Assembly (NCBI RefSeq): GCF_028368995.1
Contig: NZ_JAQNDL010000003.1
Span: 96,001 to 160,000, forward strand
Reading direction: 5' to 3'
DNA: 64,000 nt
Source of the DNA: Nannocystis bainbridge
GTDB lineage: Bacteria; Myxococcota_A; Polyangia; Nannocystales; Nannocystaceae
In this document: positions 1-64,000 of the stretch, piece by piece
Layout: each line of letters begins with the position of its first letter
How positions within the stretch are numbered: the first letter of the stretch is position 1
The notes under the pieces: generated by a model
What the model was told of the DNA's origin: nothing
What the model saw: only the letters and a program-made list of their open reading frames with translations
Databases searched by the model: none
Program-made: the position numbers and the translations under genes

Positions 1-1
1 G

Positions 2-1147
2 GGCGATTCGGCGACCACCGACTCGGCAACGAGCGACGCGAGCGATTCCGCCACCGCGGCTAACTCGACCACCGACTCGTCGACGCCCACGACCACCGAG
101 GCCTCGTGCGCCGACGTGGTCGCCGGCGACCTAATGATCTCCGACGCCACCGATATCGCCACGCTCGCCTGTGTGGTCGAGGTTCAGGGCGAGCTTCGGG
201 TCTCCGACACGACGACCTGGTCCAACCTCACACCGCTGGCGAACCTCCGGCTCGTGGGCGGCGACGTGAAGCTCCTGCGCAACGCTGCGCTCGTCGACCT
301 CGCCGGGCTGCAGGGCCTCGAGCGCGTCGGCGGGTCCATCACCATCGTCGGCAACCCGCAGCTCGCCGATCTCTCCGGGCTCGGCGGCGTGCGCCGGCTC
401 GGCGGCCTCGGCATCAACAACAACGCGCTGGTCTCTCTCGCCGGGCTACAGGATGACGTCGTCTTTGAAGCCGCGCAGGGCGGACCGGCAGGGTTCAGCG
501 TCGTCAACGAGACGTTGACCGACTTCGACGGGCTGTCGGCGATCACCACCGCTTCGGCGCCGCAGGGCCTCAACCTCAGCGTGAGCGAAATGCCGGCGCT
601 CACCGACGTGTCGGGGCTCGACGTGTTCGCCGCAGTGGAAGGCCCGATCGAGCTCACGCTCCGCGAGCTGCCGGCGCTGACGGGCTTGCAGTGGCCCGGT
701 CCGCTCGAGCTTCTCAATATTCGCGACGCGCCGGCGCTGCACGAGCTCGTCTTGCCCGCCGTGGTCGATGCGCGCGAGATCAGCTTCGAGCGCGTGCCGG
801 CGCTCACCAGCCTCGCCGGCCTCGCGGCGCTGCGTTCCGTCTCGGAGGTGCTCTCGCTCGGTCCGTGCAATGGCGACGGCCTGGCCGGCATCGTCGACCT
901 CCACGGCCTGGAGTCGCTCGAGCAGGCCGGCATCGTCTACATCGACAGCAACGCCTCGCTCGCCGCCTTGACCGGGTTGCCGACCTCGCTCCAGGCCGAC
1001 AACGTGTTCATCTGGCACAACCCTGCCCTGCCGCAGGCCGACGCGGACGCCTGGCTCGTCGCCGCCGGGCTCGCGGAGCACGCCGCCTCGGAGGCGTGCG
1101 ACAACCTCGGCGGCCCGGCCTGCGAGCTCAGCTGCCCGGTCTACTGA
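2..1147 (+). CDS. Secreted/lipoprotein with Thr/Ser-rich linker and leucine-rich (receptor L-domain-like) repeats; 5' end outside the window
   Basis: Frame open from base 2 (GDSATTDSATSDAS...). Repeated LxxLxGLxxLxxVGGxLxIxxN units and a Cys-containing C-terminus. Confidence 0.75.
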   Translation, partial: GDSATTDSATSDASDSATAANSTTDSSTPTTTEASCADVVAGDLMISDATDIATLACVVEVQGELRVSDTTTWSNLTPLANLRLVGGDVKLLRNAALVDLAGLQGLERVGGSITIVGNPQLADLSGLGGVRRLGGLGINNNALVSLAGLQDDVVFEAAQGGPAGFSVVNETLTDFDGLSAITTASAPQGLNLSVSEMPALTDVSGLDVFAAVEGPIELTLRELPALTGLQWPGPLELLNIRDAPALHELVLPAVVDAREISFERVPALTSLAGLAALRSVSEVLSLGPCNGDGLAGIVDLHGLESLEQAGIVYIDSNASLAALTGLPTSLQADNVFIWHNPALPQADADAWLVAAGLAEHAASEACDNLGGPACELSCPVY

Positions 1148-1624
1148 TTTACGCGTGCAACGAGTCGGACGGACACTCCCGTCAATAGCGATAACGCAGC
1201 AAGCGACTGATCTCGTCGCTCGGCGAGCGGACCGCAGCGCTGTGGAGCGCGGGCAATGGCCAGGAGCGGGGGTTCTGAAGTGGGCGCAGTAGCAAGGCGA
1301 TCGTCGATCACGCTCGCCCGCGTAGCCGCGTGCGCGACCTATCTCTGAAGCCATGCCGCTGGCTCAGAACGCTCCGCGGTCATGGGTCGGCTCGTCTCGA
1401 AGGCCAGGCGGCTGCCGGCCACGGGGCTTGGCCCAGCGGGCGGTATAGGCCGGCGCAGGAGCCCAGATGCGCGGAGACGCGATCTCCCGGTCGACGCGAA
1501 AATTCGTCTCGATTTCGTCGCGAATTTGGCTCTTTTCGAGACGTCTCACCGTAAACGAGCCCGCAGGGACGTCTAGCGCTGCCTGTACACGACTTCACCA
1601 ATACGGGGGGTAGGAGGAAGGGTC

Positions 1625-1930
1625 ATGATCACTGCTGCGTTCGTGCGCGAGTGCAAGCCTCGCGCGATGAAGTACGAAGTCATCTGCGACGCGCTCCCCG
1701 GGTTCATTCTGCGAGTTCTGCCCACCGGGAAGAAGGTTGCGCTGATCCGCTACCAGATCGACGGGAAGGACCATCGGGTCAAGATCGGGCTGCTCGGGCC
1801 CGCACTGTCGATCGACGAGGCGCGGCGGCGTGCCGCCGTCATGCTCGCTGACGTCACAGCCGACGCGAGCGACGATGAGCCGCCGGTCCCGCAGGCTGCC
1901 GGCGGTCCCGGCGGGCAGCTACGCCGAGCT
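1625..1930 (+). pseudogene. Truncated tyrosine integrase: N-terminal arm-type DNA-binding domain only
   Basis: ITAAFVRECKP...CDALPGFILRVLPTGKKVALIRY...KIG...LSIDEARRRA fits the integrase arm-binding domain. No catalytic domain follows. AGGAGG upstream. 3' boundary approximate. Confidence 0.7.
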
Positions 1931-2141
1931 CGGGTGAACCGCTCCCGACCGGGCGAGGAGCCGTCCTCGCCCTCGACAATCTTCGGGCCGCGCGCCTACC
2001 CTTCGAGACATGTCCCTTCGCGCGGACCGATTGCCGCGTCCGGGTATGACCATGTCGTTCATCCTGCGAGCGCGACTTGCGATCATGCGAATGGGCCGAC
2101 CCGGCCCACCCACGTGCATTCGCGTCGGCTCCGCCTGAGCG

Positions 2142-5100
2142 TCAGGCGGCAGCGGGGCCGCGCTTCTTGGCGCCGATGAGCTGCATGGCGAAGGCGATGC
2201 CGCTCTGCAGGGTGCCGTGCGTGGCGATGCCGCGGAGGTCGATGCCGAGGTCGACGAACAGGGAGGCCGTATCCGGGCTGACGCCGGTCAGCACCGTGCG
2301 CGCGCCGAGCAGGCGGAGCGCCGAGCCGGCCTGGATCAGCGTGATCGCGCCGCCGCTGTCGATCCCCTTCATGCCGGTGACGTCGAAGATGACGACGCGC
2401 ATGCGCCCGGCCTCCGCGCCCTGCAGGGCCGTCTGCAGCAGGTGATCGCAGCGGGTCGCGTCGAGCGTGCCGATCAGCGGCATGACGACGATCGCGTCGG
2501 TGATCGGGATCATCGGCGTCGAGAGCTCGGTGAGCATCGCCTGCTGCATGCGGATCATCTCCTCTTGCAGCGCCGCGCGGGCCTCCTCCGCCCGCTCTCG
2601 CTCGATCAGCTCCGCGGACAGGCGCTCGTTCGCGGCCTGCAGGGCGGTGGTGCGTTGCTCGACGTCGGACTCGAGGCGCTCGTTCGCGCGGGCGAGCGCG
2701 TTGCCGGCCTCGACGACGTGGCGGTACAGCAGGGCGTTCTCGACGGCGGTCACCGCCTGGGCGCACAGCACCTGCAGCAGCTCGACGCGGTTGCGGCTGA
2801 AGGCGTCGCGGATCAGGTGGTTCTCGACGACCAGGATGCCGCTCATGCGCCGGCGGTGCGCCAGCGCGAGGCACAGCACCGACTTGACCTGCCTCGCCAC
2901 GAGCGCGGGGTCGGCGGCGAATCGGGGGTCGCGCGCGACGTCGCCGAGCACGACCGCCTCGTGGGTGCGGGCGACGTATTGGACCAGGCTCGCCGGGACG
3001 TCGGGGCGGGCGGCGAGCGGCGTGCTGCTGACGAACTCGACCACCTCGGTGTCGATCGACGCTGCCGCCGCCAGCTCGAGCGTACCGTCGCGGTCGAGCA
3101 GCAGATATACGCGCGTGCCGCCCGCGTTCTGCATCACGATCCGCATCAGCCGATCGAGCAGCTTGTCGAGCTCGATCTCGCCGACGAGCGCCTGCCCGAG
3201 CCGCACGACGGTCGCCAGATCGAGGGCCGCGGCCGCGCCGAGGCCGACGGCGCCGCCATCGTCCGGCGTGGTCGTGCGCACCGGACCGGTGACCGCGGGC
3301 GCCGTCGTCGGCTGGGGAAAGTCGCGGGCGATCAGGGCCGCCTTCGCAGGAGCGCCCCAGCGCACGAACCCGTCGTACGCCGCGCGCATGTACACCGGGG
3401 CGATGAACGACCGTTGGCGGTCGCGGTAGAACTCGCCGCACAGCGCGCTCGCCAGCGCCTCGTACTGCACGAACCCGTTGCGCCGCGCCGACGCGATCGC
3501 CTGGTCGTAGAGCTCCTCGGCCTCGAGCGCTCGACCCGTGACGCGCGCCTCCTCGGCCCGCACGAGCAGGTACTTGTGCTCGAAGTTCTCGGGGCAATTG
3601 TCGGCCCAGCGCGCCAGCTTGTCGATGTCGTCGCGCAGCACTGCGCGGTCGGCCAGCGCCTGCGCGGCGTCGACGTCGCCGACGCGCGCGCACAGGGCCA
3701 GCGCCTCGTAGACGTGGAAGGTCGCCTCGATCGGCATTGCCATGACTGCGCCGAGCACCTCGCGCGCCGAAGCGGCGGCGGCGAGCGCCTCCTCGTGGCG
3801 TCCGTAGGTGTAGAGGAGCATCAGGCGGATGATGTGATAGAAGGCGATGCCGCAGCCGAAGCTCGCGGCGGTCACCTGCGCCAGGCACTCCTGGGCGTCG
3901 AAGTCGTCGCTGTCGAGCAGCGTGCCGGGGCGGACCCGGCCGGCGAGGCTGTCGAGGAATTGCTGCTGCAGGCGGATGGTCTGATACACCGCCTCGTTCT
4001 TGCTCTCGCGCGCGAACGCGGCGAACCGCTCCGACGCGCGGCGCGCCTCGCTCAGCGGGCTCCCCACCTCGATGTGCTGCCATACCGTCTCGAACGCGAG
4101 GAACGAGGCGTACACGAGGTCACCGGCGGAGATGCAGGCGTGGAAGGCCTGCTCGAGGATCGGGAAGTCGGTGCGCAGCGGGCTGCGCCAGAAGTTGATG
4201 TGGTCGCCGTGGAGGTGCAGCAGCGTGCCGCGCAGCTTGGCGTCGCCGAGCCGCTCGTTGAGCTGGATCGACATCTCCGAGAACGCGTAGCCGTTGGCGA
4301 CGTCGCCGAACACGCTGACGAGCATGAAGCCGTACACGCTGTAGGCGAAGCACGAGTCCTCAGCGTTGCCGTGGCGCAGCGAGAGGTTGACGGCCGTGAG
4401 CCCGAAGTACGGGAACACCTTCGGCCGGCCGATGTACGCGCACGGCATGATGCCGACCATCAATCCGAGGACGGCCCGGTGCGCCGGATCGGTCATCAGC
4501 GGCGCGTCGAGCAGCGTGGGCACCGGGCGCCCGGCGAGGTTGCCGGCGACCGCCGCGGCCTCGGCGGCCATCGCCGCCTGCAGCGCGGCGTCGTCGGCCG
4601 GGAGCTCGACGCCGAACAGCGCCAGCCCGCGCACGCCGAGCTCGACGCCGGCGTCGTAGCGGCCCGCGACCTGATAGAGGCGCATCTGTAGGATGTAGAC
4701 ATTCGCGTGGTCGACGCGATCGCGGGCGCGGGTGTGAATCCGGTCGAACAGCTCCTCCGCGCGCTCGAACGCGCCGGCGAGGTACTCACATTCGGCCAGC
4801 TCGCAGTGCAGCGCGTAGACGTGGGCGTAGTCGTCGTCCCACGCGGCCTCGGGCAGCAGCGCGACGCCGGCGCGCAGGTACTGGGCCGCCGCCGCGTAGG
4901 CGGTCGATTTCTTGGCGTGGCGGCCGACCGCGAGGTTCAGCGCCGACACCCGTCGCCGCTCGTCGGCGTCCAGCATCAGCTCGATGCCGAGGTCGAGGTG
5001 ATCGACGACGTCGAACAGCTCGTCAGGGCGCGGCTCGCCGCCGAGTCGCGCCAGCAGCAGCCGCCCGATCCGCAGGTGGGTCTCGGCGCGCTGCTCGGCG

Positions 5101-7202
5101 GCGACGAGCGCGTACGCGGCCTGCTGCACGCGATCGTGCGAGAAGTGGTACGACAGCTCGAGCGGCGCGCCGCGTTCGCCCGCGCGCGGCAGCGCCGGCG
5201 CGTGATGGACGAAGCGGTAGTCGTTGCTCTCGGGCACCACCAGGCCCTCTTCGAGCGCCTCCCACAGCGCGGCGGCGGTGGCCTCGGGCGACTCGGCGCA
5301 GATCGTCGCCAGCGCGGCGAGCGTGAACTTGTGACCGATGCACGCGGCCAGCCGCAGCACCCGCTGGGTCGCCTCGCTGCAGCGGCGCAGCCGCTGGGCC
5401 ATGAAGTCGAGGACGTTCGCGGTGACCTCGCGCGCCTCGATCGCGGCGATGTCCCAGGTGAACCCGCCCTCGCCGGCGCTCGCGCGCAGGAGCCCGTCCT
5501 GGTAGAGGCCGCGGAGGAACAGGCCGACGAAGAACGGGTTGCCGTCGGTCTTGCGGGCCACGACGCGCGCGAGCGGACCGGCCTGCTCGGGGGTGCAGCC
5601 GAGCACGTCCGCGAGCAGCTCGCCGAGGTGATGCGGGGCGAGCGGCCCGACCCGTAGATCGTGCACGGCGCGGCCCTTGCCGCGCAGCTCCTCGGCGGCG
5701 AGCGTCAGCGGGTGCGCCGGCCCGACCTCGTTGTCGCGGTAGGCCCCGACCACGAGCAGCCGCCGCGGCGACGGCGAGGCCAGGAACAGCTGCAGCAGCT
5801 TGAGCGACGCGAGGTCGGCCCATTGCAGGTCGTCGAGGAACAGCACGAGCGGCGCGTCGCCGCCGGCGAACGCCTGCACGAATCCGTCGAGCAGCCGGTT
5901 GAAGCGGTTCAGCCCCTCCGTCGGCCCGAGCTCCGGGGCCGCCGGCTGGAGGCCGATCATGTGCGTCAGCTCGGGGATCAGATCGACGAGCACCTGCGCG
6001 TTGCCGTCGGCCACCCGCAAGATCTCCTCGCGCACTCGGACCAGCCGCTCGCCGCCCTCGCCGAGCGTCTGTCGCAGCAGATCGCGGAACGCGTGGACGA
6101 AGGGCGCGTAGGGGGCGTTGCGCGCCAGTTGGTCGAACTTGCCGGCGATGAAGGTCCCGCCGTCGCGCGCGATCGTCTTGTGGAGCTCCTGGACCAGCGC
6201 GCTCTTGCCGATGCCGGAGTAACCGGCGACGAGCAGCAGCTCGGTCCCGCCGTCGCGCACGCGGTCGAACGCCTGCAGCAGCGTCGCCAGCTCTTCGTCG
6301 CGCCCGTAGAGCCGCTGCGGCAGTCGCAGCGCCCCGGCCGCCTCGTGGCGCGCGAGCGGGAAGGGCGAGACGGTGCCGGTGGCGTCGAGCTGGCGCAGGC
6401 ACTCCCGCAGATCGGCCGCGATCCCGTTGGCGCTCTGGTAGCGATCTTCGGGCGCCTTGGCGAGCAGCCGCATCACCAGCGCCGACACGGCCTCGGGGAT
6501 CTCGGCGACCTGGCGCGGGGAGGCGGGCACGCGCGCGATGTGGCTGTGGACCAGCTCGAGCGGGTCGTCGCCGTGGAACGGCGGGGCGCCGGTGAGCAGG
6601 TGGTAGAGCGTCGCGCCGAGCGAATAGAAGTCGGTACGGAGGTCGAGCGCCCGGTTCATGCGCCCGGTCTGCTCGGGCGACATATAGGTGAGGGAGCCCT
6701 CGAGGCCGTCGAGGCTCGTCGGTCGCTGCGCCTCGACCGAGAGGCGGGTCGCCAGGCCGAAGCCGACCAGGTGGACCAGCAGCGGCTCGGCGCGGACGAT
6801 GATGTTGGCCGGCTTGATGTGCTTGTGGATGACGCCGCTCGCGTGGACGCCGGCGAGGATTTCGCTGACCGCCGCGGCGATCGCCAGCGCCTCGCGCAGC
6901 TGGAGGCGACCGCGGCGGAGCACGACGTCGAGCGGCTCGCCCGGCGGCGACTCGAGCACGAGCGCGAGGTCGTCGCCGTGGGCCTCGAGCGCGTACGCCT
7001 TGACCACGCCGGGCACCGTGATGCCGCGAAGGATCGCATACTCGTGCTGCAGTCGGGCGACGTCTCTCGCCGTCGGCGGCGAGCGACGCGGCAGGTGCAG
7101 CGTCACCGGGGTGCCGTCTGCGGTGCGAAACCCGCGACACAGCACGGTCTCGGGCTCCTCATTCATCGACTCGACAATTGTGTATTGACCGAATGTGGAC
7201 AT
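2142..7202 (-). CDS. Multidomain sensor: Ser/Thr kinase-like + AAA ATPase + helical/TPR region + GAF + coiled coil + RsbR-type STAS
   Basis: YMSPEQTGRMNR (kinase), GYSGIGKS (Walker A), LFLDDLQWAD (Walker B), GAF segment KSVLCLAL...ENH...F, C-terminal LSTPMIPITDAIVVMPLIGTLD...FDVTGM...LRLLGARTVLTGV. Start chosen at ATG 7202. Confidence 0.9.
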   Translation of the reverse strand: MSTFGQYTIVESMNEEPETVLCRGFRTADGTPVTLHLPRRSPPTARDVARLQHEYAILRGITVPGVVKAYALEAHGDDLALVLESPPGEPLDVVLRRGRLQLREALAIAAAVSEILAGVHASGVIHKHIKPANIIVRAEPLLVHLVGFGLATRLSVEAQRPTSLDGLEGSLTYMSPEQTGRMNRALDLRTDFYSLGATLYHLLTGAPPFHGDDPLELVHSHIARVPASPRQVAEIPEAVSALVMRLLAKAPEDRYQSANGIAADLRECLRQLDATGTVSPFPLARHEAAGALRLPQRLYGRDEELATLLQAFDRVRDGGTELLLVAGYSGIGKSALVQELHKTIARDGGTFIAGKFDQLARNAPYAPFVHAFRDLLRQTLGEGGERLVRVREEILRVADGNAQVLVDLIPELTHMIGLQPAAPELGPTEGLNRFNRLLDGFVQAFAGGDAPLVLFLDDLQWADLASLKLLQLFLASPSPRRLLVVGAYRDNEVGPAHPLTLAAEELRGKGRAVHDLRVGPLAPHHLGELLADVLGCTPEQAGPLARVVARKTDGNPFFVGLFLRGLYQDGLLRASAGEGGFTWDIAAIEAREVTANVLDFMAQRLRRCSEATQRVLRLAACIGHKFTLAALATICAESPEATAAALWEALEEGLVVPESNDYRFVHHAPALPRAGERGAPLELSYHFSHDRVQQAAYALVAAEQRAETHLRIGRLLLARLGGEPRPDELFDVVDHLDLGIELMLDADERRRVSALNLAVGRHAKKSTAYAAAAQYLRAGVALLPEAAWDDDYAHVYALHCELAECEYLAGAFERAEELFDRIHTRARDRVDHANVYILQMRLYQVAGRYDAGVELGVRGLALFGVELPADDAALQAAMAAEAAAVAGNLAGRPVPTLLDAPLMTDPAHRAVLGLMVGIMPCAYIGRPKVFPYFGLTAVNLSLRHGNAEDSCFAYSVYGFMLVSVFGDVANGYAFSEMSIQLNERLGDAKLRGTLLHLHGDHINFWRSPLRTDFPILEQAFHACISAGDLVYASFLAFETVWQHIEVGSPLSEARRASERFAAFARESKNEAVYQTIRLQQQFLDSLAGRVRPGTLLDSDDFDAQECLAQVTAASFGCGIAFYHIIRLMLLYTYGRHEEALAAAASAREVLGAVMAMPIEATFHVYEALALCARVGDVDAAQALADRAVLRDDIDKLARWADNCPENFEHKYLLVRAEEARVTGRALEAEELYDQAIASARRNGFVQYEALASALCGEFYRDRQRSFIAPVYMRAAYDGFVRWGAPAKAALIARDFPQPTTAPAVTGPVRTTTPDDGGAVGLGAAAALDLATVVRLGQALVGEIELDKLLDRLMRIVMQNAGGTRVYLLLDRDGTLELAAAASIDTEVVEFVSSTPLAARPDVPASLVQYVARTHEAVVLGDVARDPRFAADPALVARQVKSVLCLALAHRRRMSGILVVENHLIRDAFSRNRVELLQVLCAQAVTAVENALLYRHVVEAGNALARANERLESDVEQRTTALQAANERLSAELIERERAEEARAALQEEMIRMQQAMLTELSTPMIPITDAIVVMPLIGTLDATRCDHLLQTALQGAEAGRMRVVIFDVTGMKGIDSGGAITLIQAGSALRLLGARTVLTGVSPDTASLFVDLGIDLRGIATHGTLQSGIAFAMQLIGAKKRGPAAA

Positions 7203-7508
7203 GCCCCGCCCGCTCTTTGTGGGCTGCGACCGAGATCGCGCCAGCAGCGAAGAACTCAATGTATTGACAATGCGACCCTACTCGGGATCCTCAGGCCGAG
7301 TCAAGCCTCCGCGCTCGGGACTTCTCCGATGTAGAGATCGGCTCCGCGCGCGACCCGCCCCCGCTGGCGAGCGACGGGGGTGTAGGTGATTTGTCACCGG
7401 CGAGTGTACACCCCGTGTCGCTACAAACATCGGCGGAGGTGAACACATCCGCGTTTGCACGCGAGCCCGGACCAGCAATCCCGATAAATCGCCGCGTGGC
7501 TGCACGAC

Positions 7509-8270
7509 GTGACGATCGAGGCGACCTCCTCCGAGCGAAGTGTCGGGCCCGATAAACGCCCGCTGCAACGACCGGAGCACCTCGTCGTGTTCGCCCGCGT
7601 GTACGGCCACCTGCGCTACTTCTATCCGGCCGAGGCGAGTACGTACGAGTGGTCGGTGCTCGCGGCCGACGGAGTCGAGGTGGCCGAGCGCGCCGAGGAC
7701 ATGGACGCGCTCGCCCGCGACCTCGAGCGATGGGCCGCGCGCATCGGTCCGGACATCCAAATCGCCGGGTCAGTCCCCGCCGCGGGAGCGCCCGATCCCG
7801 CCGGCCCGGGCTGGCGTCACACCGGCGTCTCCGGCCAGCGCACGATCTATCGCAGCGAGTTCGTCGCAGCCGACCATTCGGCTCCCGATGTCGTTGTCGC
7901 CGACGTTGGCAGCGGTCTCCACATTCGCTACCCGCGCGCATTCACCGGGCAGACGGCCCCGCTCGCCCTCGCCGAGCCGCCAGCGCTCGATGCCTGCGCC
8001 GAGCGTGACCGCCCGCGCAGCAATCGGCTCGCAGTGACGATCATGATGTGGAGCCTCCTCGAGCACTTCTACCCGTACCACGAGCTCATGCTCACCGACT
8101 GGCCCGGAGCGCTGGGCGTCGCTTTGCCCGCGGCGGCGACGGTCGGGACGCCGAGCGAGTTGATTCATGGGCTGCGGCGGTTGCTGGCTGAGCTGCGCGA
8201 CAATCATGTCCGCCTGTGGTACGGCCCCGAGCCGCGCTGCCGGCTGGGCATGGCGACGGCGACGGTCCCG
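7509..8270 (+). pseudogene. S41-family peptidase N-terminal fragment
   Basis: FARVYGHLRYFYP and RLAVTIMMWSLLEHFYPY...LRRLLAELRDNH match the helical N-terminal modules of S41 proteases. No catalytic domain; the frame degenerates after ~8270. Confidence 0.6.
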
Positions 8271-8284
8271 GGCAGCAGAGCCTT

Positions 8285-8510
8285 GCCGCCAGACCCGTCT
8301 CCGCGTCGCGTAGATGTTCGCCATCCGCCGGCGCGAGCTGCAGGGCCCTGCCTCCGACGCGCCGCTCGAACGCCCGCAGCATTCGTCCTCCGCCCGACCA
8401 CAGCACCACCGGCACCTCCCCGAGCTCGTCGAGGATCACCGGTTCGGATGCCAGCCGGCTCGCCTCGTACGCCCTCGCCTTCGATCCCCGCCACGAACGC
8501 GCATGGACGT
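8285..8510 (-). pseudogene. DUF3179-like protein C-terminal fragment
   Basis: GSKARAY...VILDELGEVPVVLW...RAFERRVGGRALQL...LRDAETG resembles DUF3179 proteins. No start codon or N-terminus. Confidence 0.5.
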
Positions 8511-8573
8511 CCACCGGGGCCGTACTGCGAACCATGAAGCGAAGTTCGCTCCTCGCGCCTTGGCCGCCGACCG

Positions 8574-9455
8574 TCAGTCGATCATTTGCGGCATGCCGAG
8601 CGCCGTGAGTAGACCTCGCTGAACCTCCGAGGCAGCGTGGTTGAGGGCCTCCGTGCCCGCACCTCCTCCACTGGGATCGACGACGACGCGGAGCGGCCGC
8701 GTCCCAGCGGGGGCTTCCACGAGTGCCACCACGGCCCGCGCCACCTCCTCGGGGTCCGAAGCTCCTGGACCGTCGTGCATGGCCGTAATCATCTCTTGCA
8801 GCTTCGAGGCCGCGGCCTCCAAGCCGTAGCCATTCGCTCTTTCGGCATCGGCGCCCGTCACCGTCGAAGTGAGGATTCCGGTCTTGAAGACTCCCGGCTG
8901 GAGGATCGACACCTCGACGCCCGTTGGCTTGAGCTCGTACCGATAGCTCTCGGCCATTGCTTCGAGAGCCCACTTGGACCCGCAATAGATGCCATTGAAA
9001 GGCGCAGTCAGGCGGCCCATCGTGCTGGAGATGTGAATGAGCAGCCCCGCCCGACGCTTGCGGAGCGCCGGCAAGACGGCGCGGTTCACACGATGTGCGC
9101 CGACCACGTTCGTGTCGAGCTCCGCGAGGACTTGCTCTGAGGTGAAGGTTTCGTTGATTCCGCCGACCGCGTAGCCCGCGTTGTTTACGATGACATCGAG
9201 GTGCCCGGCGGCACGTTCGGCGGCCGCTACAGCCGTGGACACGGAACGGTCATCAGTGACGTCCAGCTCGACGACGTGAAGCGTGAGCCGCTCGGCTTCC
9301 GCGATGGCTCGAAGCTCGGCGGCCGCGCGCTCGTTCTTCGTGTTGGGCGCCCGCATCGTCGCGAACACGCGGTGGCCGCGGCGGGCGAGGGCGAGGCTGA
9401 TGAGGCGACCGAGGCCGCTATTGCTGCCAGTGACCAGTACGTTGCTGTTGCTCAT
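8574..9455 (-). CDS. Short-chain dehydrogenase/reductase (SDR)
   Basis: TGSNSGLG, NNAG and YCGSK catalytic motif. Confidence 0.93.
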   Translation of the reverse strand: MSNSNVLVTGSNSGLGRLISLALARRGHRVFATMRAPNTKNERAAAELRAIAEAERLTLHVVELDVTDDRSVSTAVAAAERAAGHLDVIVNNAGYAVGGINETFTSEQVLAELDTNVVGAHRVNRAVLPALRKRRAGLLIHISSTMGRLTAPFNGIYCGSKWALEAMAESYRYELKPTGVEVSILQPGVFKTGILTSTVTGADAERANGYGLEAAASKLQEMITAMHDGPGASDPEEVARAVVALVEAPAGTRPLRVVVDPSGGGAGTEALNHAASEVQRGLLTALGMPQMID

Positions 9456-9545
9456 GTCCCGAGCGTGACGCCGAGCCGGTCGTGCCACAAGAGACGAATC
9501 CGCATCTCAGTAGTGCATCCAAGCACGAAACGGACGCTAGCGTCG

Positions 9546-10487
9546 TTACATCGGTTTCTGCCTCGCCGCTCGGCGAGTGCCGATGACGTCGAAGAGGTCG
9601 GCGTGCGTCGAGACGAACTCTTTCATGAGGGTGATGAACGCACGGGTCTTCGGCGTCTTTGCGCGCGCGCTCGGCGCCATGATGGAGAGGCTCACCGGAG
9701 GCGGCCGGTAACCGCCAGGTTCGAGAACGACCAGTCCTTCTCTCGCCGCGACGGAGCGGGGAAGAATCGAGATTCCGGCTCCGGAGATCACACATTGAGT
9801 CGTCAGCGGTGAGGAGTTGGTGACGATGCGCGGAGCCACTTCGAGTCGCTCCTGGTGGCCGGCGCGACTCACGAAGGTCCACGTCGTTCGCTTCTTCACG
9901 GCGTGCCCAACGAGCGAATGGCTCGCTAGATCGCCCAGCCGCTCGAGACGTGGAGCCCGCTCGAGGTAGGCACGCGAAGCGGCAAGCACCGGCACGATGC
10001 TCGCGAGCGGAGAGATCCCGAGCGACGTTGCCGAGCTGGAGCCGATCCGGATGGTCGCGTCGTACCCCTCCGCGACGAGGTCGACGAGGGCGTCCGTGGC
10101 GACGACCTCGACGCGCATGTCGGGGTAGCGGCGGACGAACTCCGACAGGGCGATGCCGAGGAAGGTATCGATGACGGGCGTGGGGACGCTGATGCGGAGC
10201 GTTCCTCGGGGTGCATCGAGGTGGTCGGACACGACGTGCTCGGCCTGCAGCGCGATCGAGCGAATCGTCGCGCCGAGACGAGCGAGCTGCTCTCCAATCT
10301 CGGTCGGTCGGAGGGATCGCGTCGTGCGCTCGAAGAGCCGCGCCCCAATTTGTCGTTCGAGCCTCGCCACGCGCCGTGACACCGTGGACGGCGGCAGCCC
10401 AAGGTCCGTCGCCGCACGGGCGAAGCTACCTCGCTCGAGAACACGGGCGACGAGCAAGAGGTCGGAAGGATCGGCGGCGAGGCTCAT
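9546..10487 (-). CDS. LysR-family transcriptional regulator (CrgA/DmlR-like)
   Basis: GSFARAATDLGLPPSTVSRRVARLE...LFERTTRSLRPT HTH and VDLVAEGYDATIR substrate-binding domain. Confidence 0.93.
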   Translation of the reverse strand: MSLAADPSDLLLVARVLERGSFARAATDLGLPPSTVSRRVARLERQIGARLFERTTRSLRPTEIGEQLARLGATIRSIALQAEHVVSDHLDAPRGTLRISVPTPVIDTFLGIALSEFVRRYPDMRVEVVATDALVDLVAEGYDATIRIGSSSATSLGISPLASIVPVLAASRAYLERAPRLERLGDLASHSLVGHAVKKRTTWTFVSRAGHQERLEVAPRIVTNSSPLTTQCVISGAGISILPRSVAAREGLVVLEPGGYRPPPVSLSIMAPSARAKTPKTRAFITLMKEFVSTHADLFDVIGTRRAARQKPM

Positions 10488-10516
10488 TCATGCATCATTG
10501 CAGGAATGAGCCTCGC
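10477..10516. repeat. Inverted repeat with 18-bp arms (1 mismatch) overlapping the LysR start codon
   Basis: GCGAGGCTCATTCATGCA-TCAT-TGCAGGAATGAGCCTCGC read directly. Confidence 0.75.
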
Positions 10517-10969
10517 TATTCACCCGATCGCGTTTTCCTCGTCGCTGCTCTCGAGGTGGTCCGTCTTCGGGAGCATGCAGCCGACGCTGCGGTTCCAGCG
10601 GCCGAACTACGAGTAGCGGCGCCGGGGGCGGGCGGCGCCCGCGAGCGAGCGCCTCGACGTTGTACGCGGGGGCCTCGCCGACTTCCCGCCCGCGATCAGC
10701 GACGCCGGCGCCGGCGCAGGCCCCGCAGCGCAAGCCACGGCAACGCCTGGGCCAGCGGGGCCGGGCCGCCGGCGCTCGTCGACGCAATGCCCCCTACAAT
10801 GACGGTCCGGCTCGACGCGCCCGAACCAACCGAGCTCACCGTCGGCGAGACGCGCGCGCCGCCCTATCGCGCTCGAAGACTACCGCAAGGAAAGTGGAAA
10901 GACTGTTCGCCTGACGGCATCAATCTCGGGCTTTATTTCACCTCCTTCGGTGCGAAACTGGCGGCACGT

Positions 10970-11809
10970 ATGAGCCTCAGAGACTCGATCAGGCACGACC
11001 GCTGCCCCGTCCGTGTGATCCGCGGACAGAGCCTCCCGGACGTCGAGGTCCACCACGGAGTCCAGGTGCGCGACGCGTTCGAGCCCCACTTCCACGCGGC
11101 GGCCCATGTCATCCACGTCCTCGCCGGCGCGCGCAAGCAGACTGTCGGTCGTCGCCAGCACACGCTCGCACCGGGCGACGTGCTGGTCATCCCGCCGGAC
11201 GAGGTCCACAGCGGGGCGTCCGCGCACCGCGAGGGCTGGACGTTCGTCTCGCTGTATTGCTCGCCTGCGGCGCTCGAGCGCGCGGCCGACGAGCTCGAGC
11301 CCGACGCCGCGGGAGAGCTGGGTCGCGCCGTACGCTTCGAGCTCACCGACGAGCTGGGCAGCGGGCAGCTCGTCACCGAACTCGCCGCGGCGCTGGACGA
11401 CACCCCGCTGGCTGCCCAGACGGCCTGGCTCGCCCTGACGTCTCGCCTGCTCCGCGGCCGCCGCGAACCTGCTCCGCGCCGCCGCGAGCGGGCGCTGGTG
11501 AAGCAGGCGCGAGAATTCCTCGACGCACACCTCGCCGCGTCCGTCACGCTCGATCGGCTCGCGGCAGTCACCGGCGTCAGCAAGGAGCACGTCGTGCGCA
11601 GCTTCACCGCGGATGTCGGGTTGGCGCCGCATTCGTACCAGCTCAACGCACGGATCGAGCAGGCCAAGCACTCTCTGCTCGCCGGGTCGGCGATCTCGGA
11701 CGTCGCACTCGCGCTGGGCTTTCACGACCAGAGCCATTTCGCACGGCACTTTCGGCGAATCGTCGGCATCCCTCCCGGGCGATTCATGGGACCGCGCCGG
11801 GGAGCATAA
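10970..11809 (+). CDS. AraC-family transcriptional regulator
   Basis: Cupin FEPHFH...PGDVLVIPPDEVH and C-terminal ISDVALALGFHDQSHFARHFRRIVGIPPG. Confidence 0.93.
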   Translation: MSLRDSIRHDRCPVRVIRGQSLPDVEVHHGVQVRDAFEPHFHAAAHVIHVLAGARKQTVGRRQHTLAPGDVLVIPPDEVHSGASAHREGWTFVSLYCSPAALERAADELEPDAAGELGRAVRFELTDELGSGQLVTELAAALDDTPLAAQTAWLALTSRLLRGRREPAPRRRERALVKQAREFLDAHLAASVTLDRLAAVTGVSKEHVVRSFTADVGLAPHSYQLNARIEQAKHSLLAGSAISDVALALGFHDQSHFARHFRRIVGIPPGRFMGPRRGA

Positions 11810-11845
11810 GCCGCGACATCAACATCGTACAAGACGGCGCGACGC
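11733..11845 (+). repeat. Direct repeat copy 1 (araC 3' end plus downstream motif)
   Basis: Near-identical to 12467-12568. Confidence 0.9.
11815..11841 (+). promoter_or_regulatory. Putative AraC-dependent operator/promoter GACATCAACATCGTACAAGACGGCGCG
   Basis: Identical 27-bp copy at 12538-12564. Each copy lies just upstream of a gene start. AraC binding is inference. Confidence 0.6.
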
Positions 11846-11866
11846 TTCCTGTACGATCGCACCTCG

Positions 11867-12448
11867 ATGAGCACCGACGAGAGCACCGTCTTCATGGTCC
11901 GTCACCGCGTCAAGACCGGGGCACGGCCGCGTTACGAGGCCTGGCTCGAGAAGACCCTCCGCACGGCCAACGGCTATCCCGGATATCAGGGCCGGCACGT
12001 CGTGCGTCCTTCGGCGCTCGACGGCGAGTACGTGAGCATGCTGCGCTTCGCCACCGTTGACGACGCACGCCGCTGGATCGAGTCGGACGATCGACGAGAC
12101 CTCGTCGCAGAGATCCGCGAGATCATCGAGACCGACGACACGCTCTTGAAGGGCGGCATCGACTTCTGGTTCACGCTGCCCGCGGAGGGACGCCCACCCG
12201 CTTGGAAGCAGTGGCTCGTGACGACCTCGGTCATCGCGCCGCTCACGATGCTCGTGCCACCGCTGCTCGCGCCGCTCTTCGAGGCCGCGGAACCGCTCGG
12301 GGCCTACGGGGTGCGGCATGTCGTGACCGCGGCCGTGATCGTCGCGATCGTGACGTTCGTGATCATGCCGCGCTACGTTCGCCTGCTCCGGGGTTGGCTC
12401 TACGCCGAGGCGCGGGTCGCTCACCAGGACTCTTCGAACCCGAAGTAG
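11867..12448 (+). CDS. Antibiotic biosynthesis monooxygenase (ABM)-like protein with C-terminal membrane hairpin
   Basis: HRVKTG...YEAWL...YPGYQG...LRF...WIES...R, then PPAWKQWLVT and two TM helices ending MPRYVRLLRGWL. Confidence 0.85.
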   Translation: MSTDESTVFMVRHRVKTGARPRYEAWLEKTLRTANGYPGYQGRHVVRPSALDGEYVSMLRFATVDDARRWIESDDRRDLVAEIREIIETDDTLLKGGIDFWFTLPAEGRPPAWKQWLVTTSVIAPLTMLVPPLLAPLFEAAEPLGAYGVRHVVTAAVIVAIVTFVIMPRYVRLLRGWLYAEARVAHQDSSNPK

Positions 12449-12466
12449 TGCACGAGGTCGCTCCCG

Positions 12467-12568
12467 GCCATTTCGCGCGGCACTTTCGGCGAATCGTCGG
12501 TATCTCTCCCGGGCGATTCACGGGGCCGCGCCGGGCGGACATCAACATCGTACAAGACGGCGCGGCGC
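12467..12568 (+). repeat. Direct repeat copy 2 (decayed araC 3' end plus motif)
   Basis: Translates GHFARHFRRIVGISPGRFTGPRR versus SHFARHFRRIVGIPPGRFMGPRR in AraC. About 11-nt deletion relative to copy 1. Confidence 0.9.
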
Positions 12569-12621
12569 CAGACGGCCATCTTCGTCCGGCGCCGCTTCGA
12601 TTCGCCGCGCCCGAGAGCCCC

Positions 12622-14412
12622 ATGACACACGCAGCCGACGCCGATCTCGTCCTCTACAACGGCCGGATCACGACCATGGATTCGCAGGCACCCGCCGCCT
12701 CGGCGGTCGCGGTGCGGGACGGTCGATTCATCGAGGTCGGCGACGACGCCGCGGTCCTGCGTCGCGCCGGCGCCGACGCCCGGCGGATCGACCTCCGCGG
12801 CCGCACGGCCATTCCGGGCCTCATCGATTCGCACCTGCACCTGATCCGCGGCGGCCTCACCTACAACAGCGAATTGCGGTGGGACGGCGTCGCCTCGCTC
12901 GGCGAGGCGCTGCGACGGCTGCGCGAGCAGGCCCTACGGACCCCGCCGCCGCAGTGGGTGCGCGTGGTCGGCGGCTGGTCGGAGTTCCAGTTCGCCGAGC
13001 GGCGCATGCCGACGCTCGACGAGCTCAACGCCGCCGCCCCCGACACGCCGGTGTTCGTGCTGCACCTCTACGCGCAGGCGCTGCTCAACCGCGCTGCGCT
13101 GCGCGCCGTCGGCTACACCCGCGACACGCCCGATCCGCCCGGCGGCGTGATCGTGCGCGACCGCCACGGCGAGCCGACCGGCCTGCTCGTCGCCAAGCCC
13201 AACGCGTGGATCCTCTACGCGACGCTCGCCAAGGGCCCGCGGCTCGCGCTCGACGACCAGCGTAACAGCACCCGTCAATTCATGCGCGAACTCAACCGAC
13301 TCGGCGTCACCGGGGCGATCGACGCCGGCGGCGGGTTTCAACAATACCCCGAGCACTATCAAATCATCGAGGAGCTGGCGGCCGCCAGGCAATTGACGGT
13401 GCGGGTCGCCTACAACCTGTTCACCCAGCGCCCCGGCCAGGAGCTCGAGGACTTCACCCGCTGGTCGAGCTCCCTGACCCCGGGCGCCGGCGACGGCTAC
13501 TATCGCCTCAACGGGGCCGGCGAGATGCTCGTCTACTCGGCCGCCGACTTCGAGGACTTCCTCGAGCCGCGGCCCGACCTCCCGCCGCACATGGAGGACC
13601 AACTCGGCGCCGTCGTCGAGCACCTCGTCGCCAGGCGCTGGCCGTTCCGCCTGCACGCGACCTACGACGAATCGATCGCGCGGATGCTCGACGTGTTCGA
13701 GGCCGTCGACCGCAAGGTCCCGTTTCAGGGCCTGCGGTGGTTCTTCGACCACGCCGAGACCGTCTCGCCGCGCAACATCGATCGGATCGCCGCGCTCGGC
13801 GGCGGCGTCGCCATCCAGCACCGCATGGCCTACCAGGGCGAGCACTTCATGCGCCGCTACGGGCCGCAGGCCGCCGCCGAGGCGCCGCCCGTGCGTCGCA
13901 TGCTCGCGGCCGGGATCCCCGTCGGCGGCGGCACCGATGCGACGCGCGTCGCCAGCTACAACCCGTGGGTCGGGCTCGGGTGGCTCGTGTCCGGCCGCAG
14001 CGTCGGCGGCACCGAGCTGCTCGGCCCCTCCGGCCGGCTCTCGCGCGAGCAGGCGCTGCGCCTGTACACCGCGGGCAACGGCTGGTTCTCCGGCGAGGAC
14101 GGCGAGCGCGGTCGGATCGCCCCCGGCTGCTTCGCCGACCTCGCAGTGCTGTCCGCCGACTACTTCGCAGTGCCCGAAGCGGAAATCCGCGGCATCACCT
14201 CGGAGCTTACCGTGGTCGGCGGCGACGTCGTCCACGCCAGCGGCGACTTCGGCGGTCTCGCGCCGCCGCCCCTGCCGTTCAGCCCGGACTGGGCCCCGCC
14301 CGCCCACCACGGCGGCTACGACCCGGGCGCCGTGGCGCGCGCGCTGCACCGCGCCCACCGCCATCATCACCACCACGCCGCCGGTCTCGCCTGCCCCTGC
14401 GCCGTGTTCTAG
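12622..14412 (+). CDS. Metal-dependent amidohydrolase (YtcJ/amidohydrolase-3 type)
   Basis: IPGLIDSHLH, FRLHATY, FDHAE, GTDATRV motifs and a His/Cys-rich tail. Confidence 0.92.
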   Translation: MTHAADADLVLYNGRITTMDSQAPAASAVAVRDGRFIEVGDDAAVLRRAGADARRIDLRGRTAIPGLIDSHLHLIRGGLTYNSELRWDGVASLGEALRRLREQALRTPPPQWVRVVGGWSEFQFAERRMPTLDELNAAAPDTPVFVLHLYAQALLNRAALRAVGYTRDTPDPPGGVIVRDRHGEPTGLLVAKPNAWILYATLAKGPRLALDDQRNSTRQFMRELNRLGVTGAIDAGGGFQQYPEHYQIIEELAAARQLTVRVAYNLFTQRPGQELEDFTRWSSSLTPGAGDGYYRLNGAGEMLVYSAADFEDFLEPRPDLPPHMEDQLGAVVEHLVARRWPFRLHATYDESIARMLDVFEAVDRKVPFQGLRWFFDHAETVSPRNIDRIAALGGGVAIQHRMAYQGEHFMRRYGPQAAAEAPPVRRMLAAGIPVGGGTDATRVASYNPWVGLGWLVSGRSVGGTELLGPSGRLSREQALRLYTAGNGWFSGEDGERGRIAPGCFADLAVLSADYFAVPEAEIRGITSELTVVGGDVVHASGDFGGLAPPPLPFSPDWAPPAHHGGYDPGAVARALHRAHRHHHHHAAGLACPCAVF

Positions 14413-14416
14413 CCGT

Positions 14417-16189
14417 ATGGACATGTCCTTTCAGGCATGCGGGGCGCGCCGACCCGGCTCGCGCCCCCGCGCCGGCGCGCGCGCGGCCTCGACCGCGGTC
14501 CTCGCGGTCGCCCTCGGGGCGTCGTCGGACGCGCTCGCGCGACCCACGACCTGGCCCATCGAGCCTGTCCTTGCAGACAGCCTCTCCGAGGCGCGGTACC
14601 CGGCGCTCGGACATGTCCCCACGGACAGCCTCGCTAGCACGCAGCGCCCGGCGAGCGGACATGTCCCCACGGACAGCCTCTCAGTCGGCCCCGCGCTCCC
14701 CCGTAGCGACGCCGCGCCGCCGCAGGTCTCCGCCCCGGTGCCGGACCTCCGCGGCGCTCCGGCAGCGCGTGCCCCTGTCCCCGCGGACATGCGTCGTCCG
14801 CCGGCCTTGAAGCCCGGATCGCCGGCGCAGTCCGCCGGCGCGACCGAGGCCGCCGCGCTCGCCGGCCGCGGCGAGGGCCGGCCGGCCGCACCGCCGCCCT
14901 ACCGCCTGCTGCGCGCCGACGAGGACTACCGTTACCTGCGCGACCGCGGCCGCCGGGCCGGCTTCCTGGATGTCCTCAAGTACATCCCGCTCGGCCCGCG
15001 CGGCCGCGTCGCGCTCAGCTTCGGCGGCGAGACGCGCCAGCGCCTCGACTGGTTCCGCAACCTCGACTGGGGCGCCGGTCCGCCGCGCTCGCTGTCGTGG
15101 ATGCAGCGGTACATGTTCCACGCCGAGCTCCGGGCGCCGTACTTCCGCGCGTTCGCCCAGGTCAAGAGCGGGCTCGAGACGGGGCGGCCCGGCGGGCCGC
15201 GGGCGATCGATCGCGACGACTTCGACTTCCACCAGGCCTTCGCCGACTTCGACCTCGAGCGCCCGGGCCTGCGCCTCATCGTCCGCGCCGGCCGGCACGA
15301 GCTCGCGTTCGGCTCCGGCCGCCTCGTCTCGCCGCGCGAGGGCCCCAACGTGCGCCGCAGCTTCGACGGCGTGTCGGTCATCCTGTCCGTCCGCCGGGTC
15401 CACGCGCATCTGTTCGTCACCCGCCCGGTCGCCACCGTGCCCGGCGTCCTCGACGACGGCTGGGAGCGCGGTCAGTGGTTCGCCGGCGCCTACCTGACCG
15501 TGCCCTCGCCGCTGCGCGGCGGCCACGTCGACGTCTACGCGCTCTACCTCGACCGCCCTGAAGCCGAGTACCACCGCGGCCGGGCCCACGAGCGCCGCCT
15601 GTCCCTCGGGACACGTTGGTTCGGCGCCGCCGGGCGACTCGACTACAACGTCGAGGCGGTGCTGCAAACGGGGCGCTTCGGCGCCGCGCCGCTGCTCGCG
15701 TGGACCGTGGCCAGCGACACCGGCGTGCGCCTGCCGCTGCCGTGGGACCCGCGGCTCGGCCTGCGGCTCGACGTCGCCTCCGGCGATCGCGGCCCGGGGC
15801 GGCCCTTCGGCACCTTCTCCGCGCTGTTCCCCAAGGGCTCGTACTTCGGCGAGGACGCGCTGGTCGGGCCCGCCAATTTCCTCGACGCCCACCCGATGCT
15901 CACGCTGACGCCGGTCGAGCCACTGAGCCTCACCCTCGACTGGGTGGTCCTCGGCCGGTACAGCCTCGCCGACGGCCTCTACAACGTCCCCGGCGAGCCG
16001 ACGATCGCCGACCCCGGCGGCGCCCGGTTCGTCGGTCACCGCGCCGGCGCCACCCTCGAGGCCGAGCTCGGGCGGCACGTCGGCTTCGTCGTCACCGTCG
16101 GCCGCTTCTTCCGCGGCCCGTTCCTCGCGCAGGCCGGACGCACCCGCGACGTCGACTTCCTCGCCACCTGGCTGACCCTCAAGTTCTGA
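14417..16189 (+). CDS. Alginate-export-family outer-membrane beta-barrel
   Basis: Signal-like segment, LLRADEDYRYL...KYIPL, GRHELAFGSGRLVSPREGPNVRRSFDG, terminal LTLKF. Start uncertain. Confidence 0.85.
   Translation: MDMSFQACGARRPGSRPRAGARAASTAVLAVALGASSDALARPTTWPIEPVLADSLSEARYPALGHVPTDSLASTQRPASGHVPTDSLSVGPALPRSDAAPPQVSAPVPDLRGAPAARAPVPADMRRPPALKPGSPAQSAGATEAAALAGRGEGRPAAPPPYRLLRADEDYRYLRDRGRRAGFLDVLKYIPLGPRGRVALSFGGETRQRLDWFRNLDWGAGPPRSLSWMQRYMFHAELRAPYFRAFAQVKSGLETGRPGGPRAIDRDDFDFHQAFADFDLERPGLRLIVRAGRHELAFGSGRLVSPREGPNVRRSFDGVSVILSVRRVHAHLFVTRPVATVPGVLDDGWERGQWFAGAYLTVPSPLRGGHVDVYALYLDRPEAEYHRGRAHERRLSLGTRWFGAAGRLDYNVEAVLQTGRFGAAPLLAWTVASDTGVRLPLPWDPRLGLRLDVASGDRGPGRPFGTFSALFPKGSYFGEDALVGPANFLDAHPMLTLTPVEPLSLTLDWVVLGRYSLADGLYNVPGEPTIADPGGARFVGHRAGATLEAELGRHVGFVVTVGRFFRGPFLAQAGRTRDVDFLATWLTLKF
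14566..14682 (+). repeat. 48-bp-period tandem repeat, each unit carrying TGTC-N6-GACA, inside the porin N-terminal linker
   Basis: Perfect motifs start at 14566, 14614 and 14662. Protein reads PVLADSL / HVPTDSL / HVPTDSL. Confidence 0.85.
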
Positions 16190-16230
16190 GAGCGCAGACC
16201 GCACCGCAACGCAAACCTGGAGACCGAACC

Positions 16231-16887
16231 ATGCCCACCGCCATCGCCGCCCCCGGCAAGACCCTCCTCACGCCCCACGACCACACCCTGATCCTGATCG
16301 ACTACCAGTCGCAGATGGCGTTCGCCACCAAGTCGATCGACGCCGTGCTGCTGCGCAACAACGCCGGCCTCGTCGCCCACGCGGCGCGGATCTTCGGCGC
16401 CTCGACGATCCTCACCACCGTCGCCGAGAAGAGCTTCTCCGGCCCGATCTTCTCGGAGATCAAGGCCGCGTTCCCCGAGCACGACGTCATCGACCGCACG
16501 TCGATGAACACCTGGGAGGACGCGAAGATCGCCGAGCGCGTCAACAAGCTCGGCAAGCCGCGTATCGTCCTCGGCGGCCTGTGGACGTCCGTCTGCATCG
16601 TCGGCCCGGCGCTGTCGGCCCTCGACCAGGGCTTCGAGGTCTACGTGATCGCCGACGCCTGCGGCGACGTGTCGAACGAGGCCCACGAGCGGGCGATGGA
16701 CCGCATGGTCCAGGCCGGCGCGCGGCCGATGACCTCGCTGCAGTACCTGCTCGAGCTCCAGCGCGACTGGGCCCGCGTCGGCACCTACGACGCAGTCACC
16801 GGCCTCGCCAAGGAGCTCGGCGGCGCCTACGGCCTCGGGATCATCTACGCGAAGACCATGTTCGGCGCGTCGGAGGGCGGGCACTAG
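16231..16887 (+). CDS. Isochorismatase-family cysteine hydrolase (YcaC-like)
   Basis: LIDYQ, IDRTSMNTWED, GLWTSVCI motifs. GGAG RBS. Confidence 0.92.
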   Translation: MPTAIAAPGKTLLTPHDHTLILIDYQSQMAFATKSIDAVLLRNNAGLVAHAARIFGASTILTTVAEKSFSGPIFSEIKAAFPEHDVIDRTSMNTWEDAKIAERVNKLGKPRIVLGGLWTSVCIVGPALSALDQGFEVYVIADACGDVSNEAHERAMDRMVQAGARPMTSLQYLLELQRDWARVGTYDAVTGLAKELGGAYGLGIIYAKTMFGASEGGH

Positions 16888-16899
16888 GGTCCCCCCCCC

Positions 16900-17163
16900 A
16901 TGAAGCTCTACCTCGTCTCGCTGGCAGTCGGCGCGCTCGTCGGCGCCCTGTACAGCGCGCTCGGCGTGCGCTCACCAGCGCCGCCGCTCGTCGCGCTGCT
17001 CGGTCTGTTCGGCATGCTCCTCGGCGAGCAGGTCGGCCCGATCGCGCGGCGCGTGCTCGTGGGAGAGCCGCTGTCCGCGGCGTGGTTCGCCCGCGAGTGC
17101 GCGCCCAAGATCACCGGCGCTCCGGCGCCCGAACCCGCCCATGGCGACGCCGATGACCGATGA
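16900..17163 (+). CDS. XapX/DUF1427 small membrane protein
   Basis: MKLYLVSLAVGALVGALY...VRSPAPPLVALLGLFGMLLGEQ signature. Confidence 0.88.
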   Translation: MKLYLVSLAVGALVGALYSALGVRSPAPPLVALLGLFGMLLGEQVGPIARRVLVGEPLSAAWFARECAPKITGAPAPEPAHGDADDR

Positions 17164-17220
17164 CGCGGCCGCCCGCGCTCGCGGCGGCCACCTCTCCGCT
17201 CACCACCCTCCGGAGCCGTC

Positions 17221-17679
17221 ATGAAGGTGATCGACCCCCGCCTCGCGCCGGCGCTGGAGAAGGCCCGCGACCTCGGCCTGCTCGCGCAGCGCATCGGCGC
17301 CGGCCTCCTGATCTGGACCTTTCACATGCGCCCGAAACTGCTGCGATTCGACGAGGAGCTGCGCGAATTCCCCGACCCGCTCGGGATCGGCGCACCCGCC
17401 AGCCTCGCCCTCGCGCTCCTCTCCGAGGGCCTGTGCAGCGTGCTCGTCGCGCTCGGCCTCCTGACGCGGCTCGCAGCCCTGCCGGTGGTCTTTACCATGC
17501 TCATGGTCTTGACAATGGCCGCCCGCGGCTTCGAGGGCGCCGACGTCCAGTCCGCCCTGCTCTACGCGCTCCCCTACGCGACGCTGGTCGCCACGGGACC
17601 GGGCCGCTATTCGTGCGACCACCGCCTGCTCGAGCGCTATCGGCGGCTCTACGCGCGGTTCATCCCGCCGCGCGCCTGA
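17221..17679 (+). CDS. DoxX-family membrane protein
   Basis: FPDPLGIG...E...LGLLTRLAALP...GPGRYSCD. Confidence 0.85.
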   Translation: MKVIDPRLAPALEKARDLGLLAQRIGAGLLIWTFHMRPKLLRFDEELREFPDPLGIGAPASLALALLSEGLCSVLVALGLLTRLAALPVVFTMLMVLTMAARGFEGADVQSALLYALPYATLVATGPGRYSCDHRLLERYRRLYARFIPPRA

Positions 17680-17799
17680 GCCGTCGCCTGCTCGCGCCCC
17701 TTGATCGCCGCGCGCGTCCTGCCCCCGGCCGATTGCGGCCCATCACCCCGCGCAGTGACCGCCCGCCCCGCCGGTCGGCCTTCCGGCGGGCCCAGCGAC

Positions 17800-17818
17800 C
17801 CGTGGTAAGAAATCCGGG
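17800..17818. mobile_element. Solitary IS1380-type terminal repeat
   Basis: CCGTGGTAAGAAATCCGGG is 18/19 identical to the IS end at 24268-24286. Confidence 0.55.
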
Positions 17819-17874
17819 CCGACACAGCGGACATCACGACCGTGCGGCGCGGCGACCGAGCGCGTCCCGCCTCC

Positions 17875-19089
17875 ATGCAAAGCATTGCCACCATGCCCCG
17901 CAGCTACCTCCGCCCGGCACTCTCGGGCACGAACGGCCACCACCGCGTCACCAACATCGAGCTGTTCTTCGACCTGGTGTTCGTCTTCGCGGTGACACAG
18001 CTGTCGCATCTGCTGATCGCCAACTTCACGCTCGTGGGTGGCGCCCAGGCGCTGCTGCTGATGCTGGCCGTATGGTGGGTGTGGATCTTCACCTCGTGGG
18101 TCACCAACTGGCTGGACCCGGAGAAACTCGCCATCCGCCTGCTGCTGCTGGTGCTGATGACCGCGGGGCTGCTGCTGTCGGCGTCGCTGCCGCAGGCGTT
18201 CGGCTCGCGTGGTCTGGCGTTTGCGCTCGCCTATGTCTTCATGCAATTCGGGCGCACGCTGTTCTTCCTGTGGGCGGTGCGCGGCGAATCGCGGGTCATG
18301 CGGCGCAACTTCCAGCGCATTGCCGCGTGGCTGGGCGCCTCCGCCCTGCCGTGGCTGGCGGGCGGCCTGGCGGACGGACCGACGCGCTGGTTCTGCTGGA
18401 TGCTCGCGCTGGGCATCGAGTGGATCGGCCCGACGGTGGGCTTCTACACGCCGGGCCTGGGCCGTTCCACCGTGGGCGACTGGAACGTCGAAGGCGGCCA
18501 CATGGCCGAGCGCTGCTCGCTGTTCATCATCATCGCGCTGGGCGAGTCGGTGCTCGTCACCGGGTCGACCTTCGCGGGGCTGGATTGGGACGCCGCCAAC
18601 ATCGCGGCGATGGCGGTGTCGTTCATCGGCAGCCTGGCGATGTGGTGGCTGTACTTCGACACCATCGCCGAACGCGGCGCGCAGACCATCTCACATGCCA
18701 CCGACCCGGGCCGGCTGGCGCGGCTCGCCTACACGTACATCCACGTGCTGCTGGTGGCCGGCATCATCGTCGGCGCGGTGGCGGACGAGTTCGTGCTGGC
18801 GCACCCGGTCGGGCACCCGCATCCGGGCGCGGCGCTGGCGGTACTGGGCAGCGCGGGGCTGTATCTGCTGGGCAACCTGCTGTTCAAGTGCGCCGTCCTC
18901 GGACGCGCACGCACGGCGCATGGGCTGGGGCTGGTGGCGCTGGGACTTATCGGACTGGCCGCGGGCGCGCTGCCGGCCCTGGCAGTATCTGCACTGGCGA
19001 CGCTAGTGCTGTGCGGTACGACAGCCTGGGAGTGGTACACGCGGTCGTGCGAGACGCCCGAAGCCGCCACGCACCGGCGGCGCGTCTAG
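17875..19089 (+). CDS. ltrA: Low temperature requirement protein A (LtrA family membrane protein)
   Basis: RVTNIELFFDLVFVFAVTQLSH, HMAERCSLFIIIALGES, LAMWWLYF. Confidence 0.9.
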   Translation: MQSIATMPRSYLRPALSGTNGHHRVTNIELFFDLVFVFAVTQLSHLLIANFTLVGGAQALLLMLAVWWVWIFTSWVTNWLDPEKLAIRLLLLVLMTAGLLLSASLPQAFGSRGLAFALAYVFMQFGRTLFFLWAVRGESRVMRRNFQRIAAWLGASALPWLAGGLADGPTRWFCWMLALGIEWIGPTVGFYTPGLGRSTVGDWNVEGGHMAERCSLFIIIALGESVLVTGSTFAGLDWDAANIAAMAVSFIGSLAMWWLYFDTIAERGAQTISHATDPGRLARLAYTYIHVLLVAGIIVGAVADEFVLAHPVGHPHPGAALAVLGSAGLYLLGNLLFKCAVLGRARTAHGLGLVALGLIGLAAGALPALAVSALATLVLCGTTAWEWYTRSCETPEAATHRRRV

Positions 19090-19099
19090 GCGAGACCCG

Positions 19100-19410
19100 C
19101 CAGGCTGCCGGCCCACGCGCCTCGGCCTCCTTCCGCACCCTGTCGGCGTTCTCGACGTCGAGCCCCTTGTAGTAGACCGCCGCGAGCTCGGCGTAGTCGC
19201 GCCCGGTCGCGTGCTCGCCCTCGCGCGCGACCGTCAGTGCGCGCAGGTCGATCGCCTCGGGCCAGCGCTCGAGCTCGAGCTCCGTCTGGCTCGCGCGCAG
19301 CAGCGTCTCGATCACCGTTGGGTGGCCCGGGGTGCTCGCGCAGCAGCCGGGCCGTCGTGTGGCGCTGCAGGTCCGCTACGTCTCCGTGATTCTTCAGCGC
19401 GAGGTCGACG
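19100..19410 (-). pseudogene. TPR-protein C-terminal fragment (frameshifted)
   Basis: LALKNHGDVADL...EHPG / VIETLLRASQTELELERWPEA pieces lie in two frames. Confidence 0.35.
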
Positions 19411-19439
19411 GAACTTGGCGCGCACGGACTCGATCGACA

Positions 19440-19701
19440 GGCCGCCCCAGCCGGAGGGCAGACGTGCGCGGCGGCCGGGAGTTGTGCCGCTCCCAATCGC
19501 CCCGACATCGCACTCGACGGGTTCGACGTCACGACCAGCCAGATCGTAGTCGACTGGGAGGTGCTGGTCGATCCTTCGCTGGCAGGGAGCTGTGAGACGG
19601 ACGGCGGGTGTGGCTGCGAGTCGCGGTGCGTACCGGGGCGCGGGATCGCGTGGACAGCGAGGGAAGGCATAACCGAACCCGCGGTGTTCCGCGTCGAGTG
19701 A
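19440..19701 (+). pseudogene. Possible C-terminal remnant of an MbnP/four-Cys metal-binding protein
   Basis: Startless frame CAAPNRPDIALDGFDVTTSQIVVDW...GC...C...AVFRVE* resembles the MbnP C-terminus (recalled, not searched). Confidence 0.4.
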
Positions 19702-19776
19702 CCACGAAATCGCCGCAAGCTGGGCCAGCCCGAGACTGCGCGTCGTTGGTGAGGCGGTCGACGAGCATCGTCGCGT

Positions 19777-20967
19777 CTACGCATCGCACGCCGAAGCCCG
19801 CGACGCGGCGAGCGCCAGGAGAGCTCCGACGAGCGCGACGGCGGCCCCCGCGCCGCCGATTGCCTCGATGCCGCCGAGGCCGATCGCCGCGCCCCCGATG
19901 CTAGCGCCGAGCCCCTGGCCGAAGAACACCATCGAGCCGTTGAGCGCGAGCACAACGGGGCGGGCCTCGGGCCGGGTTACCGCAAGCAGCCGGGCCTGGA
20001 CGATCGGGGTGCGCGTGAACAGGGCCGACGCGCCGAGCACCATGCCGACGGCCAGCATCACGAGTACCGGCGCGCTGGCGATCGCGCTGGCGACGAGGCC
20101 CGGACCGCTCATCAGGGCCGAATACGACGCGAGCGAGAACGCCGAGACGAGGAAGCTGAGGACCAACACGCGCTGTGCGCCGGGCCGGTCGGCACTGCGC
20201 CCGCCGACGACGATGCCGACGATACTGCCGAGGCCGATCAGCATCTGCATCACGCCGATGCCCGAGCCCGTGAGGCCGGTGATCGCGGTGACGACCGGCC
20301 CGACATAGGCGATCACCGTGAAGGTGGAAGCAAAGCCGACGAGGGTCAGCAGGAGGTGGGCATGGACGGGACGCTCACGCACGATCGACAGGGCGTGGCG
20401 ATCGGTTCGTGTACCCCCGGGCATGGCCGGCAACACGAGGCGGATCGCCAGCGCCGCCGCGATCGCGATCACACCGGCATACACGAAGGTGCCGCGCCAG
20501 CCGGCGAGATCACCGATCGCGCTACCCACGGGGATCCCGAGCACGAACGCGAGGGTCATGCCGCCGAACACGATCGCCATCGCCTGCCCGCGACGCTCGG
20601 GCGGCGCGAGCTCGGCGGCCGCGATCGAGGAGATCGGTCCGACCAGCCCTGCCGTGAGACCGCAGAGGATCCGTATGACGATCAAGCCCCAAAATGTCGG
20701 GCTGACCGCGGCCAGGAGGTTGAGGCCGCCGAGCAATGCGAGCCCTGCGACGATCACCGGGCGCCGACCGAGGTGGGCGACGAGGCCGGCGATCAACGGC
20801 GCAGTGATCGCATACGTGAACGCGAAGGCGGTGGCCAGCTGCCCGGCCGCCGCGACTGGCTGGTCAAGCTCCTCGGCGAGGGCCTCGAGGTGGCCGGCAT
20901 ACACATAGGCCTCGGTACCGGTGGCGAAGCTCGCCAGCGCGAGCACAAAGATGGTGCGGCTCAGCAT
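19777..20967 (-). CDS. MFS transporter (DHA1/PbuE-like efflux)
   Basis: About 12 TM helices, LGRRPV loop, ELAPPERRGQAMA, LGIPVG...GWR. Confidence 0.9.
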   Translation of the reverse strand: MLSRTIFVLALASFATGTEAYVYAGHLEALAEELDQPVAAAGQLATAFAFTYAITAPLIAGLVAHLGRRPVIVAGLALLGGLNLLAAVSPTFWGLIVIRILCGLTAGLVGPISSIAAAELAPPERRGQAMAIVFGGMTLAFVLGIPVGSAIGDLAGWRGTFVYAGVIAIAAALAIRLVLPAMPGGTRTDRHALSIVRERPVHAHLLLTLVGFASTFTVIAYVGPVVTAITGLTGSGIGVMQMLIGLGSIVGIVVGGRSADRPGAQRVLVLSFLVSAFSLASYSALMSGPGLVASAIASAPVLVMLAVGMVLGASALFTRTPIVQARLLAVTRPEARPVVLALNGSMVFFGQGLGASIGGAAIGLGGIEAIGGAGAAVALVGALLALAASRASACDA

Positions 20968-20993
20968 GAATGGTCGCTCTCGCGGGGTCTCGC

Positions 20994-22325
20994 TCAGCGG
21001 GCGAGGCAGGCCATGAAGCGTTGAAACAGTTTGCGATCGCCGCGCAGACGCAGGCGTCCGCGCATCACGGCCCACACCGGACTGTGCTTGCCGCTGGCGA
21101 TCCCGAGCCAGGTCGCGGCGTCCGCCTCGACGACGACGTCCGCCGGGTCATCCTCGTGTTCGACGATCGTCAGCTTGCCCTCGGCCACGCGGATCGTCGC
21201 CACGAACTGCTCCGCCCCGGTGAAACGAAACCGCAGCGTCGCCGCCATATCCTTCGCGCGGCCGCGCTGGAAGATCAGCGGCAGCGCGAGCACGAAGCCA
21301 CGCGCCGAATCCGGGCTCAGCCCGCTGCGGACCCGCCGGAGCCGTTTGTGCGGGAACCGCCGGGCCGCGTGAGCCTCGGCATCCGAGCCCGCGAGCACAT
21401 ACAGCGGCTCCACCTTGTCCTGCAGCGGCCGCACGACCTGGCGCAGGAAACCAGCCTTCGCGTTCAGGTAGGTGCCGAGCACATCTTCGCCGGCGGGGCA
21501 CACGGCCATGCAATAGGCGGCCTTGTAATTGGGCCCGTAGGCCAGGCTCTGCCACATCGACACCGTCTCCTTGTCGCTGACGCGCTCGCGGTAGTCCCTG
21601 CCGTCCTTGCTGTCGGCGACAGTCGCCACCCAGTCGACGAATCCGCCCATGAACTCGCGATAGTTATGAGTATTGCAGGCCGAGAAGTCGAAGTGGCCGT
21701 CCGATTGGATCGCCCCGACCGGACACGCGCTGACGCACAGCTTGCAATCGATGCACGGGTTATAGTCGATCGGCTGGGTCTCGGCGTCCACGGGCGCGTC
21801 GGTCAGGACCGTGCCGAGCAGGATGAAATTTCCGAAGCGCGGGTGGATGAGGTTGCGGTGCAGGCCCATTTGTCCGAGGCCCGCGGCGACGGCGACGACC
21901 TTGTGCGAGACGACCCAGATCCGCGCGGGCCAGCGCGCCATCTCCATCGGGAAGGCGATCGAGGGGTTGACCGCGCGGTGGCCCTTCTCGACGAGCGCGC
22001 GTGCGATCGCCTGCGCGACCTCGTCGGCGTGATCACCGGTGCGATGAAACTCCTGATTGGCGACGCTGCGGGCCGGGCTGCGCACGCTGTCGCGATTCAT
22101 GCGCACGACGAAGGCGACCAGCGTGCGCACGCCCGGTAGCGCCTCCTCGACGAAGGGCCGCTCGGTGGCGACCTCGGGGCGGTCGATGGCGACGAAGCCG
22201 ACATCGTCCGCGCCGGCAGCGAGGGCCACCTCGCGTAGCCACGCGCTGGTGATACCGACGGGGACCGGCGCCGGTCGGCTCCGGATCTGTACGACCGTCG
22301 GGTGCTCTTGAACCTTGATCGCCAT
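20994..22325 (-). CDS. QueG/reductive-dehalogenase-like 4Fe-4S protein with C-terminal SCP2 lipid-binding domain
   Basis: AGADDVGF, SHKVVAVAAGLGQMG...HPRFG, CIDCKLCVSACP, YCMAVCP; C-terminal ADVVVEADAATW...GRLRLRGD (SCP2). Confidence 0.85.
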   Translation of the reverse strand: MAIKVQEHPTVVQIRSRPAPVPVGITSAWLREVALAAGADDVGFVAIDRPEVATERPFVEEALPGVRTLVAFVVRMNRDSVRSPARSVANQEFHRTGDHADEVAQAIARALVEKGHRAVNPSIAFPMEMARWPARIWVVSHKVVAVAAGLGQMGLHRNLIHPRFGNFILLGTVLTDAPVDAETQPIDYNPCIDCKLCVSACPVGAIQSDGHFDFSACNTHNYREFMGGFVDWVATVADSKDGRDYRERVSDKETVSMWQSLAYGPNYKAAYCMAVCPAGEDVLGTYLNAKAGFLRQVVRPLQDKVEPLYVLAGSDAEAHAARRFPHKRLRRVRSGLSPDSARGFVLALPLIFQRGRAKDMAATLRFRFTGAEQFVATIRVAEGKLTIVEHEDDPADVVVEADAATWLGIASGKHSPVWAVMRGRLRLRGDRKLFQRFMACLAR

Positions 22326-22399
22326 GTTCGTCTTTCTCTCAGCCGGAGGCTCCACGCGCGTCAAGTCCACGACGCGAATGGTGGGTAGATGCGTATGAG

Positions 22400-22413
22400 A
22401 TGATGGTCATCAT
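22400..22413. promoter_or_regulatory. Putative TetR operator ATGATGGTCATCAT
   Basis: Palindrome upstream of the Fe-S gene; 13/14 match at 23027-23040. Confidence 0.7.
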
Positions 22414-22473
22414 TCTATCGAGCAAAAAAAAGCCGCCGTGGCCGCTGCGACGCTCCCTGTGTGGTCGCACGGC

Positions 22474-23028
22474 TCAGCTCGGCGCCGACTCGCGCGCCGC
22501 GCGAAGGATCCGGTCGGCGAGCGCGGGGTCGTCGACGAGTCGACCGAGCACCACGGCGCCGACCATCGTCGCCGTGAGGCGCAGCGCCGCGTCACTTGGG
22601 GCCCGCGCCGACCGCCGCGGGTGGAGCTTCTTGTCGACCAATCGCAGCAGGCCGCGGGCCACCTCGGCGAAGGCCTTGCGAACGGAGGAAGGCTTGCGGC
22701 CGCCCTCGGCGCCCAGTGCCGCCAGCACGCAGCCTTGCTCGGGGTGCTCAAGATGTCCGGGCGACAAGTAGCGCTCGAGCGTCTGCCCGAGGCTGTTGCG
22801 GTCCGCGAACGTGTCCTCGGCAGTGCGGGCGGCGGCCGCGAGCACGGCCTCGGCGACCAGCTCGTCGCGGTTCTCAAAGTGCGCATAAAAGCCGCCGTGG
22901 GTGAGCCCGGCATTCTTCATGAGCGCAGGGATGCTGACACCCGACAGGCCGTCGCGGCGTAGCGCCTCCGAGGCAGCGCCGACGATCCGCTCGCGTATGG
23001 CCTCCTTGTGGCCCTCGGAGTATCGCAT
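22474..23028 (-). CDS. TetR-family transcriptional regulator
   Basis: MRYSEGHK...LMKNAGLTHGGFYAHF. Confidence 0.92.
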   Translation of the reverse strand: MRYSEGHKEAIRERIVGAASEALRRDGLSGVSIPALMKNAGLTHGGFYAHFENRDELVAEAVLAAAARTAEDTFADRNSLGQTLERYLSPGHLEHPEQGCVLAALGAEGGRKPSSVRKAFAEVARGLLRLVDKKLHPRRSARAPSDAALRLTATMVGAVVLGRLVDDPALADRILRAARESAPS

Positions 23029-23040
23029 GTTGGTCATCAT
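23027..23040. promoter_or_regulatory. Putative TetR autoregulatory operator ATGTTGGTCATCAT
   Basis: Overlaps the tetR start codon; matches 22400-22413. Confidence 0.7.
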
Positions 23041-23237
23041 ACCATGACCGGCCCCGCTGACAAGCGCGAAGGTGCGGCACGTTCTTGCGCGGCACCCGCA
23101 TCCGCTGAGGTCGGCGCAGCCCGGTGTGCGGTGAGCGGGCAGTGATCGGCTGGCCGAGCGTGACGAGCGACAGGCCGGATCAACGGGATGCGCGACGACA
23201 GACAACCTGGTCCGAAGACCAGGCCCGGCAGGCACCC

Positions 23238-23513
23238 GAAGTGCAATTCGAACGCGGCGAGCTCGAGGCGGCGCGCTCGTTGTACGAAGAGTCGCGGTCC
23301 ATCATCGACGAGTTGGTGCGGTCGTTCCCGCAGAAGCTCACCGAGCTCGCGCGGCTCCGCCGGGCGCAGGGCGACCGCACGCTGGCCCTCGACGCAGCGA
23401 ACCGGGCGCGATCGATCCTCGGGGCCCTGCTCGCCAGTCCTCCCTCGCCTCTGCCGGAGTGGGAGGACTGCGCGCGACAGGTGAACGCACTCATCACCGA
23501 GCTCAATGCCTAG
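23238..23513 (+). pseudogene. TPR-protein C-terminal fragment
   Basis: RGELEAARSLYEESRSI...LTELARLRRAQGD helical repeats with no credible N-terminus. Confidence 0.45.
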
Positions 23514-23519
23514 CCGATC

Positions 23520-23800
23520 GAGTCGTGCGACGCGCGCGCGGCCGCGTGCGCGGCGACCCCGCGCATCACCGCGGTCAGCACGGCGAGCGCTGGCGCGGGG
23601 AGCTGATCGCGGACGGTGAGGCGCTGCTGTGGGCGGCGCTGGGTCCTCGCCCGGGCCTGCGGGCGCTGCGGGCGACGATCCACGCGGTGCACGCAGATCG
23701 CCGGCGCTCGGGGGTGACCGACTGGGCGGCGATCCTGACGCTGTACGGCACGCTGCTGCTGCTGCGCGACGACCCGGTGATCCGGGTCAATCGGGCGCGG
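23520..23800 (+). pseudogene. Fragment of ECF sigma factor C-terminal extension (ECF42/DUF6596-type)
   Basis: RW.GELIADG...RPG...ATIHAVHA...TDWAAILTLY...DPVIRVNRA. Confidence 0.65.
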
Positions 23801-23904
23801 GCGAATTCGGGCCTGCACGGTGACCAGCTCCAGGCCGACATCAAGCTCCTGCTCGATCGCACGCGCCGGTGCCTGTGGGGCGGCCTTGTCGTCGCCGAGC
23901 GCTC

Positions 23905-24286
23905 GGGCGTCGTCGCGGAGCGTGTCATGGTCATTCAGGTCTTCGTAGCCGCACAGAAGGCCCAGCACACGCTGCGCCAGCAGCTCCTCGACGGTGTGCT
24001 CGATGCGGCTCGGGTCGCGGTGGTCCCGGAAGCAGGACGCGAACCTTCGAAACACACCTGAGCTCTTGGTCAGCTCGCGCAGCAGCAGCAAACCGCCGTC
24101 CGAGCTGACCCGTCCGGCGTCGAACGCAGCCTCGACCCGGCGGCGTCCGGCAGGTTGAAAATCGAACTCGGCGCGGATACACCTTGTCGTGTTCCGGCCG
24201 TACCCCTGGGTGGCCAGCAATCGTTTCACACCCGCTCAAACTCGGGAAGTACGGCCGGAATTCCTTACCGTGGTGAGAAATCCGGG
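23905..24286 (-). mobile_element. Truncated IS1380-family element (left end and transposase N-terminus)
   Basis: EAAFDAGRVSSDGGLLLLRE...FRDHRDPSRIEHTVEELLAQRVLGLLCGYEDLNDHDTLR. Terminus CCCGGATTTCTCAC on the minus strand abuts CTAG at 24287-24290. Confidence 0.85.
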
Positions 24287-26686
24287 CTAGCGCCGGGGCC
24301 CGAGGTTCGTGCGGACCAGCAATTGCGAGAAACTCTCGAGGAACTCCTGCTTCGAGATGTTGTTGTCGCGGCTGATGTCGCTCGAGCGCAGGAACTCGTG
24401 GATCTCCTCGTCGGCGTAGCCCATCGCCCGGAACTTCGCCTCGACCTCGGCGCGGTCGAGCTGGCCGTCATTGTTGGCGTCGATCTCCTCGAACACCTGG
24501 GCCATCGAGTCGCGGAAAAGCGCCCGCGAGATGCCGCGGCGGAACTCGCGTTCGAGCATGTCGAGGAAGGTGTCGTCGCCGAAGTCGGTCAGCCACGGGT
24601 TCATCACCGTCGAGCGCAGGACCGTGACGGCGTGCCCCGGGCCCTCGACGCCGAGGCGGCGCTTGTAGCTGTCCATGAACTGCGCGCCGTAGTGCGCGTC
24701 CTCGAAGTCGGTGGTGGTCACCAGCAGCGGGTGGCCGGACGGGTCCTCGCCCGGGCGCAGGCTCAGGACCTCGTAGACGGCCTTGTTCAGGCGGTTCGCC
24801 TGGGCCAGGCTCGTATTCATGCGGCCGTCCGGGTGCTTGAAGTTGAAGGCGTAGGTGAGGATGTTGAGGTCGGGCCCGATCTCGGCGAACAGCGCCATCG
24901 CCTCCTCGTCGGCGAGCAGCTCCTCGGGGTCGCGGCCGTCGATCCGCCAGCGGATGAACTCGGTCTGCGCGGCGACGTCGCCGCCGGCGATCTCGGCCGG
25001 CAGGCGCGGCACGGGGACGACGACGAAGTTGTCCTCGGGGCGGGCCATGCAGAGCAGGCGGGCATAGACCCGCCGGCAGTTGAAAAGCGCCTTGCGGTGG
25101 ATGCTGCCGTAGCCGCTGCGGCTCGGGCGGATCACCTTGTGCGCCAAGAACACCGCGGCGACCGCCGCCCCGGGCTTCGAGCCCTCGACGCCGTAGATGC
25201 CGACCGAAGGCTCGTCTTGCGCGTGCAGGATGTAGGGCGCTTTGAAGGTGACCAGGTCGCGCATCGCCGCGTTGCGGTAGCAGAGGGCCCCGGCCGGGTA
25301 AGGGATGTAACCCGACTTGTGAGGGTCGACGGTGACGGAGTCGGCCTGCTGCAGCACGGCGTACTGGGTCTCGGTGTAGCGGCTGAAGCCGACCTCGGCG
25401 CGCGGCGAGGCGGGCGCGGGCTGCTTGCCGGCCGGGGCGTCGTCGTCGCGGAGGATGCTGACGTGATAGCCGCCCCACGCGGCGTCGGCGTGCACGGTGA
25501 ACTCGAGGCCCCTCTCGCGCAGTTGGTCGCGCAGCGCGAGGATCTCGCGCAGCGGATCGACGGCGCTCTCCTCGGTGCTGCCGATCACGCCGACGACCGT
25601 GTACACCGGCCGGCGCTCCGCCAGGCAGCTCAGCAAGATCCGCTCGAGATCGGGGATGCTCATGCGCGCGTTCTCGTCGAGCGGGACGTCGAGCACGTTG
25701 GCGGCGCCGATCCCGAGGATCGCGGCCGCCTTGGGGAACGAGTAGTGCTTGGTGGCCGGGACCAGGATCACCGGCGGGCTGCGCAGCTCGCCGACGTAGC
25801 GGCTGAAGAACGCGTGCATGCCCAGGCTCTGCGGCGAGACCTTCGCCAGCGCCGCAGTGATGACGTCGGGCGAGATCCCGAACTCCGCGGTGATGCGCGC
25901 CGGCAGGGCCAGGATGTCGTCGCCCTGCAGGTTGCACAGCGACCACGCGTCGAGCTCGCGCAGCAGCGCCGAAGCGCCGCCCGGCCCCCGCACGCGCAGC
26001 TCGCTCGCGGCGGCCAGCGACGGGTCCTCTCGCAGCGCCGCCTGCATGGCGACCGGGTAGAGCTTGAGGTTGCGCGCCGACCAGATCGCCTCGATGTTGG
26101 CGACGGTGCCGCCGCTGGTGATGTGGCCCCACGGGCGCACCGCGCCGGCCTGGCACGCGGCCTTGTCCGGCAGCGGGTAGCCGATCATGCGGCACAGATC
26201 GTCGCCGACCAGCAGCTCGAGGATCGTCGTCGCCGTCGAGCCCTCGAAGGCGACGTTGTTGGGGTTGTAGAGCATCGCCGCGAAGTAACCGAGGACCGCC
26301 GGCATCGCGGTGTCCCAGTTCATGTGCCCCTGGTAGCGGGTGCTGAAGAACGGCATCGATTTCTTCAAGAAGCCGAGCAGCGAGCGGTAGCTGTCGGTGA
26401 GGCTGCCCATCGCCTGCACGTATTCGGGCTGGCGCTTGACCGCCTCGGTGACGAGGGTCGGATCGCCGGGGTGGAAGTTGCGGCGCCAGAACGCCTGATC
26501 GCGGATCGCCTCGACGATCAGCCGCTCGAACTCCTCCGCGTTCTCCGCCTTGGAGCCCAGGAACCACGCCTCGGGCGACGAGGTACCCGGGCCTTCGAGG
26601 TAGGGGATCTCCACGTGTTGAAGGAATTGATCGACGGCGCCCGCAGAGACCTGGGGTCCCCGCTTTCGATTGGGTCGTTGGGTCAT
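24287..26686 (-). CDS. Group II PLP-dependent decarboxylase (tyrosine/aromatic amino-acid decarboxylase-like) with two C-terminal EF-hands
   Basis: WFLGSKAEN, RYQGHM, YNPNNV, WGHITSGGTVAN, HYSFPKAA, HADAAWGGY, DPHKSGY (PLP lysine); DANNDGQLDRAE and DISRDNNISKQE. Confidence 0.9.
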   Translation of the reverse strand: MTQRPNRKRGPQVSAGAVDQFLQHVEIPYLEGPGTSSPEAWFLGSKAENAEEFERLIVEAIRDQAFWRRNFHPGDPTLVTEAVKRQPEYVQAMGSLTDSYRSLLGFLKKSMPFFSTRYQGHMNWDTAMPAVLGYFAAMLYNPNNVAFEGSTATTILELLVGDDLCRMIGYPLPDKAACQAGAVRPWGHITSGGTVANIEAIWSARNLKLYPVAMQAALREDPSLAAASELRVRGPGGASALLRELDAWSLCNLQGDDILALPARITAEFGISPDVITAALAKVSPQSLGMHAFFSRYVGELRSPPVILVPATKHYSFPKAAAILGIGAANVLDVPLDENARMSIPDLERILLSCLAERRPVYTVVGVIGSTEESAVDPLREILALRDQLRERGLEFTVHADAAWGGYHVSILRDDDAPAGKQPAPASPRAEVGFSRYTETQYAVLQQADSVTVDPHKSGYIPYPAGALCYRNAAMRDLVTFKAPYILHAQDEPSVGIYGVEGSKPGAAVAAVFLAHKVIRPSRSGYGSIHRKALFNCRRVYARLLCMARPEDNFVVVPVPRLPAEIAGGDVAAQTEFIRWRIDGRDPEELLADEEAMALFAEIGPDLNILTYAFNFKHPDGRMNTSLAQANRLNKAVYEVLSLRPGEDPSGHPLLVTTTDFEDAHYGAQFMDSYKRRLGVEGPGHAVTVLRSTVMNPWLTDFGDDTFLDMLEREFRRGISRALFRDSMAQVFEEIDANNDGQLDRAEVEAKFRAMGYADEEIHEFLRSSDISRDNNISKQEFLESFSQLLVRTNLGPRR

Positions 26687-27018
26687 TGGAATCGCTCTCC
26701 TGGCAGGTCCGAAAATGAGGTGGGCGGAGCTTCGCACAATCGCCGCGGGGCCGGGACGGCGCGTCGCTGCGGGCGGTGATGCGCGCGCGCGAGCCCGGGG
26801 CCGGAGGCGCCCAATGGCCGGAGAGTCACCAGCGAGGCCCTGCGGTCCTCGCCGACGCGAATGCGCAGTTTCGCAGCGCTCGCCGTCGGGTCGGCCCGGC
26901 CCGCGATCGACGCGGATCTCAGCCGCGGCACGGCCGGGGACGCGCCCTTCGAGCGCACCTTTTTAAAAAGGCGGGGCAAGCTCGCGAAATCTTCATGGAC
27001 AGCCCCTCGCGCGCCGGC

Positions 27019-27849
27019 TCACGGCGCCGTCGCGTGGTGCATGAAATCGACGTAGGCCGTCAGCGCCTCCGCTTGCGCATAGCGGCCGTCGAGCGCCAGG
27101 CGGTCGCCGAGGGCCAGCAAGGCCCCCCACAGCATGTAGGCCCATAGCTCGCTGTCGCCGCGGCGCAGCTCCCCGGCGGCGATCGCCCGGCGCAGGCTCG
27201 GCTCCGCGTTCATCACCATGCGGTGCAGGGCCTCGCGCGCGCGCGCGGCCACCTCCGCGTCGCGCCCCTGCGCGGCCGCTCCGAGCAGGTTCGTCAGCGT
27301 GCGATAGCCGGCGAACCGCGACAGCACCGCCTGCGCCCGCATGCGCCCCTCGTCGATCAGCGGCGTCTGTCTCGCTGCGAGCTGCGCCCGCGTCGTCGCC
27401 GGCACCAGCGACAGGCGCAGGCGATCGAGGCACTCGACGAACAGCTCGCGCTTGCTGGCGAAATGTTGATACACCGTCGCCTTGCCGACCCCCGCCGCGC
27501 GCGCGATCGCCTGCACGTCGGCGCCCTCGAACCCGCGCTCGAGGAACAACCGGGCCGCCGCGTCGAGGATCGCCGCGCGACGATCCTCCGCGCCCTCGCG
27601 GCGCCGTCGCGGCCGCCTGGCCGGCGTCCGCGGACGCTGGCGAGTGGCCAGGCGCTCGCGGATCTCCGCCAGCCCGAGCCCCTGGGCCCGCAGCCCCTTG
27701 ATCTCGCGCAGCCGCGCCACGTGCTCGTCGCCGAAGTGGTGGAGCCGCGGACCCAGAGTTTCGGGCCGCGGCAGCAGACCGAGGTCGAGGTAGTGGTGGA
27801 TGGTCGAGCGATGCGTGCCGCTGACCCGTGAAAGCTCCGCGATCTTCAT
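27019..27849 (-). CDS. MerR-HTH + TetR fusion transcriptional regulator
   Basis: MKIAELSRVSG...TIHHYLDLGLLP (MerR) followed by ILDAAARLF...IARAAGVGKATVYQHFASK (TetR). Confidence 0.88.
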   Translation of the reverse strand: MKIAELSRVSGTHRSTIHHYLDLGLLPRPETLGPRLHHFGDEHVARLREIKGLRAQGLGLAEIRERLATRQRPRTPARRPRRRREGAEDRRAAILDAAARLFLERGFEGADVQAIARAAGVGKATVYQHFASKRELFVECLDRLRLSLVPATTRAQLAARQTPLIDEGRMRAQAVLSRFAGYRTLTNLLGAAAQGRDAEVAARAREALHRMVMNAEPSLRRAIAAGELRRGDSELWAYMLWGALLALGDRLALDGRYAQAEALTAYVDFMHHATAP

Positions 27850-27877
27850 CCTCGACGCCCCTCCGCCTCGGCATGGT

Positions 27878-27912
27878 TTGTATTGCACAACCCTGATTTT
27901 TGTATAATGCAA
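27878..27912. promoter_or_regulatory. AT-rich paired boxes TTGTATTGCACAA / TTGTATAATGCAA in divergent promoter
   Basis: Two TTG-N7-CAA boxes between the regulator and the depolymerase gene. Confidence 0.55.
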
Positions 27913-27980
27913 TTATCGCCGACACGGCGCTTCCGTGCAGCCCTGTTGTTCTCCTGACCCGACCGTGATAGCTTCGTGGC

Positions 27981-29033
27981 ATGGAGTTCTCTGCGCCGCC
28001 GCCGTGGTCATTCGCCCTCGCCCTCGCCCTCGTCGCTTGCGGGTCCACCGGCGGAGCCACGACCGACGACGCGACCGTCACCGGGGACAGCTCGTCGACC
28101 GGCGACGTCACCTCGACCTCGACCGGCACCTCCGCCCCCACCACCGGGTCCGACACCACCGGTCCTGCCGACACCACCACCACGTCGAGCACCACCGACG
28201 CGACCACCACCACGTCGAGCACCACCGAGCCCGCGACCACCACGAATGACACCACCACCGGCGATGACACCGGCGTCGGCCCGGGCTCGCGCTGCGAAGA
28301 GACGGCGACTACCATCACCTGCCCCAAGATCACCGTCGAGCTCGGCCCGTGGCAGCGCGACGTGCATTATCAGGTCCCGCTGGGTCAGCCGCCGGCGGGT
28401 GGTTGGCCGGTCGTGCTGATGTTCCAGGGCTCGTTCTTCAGCGCCGAGATCACCTGGATCGCCACCGACGACCTGCCCTTCGGCGCCTATTATCAGACCC
28501 ACGTCGTCAAGCGTTTGCTCGATCACGGCTACGCCGTCATCACCCCCGAGGCCAAGCTCGACGGCGGCACCTTCTGGGACACCAACATCCCGCCGTTTTC
28601 GCTCAACTGGGAGTCGTCGGAGGATCACCAGCTCATGCTGCTGATCTTCGCCGGCATCGCCGAGGGCGCCTTTGGCCCGCTCGACGCCGGGCGCCTGTTC
28701 GCCACCGGCATCTCGAGCGGCGGCTACATGACGAGCCGCATGGCCGTCTCCTACCCCGGCAAGTTCCGCGCCCTGGCGATCGCCGCCGGCTCGTACGCCA
28801 CCTGCTCGGGGCCGCTGTGCAGCGTGCCTGACCTCGACGACGGCCACCCGCCGACCCTGTTCCTCCACGGCGAGATCGATCTGACCGTGCCGCTCTCCAC
28901 TGCGGAGGAATACTACGACGAGCTGCTGGCCTCCGGCGTCGACGCGCGACTCGTCACCGAGCCCGGCGAGGGCCACGCGTGGATCGCCGCCTCGCCCGAA
29001 GAGGTCCAGGCCTGGTTCGACGGCCACCCCTGA
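27981..29033 (+). CDS. phaZ: Lipoprotein: Thr-rich linker + extracellular mcl-PHA depolymerase-like domain
   Basis: Lipobox LVAC; WPVVLMFQGSFF, GISSGGYMTSRMA lipase box, HPPTLFLHG.ID, GHAW resemble the Pseudomonas-type extracellular mcl-PHA depolymerase family. Confidence 0.75.
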   Translation: MEFSAPPPWSFALALALVACGSTGGATTDDATVTGDSSSTGDVTSTSTGTSAPTTGSDTTGPADTTTTSSTTDATTTTSSTTEPATTTNDTTTGDDTGVGPGSRCEETATTITCPKITVELGPWQRDVHYQVPLGQPPAGGWPVVLMFQGSFFSAEITWIATDDLPFGAYYQTHVVKRLLDHGYAVITPEAKLDGGTFWDTNIPPFSLNWESSEDHQLMLLIFAGIAEGAFGPLDAGRLFATGISSGGYMTSRMAVSYPGKFRALAIAAGSYATCSGPLCSVPDLDDGHPPTLFLHGEIDLTVPLSTAEEYYDELLASGVDARLVTEPGEGHAWIAASPEEVQAWFDGHP

Positions 29034-29044
29034 TTGTCATCACC

Positions 29045-29839
29045 ATGTTCGCCCGCAATCACGACACCCGTATCTACTACGAGCTCGGCGGCCGCGCCGA
29101 CGGCCCGCCGCTCCTGCTCCTGCGCGGCCTCACCCGCACGATCCGCCACTGGGGCCCGCTGCTCGACGACCTCGGCGCCAGCTTCCGCACCATCGCCATC
29201 GACAACCGCGGCGTCGGCCACAGCGACAAGCCGTTCGGCATCTACTCGACGCGCACCATGGCCGACGACGCCGTCGCCGTGCTCGATCACGCCGGCATCG
29301 GCGAGGCGGCCGTGTTCGGCATCTCGCTCGGCGGCGCGATCGCCCAGCAATTGGTCCTGCACCACCCGCAGCGCGTGCGGCGGCTGGTGCTCGGCTGCAC
29401 CCGCGCGAGCGGCAAGGACGGCCCGCCGGCCAGGCTCTCCACGGTCCTGAGCCTGCTGTCCCTGCTGTGGCTGCCGGAGGCCCGCGCGCTCGAGCGCTCG
29501 ACCCCGCTGGTGCTGTCGCCCGCGTTCCTGCGCGAGCACCCCGAGATCGTCGGCGAATGGCAGCAGCTCGCCGAGCAGTTCCCGACCCGCCGGCGCGCGC
29601 TGATCGGTCAGCTCGGCGCCGTCCTGCGCCACGACACCCGGGCCCGGCTCGGCACGATCGCCGTCCCGACCCTCGTCGTCAGCGGCGACGACGACCGCCT
29701 GATCGACGTCGCCTGCTCGCACGCCCTCGCAGCGGCGATCCCCGGGGCCCGGCTCGAGCTGCTGCCAGGCGCCGGCCACGACATCCCGGCCGAGCGCCCG
29801 CGCGAGGTCGCCGCGCTCCTGCGCGAGTTCTGCCTGTGA
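29045..29839 (+). CDS. Alpha/beta-fold hydrolase (enol-lactonase/esterase-like)
   Basis: DNRGVGHS, GISLGG, GDDD, GAGH. Confidence 0.9.
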   Translation: MFARNHDTRIYYELGGRADGPPLLLLRGLTRTIRHWGPLLDDLGASFRTIAIDNRGVGHSDKPFGIYSTRTMADDAVAVLDHAGIGEAAVFGISLGGAIAQQLVLHHPQRVRRLVLGCTRASGKDGPPARLSTVLSLLSLLWLPEARALERSTPLVLSPAFLREHPEIVGEWQQLAEQFPTRRRALIGQLGAVLRHDTRARLGTIAVPTLVVSGDDDRLIDVACSHALAAAIPGARLELLPGAGHDIPAERPREVAALLREFCL

Positions 29840-29997
29840 CGAAGGGACATGCCCGATCGGGCATGTCCCTTCGTTTATGCCCTCAAATACATGTCGTTCT
29901 GGACATGTTCTATCGTTCATGGCTGTCTGATGCGCTTGAGCACCACGAGAGGACATGCCCCCGAGGGCATGTCCTCTCGGCCATGTCTCTGGATCAA
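29836..29997. repeat. Intergenic phased array of 14-bp TGTC-N6-GACA-like units
   Basis: Units start at 29850, 29864, 29878, 29892, 29906, 29920, then 29956, 29970, 29984. Confidence 0.9.
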
Positions 29998-31079
29998 CCG
30001 CGCCGCTTGACCAGCGCCAGCCCGAGGCCGAGCACGAACAGCAGGAAGCGGGCAGCGTCGCTCGGATCGCCGCCGTCGCTGCTGCACGCGCAGCCCTTGC
30101 CGTCGTCGTCGCCGCCGGCGCTGTCGCTGTCGCTCGACGTATCGCCGGTGGCGTCGCCGGTGGCATCGCCGGACGTATCGCCGGTGGTCGGCCCGGTGTC
30201 TGTCTCCTCGCCGGTGGTCGGCTGCACCTCGCTCGCGCACGCGCTGCCCGGCACCGCGTCCGCCTCGGTCCAATCCGGCTCCGCCGGCGAGTCGATCTCG
30301 TGGGCGATGTCGTCGGTGCGGGCGTAGCAGGCCGAGCACAGCTCGAACGGCTCGGCCGCGTTGCCGGCGGCGTCGATCGCCGACACCTCGAAGCAGAGCT
30401 TCTGCGGGTCCCAGCTGCCGAGCTGCGTCTCGTGCAGCCCCACCCGGGCCACGAGCGCATCGCCGTCGGCCCGCACCGTCCGGCGCACGCCGAGCGGTCC
30501 CTCGCCGTCGGGGTCCCAGGCGATCGTGAAGAACGTCGGATCGCCGGGCGCGGGGTCGGTCTGGCCGAGGTGGAAGTAGAACGTGAGGTCGGTGTCGCTC
30601 TGGCAGTCGCCGCCGCTCGACACGAAGTCGCGGTGGTCGTAGACCGCGAAGAACGACGCATCGACGATCGGCGCCGGCGCCCCGACGTCGTCCGCGCTGG
30701 CGGTATAGGTGATCGTCGTCGGCTCGCATTCACCCGGATCGCAGAAGGTGCCCGACACCACCACGACCTGGCCCTCGGTCGGCGCCGGCTCGACGAACGC
30801 GCTCGCCGCCGCCAACGAGACCCCGAAGTCCGCCGGCACCAGCGTGGCCGGCTCGCCGTCGACCGTGACGGTCACGTCGTCGAGCTTGATGTAGTAACCG
30901 TTGAACAGCAGCGCCGCGTTGCCCGGGTGGGTGGTGCCGTCGACCGGCAGCGAGCTCTCCAGGCCCGGCGGCGGCGGTCCGCAGGCCTCGGCCGGGCGCG
31001 CGACCAAACCAGAAAGGGCACACGCGCCGATAAGCGCGGTGCCCTGCACGAAGCGACGGAAGCCGGGGGTCTTCAGCAT
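29994..31079 (-). CDS. Secreted Ig-like protein with MYXO-CTERM sorting signal
   Basis: Signal peptide ending ARPAEAC; GD/T-rich linker; GKGCACSS...TM...KRRG. Confidence 0.85.
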   Translation of the reverse strand: MLKTPGFRRFVQGTALIGACALSGLVARPAEACGPPPPGLESSLPVDGTTHPGNAALLFNGYYIKLDDVTVTVDGEPATLVPADFGVSLAAASAFVEPAPTEGQVVVVSGTFCDPGECEPTTITYTASADDVGAPAPIVDASFFAVYDHRDFVSSGGDCQSDTDLTFYFHLGQTDPAPGDPTFFTIAWDPDGEGPLGVRRTVRADGDALVARVGLHETQLGSWDPQKLCFEVSAIDAAGNAAEPFELCSACYARTDDIAHEIDSPAEPDWTEADAVPGSACASEVQPTTGEETDTGPTTGDTSGDATGDATGDTSSDSDSAGGDDDGKGCACSSDGGDPSDAARFLLFVLGLGLALVKRRG

Positions 31080-31262
31080 GATGCGGGTACATCTGCAAGC
31101 CACGCGCACCACCCCCGATCGTGAGTGATTTCCGCCGGTTGCGGCGGCTCTCGGGGCCCCGGGTGACGTGCCACATGGCGCGACTGTCCCGGTCACGACG
31201 CGCGCGCCGGCCCCGTCTGCGCCCGCGCACGCGGGGCCCGATGCGCGCCCGCGGGGGCAGTC

Positions 31263-31302
31263 TGTCCCCCGGGACAGCTTTTTAAAGATGTCTTTCAGGA
31301 CA
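31263..31302. repeat. Two perfect TGTC-N6-GACA units upstream of the ABC operon
   Basis: TGTCCCCCGGGACA (31263) and TGTCTTTCAGGACA (31289). Confidence 0.85.
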
Positions 31303-31354
31303 TGTTATTGGCGGCCCGGTCGTCGGCGCCCCGCGATTTCGCTACTCTCCCGGC

Positions 31355-32752
31355 GTGTCGCGTCCGCACGCCGCGCTCTGGCTCGCCGGCCTCCTCCTGT
31401 GGGCGTTCGCCGCCCTGGCCGCGCCGGCCGCGGGCCTCGTGCTCGCCGCGGCCGAGCCGGGCACGCCGGTCCGGCTGCCGACGCTGCTGGCGATCGCCGG
31501 CGACAGCCTCGTCCTCGCGGCCGCGCTCGCCGGCCTGGCGCTCGCCCTCGCCTACCCGCTGGCGCGCGCGGTCACGGCTCCGTGGCTGCTGCTGTTCGTC
31601 ATGATCGCCCCGCTGGCCCGGGCGATCGGCGCGCTCGCGCTGGGCCTGTCCCCCGGGACAGGTGCCGTCGCGCTCGCGCGGCTCGCCGGCGATGTCCCGC
31701 TGGCCGCCCTGCTGCTGCGCGCGCGGCTGCGGACCCGCCCGCGCAGCTGGCTCGACGCCGCCGCCGATCTCGGCGCCGGGCCGTGGCGGCGCTTCGTCAC
31801 CGTCGAGTGGCCGCACCTGCGCCCCGCCTACGCGCTGGCCGCGGTCTGCCTGGTCTTGCTGGCCCTCGGCGACGCCACGATCGCCGCGGTCGCCGGCGGC
31901 GGCAAGCGCTTCACCCTCGGCCTGGCCCTGCGCGAGGCCGTCCTGCTCGACGCTCATCCGCGGCGCGCCGCGGCGATCGCCGCCCTGTTCGCCGCGATCG
32001 CCGTGCCGTGCGCGTGGGCGCTGGCCCGCGGCCTGCGAGCGGCCGGGCGCAGCCGCGACGACCGTCAGCCGCCAGCCGCCCGCGCCGGCCTCGCGGTGCT
32101 CGTCGTCTGCGCCGCCCCGATCGCCGCGCTGGTAGTCCCGGCAGTGACATGGCCTTTGGGACAGGGCGATGCCCTCCTGGCCGCCCAGCTGCCCGCGACC
32201 CTCGCCAGCGCCGGCGCCTCGGCCGTGCTCGCCGCGGCGCTCGGTTGCGTCACCGGCCTGGCCGCGCCCGCGCGCTGGAGCCCCGCGCTGCTGCTGCCGC
32301 TGGCGCTGCCGCCGGCGGTCTACGGCGCGGCGTGGCTGGTGACCGCGCAACAGCTCGGCTGGCGGCCCGGGCCGCTCCTGACCTTTGTGACATTGCTTCC
32401 GGGACAGGTTGCCATCGCCCACGCCGGCGCCGCCGCGGCCTTCGCCGACCTCGGGCGGCTCGCCGACGCTGCCCGCGACCTCGGGGCCGGGCCGGCCGCG
32501 CGCGCCCGCTGGTTGTGGTGGCCGCTGGCGCGGCCGATCGGCGCCGCGCTGGCGCTGGTGGCCTTCGCCCTCGCCCTCGGCGACGCCGGCGCGGCCGGCT
32601 TCACCTCCGGTCCTGGCGGCAGCACCCTCGCCGTCGGCCTCGAGATCCTCGGCCGCGGCGGCGATCTGGGCGCCGTGCCGCGCTGGGCGCTCGCCCTCGG
32701 CCTCGTGCCCTTGCTGGCGGCCGCGCTTGCTGCTCTCCTGCGCCGGCGATGA
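31355..32752 (+). CDS. Fused double ABC permease (PotB/PotC-like, divergent)
   Basis: Two EAA-like loops (LDAAADLGAGP, LADAARDLGAGP); stop overlaps the ATPase start (ATGA). Confidence 0.8.
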   Translation: MSRPHAALWLAGLLLWAFAALAAPAAGLVLAAAEPGTPVRLPTLLAIAGDSLVLAAALAGLALALAYPLARAVTAPWLLLFVMIAPLARAIGALALGLSPGTGAVALARLAGDVPLAALLLRARLRTRPRSWLDAAADLGAGPWRRFVTVEWPHLRPAYALAAVCLVLLALGDATIAAVAGGGKRFTLGLALREAVLLDAHPRRAAAIAALFAAIAVPCAWALARGLRAAGRSRDDRQPPAARAGLAVLVVCAAPIAALVVPAVTWPLGQGDALLAAQLPATLASAGASAVLAAALGCVTGLAAPARWSPALLLPLALPPAVYGAAWLVTAQQLGWRPGPLLTFVTLLPGQVAIAHAGAAAAFADLGRLADAARDLGAGPAARARWLWWPLARPIGAALALVAFALALGDAGAAGFTSGPGGSTLAVGLEILGRGGDLGAVPRWALALGLVPLLAAALAALLRRR

Positions 32753-33819
32753 CGCTCTCGCTGCGCGCGCTGACCAAATCCTACGCCGGGCGCCTCGCGC
32801 TCGCGGAGGTCGACGCCGAGCTGCCCGCGGGCGGCTACACCTGCCTCATGGGCGCCTCGGGCTCGGGCAAGACGACGCTGCTGCGGATCGTCGCCGGCCT
32901 CGAGCGCCAGGATCGCGGCAGCGTGCTGCTCGACGGGCGCCCGCTCGACGATCTGCCGGCCGAGCGCCGCCCGGTCCACACCCTGTTCCAGGACTACGCC
33001 CTGTTCCCGCACCTCGACGCCGCCGACAACGTCGCCTTCGCCCCGCGCCTGCTCGGCCTGCGCGGCCGCGAGCTGACCGCCCGCGTGCGGGCATTGTTGG
33101 CAGATGTCGGATTGGACATGTCCTTCGAGACACGCAAGCCCGCGGCCATGTCCGGCGGCGAGCAGCAGCGGCTGGCCCTCGCCCGCGCCCTGGCCGGCGA
33201 GCCGCGCTGGCTGCTGCTCGACGAGCCGCTGGCCGCCCTCGATCGCCCGCTGCGGGCCGGCCTGCGCCGCCTGCTGCGCGACGTCACCCGCCGGCGCGGC
33301 CTCGGCTGCCTGCACGTCACCCACGACCCCGAGGAGGCGCTCGCGCTGGCCGACCGCCTGCTCGTGTTCGGCGGCGGCCGTCTGCTCGCCGCCGGCGCCC
33401 CCGCCGCGCTCTACGCCGCCCCGCCCTCGCTCCCCGTCGCCCGCCTGCTCGGCGAGATCACCCCCGAGCCGGGCGGCGACGGCTGGCTGCGCCCCGAGCA
33501 CCTGCGCCTCGCCGTCGGCGGCGCCTCGAAGGACATGTCCCCATCGACATGTCCCGAAGACCATGCCCTAAACGACATGCCCCATGGGCCTGCCGATCTG
33601 CCGCGAGGGTCAGGCGCCAGCGATCGCCCCGCCGCCCGCGCGCTCGGCACGGTGCGGGCCGTCGCCTGTCTCGGCGATCGCTGGGAGGTCGAGGTCGACA
33701 TCGGCGGGCGCGTCCATCTGTCGCGGGTCCCCGGCGATCCGCGCTGCGGGCCCGGAGAGCCCGCCTGCGTGACGTGGGACCGTGCGCGCGTGCTGCGGTT
33801 CGCCGGGCACGAGCCCTGA
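32749..33819 (+). CDS. potA: Polyamine ABC transporter ATP-binding protein
   Basis: GASGSGKT, FQDYALFPHL, MSGGEQQR, LLLDEP, VTHD; TOBE-like C-terminus. Confidence 0.88.
   Translation: MTLSLRALTKSYAGRLALAEVDAELPAGGYTCLMGASGSGKTTLLRIVAGLERQDRGSVLLDGRPLDDLPAERRPVHTLFQDYALFPHLDAADNVAFAPRLLGLRGRELTARVRALLADVGLDMSFETRKPAAMSGGEQQRLALARALAGEPRWLLLDEPLAALDRPLRAGLRRLLRDVTRRRGLGCLHVTHDPEEALALADRLLVFGGGRLLAAGAPAALYAAPPSLPVARLLGEITPEPGGDGWLRPEHLRLAVGGASKDMSPSTCPEDHALNDMPHGPADLPRGSGASDRPAARALGTVRAVACLGDRWEVEVDIGGRVHLSRVPGDPRCGPGEPACVTWDRARVLRFAGHEP
33522..33591. repeat. Five phased 14-bp units inside potA
   Basis: CGCCTCGAAGGACA TGTCCCCATCGACA TGTCCCGAAGACCA TGCCCTAAACGACA TGCCCCATGGGCCT. Confidence 0.9.
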
Positions 33820-33828
33820 GCCTGTGGC

Positions 33829-34875
33829 ATGGTGCCGCCCATGCAGGGACTGAGCCGCCGCACCTTCCACCGCTTGCTCGGCGCCGGTGCGTGCGCCACC
33901 GCCTGCTCCGGCGGGGGCAGGACCCTCGCGCTCTACAACTGGGGCGACTACCTCGCGCCCGAGGTCATCGAGCGCTTCACCGCCGCCACCGGCTTCCGCG
34001 TCACCCAGGACTACTACCTCGCCGAGGCCGAGCTGGTGGCCAAGCTGGCGAGCGGCGCCGCCTACGACGTGGTGTTCCCGATCGACTACGTGCTCGAGCG
34101 CCTGCGCAAGCAAGCCCTCGTGATCCCGCTCGGGCGCGACAAGCTGCCCGGGCTCGCCAACCTCGACCCGCAGTTCGGCCCGTGGCTCGGCCCCGACAAC
34201 CAGATCTACGCCGTCCCGTACCTCTGGGGCACCACCGGCATCGGCTACGACAGCGACCACGTCGAGGCCCCGACCTCGTGGAAGGCCCTGTCCGACCCGC
34301 GCTACGCCGGCAAGATCAGCGTCATCGACAGCAAGGGCGACGTCTTCGATCAGGCCCTGCTCGCCGCCGGCATGGACATCAACACCACCGACAAGCCGGC
34401 CCTCCGCGAGCGCGTGTTTCCCCTGCTGCAGGCCCAGAAGCCGCTCCTGCGCGCGTATGACAGCAACCCGGCGCGGGCGCTGGTGTCGGGCGAGACGTGG
34501 ATCGCCCAGATCGACAGCGGCGACCTGTTCCGGGCCCAGAAGCAGCGGCCGAGCCTGCGCTACGCGATCCCCGACGAGGGCGCGGTGCTGTGGGTCGACT
34601 ATCTGGCGATCCCCGCCACCGCGCCGCTCTCCGCCGTCGCGGCGCGCTTCATCGATTTCTTGCTCGACCCCGAGATCGCGGCGCTCAACGCCAACGCCCT
34701 GCGCTTCGCCACCCCGAACCTGGCCGCGATCACGCGCGGCCTCGTCGCCGACGCCGCCGACCCCGCGCTGTACCCCTCGGCCGAGACGCGCAAGCGGCTG
34801 TTCGTGTCGGAGAACTGGTTCGGTCAGACCGAGGCCGTCGTCGACGAATTGTGGCTCGAGCTGCGCCGCGCCTGA
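33829..34875 (+). CDS. potD: Spermidine/putrescine ABC substrate-binding lipoprotein
   Basis: Tat-like SRRTF, LYNWGDY, VPYLWGTTGIGY, PDEGAVLWVD. Confidence 0.88.
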   Translation: MVPPMQGLSRRTFHRLLGAGACATACSGGGRTLALYNWGDYLAPEVIERFTAATGFRVTQDYYLAEAELVAKLASGAAYDVVFPIDYVLERLRKQALVIPLGRDKLPGLANLDPQFGPWLGPDNQIYAVPYLWGTTGIGYDSDHVEAPTSWKALSDPRYAGKISVIDSKGDVFDQALLAAGMDINTTDKPALRERVFPLLQAQKPLLRAYDSNPARALVSGETWIAQIDSGDLFRAQKQRPSLRYAIPDEGAVLWVDYLAIPATAPLSAVAARFIDFLLDPEIAALNANALRFATPNLAAITRGLVADAADPALYPSAETRKRLFVSENWFGQTEAVVDELWLELRRA

Positions 34876-34974
34876 GCCCCGCGAAGGCGTCACGGCGCGG
34901 GCGTCGGAGCTGCCGATCCAGCAGCAGACCGCCCCGCTGGCGGGGCATACGCGCACGCTGTCGCCGGGCCTCGC

Positions 34975-36216
34975 TCAGCGGAACGGGAGGTAGTCGTGGA
35001 TCCAGTGCGTGCCGTGGGTCGTCAGCGGCGCGGCGTGGGGGCGACGCTGCAGGTCGGCGACGATGCGGGCGCCATCGACCGTGCCGGTGAGCCGCAGGGT
35101 GTCGTCGCCGGTATGTTGATAGTCGAGCACGACGGCCAGAACGCCGGGGTGCGCGAAGCTCAGCGTGTGTGCCTCATCGTCGATCGTCAGCAGATACAGG
35201 GTGCCGGCGCCGTCGGCGGTCTGGATGGTGGCGAGGCCCTCCTGGTTGAGGGCGACGCGCAGCCAGCGGCGTTCGTCGGGCATATCGGCGTGGCCGTCGC
35301 CGGTGAAGGCGATCACGCGGTACACACCGTGCAGCGGTCCGATCGGGGCGAGTTCGCCGGTGCTGCGCATGAGGCCGAGGCAGACGACGAAGTGGTGGGT
35401 AGACATGCCGACGACCAGGGCGAGCCGGGTCCACCAGGCGGCGCGGCGCCACGCGCGGGAGGCGATCGGGAACGGGTCGGTCGTGCGCGCCGGGACGGCG
35501 TGGCCCCACAGCGCGGCGAGCAGACGGGTGAGCTCGGGGCCGGCGAGCAGCAGGGCGAGCAGCAGCAGGTGCGTCGCGTGCAGCTTGACCGGGACGTCGT
35601 AGCAATAGTTGAGGAGGACGACGTTCGTCATGACGACGACGGTCAACAGGGCGCCGGCGGGGCGGGTGCGGCGCCAGAACAGCAGCACGCCGGCGACGAC
35701 CTCGATCAGGCCGGTGGCGCTCTGATAGGCAGGGCTCGCGCCCATCAAGCTCCACAGCAGCAGCGTCGGCGAGGTGTCGCCGAGCGGGAGGATCGCCCGC
35801 TCGGGACCGATCGCGGGCATCTGCGTGGGGATCAGCTTGTACCAGCCGTAGGTGAGCATCTCGAGGCCGAGGTACACGGCTGCGTAGGCCCGGCCGCGAT
35901 CCATGGCCCGCAGCGACGGTTCAGAGGTACGTGTGACGAGTGGCCACAGCGTGGCGAGCACGCCGGCGAGCGCGAGCCGGGCGAGCGCTGAGACGTAGTA
36001 GTAGGCCTGATCGCCGGCGTCGCTGTCGATGCGCGGGACGGCCGCGAGGCCGATGCGGTCGCCGAGCCAAGCGACCAGCGCGAGCCACGGCTCCTCGTGG
36101 ACGTGGACCCACGGCAGGACGAGATCGCCGAGCATCCACAGCGGGAACAGCAGGAGGTAGAGCAGGAAATAGGCGAGCACCCAGCGCCACAGGAAGGCGG
36201 ATATGCGCGCATGCAT
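34975..36216 (-). CDS. DoxX-like polytopic membrane protein with C-terminal soluble domain
   Basis: YGWYKLIPTQ...LLWSLMGASPAY...E...NVVLLNYCYDVPVKL. Confidence 0.8.
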   Translation of the reverse strand: MHARISAFLWRWVLAYFLLYLLLFPLWMLGDLVLPWVHVHEEPWLALVAWLGDRIGLAAVPRIDSDAGDQAYYYVSALARLALAGVLATLWPLVTRTSEPSLRAMDRGRAYAAVYLGLEMLTYGWYKLIPTQMPAIGPERAILPLGDTSPTLLLWSLMGASPAYQSATGLIEVVAGVLLFWRRTRPAGALLTVVVMTNVVLLNYCYDVPVKLHATHLLLLALLLAGPELTRLLAALWGHAVPARTTDPFPIASRAWRRAAWWTRLALVVGMSTHHFVVCLGLMRSTGELAPIGPLHGVYRVIAFTGDGHADMPDERRWLRVALNQEGLATIQTADGAGTLYLLTIDDEAHTLSFAHPGVLAVVLDYQHTGDDTLRLTGTVDGARIVADLQRRPHAAPLTTHGTHWIHDYLPFR

Positions 36217-36738
36217 GGACGACGGGGTCACCGGGCCTGCATACTAGAGTCCGCTACGAATTGTTCCGGGCGCAGGGTGCTGCGCGGGCACCTGTGCTTT
36301 AAAATTTCCTGGGACATATGACGCCCGGACGAGCATGGTCGCCGAGGTGGATGTATCTCGTGGCCAATCGTAGTGGCTAAATGCCAGCGTCCGGCGTTGC
36401 GACAAATGACGGGCTTACCCAGCTTGTCAATTTCGTCTGCGCGATCGAGGCTCTCGCAATGGGTGTAAGACGGCATCGATCGCGAACGCGGGGCCAGGGT
36501 GAAAAGCAGCGCATCCTGGAGAAGCCGTGGGGCGAATTCGCGGCCGCGACCCTCGATGTCTGCTCGTGCAGGGCCCGGCGCGGTCCTGCACCCGGTTGAG
36601 CTCCCCGCTCGCCTCCCGCCGGGCCGCCACCGCAGGTGTGGTAGGCTCGGCCGGAAAAACGGCCACGGCGGACGTTGCCGACGGCGAGTGTGTAGAATGC
36701 CAAATCACGACAGTCCTTCGACGCGATGGATTCACCGC

Positions 36739-37545
36739 ATGCGGCCGCGGGCCCGGGCGACCGCCACGACCCTGCTGTTCGCCGGCCTCGCGGCATGCAC
36801 CCCGAAGCCCGTCGCCCCCGTCGTTGCCCCTGTGCCCGCCGACGCGCCTGCGGCCGCGACCGCGCACGCCTCGCCCGCGCCCACGAACACCCCCATGCCC
36901 TCGCACGCCTCGTTATCATTCGACCACGTGATCCTCCCCGCCGGCGGTGAGGTCCGCGTCCTCGACCTCGTGCTCACCGCGATCGAGGTCCGCGAGGAGC
37001 AATACGACCACAAGCCCGGTCACGGCGACGTGCTGGCCGCCACCCTGCACGTCCGCGCGGCCGGCAGCCCCGCGCCGTCGACCCGGGACATGGCCGCCCA
37101 GAGCGACGCCCTCGTCCGGGTCCGCTCCGACGCCGGCGCCGGCGGCACGACCTGGCAGCATTACCGGTTCGTCGTCACGGGCGGCGACCGGAACGCGGTC
37201 GTGCTCGCGGTGACCCCGTTCTCCCGCGCCGGATCGGCCGGCGGCGCGCCCCTCAAGCTCGATGCCCGCGGCGGCATCGGTGCGGCGGCGGGCCTCGCCT
37301 TCACCGTGCTCGAGGTCGTCGAGAAGTTCATGAACGACGGCAACACCATGATGCGCGTGAAGCTGCACGTGCGGCGCGCGGGCACCCCGGCGCCCTCCGC
37401 TGCCGAGCTCGCCGACGAGGATTCGCGGGTGACGCTGACGTCGGACCCGGGCTCCGACACCACCACGTGGAACGGCTTCCGCATCGACTACCTCGGCGGC
37501 TGGCGCGACGAGGTCGAGCTGCGCATCGTGCCACCGGCGAATTGA
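36739..37545 (+). CDS. Hypothetical lipoprotein with two internally repeated beta domains
   Basis: Lipobox LAAC; LHVRAAGSPAPS / LHVRRAGTPAPS and TTWQHYRF / TTWNGFRI. Confidence 0.75.
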   Translation: MRPRARATATTLLFAGLAACTPKPVAPVVAPVPADAPAAATAHASPAPTNTPMPSHASLSFDHVILPAGGEVRVLDLVLTAIEVREEQYDHKPGHGDVLAATLHVRAAGSPAPSTRDMAAQSDALVRVRSDAGAGGTTWQHYRFVVTGGDRNAVVLAVTPFSRAGSAGGAPLKLDARGGIGAAAGLAFTVLEVVEKFMNDGNTMMRVKLHVRRAGTPAPSAAELADEDSRVTLTSDPGSDTTTWNGFRIDYLGGWRDEVELRIVPPAN

Positions 37546-37859
37546 TAGCCCTGCGTCGCGGACCTGGCGATTCCGCAGGCCCGCGAATGCGAATCGGCGC
37601 ATCCCGGAAGCCGCGCGGTTCCGTCCGACCGCGCCGGGGCCCCATGGATCGGCTCGCTGCTCAGCGAGCCCCCGGCCCTCCGCATGCGTCCCCCGATGAT
37701 TCGCTGGCGGACTCCATCGATTACGAGCCTGCCGCGACCGATGATTGGGGTCACCGCTCCTCGCCGCGAGGCCCCAATTGCGGCCGCTACACTGCGACGA
37801 TCGACCCGCGCGAATCGACGCCTTGACGCTATTTGCCGCCCGGTGATAAGGCCGCTGCC

Positions 37860-38966
37860 ATGGCCATGACCCTGCAAAATTGGTGGTTCGTCCTGCCCTC
37901 CCTGACGCTGCTCGCCGCGCCCGCGTGCGGGGGCGACGGCGGCGCCACGACCGGCACCACCGGCACCGACGGCACGACGGAGCCCGGCACGACCGACGGC
38001 ACCACCACCACGGGCAGCACCGGTCAGCCGGGCAACCCGAGCAGCCCGGCCACCAGCGAGACGCCGACCACCGACGGCACCACCCTCGAGCCCACGACCG
38101 CCACCACCGACGAGCCGGCGACCGTGACCACGGAGGAGCCGGGCACCACCACTACCACCGAGCCCGGCACCACCACCAGCGAGCCGGGCACCACTACCGA
38201 CACCACCACCGGCACCACCGGCCCCGTCGAACCTGGCCCTGACCATATCCCCGAGATCCCCGACGACGGCATGCCCTCGTCGGCCCACTTCAAGAAGATC
38301 CCGCTCGGCATGTCCGACGCCACCCAGGGCTTCTGGGAGTACACCCCGCCCGGCTACGGCGGCGGCGAGAAGTACCCGCTGCTGGTGTTCCTGCACGGCA
38401 TCGGCGAGAACGGCAACGGCGACAGCGAGCTCGACAAGGTGCCCAACGGCGGCGGCCCGCCGCGGCTGCAGAAGAACAACCAGTGGGACACCACCCTGCC
38501 GTTCGTCGTGCTCTCGCCGCAGCACCCCGGCGGCGGCTGCCCCGGCCCGGGCGAGATCCACTCGTTCATCGAGTTCGCGATGACGCACTACGACGTGAAC
38601 CCCGCGCGCGTCTACCTCACGGGCCTCAGCTGCGGCGCGATCGGCTCGTGGGGCTACCTCGGCGATTTCCTCGACGAGCAGATCGTGGCGATGGTCCCGA
38701 TCGCCGGCGACGGCAAGGGCGCGTTCAACAAGGCCAAGTGCGAGCTCGGCCGCGTCCCGATCTGGGCCTTCCACGGCGACGCCGACCCGACCGTCAACGT
38801 CAGCGGCACCATCGTCCCGGTGGAGGGCCTGCAGGCCTGCGACCCCAAGCCCGACGTCGAGATGGTGATCTATCCCGGCACCGGCCACGACTCGTGGTCC
38901 AAGACCTACGATCTGTCCGCCGGCCATGACATCTATTCGTGGCTGCTCGAGCGCTACAAGCAATAG
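37860..38966 (+). CDS. Lipoprotein: Thr-rich linker + alpha/beta hydrolase (predicted peptidase/esterase)
   Basis: AAPAC lipobox; YPLLVFLHGIGE, YLTGLSCG, WAFHGDAD, GHDSW. Confidence 0.85.
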   Translation: MAMTLQNWWFVLPSLTLLAAPACGGDGGATTGTTGTDGTTEPGTTDGTTTTGSTGQPGNPSSPATSETPTTDGTTLEPTTATTDEPATVTTEEPGTTTTTEPGTTTSEPGTTTDTTTGTTGPVEPGPDHIPEIPDDGMPSSAHFKKIPLGMSDATQGFWEYTPPGYGGGEKYPLLVFLHGIGENGNGDSELDKVPNGGGPPRLQKNNQWDTTLPFVVLSPQHPGGGCPGPGEIHSFIEFAMTHYDVNPARVYLTGLSCGAIGSWGYLGDFLDEQIVAMVPIAGDGKGAFNKAKCELGRVPIWAFHGDADPTVNVSGTIVPVEGLQACDPKPDVEMVIYPGTGHDSWSKTYDLSAGHDIYSWLLERYKQ

Positions 38967-39010
38967 CCCACCCATGCGCATTGTCCCCGCGCGCCCGCGA
39001 GGGCGCCCGC
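38875..39010 (+). repeat. Direct repeat copy 1 (hydrolase 3' end plus downstream DNA)
   Basis: Aligns with 44382-44523; first 27 nt identical. Confidence 0.85.
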
Positions 39011-39121
39011 AGGGCCCTCGGCTCGCCCGACGAACGCCGCGCCTGCGACGTTCTCATCACGATCACCACCCGCGAGGCGAAGGCACTCGAGGCTGTCCCC
39101 AAGGACAGCTGGCGCCCTCGC

Positions 39122-40582
39122 CTACGGCGCGCGGCGGGCCGTGACGATCCAGGCGCATGATTCGAAGAGGACCCCCTCGCCGGTCTGGTGCGCGGCGAGG
39201 GTCGCGCGCAGCCTGCCCACTGCGCGCTGCGCCGCCGCCGACTCCATTCGCAGGAGCAGCTCCCGCGTCGAGATGAAGTCGCGCACGAGCTCCACCGCCG
39301 CGGACGCGTCGGGGCCGTAATAAACCGGCTCGCGCACCTCGGCGAAGGCGATGTTGGTGAAGCCAGCGGCGACGAGCAGGGACTCGACCGCGGGCGCATC
39401 GGCGAGCGAGAACGCATCCAGCGACCCTGGCGGCGGCCTGGCGCCCAGCGCCTCCTGGATCGCGGTGGCCCACTCGTTTCGCTCCCGGCTCTGCCACACC
39501 ATCATGACCAGGCGCCCGCCCGGACGCGTCGCGCGGGCGATGTTCTCGAACGCGGCCAGCGGGTCGGCGAAGAACATGGTGCCGAACCGACTGAGGACGA
39601 CGTCGAAGCTGCCCGGTGGCAACACATGGACCTGAGCGTCGCCGCGCTCGTAGGTCGCGTTCTGCACCCCCTCGTCCGCGGTGCGCCGGCGCGCGAGCTC
39701 CAGCAGCTCCGCGGAGACATCGATACCGACCGCGCTCCCGGGTGCCGCCGCCCGGGCCGCGTCGCGCGTGGACTGGCCGCCGCCGCAGCCGATGTCGAGC
39801 ACGCGGTCACCCGGGCGCACCCCCGCCGCCGCGCGCAGCCGCTCGTTGTGACGGCGCAGCTCGGCGTCGTAATGGTCGATGACCCGCAGCCGTGGCCGAC
39901 GCCGACGCCCGGCCTGCTCGAGCAAGCTGGCAAGCTCGACGGGGCGGCTCAGTGCCACACAGTGGCCGGCAGCGATCTCGTCGGGCACGACGCCGAGGCG
40001 CTCGGCCACCACGCGGCGCATGAAGGCGGGCGGGAAGAAGCGATCCTCGGTGCACAGGACGAAGCGGGTCGGCACCTCCGGCAATGCGTCGAGCGGCCAC
40101 GGCGACGCCATCGCGGCCTTCGCCGGGTGCGCACGCTCCTTGCCCATCGCCAGGGTGGCCAGCTCGCGCGGCACGTCGTGGTAGAAGCAGACGTACGGGT
40201 CGTCGCTGCCGGTCACCCCGCCGTCGCGCGCGGCCTGCTCCTCGACCGCCTGCCGGTATCGTGTGTTCTGCCACCAGTCGCGCGGCGCCTCGCCCGGAGC
40301 GGGCACCATCCCGCTCACGAACACCAGAGCATCGACCGGGAGCCGGGCCGCGACCAGCGGGGCCGTGAACCCGCCGAACGACTGGCCCACGACGACCAGG
40401 TCCCTGCGGTCGCCGACGGCGGCGACCACCGCGTCGGCGTAGTCCTCGAGCTCGAGCGAGTCGTCGTCGCCAGGCAGGTCGGGGGCCACCACGTCGTGCC
40501 CGCGCGCCCGCAGCTCGGCCTCGACCAGGTGCCAGTACCAGCCGACGTCGCCGGCGCCGTGAATCAGTACGAAGGTGCTCAT
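39122..40582 (-). CDS. Alpha/beta hydrolase fused to class I SAM methyltransferase
   Basis: LIHGAG, GQSFGG, AGH in the N-half; VLDIGCGGG, FDVVLSRFGTMFF in the C-half; single open frame. Confidence 0.85.
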   Translation of the reverse strand: MSTFVLIHGAGDVGWYWHLVEAELRARGHDVVAPDLPGDDDSLELEDYADAVVAAVGDRRDLVVVGQSFGGFTAPLVAARLPVDALVFVSGMVPAPGEAPRDWWQNTRYRQAVEEQAARDGGVTGSDDPYVCFYHDVPRELATLAMGKERAHPAKAAMASPWPLDALPEVPTRFVLCTEDRFFPPAFMRRVVAERLGVVPDEIAAGHCVALSRPVELASLLEQAGRRRRPRLRVIDHYDAELRRHNERLRAAAGVRPGDRVLDIGCGGGQSTRDAARAAAPGSAVGIDVSAELLELARRRTADEGVQNATYERGDAQVHVLPPGSFDVVLSRFGTMFFADPLAAFENIARATRPGGRLVMMVWQSRERNEWATAIQEALGARPPPGSLDAFSLADAPAVESLLVAAGFTNIAFAEVREPVYYGPDASAAVELVRDFISTRELLLRMESAAAQRAVGRLRATLAAHQTGEGVLFESCAWIVTARRAP

Positions 40583-40642
40583 GCGATGCCCTCGGCGGAG
40601 GGTAGCGCGTTTCCTGGCGCCCGTGGCGACGACATCCCCAGC

Positions 40643-41329
40643 TCAGGCCGACGGGACGGAGCCGATGACAAACTCGCTGACGTCGCTGTGCTCCTCGCAA
40701 CCGTTCAGGATGGCGCCGACGACCAGGATGTCGTAGTCGCGGCCGCCGGCGCTCAGGCTGCCACGATTACCGCTGGCGATCGTCACCGCAGGACCGTCGG
40801 GGTGGGTGAAGGTGAAAGCATATTCTTGGCGACATTCGCTGCCGCAGCCAGCGGAATCGAGGCTCGCCGACAGCGGGACGAGGTCCTCGCTGGACACGGT
40901 GAGGCCGTTGAATTCCTGGGCGGCGAGCACGAGATCGCCGCTGGCGAGGTCGCGGAGGGCGATAAACATCCCGGCGAGGAAATCGTCGCGCACGATGTCC
41001 AGCTGCACGTCGGTCAGGCCGTCGAGGCCGAGCTTGAAGTCCGCCGGGACCGTCAAATCGAGGGAGACCTGCTTGTCCGCGCACATCATCTCGAGCGAGA
41101 CCTTGCCGGCGGCGTTGGATGCCTTGGTGACGGAGCACTCGTGGCTCCCCGTCAGGTTCATCGCGTCGGTGTACGTGAAGCTGGCGGCCTCGACGGCGGG
41201 ATCGGCAGCCGGACAGGGCTCGAAGGTGTCGGTGTCGGAGGTCGTGTCGCTGTCGGTCCCTTCGCCCTTCGTGGGCGCGCAGGCGGCGAGGAGGGCGAAG
41301 GCGGCGGCGAAGATCGATGTGCGTGCCAT
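40643..41329 (-). CDS. Hypothetical lipoprotein
   Basis: MARTSIFAAAFALLAAC lipobox, DT linker, several Cys. Confidence 0.8.
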   Translation of the reverse strand: MARTSIFAAAFALLAACAPTKGEGTDSDTTSDTDTFEPCPAADPAVEAASFTYTDAMNLTGSHECSVTKASNAAGKVSLEMMCADKQVSLDLTVPADFKLGLDGLTDVQLDIVRDDFLAGMFIALRDLASGDLVLAAQEFNGLTVSSEDLVPLSASLDSAGCGSECRQEYAFTFTHPDGPAVTIASGNRGSLSAGGRDYDILVVGAILNGCEEHSDVSEFVIGSVPSA

Positions 41330-41343
41330 GGTGCCGAAGGCCC

Positions 41344-41360
41344 TAGCAGCCGGTGTGCCG
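41344..41360 (-). promoter_or_regulatory. Possible sigma-54 promoter
   Basis: CGGCAC-ACCGG-CTGCTA (GG-N10-GC) about 15 nt upstream of the lipoprotein ATG. Confidence 0.4.
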
Positions 41361-41684
41361 GCGCAAGTCACCCGGGATTGCAAGTCTTTGCAGTGCCAGT
41401 GCGGACCCGCATGACGGGCCTGTCTCCACGCCGGGGCGCGCGTGTCGCAATTCACGGGCGCAGCGTCGGGGACCGAGAGGCAGCACCCCGATCGCGCGCG
41501 CGACCACCGGTCGACTCTCGACGCGGAGTGAGGCGGACTCAGGGCGACGTCATCATCCACGGGCGCAACGGCAGCTCGCAGGCGCCGTCGCGGGAGTGTT
41601 AGGATGCGCGCCGGCTCGAACTGACGGCCCATGGACGACACGCACACATCGGCTCGAGGCAGGTTTACGCAGGCAGCTCGGCGG

Positions 41685-42869
41685 ATGCGTGCGAGGTCAA
41701 GTACGGCGGTGCTGCTGGCCTGTATCGGCGCGGCGGGCTGCGACGAGCGACAGGCGGACGCGGCGAAGGCGGAGCCGACGGTCGGTGAAACGGCGGCGCT
41801 CGCGGCGGCGCTCGACGAGGCGGTCGCCAAGGCGATGGCAACGGGCAGCCCCGGGATGGTGGTGGCCGTCGGACGCGGCGACCAGGTCGTGTTCGCCAGG
41901 GCCTACGGTCTCGCGAACCTCGAGGACGAGGTCGCGGTCGCGGTCGACACCGTGTTCCCGATCGCGTCGCTCACCAAGCAATTCACGGCGGCGGCGATCC
42001 TGCTGCTCGTCGAAGAGGGCAAGGTCGGGCTCGACGACCTGCTGTCGCGCTTCGTGCCGGAGGTGCCGCAGGCGCACCGCGTCACGGTCGCGCAGGCGCT
42101 CGTGCAGACGTCCGGGATCGCCGATTACGCGGAAGATCGCGCGGGGGAGCACCTCAAATCGGTGCGCCGCACGCCCGAGGAGATGGCGAGCTGGATCGCC
42201 GGCTTGCAGCCGCCGTTCGCGTTCGAGCCGGGCTCGTCGTGGGGATACAGCAATTCCAACTACGCGCTGCTCGGACTCGTCATCGCGCGCGCGAGCGGCG
42301 AGTCCTATCCGTCGTTCCTGGCCCGGCGCTTGTTCGCGCCGGCGGGTCTGGAGCACACGGCGTTCGACGATCCGGCCGACGTCGTCCCGCGACGAGCGCG
42401 AGGGTATCGCGCCAGCAAGACCGAGCCCGGGCGCTACCACAACGCCGACTGGATCAGCCCGACGATGCCCGGACCGGCGGGAGGACTGCGCTCGACCGCG
42501 GGCGATCTGCTGCGCTGGCACGCGGCGCTGTTCGGCGGGCGGATCCTGGCCCCCTCGAGCCTCGCGCAGATGACAATTCCCGGGCGGCTGGCCGACGGGC
42601 GCACCACGAAGGCGGCGATGCCCGCGCCGATGCAGGCGGCGTGGGGCTCCGACTACGCGATGGGCGTTCTGGTCGGCTCGCCGGACGGACGGGACCGGGT
42701 CTGGCACTCCGGTGACATCGACGGCTTCTCGTCGTGGGCCGCGTATTACCCGGACCGTCGGATCGGCATCGTCATCCTGCAGAACAGCCAGTCGGCGGAG
42801 CGCAACGAGGCGGCGATCGAGCGGATCGTGCTCGACGCCCTCGGAACAGCGCCCCGCGCGGGCGAATGA
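41685..42869 (+). CDS. Serine hydrolase, beta-lactamase class C/PBP-like (probable lipoprotein)
   Basis: IASLTKQF (SxxK), YSN, HSG. Confidence 0.9.
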   Translation: MRARSSTAVLLACIGAAGCDERQADAAKAEPTVGETAALAAALDEAVAKAMATGSPGMVVAVGRGDQVVFARAYGLANLEDEVAVAVDTVFPIASLTKQFTAAAILLLVEEGKVGLDDLLSRFVPEVPQAHRVTVAQALVQTSGIADYAEDRAGEHLKSVRRTPEEMASWIAGLQPPFAFEPGSSWGYSNSNYALLGLVIARASGESYPSFLARRLFAPAGLEHTAFDDPADVVPRRARGYRASKTEPGRYHNADWISPTMPGPAGGLRSTAGDLLRWHAALFGGRILAPSSLAQMTIPGRLADGRTTKAAMPAPMQAAWGSDYAMGVLVGSPDGRDRVWHSGDIDGFSSWAAYYPDRRIGIVILQNSQSAERNEAAIERIVLDALGTAPRAGE

Positions 42870-42968
42870 CGGCGCTCGCGTTCGCGGCGGCCGGTGTCGA
42901 GACGGCGCCGGGGTCGGCGGCGCCGACGATGCGACGGCTCGCGGGGCGTGTGGTACCCTGCGGCCTTC

Positions 42969-44321
42969 GTGCGAGTTGAAAGCGCCACCGAGCCGCACCC
43001 GCAGCGCAGCGGACGTCCGCTCTCGCCGGGCGACCTCGTCGCCGATCGCTACCGCATCGTCCGGGCGCTCGGGCGCGGCTCCTTCGGGCACACCTACCTC
43101 GCCGTCGACACCGCCGCCGGCGACCGCGAGGTCGCGGTCAAGCAGCTGCGCACCGACGGGGACAGCGGCTGGAAGGCGTTCGAGCTGTTCGAGCGCGAGG
43201 CCGCGGCGCTGCGGTCATTGCGTCACCACGGGATCCCCGAGATCTTCGATCACCGGCGCGAGACCGCCGGCGGCGCGCTGACGGCCTACCTGGTGATGGA
43301 GTACATCGAAGGGGTCTCGCTCGAGCAATGGATCGACGATGGCGCCAGCCTCGACCCGGCCGCGCTGCTGCGGGTGGCGCTCGGCCTGCTCGACATCCTC
43401 GAATACCTGCACGCCCGCGTCCCGCCGGTGCTGCACCGTGACATCAAGCCCGCGAACGTCGTCCTCCGCCCTGACGGCGCGCCGACGCTGGTCGACTTCG
43501 GCGCCGTGCGCACGGTGTTCCGCGCGGCCGAGGAGGGCGGCTCGACGGTGGTCGGAACTTTCGGCTACATGCCGATCGAGCAGACCATGGGTCAGGCCAG
43601 CCCTGCCAGCGACCTGTACGCCGTCGGGGCGACGCTGCTCCACCTGATCACCCGTCGCCCGCCGACGCAGTTCGCCTCGCGCGACGGCGTGATCGAGGTG
43701 CCTGCCGAATTGCCGGGCGGACCCGTCGTGCGCGGGGTGATCGCGCGGCTGCTCGCCCCGATCGCGTCGGCCCGCTATCAGTCGGCGAGGGAGGCCCGCG
43801 AGGCGCTGCTCGCCCCGGTCCTGGGCGCCGCGGCGGCGTCGCAGAGCGTCGCGCTCGCGCCGATCCCCCCGACGACGCTGGCCCTGCCGCCGACCCCCCG
43901 GGCGCTCGCGGGGGAGCTCGGTACCCGCTTCGAACGGGTGACCCTGTCGCCCATCCGCCTGCTGTTCTCCGACCTCCACCCGTCGCAGCCACTCTCGCTG
44001 GCCCAGCGCAGCTTGATGCTGCTGCTCGGGCTGATGTCTCTGGGCATCGCCCCGCTCATCTTCTGGTTCACGTGCCGTGCGCGGCGCACCCGGGCCCACC
44101 CCTTCTTCGTCCACGGCGTGCCGGTGTCCGGGCTCATCTTGCAGGTGCAGAGGACCGAGTGGATCCAGGTCACCTACGAGTTCGTGCACGCCGGCGCCAC
44201 CCATCGCGGCGTCGACACCATCATCCCGGCGGTGGCCGGACGCTGGCAACCCGGCGATGCGATCGAGCTGCTGGTACTGCCCGAGCGCAACCACGACAGC
44301 ATCATCGTCTCCAGCGCCTGA
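42969..44321 (+). CDS. Ser/Thr protein kinase with C-terminal TM segment and small beta domain
   Basis: LGRGSFG, VAVK, HRDIKPAN, DFG, GTFGYMP. Start uncertain. Confidence 0.9.
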   Translation: MRVESATEPHPQRSGRPLSPGDLVADRYRIVRALGRGSFGHTYLAVDTAAGDREVAVKQLRTDGDSGWKAFELFEREAAALRSLRHHGIPEIFDHRRETAGGALTAYLVMEYIEGVSLEQWIDDGASLDPAALLRVALGLLDILEYLHARVPPVLHRDIKPANVVLRPDGAPTLVDFGAVRTVFRAAEEGGSTVVGTFGYMPIEQTMGQASPASDLYAVGATLLHLITRRPPTQFASRDGVIEVPAELPGGPVVRGVIARLLAPIASARYQSAREAREALLAPVLGAAAASQSVALAPIPPTTLALPPTPRALAGELGTRFERVTLSPIRLLFSDLHPSQPLSLAQRSLMLLLGLMSLGIAPLIFWFTCRARRTRAHPFFVHGVPVSGLILQVQRTEWIQVTYEFVHAGATHRGVDTIIPAVAGRWQPGDAIELLVLPERNHDSIIVSSA

Positions 44322-44381
44322 CCTCGCATCCGCGACGCGGCTGGTGATTGACGGCCGGCACGGTCCGGCGGACGCTGAACT

Positions 44382-44523
44382 CCGGCACCGGCCACGACTC
44401 GTGGTCCAGGGCCCACGATCTGTCCGTCGGCCACGACATCGATTCACGACCGCTCGATCGCTACGAGCAATCACTCGCGCCCGCCAATACACATTATCAC
44501 GACACGCCCGCCAGGACGGCCGC
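44382..44523 (+). repeat. Direct repeat copy 2 (decayed hydrolase 3' end)
   Basis: Translates GTGHDSWSRAHDLSVGHDIDSRPLDRYEQ versus GTGHDSWSKTYDLSAGHDIYSWLLERYKQ. Confidence 0.85.
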
Positions 44524-44617
44524 GCGCGCCGCATCTGCACCAGCGGAGGCCCGGCGCCGGCCGGCGCGCGTTTTCGTGGTATCGGCCGCGGCCCTCTCGT
44601 GGGTATGATCGACGGCC

Positions 44618-47557
<2,940 letters not shown>

Positions 47558-47878
47558 CGCTATTTACAGGTGACTCGCTGCGAGTCGAGGGCTGACCTCG
47601 ACCGCGGCGGAGCGAGCCTTCGGCACTCGCTGCGGCGCGCTGCGTCGGCCCGCGGGCCGCGACTCGCCCATCCGCCTCATCGCCCTCGTTTCCCCTTCGG
47701 GTCGCCCCCGAAGCCACGTCGGCCGCGATCTCGCGCATTGCGTCATATGTCCCGAAGGACATCTCGAATCGACGTTCACCGCGCCCGGGTGCGCGCTCGC
47801 CCGTGGGTGCCCGGGGAGACACGTCGACGCACGCATCGGCGGGCAATTGTTCCGCCGCCTGCTGACGCTCTGGTTTGT

Positions 47879-49897
47879 ATGCCCAGCACGCGAAAGTTCC
47901 TGTCCGCCTGCACCGCCCTCACGCTCGCTGCCGCGCCCGCAGCGGCCGGAGCCGCCTCGGTGCGGGTCAACGTCCAGGTCCCGTACGACATCCAGACCAA
48001 GACCTTCGACCTCGAGATGCTCGAGTACCAGAACCTGCAGCCGGTGTTCTACCGCCCGTTCGACATCCCCTACGACACCCTCGAGCCGATGCTCGACCAG
48101 CTGCTCGAGGACGTCGTCGGCCGCCACCACGAGTTCTACATCAAGTGCACCGGCCTCGGCATCGACGAGCTGTGCCCCGACACCGAGGTCGACGTCTTCC
48201 TCCACTCGAAGCTGCGGTTCACCAAGAAGAACCAGCCCAAGCTGACCCAGCTGGGCCCGGCCGCGGACAACAAGTTCCGCCTCGCGATCGACACCCAGGT
48301 CCGGATCGACCTCGACGCCCGGATCAAGCACGAGACCGGCATCTGGTACTCGAACAGCGAGACGGTCGAGCTGTGGGTCAAGATCGGCGCGCGCGCCAGC
48401 GTCGACCTCACGCTGTGGCCGACCCCGAAGGCCGAGAACCTCAAGGTCGAGCTCAAGAAGGAGGGCGGGGACGTCGTCATCCATGGCCTCGAGGAGCAGA
48501 TCATCGCCGCCGGCGCGATCGTCGGCGGCGTCACCCTCGGCCCGCTCGGCGCGGCGCTCGGCGCGATCCTCGGGGCCATCGGCGCCGACGCGGCCAACGA
48601 CGCCATCATCGACGTCATCAACGACGCCCTCACCGACCAGATCAACGCCGCCAACGTCCTCCTGCGCGAGCACGTGCAGGGGCTGATCGACCCCGCGATC
48701 GCGCAGGCCGTCGACTACCGCAATCAAGCGCTCAACACCAAGATCCCCCGGCTCGACATGACCATCGCCCAGGCGCTGGCGCTCAGCCCCGTCAGCCTCG
48801 ACGTGCGCACCTCCATCAAGAACGACGCGCTCGCGCTGGCCGCCACCGCCCGCATCGACCCGACCGGCAAGGGCAAGAGCCTCTCGGGCTTCTTGCGCTT
48901 CCCCAAGTCGAAGTGCAACTACATGGAGGGCGGCAACAAGACCGTCGGTTACTTCCAGATCCCGACCGAGGTCGTGCCGATGAACACCGACCTCGCGGGC
49001 AAGCCGTGCGCCTCGATCGTGTCGGCCTCGACCTTCGCCCGCTCGACCTACCTCGGCGAGAGCCCCAACCGCGTGCTCCACACCGGCGACCCGGCCGACC
49101 ATTTGCCGAGCTGGCAGTCGACCGGCACCGTCAGCACCAGCGGCAACGTGGTCGAAAAGGCCGACTACTACGAGTGCCCCTACACCCTCGGCAACCTGCC
49201 GAACGCGGCGATCCTCGAGCTCGCCACCGTCAAGGACTCGGTGCTGCACGAGCGCCTCGACCTCGGGGTGTTCCGCGCCCGCTTCCTGTTCGCCGCGGCG
49301 CTCAACCCGCTGAAGCTGTTCGATGCCAGGGGCAAGCTGCTCCCGGGCCCGCTGGTGTTCGGCGGCAAGGGCCCGAAGACCGTCGACGACTGCCCGAGCT
49401 ACGCCGGGCGCGGCAGCGGCCTGCGGCCCAACAAGCTCGAGCAGCTCAAGGACAAGTTCGACCCCGATACCTGCCCGACCTGCGGCCTGCTCGACGTATT
49501 CAACCACCTCGACCTGATCTCGAACCCGGCCGAGAAGGTCGTGCTCGAATCGGTGATCGACAAGGCCGGCATCACCAAGAAGTATGACCAGGTGCAGCAG
49601 CAACTGGCCAGCGAGGGCGCGCTCCAGAGCGTGCAGCGGCTCCAGAAGGTGCTCGACTCCGGCGTGATCGGCCGCGCCTGGGACGCCGTCGACAAGGCCC
49701 GCGCCAAGGTCGGCAACCTCAGCCCCAAGGGCGTCACCGTCAAGCAGGTCGGCACCGCGGCCGCGCGCAAGAAGTCCATCAAGGTGTTCGACGGCACCAA
49801 GGCCGTGAAGATGACCAGCGTGCGCCTCAAGGACAGCGCCCTGCCGACCGCCAAGGTCGAGGTCTTGGTGACGAAGGGCAAGAAGGCCGGCAAGTGA
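47879..49897 (+). CDS. Hypothetical secreted protein with glycine-zipper hydrophobic segment
   Basis: Signal peptide MPSTRKFLSAC...AAA; AAGAIVGGVTLGPLGAALGAILGAIGA; strong GC3 codon bias. Confidence 0.8.
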   Translation: MPSTRKFLSACTALTLAAAPAAAGAASVRVNVQVPYDIQTKTFDLEMLEYQNLQPVFYRPFDIPYDTLEPMLDQLLEDVVGRHHEFYIKCTGLGIDELCPDTEVDVFLHSKLRFTKKNQPKLTQLGPAADNKFRLAIDTQVRIDLDARIKHETGIWYSNSETVELWVKIGARASVDLTLWPTPKAENLKVELKKEGGDVVIHGLEEQIIAAGAIVGGVTLGPLGAALGAILGAIGADAANDAIIDVINDALTDQINAANVLLREHVQGLIDPAIAQAVDYRNQALNTKIPRLDMTIAQALALSPVSLDVRTSIKNDALALAATARIDPTGKGKSLSGFLRFPKSKCNYMEGGNKTVGYFQIPTEVVPMNTDLAGKPCASIVSASTFARSTYLGESPNRVLHTGDPADHLPSWQSTGTVSTSGNVVEKADYYECPYTLGNLPNAAILELATVKDSVLHERLDLGVFRARFLFAAALNPLKLFDARGKLLPGPLVFGGKGPKTVDDCPSYAGRGSGLRPNKLEQLKDKFDPDTCPTCGLLDVFNHLDLISNPAEKVVLESVIDKAGITKKYDQVQQQLASEGALQSVQRLQKVLDSGVIGRAWDAVDKARAKVGNLSPKGVTVKQVGTAAARKKSIKVFDGTKAVKMTSVRLKDSALPTAKVEVLVTKGKKAGK

Positions 49898-49928
49898 TCG
49901 CATAACGACGGGTCGTGAACATCGAAAT

Positions 49929-49965
49929 CGCCTGCCCGGCGGCCGACCCGGCCGCCGAGCAGGCG
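49929..49965 (+). terminator. Stem-loop downstream of the secreted protein gene
   Basis: CGCCTGCCCGGCGGCCG-ACC-CGGCCGCCGAGCAGGCG, 16/17 paired, followed by TCATTT. Confidence 0.55.
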
Positions 49966-50131
49966 TCATTTCGTGTTCACCAACTATCGCCATTCACCAC
50001 ACCTGGGACTCGCCGGCGAATATCCACAGTCTGCCGCGCTCGCGGCGTCGAGCTTCCCCCCCGTTCAGACCCCGCAGCAATCCTTGCGCCCCGCGGAAGA
50101 CCGCGCCCTCCGCGCGACGCCGATTCTCGCA

Positions 50132-50158
50132 ACGGATCGCCCTCGCCTGGCGACTACC
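50132..50158 (+). promoter_or_regulatory. Putative ECF promoter copy 1 (ACGGA-N15-GACTACC)
   Basis: 6 nt before ATG 50165; same motif and spacing at 51620 and 55436. Confidence 0.7.
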
Positions 50159-50164
50159 GCCACC

Positions 50165-50944
50165 ATGGGTCAGTCCGAGCAGGGTAGCGGGGTGCGGGCG
50201 TTGTTCGCCGCCTGGGCGGCCGCCGAGAGCGACGAGGCCGCGCTGGCGGGCCTGGCCGGGCTGCTCGCCGGCCCCGAGACCAGCGACGCCGGGGCGAGCT
50301 TGCGACGCCTGTGGCCCCCGCCCGCGCTCTCCACGGCGGAGCTCGCCCCCGCGCCCGCCGCTCGCCCCCGCGACCCCGCGCTCGAGCGGGCCATCGCCAC
50401 CGCGAGCGCGTGCGTCGGTCGCCTCGCCTCGGTCGACTCCGGCCACGTCCGGGCCCTCGCCACCGCCTGGCTCGTGCGCCCCGACCTGGCTGCCACCATT
50501 CGCAAGCCGCTCCTGCCCTGCCTCGCGCAGCTGACCCGCGGCGAGCGCAGCTTGCAGCTCGAGCTCGCCGGCGTCACCCCCGTGGCGGTGCGCGAGGTCC
50601 TCTACGTCGCCCCCGATTGCGACCTCGCGCTGCTGCGGGTCGCCGCGCAGCCGAGCTTCATCGCCCTCGCCCCCGGCGTCGCCCACGGTCACGAGCTGGC
50701 CGCGATCGACTGTAGTGATTCTCCGGAATCACAGGCCGGCGAGGCGCTGCCCGGCGGCCTGCGCCTGGTCCAGGGTCGGGTCCAGGAGGTCTCCTCGGTG
50801 CTGCTGCGCCACGACTGCGCGGGCCGTCCCGGCGGCGTGCTGCTCGATCTGGCCTCGGGCCAGGCGATCGGCCTCACCGTCGGCGGTCACGCGTCGGTGC
50901 CCGGCTGGCTGGTCCGCGAGCGGATCGAGCGGCTCACGCGATGA
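50165..50944 (+). CDS. Degenerate trypsin-like domain protein (probable pseudo-protease)
   Basis: Paralogous to 54469-55383 (VGRL, TAWLVRPD, DLALLRV, LRHDC, GGVLLDLASGQAIGL, VPGW) but TNRH becomes TIRK and GGSSGG becomes GRPGG. Confidence 0.7.
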   Translation: MGQSEQGSGVRALFAAWAAAESDEAALAGLAGLLAGPETSDAGASLRRLWPPPALSTAELAPAPAARPRDPALERAIATASACVGRLASVDSGHVRALATAWLVRPDLAATIRKPLLPCLAQLTRGERSLQLELAGVTPVAVREVLYVAPDCDLALLRVAAQPSFIALAPGVAHGHELAAIDCSDSPESQAGEALPGGLRLVQGRVQEVSSVLLRHDCAGRPGGVLLDLASGQAIGLTVGGHASVPGWLVRERIERLTR

Positions 50945-50956
50945 CGGTCGCCCGCC

Positions 50957-51574
50957 TCACCGCGACGCCACGAGCTGGGCCCGCAGCCCGGCCGCCCATT
51001 GCTCGAGCCCGGAGATCGTGCTCTCCATCTCCGCCGCGCTGGCCTCGAGCCCACGAATCGCCGCCTCGAGCTGCTGCTTGGCCCGCCGCAGGCGGCTGCG
51101 CGCCGTGTCCTCCGGCACCCCGAGGAACGCCCCGAGCTCCGGCCCGCTCATGCGCTCCCAATAATAAAGCTCGAGGATCACCTGCGACGCGACCGGGATC
51201 TGCCGCAGCCCGTGCAGCAGCAGCCGCTGCTCCGCGTGCGCCGCCAGCAGCGACGTCGGGCTCGATCCCAGATCGACCAGCGACAGCTTCTCGAGGTCGA
51301 GCTCCTCCGGCGCCCGCCGGTTGCGGCGCAGGTGGTCGCGCAGGACGTTGTGGGCGATCGCAAACAGATACGTGCGAAACGAGGCGTCGCCGCGGAACCG
51401 GTCGCGGCCCTCCACGCAGCCGATGAAGGTCCGCTGCACGAGGTCCTCGGCCTGCTGCTCCACCTTGTTGCGAAAGAACCTGCGCACGGCGTCGAAATAG
51501 CGGTCGAACAACGTACTGCCCGCCTGGCGATCGCCGGCCCGCCAGGCGGTGAGGAGCTCCTGATCGCTCGACAT
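50957..51574 (-). CDS. ECF RNA polymerase sigma factor
   Basis: SDQELL.AWR.GD, AEDLVQRTF, SFRTYLFAIAHN, LGVPEDTARSRLRRA. Confidence 0.93.
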   Translation of the reverse strand: MSSDQELLTAWRAGDRQAGSTLFDRYFDAVRRFFRNKVEQQAEDLVQRTFIGCVEGRDRFRGDASFRTYLFAIAHNVLRDHLRRNRRAPEELDLEKLSLVDLGSSPTSLLAAHAEQRLLLHGLRQIPVASQVILELYYWERMSGPELGAFLGVPEDTARSRLRRAKQQLEAAIRGLEASAAEMESTISGLEQWAAGLRAQLVASR

Positions 51575-51619
51575 GGCGCCACTCTACCACGAGGGCCAGG
51601 CCGCGAAACCCGCTGGCTG

Positions 51620-51646
51620 ACGGACCCGCCCCTCGGAGACACTACC
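51620..51646 (+). promoter_or_regulatory. Putative ECF promoter copy 2 (ACGGA-N15-CACTACC)
   Basis: 6 nt before the kinase ATG at 51653. Confidence 0.7.
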
Positions 51647-51652
51647 CCGGCC

Positions 51653-54466
<2,814 letters not shown>

Positions 54467-54468
54467 GC

Positions 54469-55383
54469 TCAAATCGAGCCCTCCAGCTGCGCCAGCCGCT
54501 GCTGCACCACCCACCCCGGCACCCCGAGATTGACGCGGCGGTCGCGTGATTCGCCGAAGTTGAGGCCGATCACCGATCCGCGGACCAGGTCGACGATCAC
54601 CCCGCCCGAGCTGCCACCGAGCGTGGTGCAGTCGTGCTCGAGCAACGTGTCCGACGTCGACACCAGGCGCCCGAGCGAGATCCGCTTGAACCCGCGGCCC
54701 TCGCGGTCGAACCAGCCGTCCCCGAAGATCTGCTGGTACTCGGGCTCCGCGTAGCCGCCCTCCGCGTGGCTCGGGAAACCGATCACCGCCACGGGATTGG
54801 CGGTGACGATCGAATCGACGACGACCAGCCCGACCTGGGGCGCCCCGCGCTGCTTGACTCGCAAGAACGCCAGGTCGTGGATCGGGTCGATGTAGAGCAC
54901 CCGGGTGACCGGGCAGTGGAGCACCGCGGAACCGTCGGCCTCGGCGCTCAGGTTCACGCGCAACGTCCGGGCGCCGCGCTGCACGTCGTCGAGGAGCGAC
55001 AGGATCGTGTGGCGATTGGTCACCGCCACGTCGGGACGGATCAACCATGCCGAGCCGCACTGCGTCAGCGGCCCGAGCTCGGGGCACTCGAGTCGGCCGA
55101 CCGCCCCCACCATCGCCTCCAGATGCCGTCTGGCCGCGTGGACCACCGCGCGCCAGGCCGGCTCGGGCGGCAGCGCGAAGCTCCCGTCGCGGACCGTCAG
55201 CGGGGCCGGGAACCACTGATGGACGAGCTCCAGCCCGTCCGCCTCGGCCGCGGTCAGCGTCTGCAGCGGCTCGCCGGGCGGCGCGGCGAGGCCGACCTCG
55301 TGACTCTCCAGGGTGTCCTCGGACGTCGTCATCTGCGTCGCTCCTCCGGCCTTCGTCTCTTCGGGTGATAGTCGCATCGGCAT
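54469..55383 (-). CDS. Trypsin-like (V8-type) serine protease without signal peptide
   Basis: Catalytic triad VTNRH, HDLAFL, HDCTTLGGSSGG; GAAGGGG RBS. Confidence 0.88.
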   Translation of the reverse strand: MPMRLSPEETKAGGATQMTTSEDTLESHEVGLAAPPGEPLQTLTAAEADGLELVHQWFPAPLTVRDGSFALPPEPAWRAVVHAARRHLEAMVGAVGRLECPELGPLTQCGSAWLIRPDVAVTNRHTILSLLDDVQRGARTLRVNLSAEADGSAVLHCPVTRVLYIDPIHDLAFLRVKQRGAPQVGLVVVDSIVTANPVAVIGFPSHAEGGYAEPEYQQIFGDGWFDREGRGFKRISLGRLVSTSDTLLEHDCTTLGGSSGGVIVDLVRGSVIGLNFGESRDRRVNLGVPGWVVQQRLAQLEGSI

Positions 55384-55435
55384 CCCCTTCCGTGCATCTA
55401 CACCGCGAGATCGATCATTTGTCGCGACGGCGTGA

Positions 55436-55462
55436 ACGGTTCGCCGACGTCTTGGCACTACC
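55436..55462 (+). promoter_or_regulatory. Putative ECF promoter copy 3 (ACGGT-N15-CACTACC)
   Basis: Upstream of the small gene at 55527. Confidence 0.65.
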
Positions 55463-55526
55463 GGTTCACAGCGCGACGGCGTCGGCGATGTCCGCCGGGC
55501 CGGCGCGTCACAGGAGTTGTATTGTC

Positions 55527-55925
55527 ATGGCAGTCACATGGACTTTGAAGGATAGCTCGGGGGCCAATCTCAGCACGCAGCCGACCTCGACCGGCACGCT
55601 CGCGCTGACCTTCAACAACAGCGGCTATCCCTACTACGCCCCCGGCGAGATCATCACCGAGGTCCTCGCCGAGGTCGACAGCACCGGCCCGGTGACGATC
55701 ACGCTATCGCCGCAGAACGAGGGCTATTACCTCGACGAGAGCCGCAGCGACCCGCAGGAGCTGCCCTCGTCCCACGGCGGCGTGATGTCCTGGTCCCAGA
55801 GCGGCCCCGTCACGACCCTCACCTTCACCGCGCCCGGCACCGTCAGCAACGAGTGGTCCTGGGGCTTCGGCGGCCTGACCCCGCCGGTCGGGCTGAAGAT
55901 CAAGGTGCGCGTGCGGCGGGCCTGA
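55527..55925 (+). CDS. Small beta-rich hypothetical protein (132 aa) with basic C-terminus
   Basis: AGGAG RBS, ATG 55527, coding-like codon usage; ends [14 protein letters not shown]. Confidence 0.75.
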
Positions 55926-56025
55926 CGATCCGACGCCGCGAGGCGAGCGAGGCGCGCGGAACCTGCTCTTTAAGCCAGGTCATCGCGCGTCGCGCTCGCC
56001 TCGCCGACCTGTTACCATCCGCCGC

Positions 56026-57018
56026 GTGTCTGCGCTCCCGGTCCTCGACCTCTCGCCGCTCCGACACGACCCTGCCGCCGCCGACGCGCTCGCGCGGGCC
56101 ATCGCCGCCGCGTGCCGCGACAGCGGCTTCTTCTACGTCGTCGGCCACGGCCTCGACCCAACCTTGCTCGCCCGCCTCGAGGCCCTGAGCCGCCGCTTCT
56201 TCGCCGCCGCCGACGCCGACAAGCAGGCCCTCGCGATGCACCACGGCGGCCGCGCCTGGCGCGGGTGGTTCCCGCTCGGCGGCGAGCTCACCTCGGGCCA
56301 GCCCGACCTCAAGGAGGGCCTGTACTTCGGGACAGAGCTGCCCGCCGACCACCCGCGCGTGCGCGCCGGCGTCCCGCTGCACGGCGCCAACCTGTGGCCG
56401 GCGTGGCTGCCGGAGCTGCGCCCGGTCGTGCTCGCCGTCATGGCGCAGCTGGCCGAAGTCGCCCAGCTGGTGCTCGAGGGCGTGGCCCGCAGCCTCGGCC
56501 TCGCGCCCGAGTGGTTCCGCGTGCACTACACCGGCGGGACGGGCGAGCCGACGCAGCTGTTCCGGATCTTCCACTACCCGGCGACGCCGCAGCCGGGCTG
56601 GGGCGTCGGCGAACACACCGACTACGGCCTCCTGACGCTGCTCGTGCAGGACGACGTCGGCGGCCTGCAGGTCAAGACCCCGCGCGGATGGATCGACGCC
56701 CCGCCGCTGCCCGGGGCGCTCGTGTGCAACATCGGCGACATGCTCGACCGCCTCACCGGCGGCTGGTACCGCTCGACCCCGCACCGCGTGCGCGCCTCGA
56801 CCGCGCGCGATCGCCTGTCGTTCCCGTTCTTCTTCGACCCCGCGTGGGACGCCGAGATCGTGCCCCTGCCGCGCGCCGCCGACCTGCCCGACGACGCCGC
56901 CGAGCGCTGGGATTCCGCCAGCGTGCACGCCTTTCGCGGCACCTACGGCGAATACCTGCTCGGCAAGGTGGCCCGCGTCTTCCCCGCCCTGCACGCCGCC
57001 GTAAAGGCCGAGATGTGA
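56026..57018 (+). CDS. 2-oxoglutarate/Fe(II) dioxygenase (IPNS-like family)
   Basis: [15 protein letters not shown] (HxD), TPHRV, RLSFPFF. Confidence 0.93.
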
Positions 57019-57154
57019 CCCAGGCGCCCGCCACGCGGGCCGCAGCCACAGCCGACCTCTGCCGCGCTCGCATCGCCTGAGTCGGATATTGAACAATGTA
57101 CAGTGGTCACTCCGCGGCACTTCCCTACGTTGTGAAATTGCGGAGGGAACAGCC

Positions 57155-57628
57155 ATGCGTGCGAAGCACCACACCAGCGATCGCGAGAGCACCCGCGCGA
57201 ACACCGACTCGGAGGCGCCGTTCGAGGAGTTCATCGATCCCGGCTTCCGCTCCCAGGGCCTCTACGGCGAGGTGACGTGGCCGGACAGCGAGCCCCAACC
57301 GTGGCCATCGGCGCCACGGGCCCGCGAGGGCGAGGCGCTGCTCGCGTCGGAGTCCGGCCGCGGCCGCTTCGTCGGCTGCGGGCCGCGGACCTACCGCCGC
57401 TCCGACGCCCGGATCGCCGAGGACATCAACGAGGCCCTCACCTGGCACCCCGACATCGACGCCAGCGAGGTGGAGGTCGCCGTGGCGAGCGGCATCGTGA
57501 CCCTCAGCGGCCTCGTCTACGACCCGAACACGCGCCGCCTGATCGTCGAGCTGGCGCTGCAGACCGCCGGCGTCGGCGAGCTCGACGACCGCATGGCGGT
57601 CGCCGGCGGCAAGGCGTCCACCGCGTGA
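57155..57628 (+). CDS. BON-domain protein
   Basis: GPRTYRRSDARIAEDINEALT...IDASEVEVAV..GIVTLSG. Confidence 0.85.
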   Translation: MRAKHHTSDRESTRANTDSEAPFEEFIDPGFRSQGLYGEVTWPDSEPQPWPSAPRAREGEALLASESGRGRFVGCGPRTYRRSDARIAEDINEALTWHPDIDASEVEVAVASGIVTLSGLVYDPNTRRLIVELALQTAGVGELDDRMAVAGGKASTA

Positions 57629-57708
57629 CAGCGCGGCTGTCCTGAAGGGCATCTCACAGCATGTCTCAGTTGCCTTGAGGCGTGCTGACGCGTGGCTGCG
57701 AGCGCGGG

Positions 57709-58971
57709 TCAGCGAGGACTGGCGACCTTGAAGGTCGGCGGGCGGCTGCCGACGCGCCGGCGCGACCACACGGTCCATTCCCACTGGCTGACGCCGGCGA
57801 GGTCGTCGCCTTCGGCCGTGATCTCGCCGGACTCGTAAAGGGCGACCAGCGTGTCGAGCAGCGACTCGATGTCGTAGGCGACGATCTGGCGGTCGTTGTC
57901 GTCGTGCCAGAAGCTGACGAGCTCGTCGGCCTCGCCGCCGAACTCACCGCCGGGGTCGAGGCAGATGTCGTTGCCCGACGGATCGTGCAGCAACGGCAGC
58001 CAGGCTGGGTTCCACCACTGGGGCTCGTCGGCGAACCACTTGCGGCAGTCGGTGCGCCGGGCCACGGCCTCGTCGATCGAATAGAGCGAGTAGACGAACG
58101 CGATCGGCATCAACTCGCCGCCGCCGTCGTGCCAGGCCCACAGCTGGCGCAGCGCCGGCGGCAGCGGACGGCCGAGCTCGCGCTCGCAGGCGTCGAGCCG
58201 CGCCGGGTCGGCGCCCGGCCGCAGCTCGGCGTGGACGGCGGGGGTATGAGTCGCGAGCCAGCGCTCGAGGCGAACGAGCAGGCCGTCGACGCGGGCGCGC
58301 TGGGCCGCGGCCTCGCGCTCACGCCACGCGAGCACCTCGGGGATCCACGGCGGCGGCTCGTCGGGCGGCTCCGGCAGGCGCTCGGCCCACCGCCAGATTG
58401 CGTCGAGGTGAGAGAGGTACTGCGACTCGATCAGGGCCTCACGGGCCTCGCCGTCGACGCGGCGTAGCTCGTGGTCGAACGCGGCGATCCGCAGGTGCGT
58501 CAGCATATCGTCGTCGCGCGCGTCCGAGCCGCGCCCGAGGAATGCGTCGTTGCGATCCTCGCGATCCTGCTCGACGCGCTTGACGAGCTCGGCCAGCATG
58601 CGGCGGCGCGGGCCGGGGCGCCGCGCCTCGATGTAATTCGAGAAAGCGGCGCACTGCTCCGGCGAGCCCTCCCCGTCGAGCACGCGCAGCATGTGGGCCG
58701 TCTGCGCGGGGTCAGCGAGGCCTCTCGCGCAGGCGCGCCGGGCCCTGAGCCGGAGCATCAAGAAGCGGGCACGCACGATGGTCCCGCGTTCGGGTTGAAC
58801 CATGCTCGCGCCCCACAGGTGCTGCTCGTCGGGCCTCGGCCACACGCCGGCGAGGAACGGGTAGCCGACCTCCTCCATCGTGAAGCGGCCGGTCGTCGGA
58901 TCGAGCCGGCACGCTTCGGTGAGCTCGAGGCCCTCGATGATCAGGTCGAGGTCGGGCCAGTGGATCTTCAT
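57709..58971 (-). CDS. Protein with C-terminal SMI1/KNR4 (SUKH) domain
   Basis: LRPGA...E..LG..LP..LRQLWAWHDG; WWNPAWLPL..D.SGNDICLD..G. Confidence 0.8.
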   Translation of the reverse strand: MKIHWPDLDLIIEGLELTEACRLDPTTGRFTMEEVGYPFLAGVWPRPDEQHLWGASMVQPERGTIVRARFLMLRLRARRACARGLADPAQTAHMLRVLDGEGSPEQCAAFSNYIEARRPGPRRRMLAELVKRVEQDREDRNDAFLGRGSDARDDDMLTHLRIAAFDHELRRVDGEAREALIESQYLSHLDAIWRWAERLPEPPDEPPPWIPEVLAWREREAAAQRARVDGLLVRLERWLATHTPAVHAELRPGADPARLDACERELGRPLPPALRQLWAWHDGGGELMPIAFVYSLYSIDEAVARRTDCRKWFADEPQWWNPAWLPLLHDPSGNDICLDPGGEFGGEADELVSFWHDDNDRQIVAYDIESLLDTLVALYESGEITAEGDDLAGVSQWEWTVWSRRRVGSRPPTFKVASPR

Positions 58972-59212
58972 CAGCGCCTGTCGGCGGAATCGTGGCACGC
59001 CGGCAGGCCGCGCGCAAGACCGCGCGCCGGCGCCGACCCCAAGCTCCCACGAAGGCGATGGCACGGCTGTCCCGAAGGACAGCTCCCATCCGAATCGCGA
59101 CCGGTCGGCCAGCTCACAGCCTGCGCGCGAGCGTCAACCCCGCTCGACGATCCGGCATCACCGCATCGTCGAGGCAGGTCGAGCGCAATCGCCGACGCGC
59201 CGGCGACCTCGC

Positions 59213-62200
59213 TCAGCGAGCCCGGCGCCGGCGCAGCGTCAGCAGCAGCAGCGTCAGCGCCGACAGCCCGGCCCCGCCGGGCCCGTCCTGGCGGCAGCCG
59301 CAGCCGCTCTCGTCGGTCGCGCCGCCGCCCGTGTCGCTGTCCGTGTCGCCGCCCGAGCCCGTCGAATCACTCGCCTCGGTGTCGCTGCCCGCGTCCGTCG
59401 CCGAGGTGGTCGGCTCCGGCCCGGTCTCGCTCGAAGCACCCGTCGTCGGCAATTGCCCGCTCGAGCCGTCCGAGTCCGACCCGCCGCTCGTCGTCGAGTC
59501 ACCGTCCACCGAGCAATCGGCCTCGCAGCCGTCGCCGCCCGCCGCGTTGCCGTCGTCGCACTGCTCCCCGCTGTCGACCACCCCGTCGCCGCAGCCGGCG
59601 TCCGAGCAGTCGGTGCGGCACGCGTCGGCCGCCTCGTCGCTGTTGTTCGCGCCCTCGTCGCAATCCTCGCCGACGCTGACGATCCCGTCGCCGCACACCG
59701 CCGCCGGCGCGTCGACCACCCCGACCACGCACAGCGCGTCGAGCGTCCAGCCGCCCATCTCGAGCCCGCCGTCGCTGCGCAGCTCGTACTTCAGCGTCAC
59801 CGCGTCGTTCACCACCGACGCCGTCAGGTCGACGTCGTGGAACCGCCACTCGCGGTCCGTGTGGTGCGTGCTCGCGTCGTTCATCATCAGGCTGGCGAAG
59901 TTGGTCCACACCGGCTCGTCGTTGGCGTAGATGCGCGCGCGGTCGAAGAACCCGTCCTCGATGTTGAGCCAGCGGCGGTACTGCAGGCGCACCTGCGAAT
60001 AGCCGGTCGTGTCGATCACCGGCGACTGCGCGAAGTTGGTCTTTTCCGACTGATACGTCCCGTTGAAGTTGCCGCCGCCGAGGTCGTTGCCGAACACGCG
60101 CGTCCCGTCGAACGCCGCCTGCGGGTCGCCCGACGCCGTCGGCGAGAGCGGCTCCTGCCACATCCAGTCGTCGGCGCCCTCGCCTTGCTGCCCCATCGAC
60201 AGCCCGTGCGTCCAGCCGTCGGCGGCCGGGTCGGACTCGAAATCGGTGCAGTAGATCTCCTCGACCGCGCCGACGAAGAACTCGTAGAACGGATCGGCCG
60301 CGTTCTCCGGGTACTGCAATTCGGTCGCGTCCGCGAACGTGATCTTGACCTGGTACTGCACCACGCTGCCGGCCGGCTGCTGCGGGATCTTGGCCGTGAT
60401 CTGATCGGGCGCCACGTCCATGGCGATCACCCCGCCGACGTCCTGCTGCTCGCGCAGGCGCCACGTCAGCTCCGCCGACTCGATCGCCCCGCCGCTGCAC
60501 TGCCCGCCCGCGCCGTCGACCGCGACCGACACCGTGTACTCGGCCAGCTGCGGCAGCGCCACCCCCGGCGCCTCGACGTCGACCCCGAGCTTGAACAGCC
60601 CGTGCTTGGCGAACGCGCTGTTGATCAGGCACTGGTTGGGCGTGCCGTTGGCGAGGTCGCCGTCGTCGTCGTCGGCCGCCAGCGCCTCGAAGTACATGCT
60701 CGGGATGTCGACCGCGCGGCGGATCGACTCGTAGTAGATGTGATCGGCGTGGGCCACCGCGCCCGGCCCCTGGTCCTCGACCAGCGCCTTGCGCAGGTCC
60801 CACAGCGCGCCGGCGATGATGAGGCCCGTGATGTGCGTGTCGCCGTCGACGTCGTCGGGCCACACCGCCTCGCTGCCGTTGGGGTCGATGTGGCGCAGCG
60901 GCCCGGGGTCGTTGAGGAAGAAGCCGATGCCCATCGCCGGGTCGTCGACCACCGTCGCCGCCAGGTAGTCGCTCACGCCCTCGGACAGCGCCGGGTCGAA
61001 GTTACCGACGCCCTGGATGATGGCGTGGTCGTGCACCCCGTGGCCGTACTCGTGATAGACGATGTCGGCCACCCGCCCGGTGTTGTTGCACTGGTTGCTC
61101 TGGCGGAAGAAATTGATGTTGCCGTCGTAATAGGCGTTGCAGCTCTCGTTGATGTTGACGGTCGCGGCGAGCTGCTGGGCGACGAACTCGAAGGTGGGGT
61201 CGATCTGGCGCACGTAGTCGATCACGTGGTTGGCGTGCACGAACGTCGAGATCTGCGCGTCGACCAGCTCGTCGTTGGCCGCGTTCCAGTTGACCGTCTG
61301 GTTCGGCTGCAGGTTGAGGTTCGCGGTCGCCTCGTTGCCCGCGTCGTTGGCGACCGTCACCTGCGTGCCGCTGGCCCGCGTCGTCACCATGGTCGCATTG
61401 TTGCCGTTCCACATCACGTCGCCGGTCGGCGAGCTGGTGACGTTCATCCCGCCCACCGTCAGCGCCGCGCGGTTGGCCGGCCAGTTCTGCCGCTCGCCGC
61501 CGGGCTCGCGCACTGGCGCGTTGTAGGCCACCTTGCCGCTGGCGAACAGCAGCGTCTGCTTGCGCGCCACCGGCTCGCCCGTGGCCGCGTCGACGTAGAC
61601 CCGCCAGCGCCCCAGCGGCGCCGTGGTCGCCAGCTCGACCGGCACCACCGTCGCGTACTCGACCCCGCCCCCGCGCACCAGCGGCAGCACCACCGCCTCG
61701 TGCGCGGCCTCGAAGGAGACTGTCCCCGGGGACAGGTCGCGCTCCAGCCACTCGCTCGCGGCCGTGCGCGCCTGGGCGGCGCCCACCTGGCGGACCGCCG
61801 GCGCCGGCACGTGCGGCAGCGCCTCCGAGCCGATCATGAACAGGCGGTCGTTGCGGAAGCGGAAGCTGACCTGCCCGCCCTCGACCGCCACCCCGCGGAC
61901 CCGCTGCACGAACCCGAGTGTGCGCATTCCGCCGCTCTCGACATTCGCCACCAATGTGAAGTCCGCCGCCGACGCCCCCGGCGCCAGCAGGCCGACGTGA
62001 CGGGCCAGGAACGCCCGCGCGAGCCGCTCGGCCGCCACGGGCGAACCCGCGCTCCCGGGCGCCGCGATCCCGGCGCCCCAGATCCGCCGCACCACGTCGG
62101 TATCGCGGTCCCACACCGCCCACGTCTGCGGCCCCATCTCGGCCACCAGCCGCGCCCACGCGCCCCCGTGCCGCGCCGGCGCCTGGTACCACGTCAGGTC

Positions 62201-62347
62201 GGCCAGCGCCCGCACCGGAGCCCCCCGGGCGACCTCCACGGCGGGCCGCCGCGCGTGCGCAGCAGGGGTCTGAACCGCGCTCGCGGTCGGGCTGACGGCC
62301 ATCAAAGTGGCCGCGGTGAGGGTGGCAATTCCGTGGGCGAGTCTCAT
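59213..62347 (-). CDS. Secreted M4/M36-like zinc metalloprotease with Cys-rich repeats and MYXO-CTERM
   Basis: Signal peptide, propeptide, CNAYY, YHEYGHGVH, ALSEGVSD; CGDGIV...EDCDEG repeats; GCGCRQ...TM...RRRRAR. Confidence 0.9.
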   Translation of the reverse strand: MRLAHGIATLTAATLMAVSPTASAVQTPAAHARRPAVEVARGAPVRALADLTWYQAPARHGGAWARLVAEMGPQTWAVWDRDTDVVRRIWGAGIAAPGSAGSPVAAERLARAFLARHVGLLAPGASAADFTLVANVESGGMRTLGFVQRVRGVAVEGGQVSFRFRNDRLFMIGSEALPHVPAPAVRQVGAAQARTAASEWLERDLSPGTVSFEAAHEAVVLPLVRGGGVEYATVVPVELATTAPLGRWRVYVDAATGEPVARKQTLLFASGKVAYNAPVREPGGERQNWPANRAALTVGGMNVTSSPTGDVMWNGNNATMVTTRASGTQVTVANDAGNEATANLNLQPNQTVNWNAANDELVDAQISTFVHANHVIDYVRQIDPTFEFVAQQLAATVNINESCNAYYDGNINFFRQSNQCNNTGRVADIVYHEYGHGVHDHAIIQGVGNFDPALSEGVSDYLAATVVDDPAMGIGFFLNDPGPLRHIDPNGSEAVWPDDVDGDTHITGLIIAGALWDLRKALVEDQGPGAVAHADHIYYESIRRAVDIPSMYFEALAADDDDGDLANGTPNQCLINSAFAKHGLFKLGVDVEAPGVALPQLAEYTVSVAVDGAGGQCSGGAIESAELTWRLREQQDVGGVIAMDVAPDQITAKIPQQPAGSVVQYQVKITFADATELQYPENAADPFYEFFVGAVEEIYCTDFESDPAADGWTHGLSMGQQGEGADDWMWQEPLSPTASGDPQAAFDGTRVFGNDLGGGNFNGTYQSEKTNFAQSPVIDTTGYSQVRLQYRRWLNIEDGFFDRARIYANDEPVWTNFASLMMNDASTHHTDREWRFHDVDLTASVVNDAVTLKYELRSDGGLEMGGWTLDALCVVGVVDAPAAVCGDGIVSVGEDCDEGANNSDEAADACRTDCSDAGCGDGVVDSGEQCDDGNAAGGDGCEADCSVDGDSTTSGGSDSDGSSGQLPTTGASSETGPEPTTSATDAGSDTEASDSTGSGGDTDSDTGGGATDESGCGCRQDGPGGAGLSALTLLLLTLRRRRAR

Positions 62348-62514
62348 CGGTCTCCTCCGCGGGTGCGCCAGAGCGCACCACGCCGGCACCCTACCAAAAC
62401 GCAAGACCCTGGAGGTATGTTTGTGTCTAGCGCGTGCTCACAGGGAGAACCCTGTCTCCGCCAGACCCCTCGCCCTGCCCCCAGGCGGCGCGTACCCTGA
62501 GGCGATGCATCACA

Positions 62515-62542
62515 TGTCTCCGAGGACATGTTGCTTCAGACA
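62515..62542. repeat. Two phased TGTC-N6-GACA units in divergent intergenic region
   Basis: TGTCTCCGAGGACA TGTTGCTTCAGACA. Confidence 0.85.
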
Positions 62543-62670
62543 TACCCCATGGCGAAGAGTGCCAGCGGCCGAGGCGAGGCCGGTCGGGGCGGCCTCGCCG
62601 ATGGACGTGCAGGTCATCCCCAGCGACAGTGCCAAGAATGGCCAGGGGATTTTGCGTATGCTGACCGCGA

Positions 62671-63786
62671 ATGGCCAACAGCAAGACGACGAAGCCAAAG
62701 ACCTCAGGCAAGGCCGCGGCGGGCAAACCCAAGACGGGCAAAGCCACCGCGAAGAAATCCGCCGCGAAGAAGGCCGCCGCGAAGAAGGCCTCCACGAAGA
62801 AGACCACGGCGAACAAGACCACGGTGAAGAAGACCGCGGTGAAGAAGACCGCGGTGAAGAAGCCCTCGGCGAAGAAGACCACGGCGAAGAAGACCACGGC
62901 GAAGAAGACCCCCGCGAAGAAGACCGCCGCGAAGAAGACCGCCGCGAAGAAGACCCCCGCGAAGAAGACCCCCGCGAAGAGGGCCACAACCAAGAAGCCC
63001 ACCGCGAACAAGCCCACTGCGAGCAAGCCCACCGCGAGCTTTCCGACGGACGAGGTGCTGAGCGAGATCGAGGACAACCTGATCTCGTACTCCTACAATT
63101 TCAGATCGCCGGCCACCGACCGCGAGGGCAAGGCCTGGCGGAAGATCGCCTTCTCGGGTCCGCTCAAGCTCCTGGCCAAGCTCGTCAAGCACCCCGTGGC
63201 GCAGCAGCTGGAGACGCTCACCATCGTCGGCATCGACGCGAAGGCCGACAAGGTCATCCGCGTGCTGTCCGAGGGCCCTCCGCTCGCGGCGTTGCGCGAG
63301 CTGCGTCTTGGCTTCCTGCCCGAGGGTCAGAGCGATTTGGTCGGCTTCGAAGAGCGCGACTGCGGCGACCTGACCGCCCTGTCCCGGGCCTGCCCGCGCC
63401 TGGAGATCCTGCGGCTGCTCTGCCCTGGCTTCGTGGCCGCCGATCACCCCACGCTCCGGGTCCTGGACGCGCGCACGGGGGCCCGGCCGGCGTCGGTGGC
63501 CTCGCTGGCCAAGGCGTCGCTACCGCGCCTGGAGGAGCTTCACCTCGGCTTCGGGGTCGAGGACGACGAGCCCCTGTATGCATCGCTGATCTGGCCGCCG
63601 AACACGCTCCAGCCGCTGCTCGACGGCAAGGCGCTGCCGACGCTGCGCCGGCTGTGCCTGTGGCCCATGCCGGAGGACGACGGCCTGTTCAAGCTGGCCA
63701 GGGCCTCGCCGCTGGCGAAGCGCGCGAAGATCGAGCTGCGCAGCACCGACGACCTCGAGGCCGACACCGACGCTTACACGCTCTGA
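62671..63786 (+). CDS. Histone H1-like Lys/Ala/Thr-rich N-terminus fused to LRR-like domain
   Basis: AKKT(A/P/T) pentapeptide repeats, then LRELRLG, CPRLEILRL, LPRLEELHLGFG, LPTLRRLCL. Confidence 0.8.
   Translation: MANSKTTKPKTSGKAAAGKPKTGKATAKKSAAKKAAAKKASTKKTTANKTTVKKTAVKKTAVKKPSAKKTTAKKTTAKKTPAKKTAAKKTAAKKTPAKKTPAKRATTKKPTANKPTASKPTASFPTDEVLSEIEDNLISYSYNFRSPATDREGKAWRKIAFSGPLKLLAKLVKHPVAQQLETLTIVGIDAKADKVIRVLSEGPPLAALRELRLGFLPEGQSDLVGFEERDCGDLTALSRACPRLEILRLLCPGFVAADHPTLRVLDARTGARPASVASLAKASLPRLEELHLGFGVEDDEPLYASLIWPPNTLQPLLDGKALPTLRRLCLWPMPEDDGLFKLARASPLAKRAKIELRSTDDLEADTDAYTL
62749..63039 (+). repeat. 15-bp coding tandem repeat (GCGAAGAAGACCNCN)
   Basis: Directly visible; encodes the AKKTx units. 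Confidence 0.9.
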
Positions 63787-63922
63787 CCGGGCTCACAGCT
63801 CGGCCACCGCTCGCCTGTCCACATATCGTGCGAGCGGCCCGACGTCTGCACGTCGCATAGCCGCACGAACACGTCGGTCCACGCGTGCTCGAGAAGCACA
63901 CCTCCGCGCGCGGCCGGGGACA

Positions 63923-63936
63923 TGTCCCGAAAGACA
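63923..63936. repeat. Perfect TGTC-N6-GACA unit preceded by GACA
   Basis: GACA-TGTCCCGAAAGACA. Confidence 0.8.
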
Positions 63937-64000
63937 TCCCCCGTTTCGACCCTGCTCAGCGCCGCACCGGCTCGAGCTCGAGCCGCGCGATCGACAGCTG

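Follow-up and report, generated by a model that had tools for sequence, protein, structure and literature searches.

Few hyper-abundant genome words are known, among them HIP1, the uptake sequences (DUS and USS) and the REPs, and after decades the purpose of HIP1 is still unsettled. REPs are extragenic hairpins of 20–40 nt, while parS, matS and the Noc- and RacA-type sites are palindromes of 13–16 bp that are read by dimeric proteins and occur in few to tens of copies per chromosome, in one region. The uptake sequences form inverted pairs at gene 3' ends, favour certain reading frames and tend to lie in protein segments of poor conservation. In Neisseriaceae and Pasteurellaceae, hundreds to thousands of taxon-specific copies lie in and between genes (passages of PMC2346458). 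In an initial annotation of the Nannocystis DNA analysed here, parS, matS and ram had been offered as analogies for a dispersed palindrome; HIP1 and words of the uptake-sequence type are, however, the nearer precedents. For HIP1 (GCGATCGC), a neutral-replenishment view has been discussed. This lineage-restricted cyanobacterial palindrome exceeds expectation 15- to 300-fold, is found inside ORFs as well as between them, and is conserved from one genome to another; a function in the chromosome or nucleoid has been suggested (passages of PMC5861425).

The window, that is the whole stretch of DNA analysed, consists of 64,000 nt of Nannocystis bainbridge (contig NZ_JAQNDL010000003.1; GC 71.1%). It carries 18 perfect copies of TGTC-N6-GACA, each at the exact start listed in the initial annotation, compared with a mean of 0.74 in 100 dinucleotide-preserving shuffles (largest 4; 18 reached in none), in agreement with the earlier estimate of less than one copy per 64 kb. 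The spacer check proposed at that time was carried out within the window by counting TGTC-Nk-GACA for k=0–20, and gave 18 copies for k=6 and three or fewer for any other k, indicating enrichment at k=6 alone. Among 3,328 combinations of palindromic 4-mer and spacer (0–12), TGTC/6 (18 versus 0.54) was the strongest of those having more than two copies in the window. Only trivial AT words, seen once or twice, ranked above it, and the next outliers, ATGT/8, CTGT/8, CATG/10, GACA/0 and GTCC/4, are TGTC/6 in shifted register. Copies with one mismatch or less were also in excess in the window (45 versus 18.3 +/- 4.2 expected). Together with four syntenic 21-kb loci of Nannocystis (L001–L004), the window makes up 148 kb of one chromosomal neighbourhood, in which 72 copies were found versus about 1.7 expected by arithmetic from half-word counts.

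The word resembles HIP1 as a lineage-restricted palindrome, common across the genus, with an order-of-magnitude excess (24-fold in the window, about 43-fold over 148 kb) and copies within and between ORFs, in CDS as well as intergenic DNA, beyond the needs of the proteins. HIP1 is a contiguous 8-mer, whereas the Nannocystis word, of about 16 bp, has two parts separated by a 6-nt spacer and often forms flush 14-bp arrays and hairpins. Identity with HIP1 was rejected, HIP1 itself being not notably enriched in the window (23 copies versus 12.5 expected). The best explanation, to which we give a probability of roughly 45%, is a highly iterated recognition word whose reader is a homodimeric protein binding duplex DNA and whose abundance is maintained by selection or drive. 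The sites in the window, none of which is assigned to a strand, are given below.

14419..14437: GGACATGTCC junction and one-mismatch unit (14424–14437), 7 nt after the amidohydrolase stop; 17.1 bits
14566..14789: four perfect units (14566, 14614, 14662, 14776) in the N-terminal linker of a porin of the alginate-export family
14971..14984: unit with one mismatch, within the porin CDS; 15.9 bits
15600..15613: perfect unit (RLSLGTRW) in the part of the porin CDS that encodes the barrel
29845..29983: array flanked by the alpha/beta-hydrolase gene and the MYXO-CTERM gene, which are convergent
31263..31302: pair of perfect units at a distance of 26 bp, where the MYXO-CTERM gene and an ABC permease diverge
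31647..31660: unit within the permease CDS (GLSPGTG), perfect here and in all five Nannocystis sequences
32150..32163: unit with one mismatch, within the permease CDS; 14.9 bits
33105..33132: pair of abutting units within the CDS of the ABC ATPase (DVGLDMSFET), perfect in all five Nannocystis sequences
33531..33590: four in-frame units, repeated every 14 bp, in the linker that joins the nucleotide-binding and C-terminal parts of the ATPase
39094..39107: perfect unit between convergent genes
47748..47761: perfect unit near a 780-codon ORF
57638..57651: unit with one mismatch, 10 nt past the stop codon of a BON-domain gene; 12.9 bits
59068..59081: perfect unit, flanked by two genes on the minus strand
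61721..61734: perfect unit (DLSPGTVS) within the CDS for a 1044-aa protein
62515..62542: highest-scoring perfect unit (29.5 bits) and, flush with it, a unit with one mismatch, both lying between divergent genes and upstream of an H1-like gene
63918..63936: GGACATGTCC junction and perfect unit, downstream of the H1-like gene

Perfect copies are spread over at least nine separate places of the window, at a density of 0.28 per kb, and many are in CDS, in contrast to the parS-, matS-, Noc- and RacA-type sites. These resemble the word in palindrome size, and its abutting arrays would permit side-by-side binding, but the local density argues against sites of this kind; no ParB-, MatP- or RacA-like gene was found linked to the word.

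The consensus of the full word, as obtained from the profile of 72 copies, is about [A/C]TGTC(C)-N4-(G)GACA[T/G]. Position −1 is exclusively A or C (33/72 and 39/72), position −2 is C in 57 of the 72 copies, and position +1 is T or G in 62; within the spacer, position 5 is C in 59 copies and position 10 is G or A in 68. The spacer had been described as always 6 nt long with varying sequence. The length was confirmed, but the sequence is not free, as both flanks and spacer are constrained, and these preferences indicate that the real word is 16–20 bp. Nothing was conserved in the profile beyond about 20 bp, neither an element body nor ends. A position matrix made from the four other genomes alone detected 29 window sites of 10 bits or more, versus 0–1 in five shuffles. 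Except for the region 1997–2066, which holds only a GACATGTCC junction near 2005–2013 and gave no matrix hit of 10 bits or more, the near-copies reported earlier (14424, 32150, 32379, 47808, 56321 and 57638) are true one-mismatch copies. The stretches noted as free of perfect copies (2.1–14.4, 16–29.8, 39.2–47.7 and 48–57.6 kb) are indeed so.

For comparison with related genomes, as the initial annotation had suggested, copies were counted at the syntenic loci of N. punicea (L001), N. pusilla, N. sp. RBIL2 and N. exedens (10–21 copies per 21 kb), in a Nannocystis MAG of greater distance (3 copies), at eight other Nannocystaceae/Polyangia loci including Enhygromyxa and Plesiocystis (0–1 copies) and at 54 unrelated loci (0–2 copies). 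Matrix hits per kb were 0.87 for Nannocystis, 0.38 for the distant MAG, about 0.06 for other Nannocystaceae/Polyangia and 0.025 for unrelated loci. The word is specific to the genus Nannocystis, being enriched in all five Nannocystis sequences and more weakly in the distant MAG. Within the ABC block, site conservation is suggestive, 13 of 16 site-by-genome comparisons being conserved against a background of 0.44–0.49, with the comparisons few, non-independent and at 88–95% nucleotide identity.

Based on our own crude GC3-based gene calls, some of which are wrong, 10 of the 18 window copies are located in CDS, and the density is 0.68 per kb in intergenic DNA versus 0.19 per kb in CDS, a difference of about 3.5-fold. 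As noted at the outset, convergent and divergent intergenic regions as well as CDS all hold copies. The codon-preserving shuffle, another check proposed earlier, was run on the 52.3 kb of window CDS: with the proteins fixed and synonymous codons shuffled, 0.73 copies are expected (largest 4 in 200) and with codons permuted 0.30, versus the 10 found, while for intergenic DNA 0.12 are expected versus 8. Chance or a codon artefact is ruled out by the shuffles, the synonymous-codon test and the ranking of the 3,328 combinations.

Inside the genes, a DNA-level pressure shapes both codons and protein linkers. Rare codons maintain the word in window CDS; the two units at 33105..33132 are spelled by the A/T-ending codons GAT, GGA, TTG and ACA, and at the 31647 unit L001 has Met for Leu, by which [A/C]TGTC is still produced. 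The reading frame of 42 CDS copies is uneven, with 26 in frame 2, 15 in frame 1 and a single copy in the Cys-encoding frame 0. CDS copies are located in lineage-specific, variable protein linkers. The DVGLDMSFET of the ATPase stands where eight outgroups have DPALAE-like peptides of about the same length, and two linkers, that of the ATPase and the N-terminal one of the porin, are Nannocystis-specific, length-variable and rich in motif-encoded peptides. The ATPase linker insert at 33531..33590 is 35–70 aa long, species-variable and missing from L007, and two of the four porin-linker units lie within a direct repeat of 48 bp (16 aa, GHVPTDSL). The porin linker is supported as coding by orthologues given at full length in their source records. 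The ATG at 14423, in the GGACATGTCC junction site, corresponds to the annotated start (MSFQ...) of orthologous porins, and the ATG at 47747, in frame with the 780-codon ORF, is a possible start codon (MSRRTS).

A taxon-specific word, dense in and between genes and biased in frame and position within proteins, is also what the uptake sequences present, and the double units after stops, the frame bias of 26/15/1 and the placement in variable linkers are shared with DUS and USS. Those are asymmetric 9- to 12-mers, whereas the Nannocystis word is a spaced dyad.

The abundance in CDS and intergenic DNA alike, with placement where tolerated, and the excess of copies with one mismatch or less would also fit a by-product or target of DNA modification or repair, in which near-matches are driven to the word by an orphan methyltransferase of Type I-like, bipartite-site kind, or by bias in mismatch repair or recombination, with no architectural or regulatory role. 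Some modification enzymes recognise bipartite symmetric 4+6+4 sites, which is the format of this word. In the HIP1 literature, such words are linked to orphan methyltransferases (PMC4390886, PMC13756078). Such an origin is nevertheless distinctly unlikely, since the exact 14-bp abutment and the flank preferences are unexpected for a modification site alone; no DNA methyltransferase was detected among the scanned window ORFs, a result of little weight for a genome of about 12 Mb.

The abutment was confirmed from the neighbour distances of 130 bp or less, among which exactly 14 bp is the commonest (20 of 52), and eight GACATGTC junctions between abutting units were counted in the window. The half-site centres are 10 bp apart, with strict dyad symmetry and a fixed spacer. 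In the array 29845–29983, a double-unit hairpin (29845–29868) is followed by a perfect unit (29892–29905) and a second double-unit hairpin with a one-mismatch unit (29951–29983). The arrays are too degenerate for Tandem Repeats Finder, which reported none of them. Flank and spacer positions, including 5/10 and 6/9, are no more Watson-Crick complementary than column shuffles, except for the central pair (complementary in 34 of 72 copies versus 22.9), and compensatory double variants are not enriched (TGCC-N6-GGCA, n=6); a hairpin kept by covariation was rejected on these grounds. The letters themselves are conserved, rather than the base-pairing potential. For single units, folding did not surpass that of shuffles (z −1.2 to −2.1). 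Two abutting units make an inverted repeat by construction and so also form very stable hairpins, just after stop codons; the two within 29845–29983 gave −33.3 and −31.6 kcal/mol (z −8.8 and −6.5).

Double units are found directly 3' of stops, 6 nt after the hydrolase stop in the window and 22–26 nt from both stops in L001–L003. At all six MYXO-CTERM gene 3' ends inspected (the window, L001, L002, two in L003 and one in L004), CATG cores are repeated with 14-bp period, while the letters between the cores differ; this retention of position amid diverging sequence speaks for a recognition word. The location of double units after stops, together with their stable folding, could point to a signal acting mainly at the RNA level, as transcript 3'-end, stabiliser or processing hairpins, the DNA symmetry being merely that of the stem. 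In a terminator and promoter scan of 28–40 kb, one of four terminator-like sites coincides with a unit, that at 31262–31277, which is followed by a T-run and is the sole unit fitting the scan; the segment 29838–29880 is followed by TTTAT. Most units have neither the stable stem nor the T tract of an intrinsic terminator, many copies lie within CDS or upstream of genes, and single units show neither folding beyond shuffles nor covariation. Rfam at gathering thresholds gave no match in the whole window, where tRNA and tmRNA genes are likewise absent. A mainly RNA-level signal is therefore quite improbable, although part of the copies may have an RNA-level role, given the strong double-unit hairpins right after stops.

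Like REPs and BIMEs, the word is a dispersed palindromic repeat, species- or genus-specific, which lies between genes and after stops and varies in copy number between relatives. In contrast to REPs, its single units are 14–16 bp and fold weakly, the majority of window copies are not extragenic but in CDS, the stem shows no compensatory change, and no REP-type transposase was seen in the scanned ORFs. A REP- or MITE-like selfish element, with hairpin units copied by a transposase (e.g., of the REP-associated tyrosine type) or another process and persisting only at harmless places such as intergenic DNA and disordered linkers, would account for a genus-specific, dispersed word about 3.5 times denser in intergenic DNA, for the clusters just after stops with double units of −32 to −33 kcal/mol, and for the turnover of sites. 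Arrays with 48-, 51- and 54-bp periods have gained and lost whole units between species, copy number is species-variable, and L001 carries a threefold tandem repeat of about 410 bp with 2–3 units per copy. The lineage-specific in-frame inserts that bring arrays into the linkers of ATPase and porin resemble inserted DNA with repeats, and a proliferating element or slippage would produce the same picture of inserts and unit gain or loss. Rickettsia palindromic elements persist in-frame in disordered linkers. Many array units are decayed copies, indicating that not every copy is under selection.

In the 72-copy profile, however, conservation is limited to about 16–20 bp, with neither body nor ends of an element, whereas a MITE- or Rickettsia-type element would extend over about 100 bp or more and have a conserved body, terminal repeats and target duplication. 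Stems lack compensatory changes, single units are too weak as hairpins, and some of the 10 CDS copies stand in protein segments of the same length that are otherwise conserved. A Pfam scan of ORFs (37 in the window and 38 more from the window and L001–L004) detected no REP-type transposase, the sole transposase being a DDE fragment about 5.6 kb from the nearest copy. We consider a selfish element unlikely, though less so than the other rival readings. Aligning the divergent regions and the 410-bp repeat of L001 added little information.

The half-sites of the dyad, 10 bp apart, that is one helical turn, also suit the operators of one ordinary regulon, for instance of a helix-turn-helix dimer of LexA, LuxR or PadR type, the TGT-N8-ACA frame being common to the published sites of these. 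The sub-classes CTGT-N8-ACAG and ATGT-N8-ACAT occur 8 and 9 times in the window, and a unit lies about 100 bp upstream of every MYXO-CTERM gene copy. These two strings appear in LexA and PadR papers and CTGNCCNNNNGGNCAG in CviR papers. Operators are very unlikely to be the explanation, since perfect copies occur about once per 3.5 kb and are not confined to promoters, 10 of 18 being in CDS and others at 3' ends. Among the scanned ORFs of the window and L001–L004, the neighbouring genes share no functional theme, no regulator gene consistently adjoins the arrays, and no binder was identified, which weighs against the homodimer reading as well. CRP/MrpC-type dyads are 2 bp wider than the Nannocystis word, and a site of this type was rejected. 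The earlier view that the word is not an ordinary terminator, REP hairpin or local operator gains support from the CDS copies, the weak folding of single units and the unrelated neighbour genes.

The strict dyad, the fixed spacer, the 10-bp distance of half-site centres and the conservation of letters instead of pairing make the anatomy fit a homodimeric binder of duplex DNA, and we infer a dimeric protein as the reader of the word. The initial annotation had proposed an abundant dimeric protein bound side by side, and this agrees with the anatomy and the 14-bp abutment. Such a homodimer would read two half-sites of 4–5 bp, one helical turn apart on the same helix face, and at 14-bp abutment the dimers would stand side by side, each rotated by about 120 degrees. 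Selection or a protein-linked drive would hold the word at about 0.3 perfect copies per kb (0.5–0.9 with degenerate copies). It would accumulate where tolerated, in intergenic DNA, beside start and stop codons and in variable or disordered protein linkers, where it may dictate codon choice and even peptide sequence. The word may serve in structuring the chromosome, in marking self-DNA for uptake, recombination or repair, or in methylation. Abundance on the genome scale is extrapolated from the 64 kb and the four syntenic loci. A bolder form, possible but rather doubtful, would be an undescribed genome-wide recognition code, a myxobacterial counterpart of HIP1, in which thousands of 16-bp dyads are tiled at 14-bp pitch by an abundant dimeric protein, and the demand for sites rewrites codons, creates linkers and supplies start-codon and 3'-end contexts.

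A second, unrelated case of such a word, in a myxobacterial genome of 12–13 Mb, would give an independent and experimentally easier route to the question why thousands of copies are kept. The dimer-type architecture and the flush arrays are well suited to pull-down, and the binder, if it exists, could be fished directly. In practice, the word distorts codon usage and creates lineage-specific protein linkers, its position on start codons and 3' ends affects gene calling, and its lack may flag recently acquired DNA in Nannocystis genomes.

No prior description of the word was found in the literature on Nannocystis repeats and motifs, and a term search of the main text of a survey of spaced motifs in prokaryotes returned no mention of myxobacteria. 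Its motif strings were met in p53 papers only: GGACATGTCC is identical to a p53 half-site used in that field, a match that we treat as coincidence.

All 18 perfect copies of TGTC-N6-GACA counted by eye in the initial annotation were recovered by pattern search of the window, each at the coordinate given, and the expectation of less than one copy by chance was borne out by 100 dinucleotide-preserving shuffles (mean 0.74, maximum 4; G+C content of the window, 71.1%). The spacer is fixed at 6 nt as described, any other length from 0 to 20 giving at most 3 copies. In an unbiased scan of the window for palindromes, pairing every 4-mer with its reverse complement at spacers from 0 to 12 (3,328 combinations), TGTC/6 was the top signal with more than two copies (18 against 0.54 expected), and the runners-up, ATGT/8 (9 copies), CTGT/8 (8), CATG/10 (10), GACA/0 (8) and GTCC/4 (11), were shifted registers of the same word. 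Copies with at most one mismatch numbered 45 against 18.3 +/- 4.2 expected. Among the near-copies proposed, those at 14424, 32150, 32379, 47808, 56321 and 57638 stood, but 1997-2066 was weak, containing only the junction word near 2005-2013.

The profile of the unit, built on 72 perfect copies from the window and four related loci, extended the word to approximately (G)AC[A/C] TGTC C NNNN G GACA [T/G]. Position -1 was A (33) or C (39) and never G or T, position -2 was C in 57 copies, position 5 was C in 59 and position +1 was T or G in 62; no conserved element body was found in this profile beyond about 20 bp. With respect to half-word spacing, TGTCC-N4-GGACA occurs 10 times in the window and GGACATGTCC six times, while the flush junction GACATGTC, which had been pointed out, occurs eight times. 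The CATG cores repeat at 14 bp (10 times), 28 bp (five times) and 42 bp (five times). Using a position matrix trained with the window's own sites included, the distance between neighbors was exactly 14 bp for 20 of the 52 pairs lying within 130 bp, followed by 51 and 54 bp (4 each), 28 bp (3) and 48 bp (2). A matrix made from the four other genomes alone detected 29 window sites of at least 10 bits, against 0-1 per shuffle (five shuffles).

Related loci were collected by a genome-contig search with the ABC-transporter binding protein (33829-34872) as the query, which returned 67 loci. The best four, from N. punicea, N. pusilla, N. sp. RBIL2 and N. exedens (89-90% amino-acid identity to the query), are syntenic with the window, with 88-95% nucleotide identity in the transporter genes, which assigns the window to a Nannocystis genome. 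Comparison of related genomes, suggested earlier as a check, showed that the word is enriched in the Nannocystis loci and scarce in the outgroups, and spacers other than 6 gave at most 3 copies in every locus. Judged over one chromosomal neighborhood together with the four syntenic loci, the word characterizes the genus Nannocystis.

Perfect copies and matrix matches in the loci compared
N. punicea, N. pusilla, N. sp. RBIL2 and N. exedens, about 21 kb each: 21, 12, 10 and 11 perfect copies, respectively
Five Nannocystis sequences (the window and these four): 0.87 matrix matches per kb
L005, a more distant Nannocystis MAG, about 21 kb: 3 perfect copies; 0.38 matches per kb
L007, another Nannocystaceae/Polyangia locus, about 21 kb: 1 perfect copy
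Enhygromyxa, Plesiocystis and five other Nannocystaceae/Polyangia MAG loci: 0 perfect copies
L006-L013, all Nannocystaceae/Polyangia loci outside Nannocystis: about 0.06 matches per kb
54 unrelated loci (L014-L067, 932 kb): 0-2 perfect copies each; 0.025 matches per kb

Based on our own crude GC3-based gene calls, 10 of the 18 perfect copies are located within CDS (52.3 kb, 0.19 per kb) and 8 within intergenic DNA (11.7 kb, 0.68 per kb). Sites between convergent genes, between divergent genes and inside CDS were all found, in agreement with the initial annotation, and both tandem orientations are also represented among the intergenic settings. Several units, including those at 14419, 29845 and 57638, are located just 3' of stop codons. 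When synonymous codons were shuffled within genes, the proteins being fixed, only 0.73 copies were obtained (maximum 4, 200 shuffles) against 10 observed, so that protein sequence does not account for the coding copies; codon permutation gave 0.30. In all five Nannocystis sequences, for which some of the underlying gene calls are wrong, 26 coding copies read as x-Val-x-x-Asp-x, 15 as [Leu/Met]-Ser-x-x-Thr and only one in the Cys-encoding frame.

Two genes of the window carry the following coding units:
32749-33819, ABC ATPase: an abutting pair at 33105-33132 and four in-frame 14-bp units at 33531-33590
14417-16189, alginate-export-family porin: a start resembling a signal peptide, followed by a roughly 100-130-aa linker with four perfect copies

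The ATPase pair is translated as DVGLDMSFET and is written with the A/T-ending codons GAT, GGA, TTG and ACA, in a genome where the third codon positions of genes are roughly 90% G+C. It is kept in all five Nannocystis sequences; at this site the peptides of the eight outgroups are of similar length and of other sequence (DPALAE, AARLYA and so on). The units at 33531-33590 occupy the linker preceding the C-terminal domain, where every Nannocystis sequence has a variable insert of 35-70 aa in which peptides encoded by the motif are frequent; at this point L007 shows a gap of 35 residues, and L005 a short insert in which two matrix matches, each with one mismatch, abut. In the porin linker, two of the four perfect copies lie within a 48-bp (16-aa) repeat. 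The orthologues of N. sp. SCPEA4 and N. punicea (588 aa in the source records, 100% query coverage) start with MSFQ, the ATG being inside the GGACATGTCC junction at 14419-14428. The number of HVPxD-type peptides varies among Nannocystis orthologues, and most or all of the linker is absent from the three non-Nannocystis homologues aligned (a Planctomycetota MAG, a metagenome record and Rhizobium mayense). In the four syntenic loci, an ORF opening with an ECF-sigma domain carries arrays of 51- and 54-bp period, and N. pusilla and N. sp. RBIL2 differ there in decayed units and in indels about one unit long. The periods are all divisible by three, as would be expected of repeats within coding sequence. 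Probable start codons within the word (ATGTCC..., Met-Ser) were noted at 14419-14428, at 47747-47761, where a 780-codon ORF has an in-frame ATG at 47747, and in N. punicea at 13645-13659, where a transmembrane segment downstream of the ECF-sigma domain starts with MSGGT at a unit.

A REP/MITE-like proliferating element is the main rival explanation. Linker inserts confined to a lineage and units gained or lost would fit such an element, but it is rather unlikely given that there is no element body, no covariation and no transposase nearby, and that copies also lie within conserved coding segments of unchanged length. Among the ORFs scanned, no transposase was found near any array, the sole one being a DDE fragment at 23510-24235, which matches only about the first 85 positions of a 435-position profile; it is located in the 16-29.8 kb stretch, which lacks perfect copies. 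No Rfam match was found in the window.

RNA hairpins at 3' ends could also be the primary role of the units. Two double units, each of two abutting 14-bp units, fold well (29838-29880, -33.3 kcal/mol, z -8.8; 29943-29985, -31.6 kcal/mol, z -6.5); each unit being its own reverse complement, two abutting units are necessarily an inverted repeat. Single units show no folding advantage over shuffles (z -1.2 to -2.1). For the 72 copies, complementarity of flanks and spacer was no higher than in column shuffles except for the central pair (34 of 72 copies against 22.9 +/- 3.3), and compensatory double variants were not enriched, TGCC-N6-GGCA occurring six times though its half-words are far commoner than TGTC. 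In agreement with the claim that the units are not simple terminators, a scan of 28-40 kb for a hairpin followed by a T-run fitted one unit only. The 3' ends of genes for a MYXO-CTERM sorting-domain secreted protein were inspected in six cases (the window, N. punicea, N. pusilla, N. sp. RBIL2 twice and N. exedens once). All six carry CATG cores at 14-bp period, and the five outside the window have four cores each, paired as two hairpins; the intervening letters vary among genomes. In the transporter block, all eight fixed letters were kept in 13 of 16 site-by-genome comparisons, which are few and non-independent, against a background of 0.44-0.49. Taken as the primary role, 3'-end hairpins are improbable.

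The MYXO-CTERM gene is single-copy in the window (29994-31196), N. punicea and N. pusilla, and tandem-duplicated in N. sp. RBIL2 (4445-5653, 6093-7208) and N. exedens (3254-4438, 4763-5983); each of the three duplicates inspected among these four has its own 3' four-unit array. A unit is present in the upstream region in every genome. At 6243-7359 of the N. punicea locus there are three tandem units of about 405-412 bp (87-93% identical) with 2-3 motif units each, filling a divergent region of only about 160-330 bp in the window, N. pusilla and N. sp. RBIL2.

The strict dyad symmetry, the fixed 6-nt spacer, which sets the half-site centers 10 bp apart, and the conservation of letters rather than pairing make a homodimer recognizing duplex DNA the most economical reading of the word, as judged from sequence. 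In the flush 14-bp arrays, such dimers could tile side by side. Ordinary regulons and parS-, matS-, Noc- and RacA-type systems have site densities far below that of this word, and operators of one ordinary regulon are a very improbable explanation. The high density, the occurrence at unrelated genes and the copies embedded in coding sequence suggest, with a probability of about 0.45, a bipartite form of the highly-iterated-word kind. Candidate purposes are chromosome structuring, marking of self-DNA for uptake, recombination or repair, and methylation; that DNA modification or repair generates the word as a by-product is less probable than a REP/MITE-like element and slightly more probable than 3'-end hairpins as the primary role. 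The few known genome words, cyanobacterial HIP1 (PMC5861425) and DNA uptake sequences (PMC2346458), resemble it. HIP1 itself (GCGATCGC) was rejected as the word, its 23 copies in the window against 12.5 +/- 3.3 not being a notable enrichment; the mild excess, reached by 1 of 100 dinucleotide shuffles, is probably due to codon usage. No prior description of the word was found in the open-access papers searched, either by full-text search for the motif strings or for Nannocystis palindromes, repeats or over-represented motifs, and myxobacteria are absent from the main text of one survey of spaced motifs in prokaryotes. The motif strings matched only p53 papers, the junction string being a standard p53 half-site, which we took as coincidence.

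Several other features of the window were noted. The gene for a 371-aa protein (62671-63786) is flanked by units at 62515 and 63923. Its N-terminal portion of about 125 aa consists of Lys/Ala/Thr/Pro-rich pentapeptide repeats (62747-63037, a 15-bp unit repeated 19.4 times), which resemble histone H1-like DNA-binding proteins with scores below curated cut-offs, fused to an STM4015-family-like C-terminal part. Decayed or foreign DNA may be present at 7300-9500, a segment with no motif copies and no convincing ORF by GC3 criteria (G+C falls to 0.667 at 8-10 kb). An 890-aa pyridoxal-dependent decarboxylase (24287-26962) carries a C-terminal EF-hand pair, an unusual fusion, and a regulator in one ORF (27019-27912) combines a MerR-type helix-turn-helix domain with a TetR N-terminal domain. 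Upstream of the amidohydrolase gene and extending across it are two long frames that overlap (11810-12448 and 12061-14412), which could represent a frameshift or an N-terminal extension.

Follow-up and report, generated by a model that had tools for sequence, protein, structure and literature searches.

A gene in the window (the whole 64,000-nucleotide stretch of DNA from the soil myxobacterium Nannocystis bainbridge that was analyzed) encodes a PLP-dependent group II decarboxylase that carries a pair of EF hands at its C-terminus. The fold family and catalytic residues are those of the decarboxylases described below, the EF loops are canonical and conserved, and the pair is attached at approximately the same junction as the calcium-binding appendage of a fungal decarboxylase. 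The favored reading, to which a probability of ca. 0.55 was assigned, is that the protein (P0001) is a cytoplasmic aromatic L-amino-acid decarboxylase of the type represented by PcncAAAD of Psilocybe cubensis, with the EF-hand pair replacing the fungal calcium domain and rendering the enzyme calcium-responsive. According to this scheme, the core would form an amine by decarboxylating an aromatic amino acid, for which Phe, Tyr, and Trp are the likeliest candidates, and the two EF hands, which a single uninterrupted helix connects to the core, would bind calcium. The resulting change in the EF hands would be relayed to the C-terminal small domain and to the two elements covering the active site (lid loop and rim helix), such that the calcium-bound state would have higher activity or stability. 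We infer calcium binding by P0001 and, with the greatest reserve, its coupling to catalysis; as judged from sequence, calcium may control the production of an amine, in line with the bacterial Ca2+-gated biogenic-amine synthase that the first-pass annotation had proposed.

To our knowledge, few bacterial calcium-signaling effectors with a clear enzymatic output are known. If the favored reading is true, a decarboxylase equipped with its own EF-hand sensor would be a directly assayable calcium effector, present in two bacterial groups known for multicellular behavior. It would also offer a natural test of the newly proposed fungal mechanism (a lid kept over the active site by calcium), featuring an unrelated module at the same junction. 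In practical terms, controllable amine production could benefit from an aromatic amino-acid decarboxylase fitted with such a small EF-hand switch (ca. 75 residues). The first-pass annotation knew of no characterization of this architecture, and the literature search agreed: the fusion is widespread in sequence databases, yet no paper characterizing an EF-hand-bearing decarboxylase was found, and the lone match to all three search terms (PMC10105728) was unrelated in its available part.

Gene, catalytic core, and substrate class

The minus-strand open reading frame occupies 24287..26737 (816 aa) when counted from an upstream GTG, and the ATG at 26686, the start used in the first-pass annotation, yields the 799-residue P0001. 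This ATG was preferred because the homologues are 784–802 aa long, because it is preceded by a Shine-Dalgarno-like box (Table 1), and because a related metagenomic contig (ca. 94% alike) has frame-breaking indels of 1–2 bases solely upstream of 26686. The third-position GC content of the gene (0.94) is typical of real genes within the window. No signal peptide was evident when the N-terminus was read, and the protein appears to be cytoplasmic. A scan for promoters and terminators located neither a sigma-70-like site nor a convincing terminator at the end of the gene. Parts of the gene are covered by small contigs that are 92–95% alike (from relatives, not from this strain) in three RNA-labeled runs from two studies; given that DNA carry-over is possible, this is a weak hint of expression at most.

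Table 1. Features of the gene and of its product, with positions in the window
Feature	Residues	Positions	Strand	Basis
Whole gene, decarboxylase–EF-hand fusion P0001		24287..26686	(-)	799 codons plus stop (24287..24289)
AGGAGA Shine-Dalgarno-like box, 9 bases upstream of ATG		26696..26701	(-)	Read from sequence
Catalytic core	39–716	24539..26572	(-)	6ebn_A match, Foldseek, Pyridoxal_deC and tyr_de_CO2_C
NPNNVAFEG, rim-helix counterpart	141–149	26240..26266	(-)	Alignment with 6ebn; available part of PMC13062060
PLP Schiff-base lysine in D-P-H-K motif	Lys457	25316..25318	(-)	Invariant (75/75); aligns with fungal Lys443
Counterpart of fungal catalytic-loop Tyr471	Tyr485	25232..25234	(-)	Alignment with 6ebn
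Lid-loop counterpart, includes Ser642 and Glu647	641–657	24716..24766	(-)	Alignment with 6ebn
Single long predicted helix	707–735	24482..24568	(-)	AlphaFold2 secondary structure
EF-hand pair	726–786	24329..24511	(-)	Pfam EF-hand_7; PDB sequence matches
EF loop 1	736–747	24446..24481	(-)	Sequence, conservation
EF loop 2	770–781	24344..24379	(-)	Sequence, conservation

The core was assigned to the group II PLP-dependent decarboxylases by the Pfam model Pyridoxal_deC (56.8 bits, cut-off 27), accompanied by tyr_de_CO2_C (37.5 bits, cut-off 27.2). Its nearest solved relative is PcncAAAD: 6ebn_A was matched in one stretch (residues 39–716 against 24–702, E 1.1e-157) and ranked first in Foldseek (E 1.4e-42, 40% identity), and the catalytic domains are thus homologous across ca. 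680 residues. The Psilocybe enzyme had been mentioned in the first-pass annotation as an analogy; the link is closer than that, the fungal protein being the nearest solved homologue of the core.

The residues H188, D401, and K457 are unchanged in all 75 aligned sequences. In this family a His and an Asp keep the PLP ring in place, roles that presumably fall to the first two. The PLP lysine and the catalytic-loop tyrosine are common to PcncAAAD and P0001. Among the EF-bearing rows of the alignment, position 485 is Tyr in 53 of 64 and Val, Cys, or Ile in the other 11 (8, 2, and 1 rows, respectively), and the chemistry may therefore vary inside the EF-bearing clade. The rim helix is identical in the two proteins over N-P-N-N-V-A-F-E; of the 64 EF-bearing rows, 63 have V145 and A146 and all 64 have F147 and E148. 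According to the available part of PMC13062060, the fungal rim helix (Val131–Ala135) lines the aromatic substrate pocket, and the fungal lid loop comprises Phe631–Leu647. In the lid-loop counterpart, Ser642 and Glu647 align with Ser632 and Glu638, the core-side ligands of calcium site A in PcncAAAD, and P0001 thus retains the core half of that site. Conservation is high in the EF-bearing rows (S642 in 63/64, G646 in 64/64, and an acidic residue, E or D, at position 647 in 60/64). However, the acidic residue is also kept in all 11 EF-less rows; it is thus not confined to the EF-bearing form, and its role may have nothing to do with calcium. The AlphaFold2 monomer model was poor (pLDDT <50) across the dimer-interface and active-site segments.

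Next in order after 6ebn, in both the sequence and the Foldseek searches, were the tyrosine decarboxylases of Enterococcus and Lactobacillus (7cwx and 5hsi; TIGR03811). They have in common with P0001 the subfamily fold, including the tyr_de_CO2_C small domain, and act on aromatic substrates, but they are only ca. 28% identical to it, and their matched sequences contain no calcium module. The plant glutamate decarboxylase, a PLP enzyme under calcium control through a C-terminal calmodulin-binding tail, had also been invoked in the first-pass annotation. This comparison holds as an analogy only: the plant enzyme belongs to a different decarboxylase family (P0001 scored 25.3 bits against the cut-off of 380.4 for the NCBIfam glutamate decarboxylase equivalog, TIGR01788), and its sensor, calmodulin, is a separate protein, whereas the putative sensor of P0001 is built in.

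P0001 probably converts aromatic amino acids to amines, a substrate class taken solely from relatives that are ca. 40% identical; all characterized near relatives use aromatic amino acids (PMC13062060, available part). Calcium activation and activity on Phe, Tyr, and Trp would be expected of a PcncAAAD-type enzyme; calcium activation has been demonstrated for the fungal protein and would be a prediction for P0001.

The EF-hand pair and its junction with the core

The C-terminal segment was detected by the Pfam model EF-hand_7 (35.5 bits, cut-off 30, residues 726–786), with the single-hand models falling just under their cut-offs (e.g. EF-hand_1, 25.0 vs. 25.4). The two loops are spaced by 34 residues. 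Positions 1/3/5/6/8/9/12 are D/N/D/G/L/D/E in loop 1 and D/S/D/N/I/S/E in loop 2, and both loops thus have oxygen ligands at positions 1, 3, 5, 9, and 12, a hydrophobic residue at position 8, and flanking helices, as in canonical EF hands. In the AlphaFold2 model (pLDDT ca. 76–87 across residues 711–790), the helix-strand-helix pattern occurs twice (helix 707–735, strand 742–744, helix 745–754; helix 759–769, strand 776–778, helix 779–795). A group II decarboxylase followed by two 12-residue loops in helix-loop-helix settings is what the first-pass annotation had described, and the domain search and the model both reproduced it.

Conservation was assessed in 114 distinct C-terminal tails drawn from 137 EF-bearing sequences. 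In loop 1, D1 and E12 are present in 114/114 tails, N3 in 112/114, and D5 and G6 in 110/114 each. In loop 2, D1 is present in 110/114, D, N, or S at position 3 in 113/114, D, S, or N at position 5 in 114/114, and E12 in 114/114. This near-invariance of the ligand positions points to purifying selection on calcium binding; nevertheless, a canonical loop sequence cannot separate a regulatory from a structural EF hand. Docking of the EF pair (723–799) on the core (30–722) together with two calcium ions returned a score of 0.00 (mark 0.32) in a run that was made without controls, and weighs neither for nor against binding.

In the model, helix 707–735 leaves the end of the core and continues without a break as the helix that enters the first EF hand. 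In PcncAAAD, the appendage starts with Met718 and is a double beta-barrel of ca. 296 residues with a calcium site of its own, site B (PMC13062060, available part). Fungal residue 702 aligns with residue 716 of P0001, and with the same offset Met718 projects to ca. 732, with EF loop 1 starting at 736. A calcium-binding appendage (putatively so in P0001) follows the same terminal helix in both proteins. The appendages themselves, a double beta-barrel in one and a 61-residue EF-hand pair in the other, have no sequence relation. Since P0001 ends at residue 799, it is without the fungal C-terminal domain that bears Asp971 (site A) and all of site B. The available part of PMC13062060 states that calcium raises the activity of PcncAAAD ca. 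7-fold via the site between the lid loop and the appendage, that the enzyme is inactive when the appendage is removed, and that site B has a stabilizing role.

Distribution and EF-less relatives

The fusion was found in 97 of the 120 best homologues, these 97 being from Nannocystis, Sorangium, Polyangium, and many filamentous cyanobacteria; the database annotation of these fusion proteins is generic only. In both phylogenetic trees the EF-bearing rows constitute one side of a single branch, with support of 96 (FastTree) and an SH-aLRT value of 95 (IQ-TREE, quick). As read from these trees, the fusion arose once, i.e. it has a single evolutionary origin. The fungal proteins are a clade separate from the EF-bearing proteins (100 in both trees). 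Appendages were also sought more widely: 50 of the 150 best 50%-identity representatives, a list that did not include the EF clade's own representative, have a C-terminal tail of at least 60 residues, and neither EF loops nor a Pfam match to an EF-hand model occurred in any of these 50.

The nearest sister groups in both trees are EF-less bacterial proteins of ca. 715–760 aa from Chamaesiphon, Crenothrix, Rhodoblastus, Pyrinomonadaceae, Myxococcus, and others. Their cores are 48–64% identical to that of P0001, and their C-termini lie inside or shortly past the terminal helix (the counterpart of 707–735). Ten positions separate the EF-bearing from the EF-less forms. Among them are Gly192, four residues past the invariant H188, and Tyr485, both of which are as in the fungal enzyme; the EF-less proteins have Asp and Val, respectively (Val in 11/11 rows). 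Six of the ten positions are located in the C-terminal small domain (590–693), adjoining the attachment of the EF pair.

A wider proposal was considered possible but rather doubtful. Two lineages would independently have put unrelated calcium modules (the fungal beta-barrel and the bacterial EF pair) at the same point of the core, both controlling the same lid. In filamentous cyanobacteria and social myxobacteria, cytoplasmic calcium transients would then act directly on the output of an aromatic amine, with tyramine, phenethylamine, or tryptamine being released to serve as signal or as precursor. Calcium and biogenic amines would thereby be linked in bacteria through one protein.

Alternative explanations and gene neighborhood

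Instead of a switch, the EF pair could be an always-filled structural calcium site that helps the enzyme, or its dimer, to fold or remain stable and carries no signal, with the enzyme always active; this was judged unlikely. Many bacterial EF-hand-like sites are structural, and the conserved ligands suit such a site as well as they suit a sensor. However, the bacterial cytoplasm contains only sub-micromolar free calcium, and since P0001 appears to be cytoplasmic, it would take a very high affinity to keep the site occupied at all times. Site B of PcncAAAD does stabilize in a like manner (PMC13062060, available part), but relatives 58–64% identical to P0001 (732–747 aa) work without an appendage, and the core thus does not obviously need a stabilizer.

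It is distinctly unlikely that the enzyme makes something other than an aromatic amine, either by using another substrate or by acting as an aldehyde synthase (decarboxylation coupled to oxidative deamination). Such a departure would be consistent with the ca. 40% identity to any characterized enzyme, with the score of 339.8 bits against the cut-off of 905.3 for the enterococcal tyrosine decarboxylase equivalog (TIGR03811, NCBIfam), with the absence of the catalytic-loop Tyr from 11/64 EF-bearing and 11/11 EF-less rows, and with the latent oxidative deamination of kynurenines by the fungal relative that is described in the available part of PMC13062060. P0001 itself, however, keeps Tyr485 as well as V145 and A146 of the aromatic pocket in its rim helix, and both of the nearest characterized families use aromatic amino acids.

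A calcium-dependent docking module, which would attach the enzyme to a partner protein or membrane and exert no intramolecular control of catalysis, was held to be very unlikely. The closest matches of the tail in the PDB are to target-binding EF domains (the calmodulin-like domains of calcium-dependent kinases, CaBP1, and troponin C), and the hydrophobic residues F732 and F782, which are kept in 114/114 tails, could form a binding cleft. On the other hand, the EF pair is rigidly tied to the core by one predicted helix, the fungal precedent is of regulation within the molecule (PMC13062060, available part), and conserved neighbor genes, any of which might have been a candidate partner, were not found in the EF-bearing loci. 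That the loops are vestiges that have lost calcium binding is barely credible: position 6 of loop 2 is Asn instead of Gly, but this position varies across the clade (G in 62, N in 19, and S in 14 of the 114 tails) while the ligands stay, and every ligand position is intact in P0001 and almost invariant in the tails.

The lack of conserved neighbors in the EF-bearing loci, where neighbor clusters 3, 5, and 6 represent promiscuous families (repeats or kinases), fits the favored reading of a self-contained sensor-enzyme. At the DNA level, the match between the window and Nannocystis relatives is restricted to the gene plus at most 230 bases upstream, and the neighbors in the window therefore say little about function. 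A split form, with the EF hands encoded by a separate gene, was sought in the 25 EF-less loci using a six-frame regular-expression scan of flanks of up to 8 kb; an EF-loop pair was present in none. In 12 of these 25 loci, the decarboxylase gene is part of a conserved cluster that also encodes peptidases of the M28 and M36 families and a ThuA-like protein; the EF-bearing loci do not have this cluster. The conserved downstream gene of the EF-less relatives was considered as a free-standing version of the fungal appendage and rejected, as its product has no sequence match to 6ebn and its model (pLDDT 81) does not resemble a double beta barrel. The model instead has a weak likeness to ThuA-like and glutamine-amidotransferase-like folds (best TM 0.45–0.57).

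The decarboxylase gene and its surroundings

P0001, the decarboxylase carrying a C-terminal EF-hand pair, is encoded by the only copy of its gene in the genome. The G+C content of the window is ca. 70%, and the third-position GC of the minus-strand ORF at 24287..26737 (0.94) was similar to that of the window's other real genes. The tabulated ATG was taken as the start because homologues of 784–802 aa match the 799-aa product, because an AGGAGA box precedes it, and because the frame is intact within the gene in a related metagenomic contig, whose 1–2 base indels fall just upstream of 26686. The first-pass annotation had read a decarboxylase with two EF loops from the sequence; this was borne out by the Pfam domains and the positions of both loops.

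Features of P0001, its gene and its flanks
Feature	Position	Strand	Remarks
DDE transposase fragment (DDE_Tnp_1_4)	23510..24229	-	first 85 of 435 profile positions; directly downstream of gene
Start codon of P0001 (ATG)	26686	-	translation of 799 residues
AGGAGA box	9 bases upstream of ATG at 26686	-	sequence
MerR-TetR fusion regulator	27019..27912	-	297 aa; upstream of decarboxylase, same strand
Pyridoxal_deC	P0001		Pfam, 56.8 bits
tyr_de_CO2_C	P0001		Pfam, 37.5 bits
EF-hand_7	P0001 residues 726-786		Pfam, 35.5 bits (cut-off 30)
EF loop 1	P0001 residues 736-747		canonical ligand pattern
EF loop 2	P0001 residues 770-781		canonical ligand pattern

In the nearest Nannocystis genomes, neither the transposase fragment nor the regulator gene, whose product joins MerR-type and TetR-type DNA-binding domains in one protein, accompanies the decarboxylase. 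At the DNA level, those genomes resemble the window only over the gene itself plus no more than 230 bases in front of it; since the similarity ends at the gene's ends, the comparison indicates that this site has been rearranged. An IS-type HTH fragment lies near the N. exedens gene too. No conserved neighbour family was found across the EF-bearing loci, and the gene seems to stand on its own. Elsewhere in the window (20994..22370, minus strand), a 458-aa protein has 4Fe-4S dicluster motifs and a C-terminal SCP2 sterol-carrier domain; its ORF overlaps that of a major-facilitator transporter (19777..21075, same strand) by 82 bases.

The catalytic core and its calcium-activatable relative

The best solved relative of the P0001 core was PcncAAAD (PDB 6ebn), the Psilocybe cubensis enzyme, aligned in a single stretch (residues 39–716 against 24–702; E = 1.1e-157). 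By this alignment, it is a non-canonical aromatic amino-acid decarboxylase, not a generic group II enzyme, that stands closest among solved structures. The same entry was the top Foldseek match of the AlphaFold2 model (E = 1.4e-42, 40% identity), followed by tyrosine decarboxylases of Enterococcus and Lactobacillus (ca. 28% identity). H188, D401 and K457 were invariant in all 75 aligned family members. The core is very probably an aromatic amino-acid decarboxylase.

According to passages of a 2026 paper (PMC13062060), PcncAAAD forms a homodimer and accepts Phe, Tyr, Trp and kynurenine as substrates; it shows no activity when the C-terminal domain (Met718–Lys1013, two beta barrels) is missing, and calcium raises its kcat ca. 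7-fold. The effect is exerted mainly via “site A” between core and appendage, whose ligands are the Gln629 backbone, Ser632 and Glu638 of the core and Asp971 of the appendage; this site keeps a lid loop (Phe631–Leu647) over the rim helix (Val131–Ala135), which lines the aromatic pocket, and the catalytic-loop tyrosine is Tyr471 (PMC13062060).

In the sequence alignment, the rim helix is identical in P0001 (N-P-N-N-V-A-F-E), and Ser632, Glu638 and Tyr471 correspond to S642, E647 and Y485. Fungal residue 702 corresponds to P0001 residue 716; the fungal junction (717/718) therefore projects to ca. 732, four residues ahead of EF loop 1. Homologous cores would thus carry two unrelated calcium-binding modules, that of P0001 being predicted, at about the same point. 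P0001 is predicted to be a member of the calcium-activatable non-canonical decarboxylase family whose calcium module is of another, canonical type.

The EF-hand pair and its possible coupling to the core

In the AlphaFold2 model, the tail forms helix, short strand, helix, twice over (pLDDT ca. 76–87 across residues 711–790), and the entering helix of the first EF hand runs on from the last core helix (H707–735). In the proposed mechanism, calcium would bind the EF pair, and the terminal helix, small domain and lid would carry its effect to activity or stability. Given the PcncAAAD analogy and the shared junction, we put the probability of such coupling at roughly 0.6. Less probably, the pair could instead be a purely structural calcium site, or a docking module for a partner.

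A different substrate or chemistry for P0001 was also considered, as a less likely reading. Its score against the tyrosine decarboxylase equivalog was 339.8 bits, below the cut-off of 905.3.

When 127 EF-bearing and 42 EF-less sequences were compared, ten core positions separated the groups (at least 85% conserved in the EF group, different in the other). Two are close to the site of catalysis: Gly192, four residues past the invariant H188, and Tyr485, within the catalytic loop; EF-less sequences have Asp and Val there, respectively. PcncAAAD has the residue of the EF-bearing group at both. Six others belong to the C-terminal small domain (residues 590–693), adjoining the EF attachment point; as this region accounts for some 20–25% of the core, the enrichment is modest and only a hint. 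The lid loop is almost alike in both groups.

That the EF loops are dead is poorly compatible with their conservation. Across 114 distinct tails (from 137 EF-bearing sequences), the ligand positions are nearly invariant: position 12 is Glu in all 114 in both loops, and position 1 is Asp in 114 (loop 1) and 110 (loop 2). Non-ligand positions vary freely, and this contrast points to calcium binding being under selection. That the pair of P0001 binds calcium is accordingly a prediction we regard as highly likely.

Public databases already contain the combination, labelled only generically (e.g. “Osteonectin Ca binding region-containing protein” or “pyridoxal-dependent decarboxylase”). A full-text literature search found no paper describing or testing it; in the passages of the PcncAAAD paper drawn on here, EF hands appear just as a textbook contrast (PMC13062060).

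Distribution of the fusion and of related forms

The tail was present in 97 of the best 120 homologues, all 771 aa or longer, with EF-hand_7 in the precomputed Pfam column for 93 of them; the other 23 (731–747 aa) end after the terminal helix. EF-bearing sources include Nannocystis (94% and 90%; for N. exedens, 94% protein and 91% DNA identity), Sorangium, Polyangium, a Methyloceanibacter MAG and many filamentous cyanobacteria (Microcoleus, Scytonema, Nostoc, Okeania, Sphaerospermopsis, Waterburya).

Two trees were built from core columns alone, the EF columns having been removed by the fill filter. Six broken or partial genes (L006, L039, L049, L066, L067, L069) were left out of the first. 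EF-bearing rows formed one side of a branch in FastTree (99 rows, support 96), together with one row labelled “other” whose loops the regular expression had missed, and in a quick IQ-TREE run (47 rows, SH-aLRT 95, one change). Their sister was a small EF-less cyanobacterial group (support 86 and 90), and the myxobacterial rows were a single clade (99) nested within the cyanobacterial ones. When rooted on tyrosine-decarboxylase-like outgroups, the topology suggests a single fusion in cyanobacteria and a single transfer into myxobacteria, the direction being only suggested and the basal forks open. Fungal sequences formed a separate clade (100), with representatives from Obba, Paramarasmius, Rhizoctonia and Dactylellina. 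In the family as a whole, 50 of the best 150 representatives at 50% identity had tails of at least 60 residues, and none of these 50 had an EF hand. In Nannocystis sp. RBIL2 (L006, gene at 8001–10399), tblastn covered residues 1–799 at 91%, and the longest open frame was 626 aa, which may reflect a frameshift or assembly error.

Twelve EF-less loci from at least five phyla (L007, L008, L009, L013, L014, L015, L016, L018, L041, L048, L061, L062) share a conserved cluster, with the decarboxylase gene at about 8001–10200 in most. Its genes code for an HAD-M28 peptidase, a peptidase of the M36 fungalysin type, the decarboxylase and a His-rich protein that is likewise conserved (317–381 aa, no Pfam family). 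Modelling of this last protein (pLDDT 81) gave a fold weakly similar to ThuA-like or amidotransferase-like ones (best TM 0.45–0.57). In the decarboxylases of the cluster the catalytic-loop Tyr is replaced by Val, a hint of different chemistry. One record of Scytonema sp. NIES-4073 (AP018268.1) holds both an EF-bearing form (L025) and an EF-less cluster form (L048); their co-occurrence suggests that neither simply duplicates the other. Five family representatives (P0211, P0194, P0190, P0263, P0264) bear other appendages on the same core: N-terminally, an M28 peptidase or a beta/gamma-crystallin domain; C-terminally, an S10 carboxypeptidase; and, further, a SMODS-associated NUDIX domain or a response-regulator receiver. 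The peptidase fusions recall the peptidase genes of the EF-less cluster.

Follow-up and report, generated by a model that had tools for sequence, protein, structure and literature searches.

A proposed receptor kinase–sigma factor circuit for a protease, its dead paralogue and a small protein in Nannocystis

A 64-kb stretch of DNA from the soil myxobacterium Nannocystis bainbridge (hereafter, the window) contains a five-gene cassette for, in order, a pseudo-protease, an ECF sigma factor, a Ser/Thr kinase, a protease and a small protein, which raises the question of what the sigma factor and kinase control and what the controlled proteins do. Gene coordinates were checked in the window and all five genes lie where the first-pass annotation had placed them, with intergenic gaps of 12, 78, 2 and 194 nt. 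Searching with the small protein located the cassette in four other Nannocystis genomes, and all five genes are present and syntenic in 4/4 loci, so the protease and small-protein genes accompany the sigma-kinase pair elsewhere, as that annotation had supposed. More distant relatives of the small protein and the protease (50–63% identity) apparently come from the same assemblies in three cases. All five genes are under purifying selection (dN/dS 0.12 to 0.55), and the cassette is a fixed chromosomal block between conserved housekeeping-type flanks, with no obvious mobile island. The kinase frame is disrupted in two of the loci (L001 and L003) and that of the dead protease in L003, which may reflect assembly errors or real decay.

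The DNA between these genes suggests how they are controlled. A bipartite motif had been reported at 50132, 51620 and 55436 with identical spacing, and all three are exact matches. The window holds four exact matches in total, versus 0.00 expected by chance (0/100 shuffles had any), and six matches with at most one mismatch, versus 0.54 expected (0/100 shuffles reached six). The further exact match, at 38130, lies inside a coding sequence (37833–38963) in a Thr/Pro-rich stretch and is probably due to chance. The first of the promoter-like sites, P1 (ACGGA-N15-GACTACC; 50132..50158, plus strand), precedes the pseudo-protease gene and P2 (51620..51646, plus strand) the kinase gene, each 6 nt from the ATG, and P3 (55436..55462, plus strand) lies 64 nt from the ATG of the small gene. 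A fourth cassette site that the first-pass annotation did not include, P4 (ACGGA-N15-GACTATC; 55367..55393, minus strand), has one mismatch (ACTATC) and lies 34 nt from the ATG of the protease gene, with a GGAGGAG ribosome-binding site in between. The earlier idea of a self-contained regulon with its own promoter is supported, with four sites that cover every gene except that of the sigma factor.

The sites share the consensus tgMCGGW-N15-SACTAYC, and their boxes are retained in the four other Nannocystis loci while the spacers drift. By hand count, 40/48 box positions are invariant versus 31/60 spacer positions (29/36 versus 18/45 without P2); at P1, both the -35 and -10 boxes are kept in five genomes, with only 5/15 spacer positions invariant (also a hand count). 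A PWM trained solely on the 16 orthologous sites from other genomes gave the four cassette sites the highest scores of the window (32.3 for P2, then 24.0, 19.8 and 14.9; the next site scored 8.1), and no other good sites were found in the 64 kb plus 4 × 20 kb.

The 6-nt gap between motif and ATG is kept in 10/10 sites before the kinase and pseudo-protease genes of the five genomes. These two genes lack ribosome-binding sites, and the protease and small genes each have one. The missing ribosome-binding sites and the invariant spacing are consistent with kinase and pseudo-protease mRNAs that are leaderless, as had been suggested. The leader of the small gene contains a conserved GC-rich hairpin (55473..55506, plus strand; consensus energy -22.8 kcal/mol), with slight covariation (2/21 pairs), so the evidence for it is weak. 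About 45 nt upstream of P1 there is a palindrome-like conserved 12-nt element (50076..50087, plus strand) that is exact in L001–L004 and has one mismatch in the window, in an otherwise variable upstream region. The region upstream of the sigma gene has no copy of the motif, and a scan there for consensus sigma-70 promoters found nothing. A possible extended -10 element, TGGTAGAGT (51581..51589, minus strand), lies 6 nt before the sigma ATG and might mark a housekeeping-type leaderless start.

The missing motif at the sigma gene itself could mean that the sites belong to another regulator or to a paralogous sigma factor, with the adjacency of the sigma-kinase pair being incidental. The sigma family is indeed very large (2409 matches), including many paralogues at 60–70% identity in these same genomes, and the searched part of the Casas-Pastor supplement text contains no ECF group motif that matches. 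Against this stand the bipartite form with ECF-like spacing, the -10 box placed exactly for a start at the ATG in 10/10 sites, the way in which four sites surround a single sigma gene with no other good ones in the regions scanned, and the strict synteny in five genomes, and we regard another regulator as quite improbable.

The sigma factor (205 aa; 50957–51574, minus strand) scores 54.9 bits for Sigma70_r2, 32.4 bits for Sigma70_r4_2 and 31.8 bits for Sigma70_ECF, has a conserved C-terminal extension of ~30 aa, and is 91–93% identical to the copies in the four other genomes (dN/dS 0.12–0.17). No anti-sigma gene accompanies it, in line with the first-pass annotation: none fits in the cassette gaps, and no known anti-sigma domain (Pfam) was detected among the 11 + 4 neighbouring ORFs of at least 90 aa. 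Kinase-linked ECFs without an anti-sigma are an established class in passages of PMC7826278, PMC8999054 and PMC13147305. The Nannocystis pair is similar to EcfP/PknT of Vibrio parahaemolyticus and EcfK/PknS of Xanthomonas citri (both of group ECF43) in placing an anti-sigma-free ECF beside a Hanks kinase that spans the membrane once and has its sensor outside the cytoplasm. According to a section of the PMC7826278 supplement, the kinases of ECF43 have one TM helix and extracytoplasmic TPRs, and these two pairs control nearby output genes, for polymyxin resistance in one of them and for a type VI secretion system directed against amoebae in the other (passages of PMC8999054 and PMC13147305). 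However, the EcfP/PknT mechanism that had been invoked does not transfer as such (PMC13147305, PMC8999054). The sigma2.2 region of ECF43 reads QTTA or STTA with a phospho-threonine, whereas the family of the Nannocystis sigma factor has nearly invariant Glu43 and Asp44 there; since these acidic residues are already present, the threonine switch cannot apply, and an ECF43/EcfP-type identity is ruled out. With these residues in place, phosphorylation might not be required for the sigma factor to bind core RNA polymerase. The kinase gene is also divergent (-1) rather than downstream (+1) as in ECF43, and the outputs are a protease trio.

By group description, the pair resembles ECF283 instead, which part of the supplementary text of Casas-Pastor et al. 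2021 describes as proteobacterial. In that group a transmembrane kinase is encoded at -1, and the proposed phospho-site is a stretch of the sigma2-sigma4 linker that is rich in Ser and Thr; a table in the review PMC8999054 lists an actinobacterial example. The Nannocystis kinase is likewise at -1 and the linker is rich in Ser/Thr (Ser98, Ser104, Ser105, Thr107, Ser108). In the family alignment, Ser98 and Ser105 are nearly invariant, together with Gly103, Pro106, Ser185 and Thr186. The ECF283 group motif given in that text (CCTT at -35, AG at -10; poor), on the other hand, bears no resemblance to the Nannocystis sites.

The Hanks-type Ser/Thr kinase (937 aa; 51653–54466, plus strand) comprises a kinase domain (Pkinase, 137 bits over residues 49–302), one TM helix, a Cys-containing juxtamembrane region and a TPR region (TPR_12, 89.5 bits). 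The sequence KRRRRR occurs just before the single hydrophobic segment (residues 321–343), from which we infer an extracellular position for the C-terminal TPR part. This ectodomain is hypervariable, with 59–79% identity between two strains whose flanks are 94–100% identical and 47–59% identity among Nannocystis orthologues, and its dN/dS is below 1 (0.32–0.62). As the kinase gene has a cassette promoter site, the positive feedback proposed earlier is allowed by the layout.

The protease (287 aa; 54469–55332, minus strand; Trypsin_2, 55.6 bits) is an intact, most likely cytoplasmic S1 enzyme, its length counted from the ATG that follows the GGAGGAG site (the longest ORF begins at a GTG, at 55458). 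Among solved structures, those of glutamyl endopeptidases and Spl proteases are its nearest relatives. The protein encoded at 50165–50944 (259 aa, plus strand) is its paralogue (32% identity, 81/251 residues, E 3e-26), and scores 24.3 bits for Trypsin_2, under the 27.6-bit cut-off. It has a deletion of a ~20-aa loop and, as the first-pass annotation had seen, lacks the catalytic His and Ser, with Lys and Pro in their places and Asp retained in 4/4 readable orthologues. Its dN/dS of 0.33–0.36 (three comparisons) indicates that the dead gene is maintained by selection. The dead copy also has an extra conserved helical N-terminus that is missing from the active one.

That N-terminal part, or else the small protein, could be a new kind of anti-sigma that the active protease removes, with the kinase as a regulon member or second input, following the logic of regulated anti-sigma proteolysis and of the CRISPR-linked CalpL-CalpT-CalpS system. 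Passages of PMC12642450 cite protease-controlled anti-sigma/sigma pairs in defence, sigma-dependent expression of an inhibitor would yield the negative feedback typical of ECF systems, and the acidic core-binding residues are retained, so the sigma factor may need an inhibitor rather than an activator. We nevertheless consider this improbable. No known anti-sigma domain was detected, and the protease and small-protein families (22 and 41 members, respectively) do not travel with the sigma family of 2409 members as an anti-sigma would.

The small protein (132 aa; 55527–55925, plus strand) is beta-rich and comes from a sparse family whose marks are a W-x-W-x-F-G motif and a C-terminal strand that is basic and amphipathic. 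It has no match in Pfam, NCBIfam, PADLOC or PHROGs. Among 40 relatives scanned, none matched a Trypco family (E ≤ 0.01), and the only matches were weak or non-specific, some of them on five long multidomain proteins. Membership in Trypco was therefore rejected. The nearest structural neighbours of the Atlas model (pLDDT 0.50) include a cluster of chagasin-type peptidase inhibitors (TM 0.57). A Kyte-Doolittle scan, which is not a signal-peptide predictor, detected no N-terminal hydrophobic stretch such as a signal peptide requires in either of the two proteases or in the small protein, so all three are most likely cytoplasmic.

The same result makes it unlikely that the small protein is an external TPR ligand, as the first-pass annotation had imagined. 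In its full form that reading has the small protein processed by the protease and released to bind the TPR ectodomain, in autocrine peptide signalling or kin recognition. One promoter type is indeed common to the kinase and the small protein, the ectodomain is hypervariable, and between close strains the flanks have diverged more slowly (about 96% identity) than the small protein and the protease (88–90%). Yet the cassette has no exporter, and the small protein (80–89% identity among Nannocystis orthologues) is far more conserved than the ectodomain, which is a poor fit to a co-evolving ligand-receptor pair. We thus consider such signalling very improbable.

Known systems in which small proteins adjoin trypsin-like peptidases offer a closer comparison. 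Part of PMC7159879 describes such pairs and proposes inactive trypsin domains as dominant-negative regulators, and part of PMC12642450 describes Pepco, a 117-aa protein that is activated by its own protease. The Nannocystis cassette is similar to Trypco1/Trypco2 (Pepco) in having a small non-enzymatic protein (132 aa here) beside a trypsin-like protease in a multicellular bacterium. In contrast, the Nannocystis small protein has no Pfam match, no N-terminal amphipathic helix was found in it, and it lacks a removable C-terminal tail (Pro/charged C-terminal tails occur in 8/45 of its relatives). The genes are divergent rather than in one operon, and a sigma factor would control them in place of a fused STAND or vWA-MoxR sensor.

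On sequence grounds, the protease belongs to an S1 clade that includes trypsin-nuclease fusions. The family profile matches a Streptomyces plasmid protease (E 1.5e-86) and, on a Rhizobium plasmid, a protein of the NucA-trypsin kind through its N-terminal trypsin domain (E 2e-69; 31% identical to the window protease), and the shared N-terminal motif aligns as well. The Rhizobium protein is annotated as a non-specific endonuclease and adjoins a MoxR ATPase and a second trypsin-like gene. The latter is catalytically intact, unlike the dead Nannocystis copy, and the Nannocystis cassette has no nuclease domain, MoxR or vWA gene. A pairing of a peptidase with an ECF sigma and a TPR protein is also found in the predicted EACC2-caspase conflict system, whose neighbourhoods mostly encode the latter two (Kaur et al. 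2021; a passage of PMC8195603), although the peptidase there is a caspase and not of trypsin fold, the constant domain is EACC2, and a DUF1822 TPR protein stands where Nannocystis has the kinase.

The same wiring could serve an ordinary stress or developmental response with no conflict or toxin function. The protease would then serve in quality control or in regulated proteolysis in the cytoplasm, with the dead paralogue as its adaptor and the small protein as a chaperone, an inhibitor or a structural component. The stable chromosomal block with its housekeeping-type flanks, the purifying selection on all genes, and the chagasin-type cluster near the Atlas model are consistent with such a role, as are outputs without a defence-system match and the lack of relatives of the small protein or protease in phage records. 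We consider it unlikely, if a serious contender: the closest relatives of the protease outside Nannocystaceae are in conflict-type neighbourhoods (a trypsin-nuclease fusion beside a MoxR gene and a patatin gene), a housekeeping stress sensor would not usually have an ectodomain that is so variable between near-identical strains, and both output families are tiny and confined to one lineage.

The reading that we favour, with somewhat better than even confidence, runs from sensor kinase to ECF sigma to four promoters and to a protease that acts on its small partner, with the dead paralogue as regulator. The fast-diverging TPR ectodomain would sense a cue from outside the cell, probably a biotic or variable one. 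To judge from gene linkage and from how kinase-linked ECF groups are known to behave, the kinase would then activate the divergent sigma factor, for which the linker residues Ser98 and Ser105 and, in the C-terminal extension, Ser185 and Thr186 are candidate phospho-sites. The sigma factor would presumably read the four conserved local sites. The resulting mRNAs would be leaderless for the dead protease and for the kinase, whose expression would give positive feedback, and would have leaders for the small protein and the active protease. Most probably, the specific S1 protease would act on the co-occurring small partner, and the dead paralogue would be a dominant-negative or substrate-holding regulator. 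The fused sensor that keeps the protease latent in known modules is absent here, and co-induction of a protease with its substrate needs another control step. In sum, the self-contained regulon, its own promoter and the co-occurrence of its genes survive from the first-pass annotation, the EcfP/PknT mechanism does not, and the external ligand is unlikely.

Pairs of an anti-sigma-free ECF sigma and a Hanks kinase are known, so the regulatory half of the cassette is familiar, and the output proteins are undescribed: an S1 protease, a dead paralogue that selection maintains, and one protein of a small, beta-rich family. In Nannocystis, four matching promoters appear to put these three proteins under the control of a membrane receptor kinase and an alternative sigma factor. 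The best analogy for the outputs is an effector module of a protease and a small co-occurring protein with Trypco/Pepco logic, which would parallel the trypsin plus Trypco/Pepco modules of multicellular bacteria but be armed by transcription.

The cassette consists of five closely spaced genes of alternating orientation, as read and translated from positions 49900-56300 of the window (G+C ~70%). These are a catalytically dead trypsin-like paralogue (50165-50944, plus strand, 259 aa), an ECF sigma factor (50957-51574, minus strand, 205 aa), a Ser/Thr kinase (51653-54466, plus strand, 937 aa), a trypsin-like protease (54469-55332, minus strand, 287 aa) and a small protein (55527-55925, plus strand, 132 aa). 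The sigma factor, the protease and the kinase, including the TPR repeats of the latter, are confirmed by Pfam and NCBIfam. The intergenic gaps across the cassette are 12, 78, 2 and 194 nt, thus an anti-sigma gene cannot fit within it. Rfam gave no matches on 49900-56100, a consensus scan detected neither sigma-70 promoters nor terminators, four proteins searched against PHROGs had no match, and no direct or inverted repeats flanking the cassette were found. Literature searches on the sigma group ECF283, and on Nannocystis together with sigma factor and kinase, returned no paper on the cassette. Two gene pairs converge, with ends 12 nt (dead protease and sigma, 50944/50957) and 2 nt apart (kinase and protease, 54466/54469) and no terminator-like hairpin detected; transcription from the dead-protease promoter, once induced, could continue antisense into the sigma gene.

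The small protein has ten close relatives, and the named ones are all from Nannocystis. A contig scan with the small-protein alignment yielded four further loci, in Nannocystis sp. RBIL2 (hereafter, L001), N. pusilla Na p29 (L003), N. exedens DSM 71 and N. punicea FL3 (the last two being L002 and L004); as no more than two peptide patterns were used, the scan may have missed genomes at greater distance. The first-pass annotation had proposed a search for recurrence of the five-gene set, and all five genes are present in the same order at all four loci. Identity to the window proteins is 91-93% for sigma, 80-89% for the small protein, 68-78% for the dead protease, 70-74% (over the 287-aa protein) for the protease and 52-64% for the kinase. 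The cassette is a fixed block, flanked by a paralogous kinase upstream and a 2OG oxygenase downstream. At the DNA level the flanks are 86-90% identical to the other genomes and the cassette about 78-81%.

Two variable spots border the cassette. Between the upstream kinase and the cassette lies a strain-specific insertion of 2.6 kb (47545-50132); L001-L003 lack it, and L004 has other DNA in its place. The insertion carries an ORF of 775 aa (47570-49897, plus strand) with a Lys-rich C-terminus and no match in Pfam, NCBIfam or PHROGs; a stretch rich in Ala and Leu comes after an internal Met and resembles a signal peptide by eye, although the hydrophobicity scan did not flag it. An ORF of 809 aa on the minus strand (47564-49993) was rejected as an antisense artefact, the real gene being on the plus strand. 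The second spot, just downstream of the cassette, contains a SUKH-1 (SMI1/KNR4) family gene (57709-59064, minus strand) found only in the window strain, which adjoins the gene of a conserved 1063-aa protein with a myxobacterial cysteine-rich acidic repeat (59213-62404, minus strand). SUKH-1 family members are often seen as immunity proteins. Farther away, a DDE transposase fragment is located at 23513-24229 (minus strand).

The sigma factor is an ECF (group 4) protein with sigma2 and sigma4 only, as revealed by Pfam (Sigma70_r2 at 22-87, Sigma70_r4_2 at 118-169, and Sigma70_ECF) and by TIGR02937 (95.9 bits, cut-off 42.9), and its family can be aligned over the full length with E. coli sigma-E. 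This family is very large, with 2409 matches to proteins of ~205 aa in Nannocystaceae and other Myxococcota, and paralogues at 61-70% identity occur within the same Nannocystis genomes. Among 40 aligned family members, Glu43 and Asp44 show almost no variation; the window sigma reads Q-A-E-D at sigma2.2, and alignment to E. coli sigma-E places these two residues on the DxxD core-binding motif. In the canonical Q-E after this motif, the Glu is replaced by a nearly invariant Arg. Four Ser/Thr residues are also nearly invariant among the 40 members. Ser98 and Ser105 lie where the linker ends, and Ser185 and Thr186 belong to a C-terminal extension of ~30 residues that is itself conserved.

Sigma factors of the kinase-linked group ECF43 (EcfP, EcfK) are described in passages of PMC13147305 and PMC8999054 as having an uncharged QTTA or STTA in place of the DAED of sigma2.2, with a phospho-threonine as the switch. 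The cassette resembles ECF43 in having an adjacent Hanks kinase and no anti-sigma, the kinase gene being divergent and 78 nt away in all five genomes; however, ECF43 kinases are encoded at +1 and the cassette kinase at -1. The cassette sigma fails a defining feature of the group, because it retains Glu-Asp where ECF43 has uncharged residues and the regulatory threonine. The EcfP precedent invoked by the first-pass annotation thus does not extend to the threonine switch. According to part of the supplementary text of Casas-Pastor et al., ECF283 is a proteobacterial group whose kinase, encoded at -1, is transmembrane and whose linker, rich in Ser/Thr, is the proposed phosphorylation site. The cassette kinase is likewise transmembrane and at -1, and the linker of the cassette sigma has Ser98, Ser104, Ser105, Thr107 and Ser108, for which the source sets no quantitative criterion. 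Going by this description, ECF283 is the closest group described. Kinase-linked groups other than ECF43 keep the acidic core-binding motif and, according to reviews, must work otherwise, with no case worked out so far (a passage of PMC8999054).

The kinase domain matched Pkinase with 137 bits over profile positions 2-253 of 263 (Pfam), and all catalytic motifs are readable (glycine loop, VAVK, HRD..K..N, DFG and SPE). A single hydrophobic segment (residues 321-343) follows an Arg/Lys run, and therefore the 590-residue C-terminal part should be extracellular. The juxtamembrane ectodomain is of a type common to other kinase-TPR proteins of Myxococcota, with a structural neighbour in the Atlas at TM 0.81, and the PADLOC 2.0 matches of the kinase were generic ones to the kinase domain. 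Three Ser/Thr kinase genes lie within 12 kb (42894-44318, 44618-47557 and 51653-54466). The middle one encodes a kinase-TM-TPR protein paralogous to that of the cassette, at 41% identity over residues 42-463, with neither a nearby sigma of the cassette family nor a copy of the cassette promoter motif. Elsewhere in the window, a 1705-aa kinase-AAA_16-GAF-STAS protein is encoded at 2145-7259 (minus strand).

The divergence of the cassette concentrates in the kinase ectodomain (52680-54466 in the window, 7087-8876 in L001). In the comparison of L001 with L003, identity is 94-100% for the flanks (200-nt windows) and 92-94% for the kinase domain, and drops to 59-79% for the hypervariable ectodomain. 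The paralogous kinase just upstream of the cassette has 83-87% protein identity. Synonymous divergence of the ectodomain is 0.59-0.86 across all pairs, roughly threefold that of the kinase domain (0.22-0.35, excluding the L003 pairs due to frame errors), and the ectodomain dN/dS is 0.32-0.62. Such a pattern resembles old alleles that have been shuffled, or gene conversion with TPR paralogues, and not simple positive selection; on these comparisons, the divergence does mark the predicted sensor of the cassette as polymorphic. Frame changes were seen in the dead-protease and kinase genes of L003 (about 5200 and 6146-8956), and the reading frame of the L001 kinase gene breaks close to its 3' end (about 8480-8560); these may be indel errors of long-read assembly or real decay in some strains.

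The promoter motif proposed in the first-pass annotation, ACGG(A/T)-N15-(C/G)ACTACC, is exact upstream of the dead-protease, kinase and small-protein genes, and has four exact matches in the 64 kb versus 0.00 expected. The fourth, at 38130, was rejected as a promoter; it falls in a Thr/Pro-rich coding stretch of ACC repeats and is best explained by composition. With one mismatch allowed, a minus-strand site was added at 55393-55367, 34 nt before the protease ATG and with a GGAGGAG ribosome-binding site in between, thus every cassette gene except sigma has a copy of the motif. Another one-mismatch site (35015-34989) was discarded since it is inside a coding sequence. In the dead-protease and kinase genes the box ends exactly 6 nt from the ATG and no ribosome-binding site is present, while the leaders of the protease and small-protein genes are 34 and 64 nt long and include ribosome-binding sites. 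No motif copy was found at the sigma gene itself. The sequence TGGTAGAGT, 6 nt before its ATG, resembles an extended -10, and this reading is only a suggestion because the consensus scan makes no call there.

All 16 orthologous sites fit the motif when two mismatches are tolerated, and 13 of them when only one is. The CGG and ACTA cores are retained at 20 of 20 sites in the five genomes, and so is the 6-nt gap to the ATG at 10 of 10. By hand count, 40 of 48 box positions are invariant among orthologues compared with 31 of 60 spacer positions, and leaving out the generally conserved kinase promoter these numbers are 29 of 36 and 18 of 45. We also trained a weight matrix on the other four genomes only and applied it to the ~128,000 positions of the window, where the four cassette sites ranked on top with scores of 32.3, 24.0, 19.8 and 14.9, followed by the rejected site at 38130 (8.1); the scores are somewhat inflated because orthologous spacers feed the matrix, and the ranking is still clear. 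Among the ECF group motifs in the portion of the Casas-Pastor et al. supplementary text that was searched, none matched the cassette motif. The evidence for these predicted promoters is as good as sequence alone can give.

Two other conserved elements were observed near the promoters. The 64-nt leader of the small-protein gene includes a GC-rich hairpin (55473-55506), which is better kept than the promoter spacer and shows little covariation. About 45 nt upstream of the first promoter is a 12-nt palindrome-like element with a GCAA-TCC-TTGC core, conserved in the five genomes (window 50076-50087; L001 4552-4563; L002 4565-4576; L003 4576-4587; L004 4523-4534). It occurs once per locus and remains with the cassette despite the insertion upstream, and may be a binding site of a further regulator.

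The regulatory half of the cassette is a kinase-linked ECF system, i.e., of a known kind. In the proposed circuit the kinase would activate the sigma factor, which would in turn drive the four promoters, and as the kinase promoter is among them the kinase would be under positive feedback. An alternative is that the small protein or the dead protease acts as an anti-sigma factor. This is weakened because the family sizes mismatch, with 2409 matches for sigma versus 22 for the protease and 41 for the small protein. Sigma and protease matches with equal contig sizes (2631 and 2386) were rejected as evidence of linkage, since among 120 x 22 pairs such coincidences could be due to chance.

The dead protease and the protease are paralogues (32% identity, E 3e-26). 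The His-Asp-Ser triad of the protease is kept in all five orthologues, and in alignments of its family His108 and Asp153 are invariant and Ser242 nearly so. In the dead protease the His is replaced by Lys and the Ser by Pro with the Asp kept, in the window, L001, L002 and L004, and in the relevant frames of L003. These two substitutions and a deletion of a ~20-residue loop are common to the orthologues, and dN/dS is 0.33-0.36. By homology the dead paralogue has the protease fold, but it is not an enzyme, and its gene is not a decaying one. Inactive trypsin domains in MoxR-vWA systems have been proposed, in a portion of PMC7159879, to be dominant-negative regulators or peptide binders.

A word-indexed search returned 22 relatives of the protease, comprising Nannocystis and other sequences down to about 47% identity and then a looser group of active proteases of 335-356 aa at ~30%. 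The nearest solved structures are narrow-specificity S1B enzymes, i.e., glutamyl endopeptidases and Spl proteases (E from 6e-10). Relatives on plasmids are annotated mostly as non-specific endonucleases. A 685-aa nuclease protein encoded on a Rhizobium plasmid carries the matching trypsin domain at its N-terminus (E 2e-69 with the protease-family profile), and the genes next to it encode a second trypsin-like protein, a MoxR ATPase and a patatin-like lipase; both trypsin genes of this plasmid are catalytically intact. This neighbourhood is of the NucA-trypsin/MoxR-vWA kind described by Kaur et al., and extracts of PMC7159879 and PMC8195603 treat such genes as conflict systems of multicellular bacteria. 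In the two plasmid loci examined, neither the small-protein profile nor the sigma profile had a match, and the protease had none in phage records. In PADLOC 2.0 the protease had only weak matches, to PDC-M35A (E 3.5e-8) and to RT-protease models (E about 1e-6), and the dead protease had no match.

The small protein had no match in Pfam (E up to 0.1), NCBIfam or PADLOC 2.0, nor in phage and plasmid records. Its family is sparse, with 41 cluster representatives at E up to 1e-3 among 1.84 billion, and nearly all members are stand-alone proteins of 111-148 aa. They start with M-x-x-T-W-T-L, share a W-x-W-x-F-G motif with an invariant Trp, and have a basic, strongly amphipathic C-terminal strand (beta moment 0.93) that ends 0-3 residues from the C-terminus in most members, the Nannocystis proteins stopping one residue past it. 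Eight of 45 relatives (P0026, P0028, P0030, P0034, P0036, P0042, P0046 and P0047 in the family alignment) have Pro/charged tails of 3-22 residues after the strand. The Atlas model of the small protein is poor (pLDDT 0.50), and its Ig-like structural neighbours, which include a cluster of chagasin-type inhibitors, provide a lead only. The best match of the small-protein profile to the PDB by sequence had an E of 0.15. Kinship to PKD repeats was rejected, with profile-comparison probabilities of only 25% and 0.2%, and these weak matches are a hint of an Ig-like beta fold. Three pairs of small-protein and protease relatives (50-63% identity) report equal longest-contig sizes (8337, 4777 and 10310), which is no more than suggestive that the two stay together beyond the sequenced genus.

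The small protein could instead be a secreted ligand, a ligand being one of the roles suggested for it in the first-pass annotation. A Kyte-Doolittle scan detected no N-terminal hydrophobic segment, as needed for a signal peptide, in the small protein, the protease or the dead protease, and the small protein is conserved much better than the ectodomain. Both observations weaken the ligand role.

The best-supported analogy for the outputs is with protease-effector modules. A section of PMC12642450 describes Pepco as a 117-aa protein in a pre-assembled barrel, which becomes a pore once the protease cuts its C-terminal tail. Similarly, the small-protein gene is beside that of a trypsin-like peptidase, divergent and 194 nt apart in all five genomes. 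Pepco needs an N-terminal amphipathic helix for toxicity, whereas the helical moment of the small protein is at most 0.21 (11-residue windows, starts 1-33; a crude measure), and Pepco has a removable charged, proline-rich tail that the Nannocystis proteins lack, although the tails of the eight relatives recall it. Models of the Trypco families, to which Pepco belongs, are contained in Pfam. None of 40 small-protein relatives matched the Trypco families at E up to 0.01, and their other matches were weak or non-specific, some being on five long multidomain proteins. In their parts the outputs appear to resemble the protease and small-partner theme, but the cassette is not taken as a member: a sequence match, an N-terminal amphipathic helix and a fused sensor are all missing, and the Nannocystis proteins lack a tail.

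We consider it rather improbable that the cassette as a whole mounts an outside-in immunity or non-kin response. The polymorphic kinase would sense a foreign cue and activate the ECF sigma by phosphorylation of its linker or C-terminal residues, leading to a small pore-former or toxin of a new family that is activated by the protease, with the dead protease as a safety catch that sets the threshold. If true, the cassette would be the equivalent, gated by transcription, of the defence modules in which a sensor is fused to the protease-effector pair.

Kinase-dependent ECF sigmas are understood through only two examples, both from ECF43. The cassette offers a small, closed test system with one sigma, one kinase, four defined promoters (two apparently leaderless) and few Ser/Thr candidates, and its outputs combine a protease from a conflict-associated clade, a dead paralogue and a small-protein family without annotation. 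If the small protein is an effector controlled by the protease, the protease-effector theme would extend to systems that a surface receptor controls at the level of transcription; otherwise, the cassette would still be a clean case of a maintained bacterial pseudo-protease.
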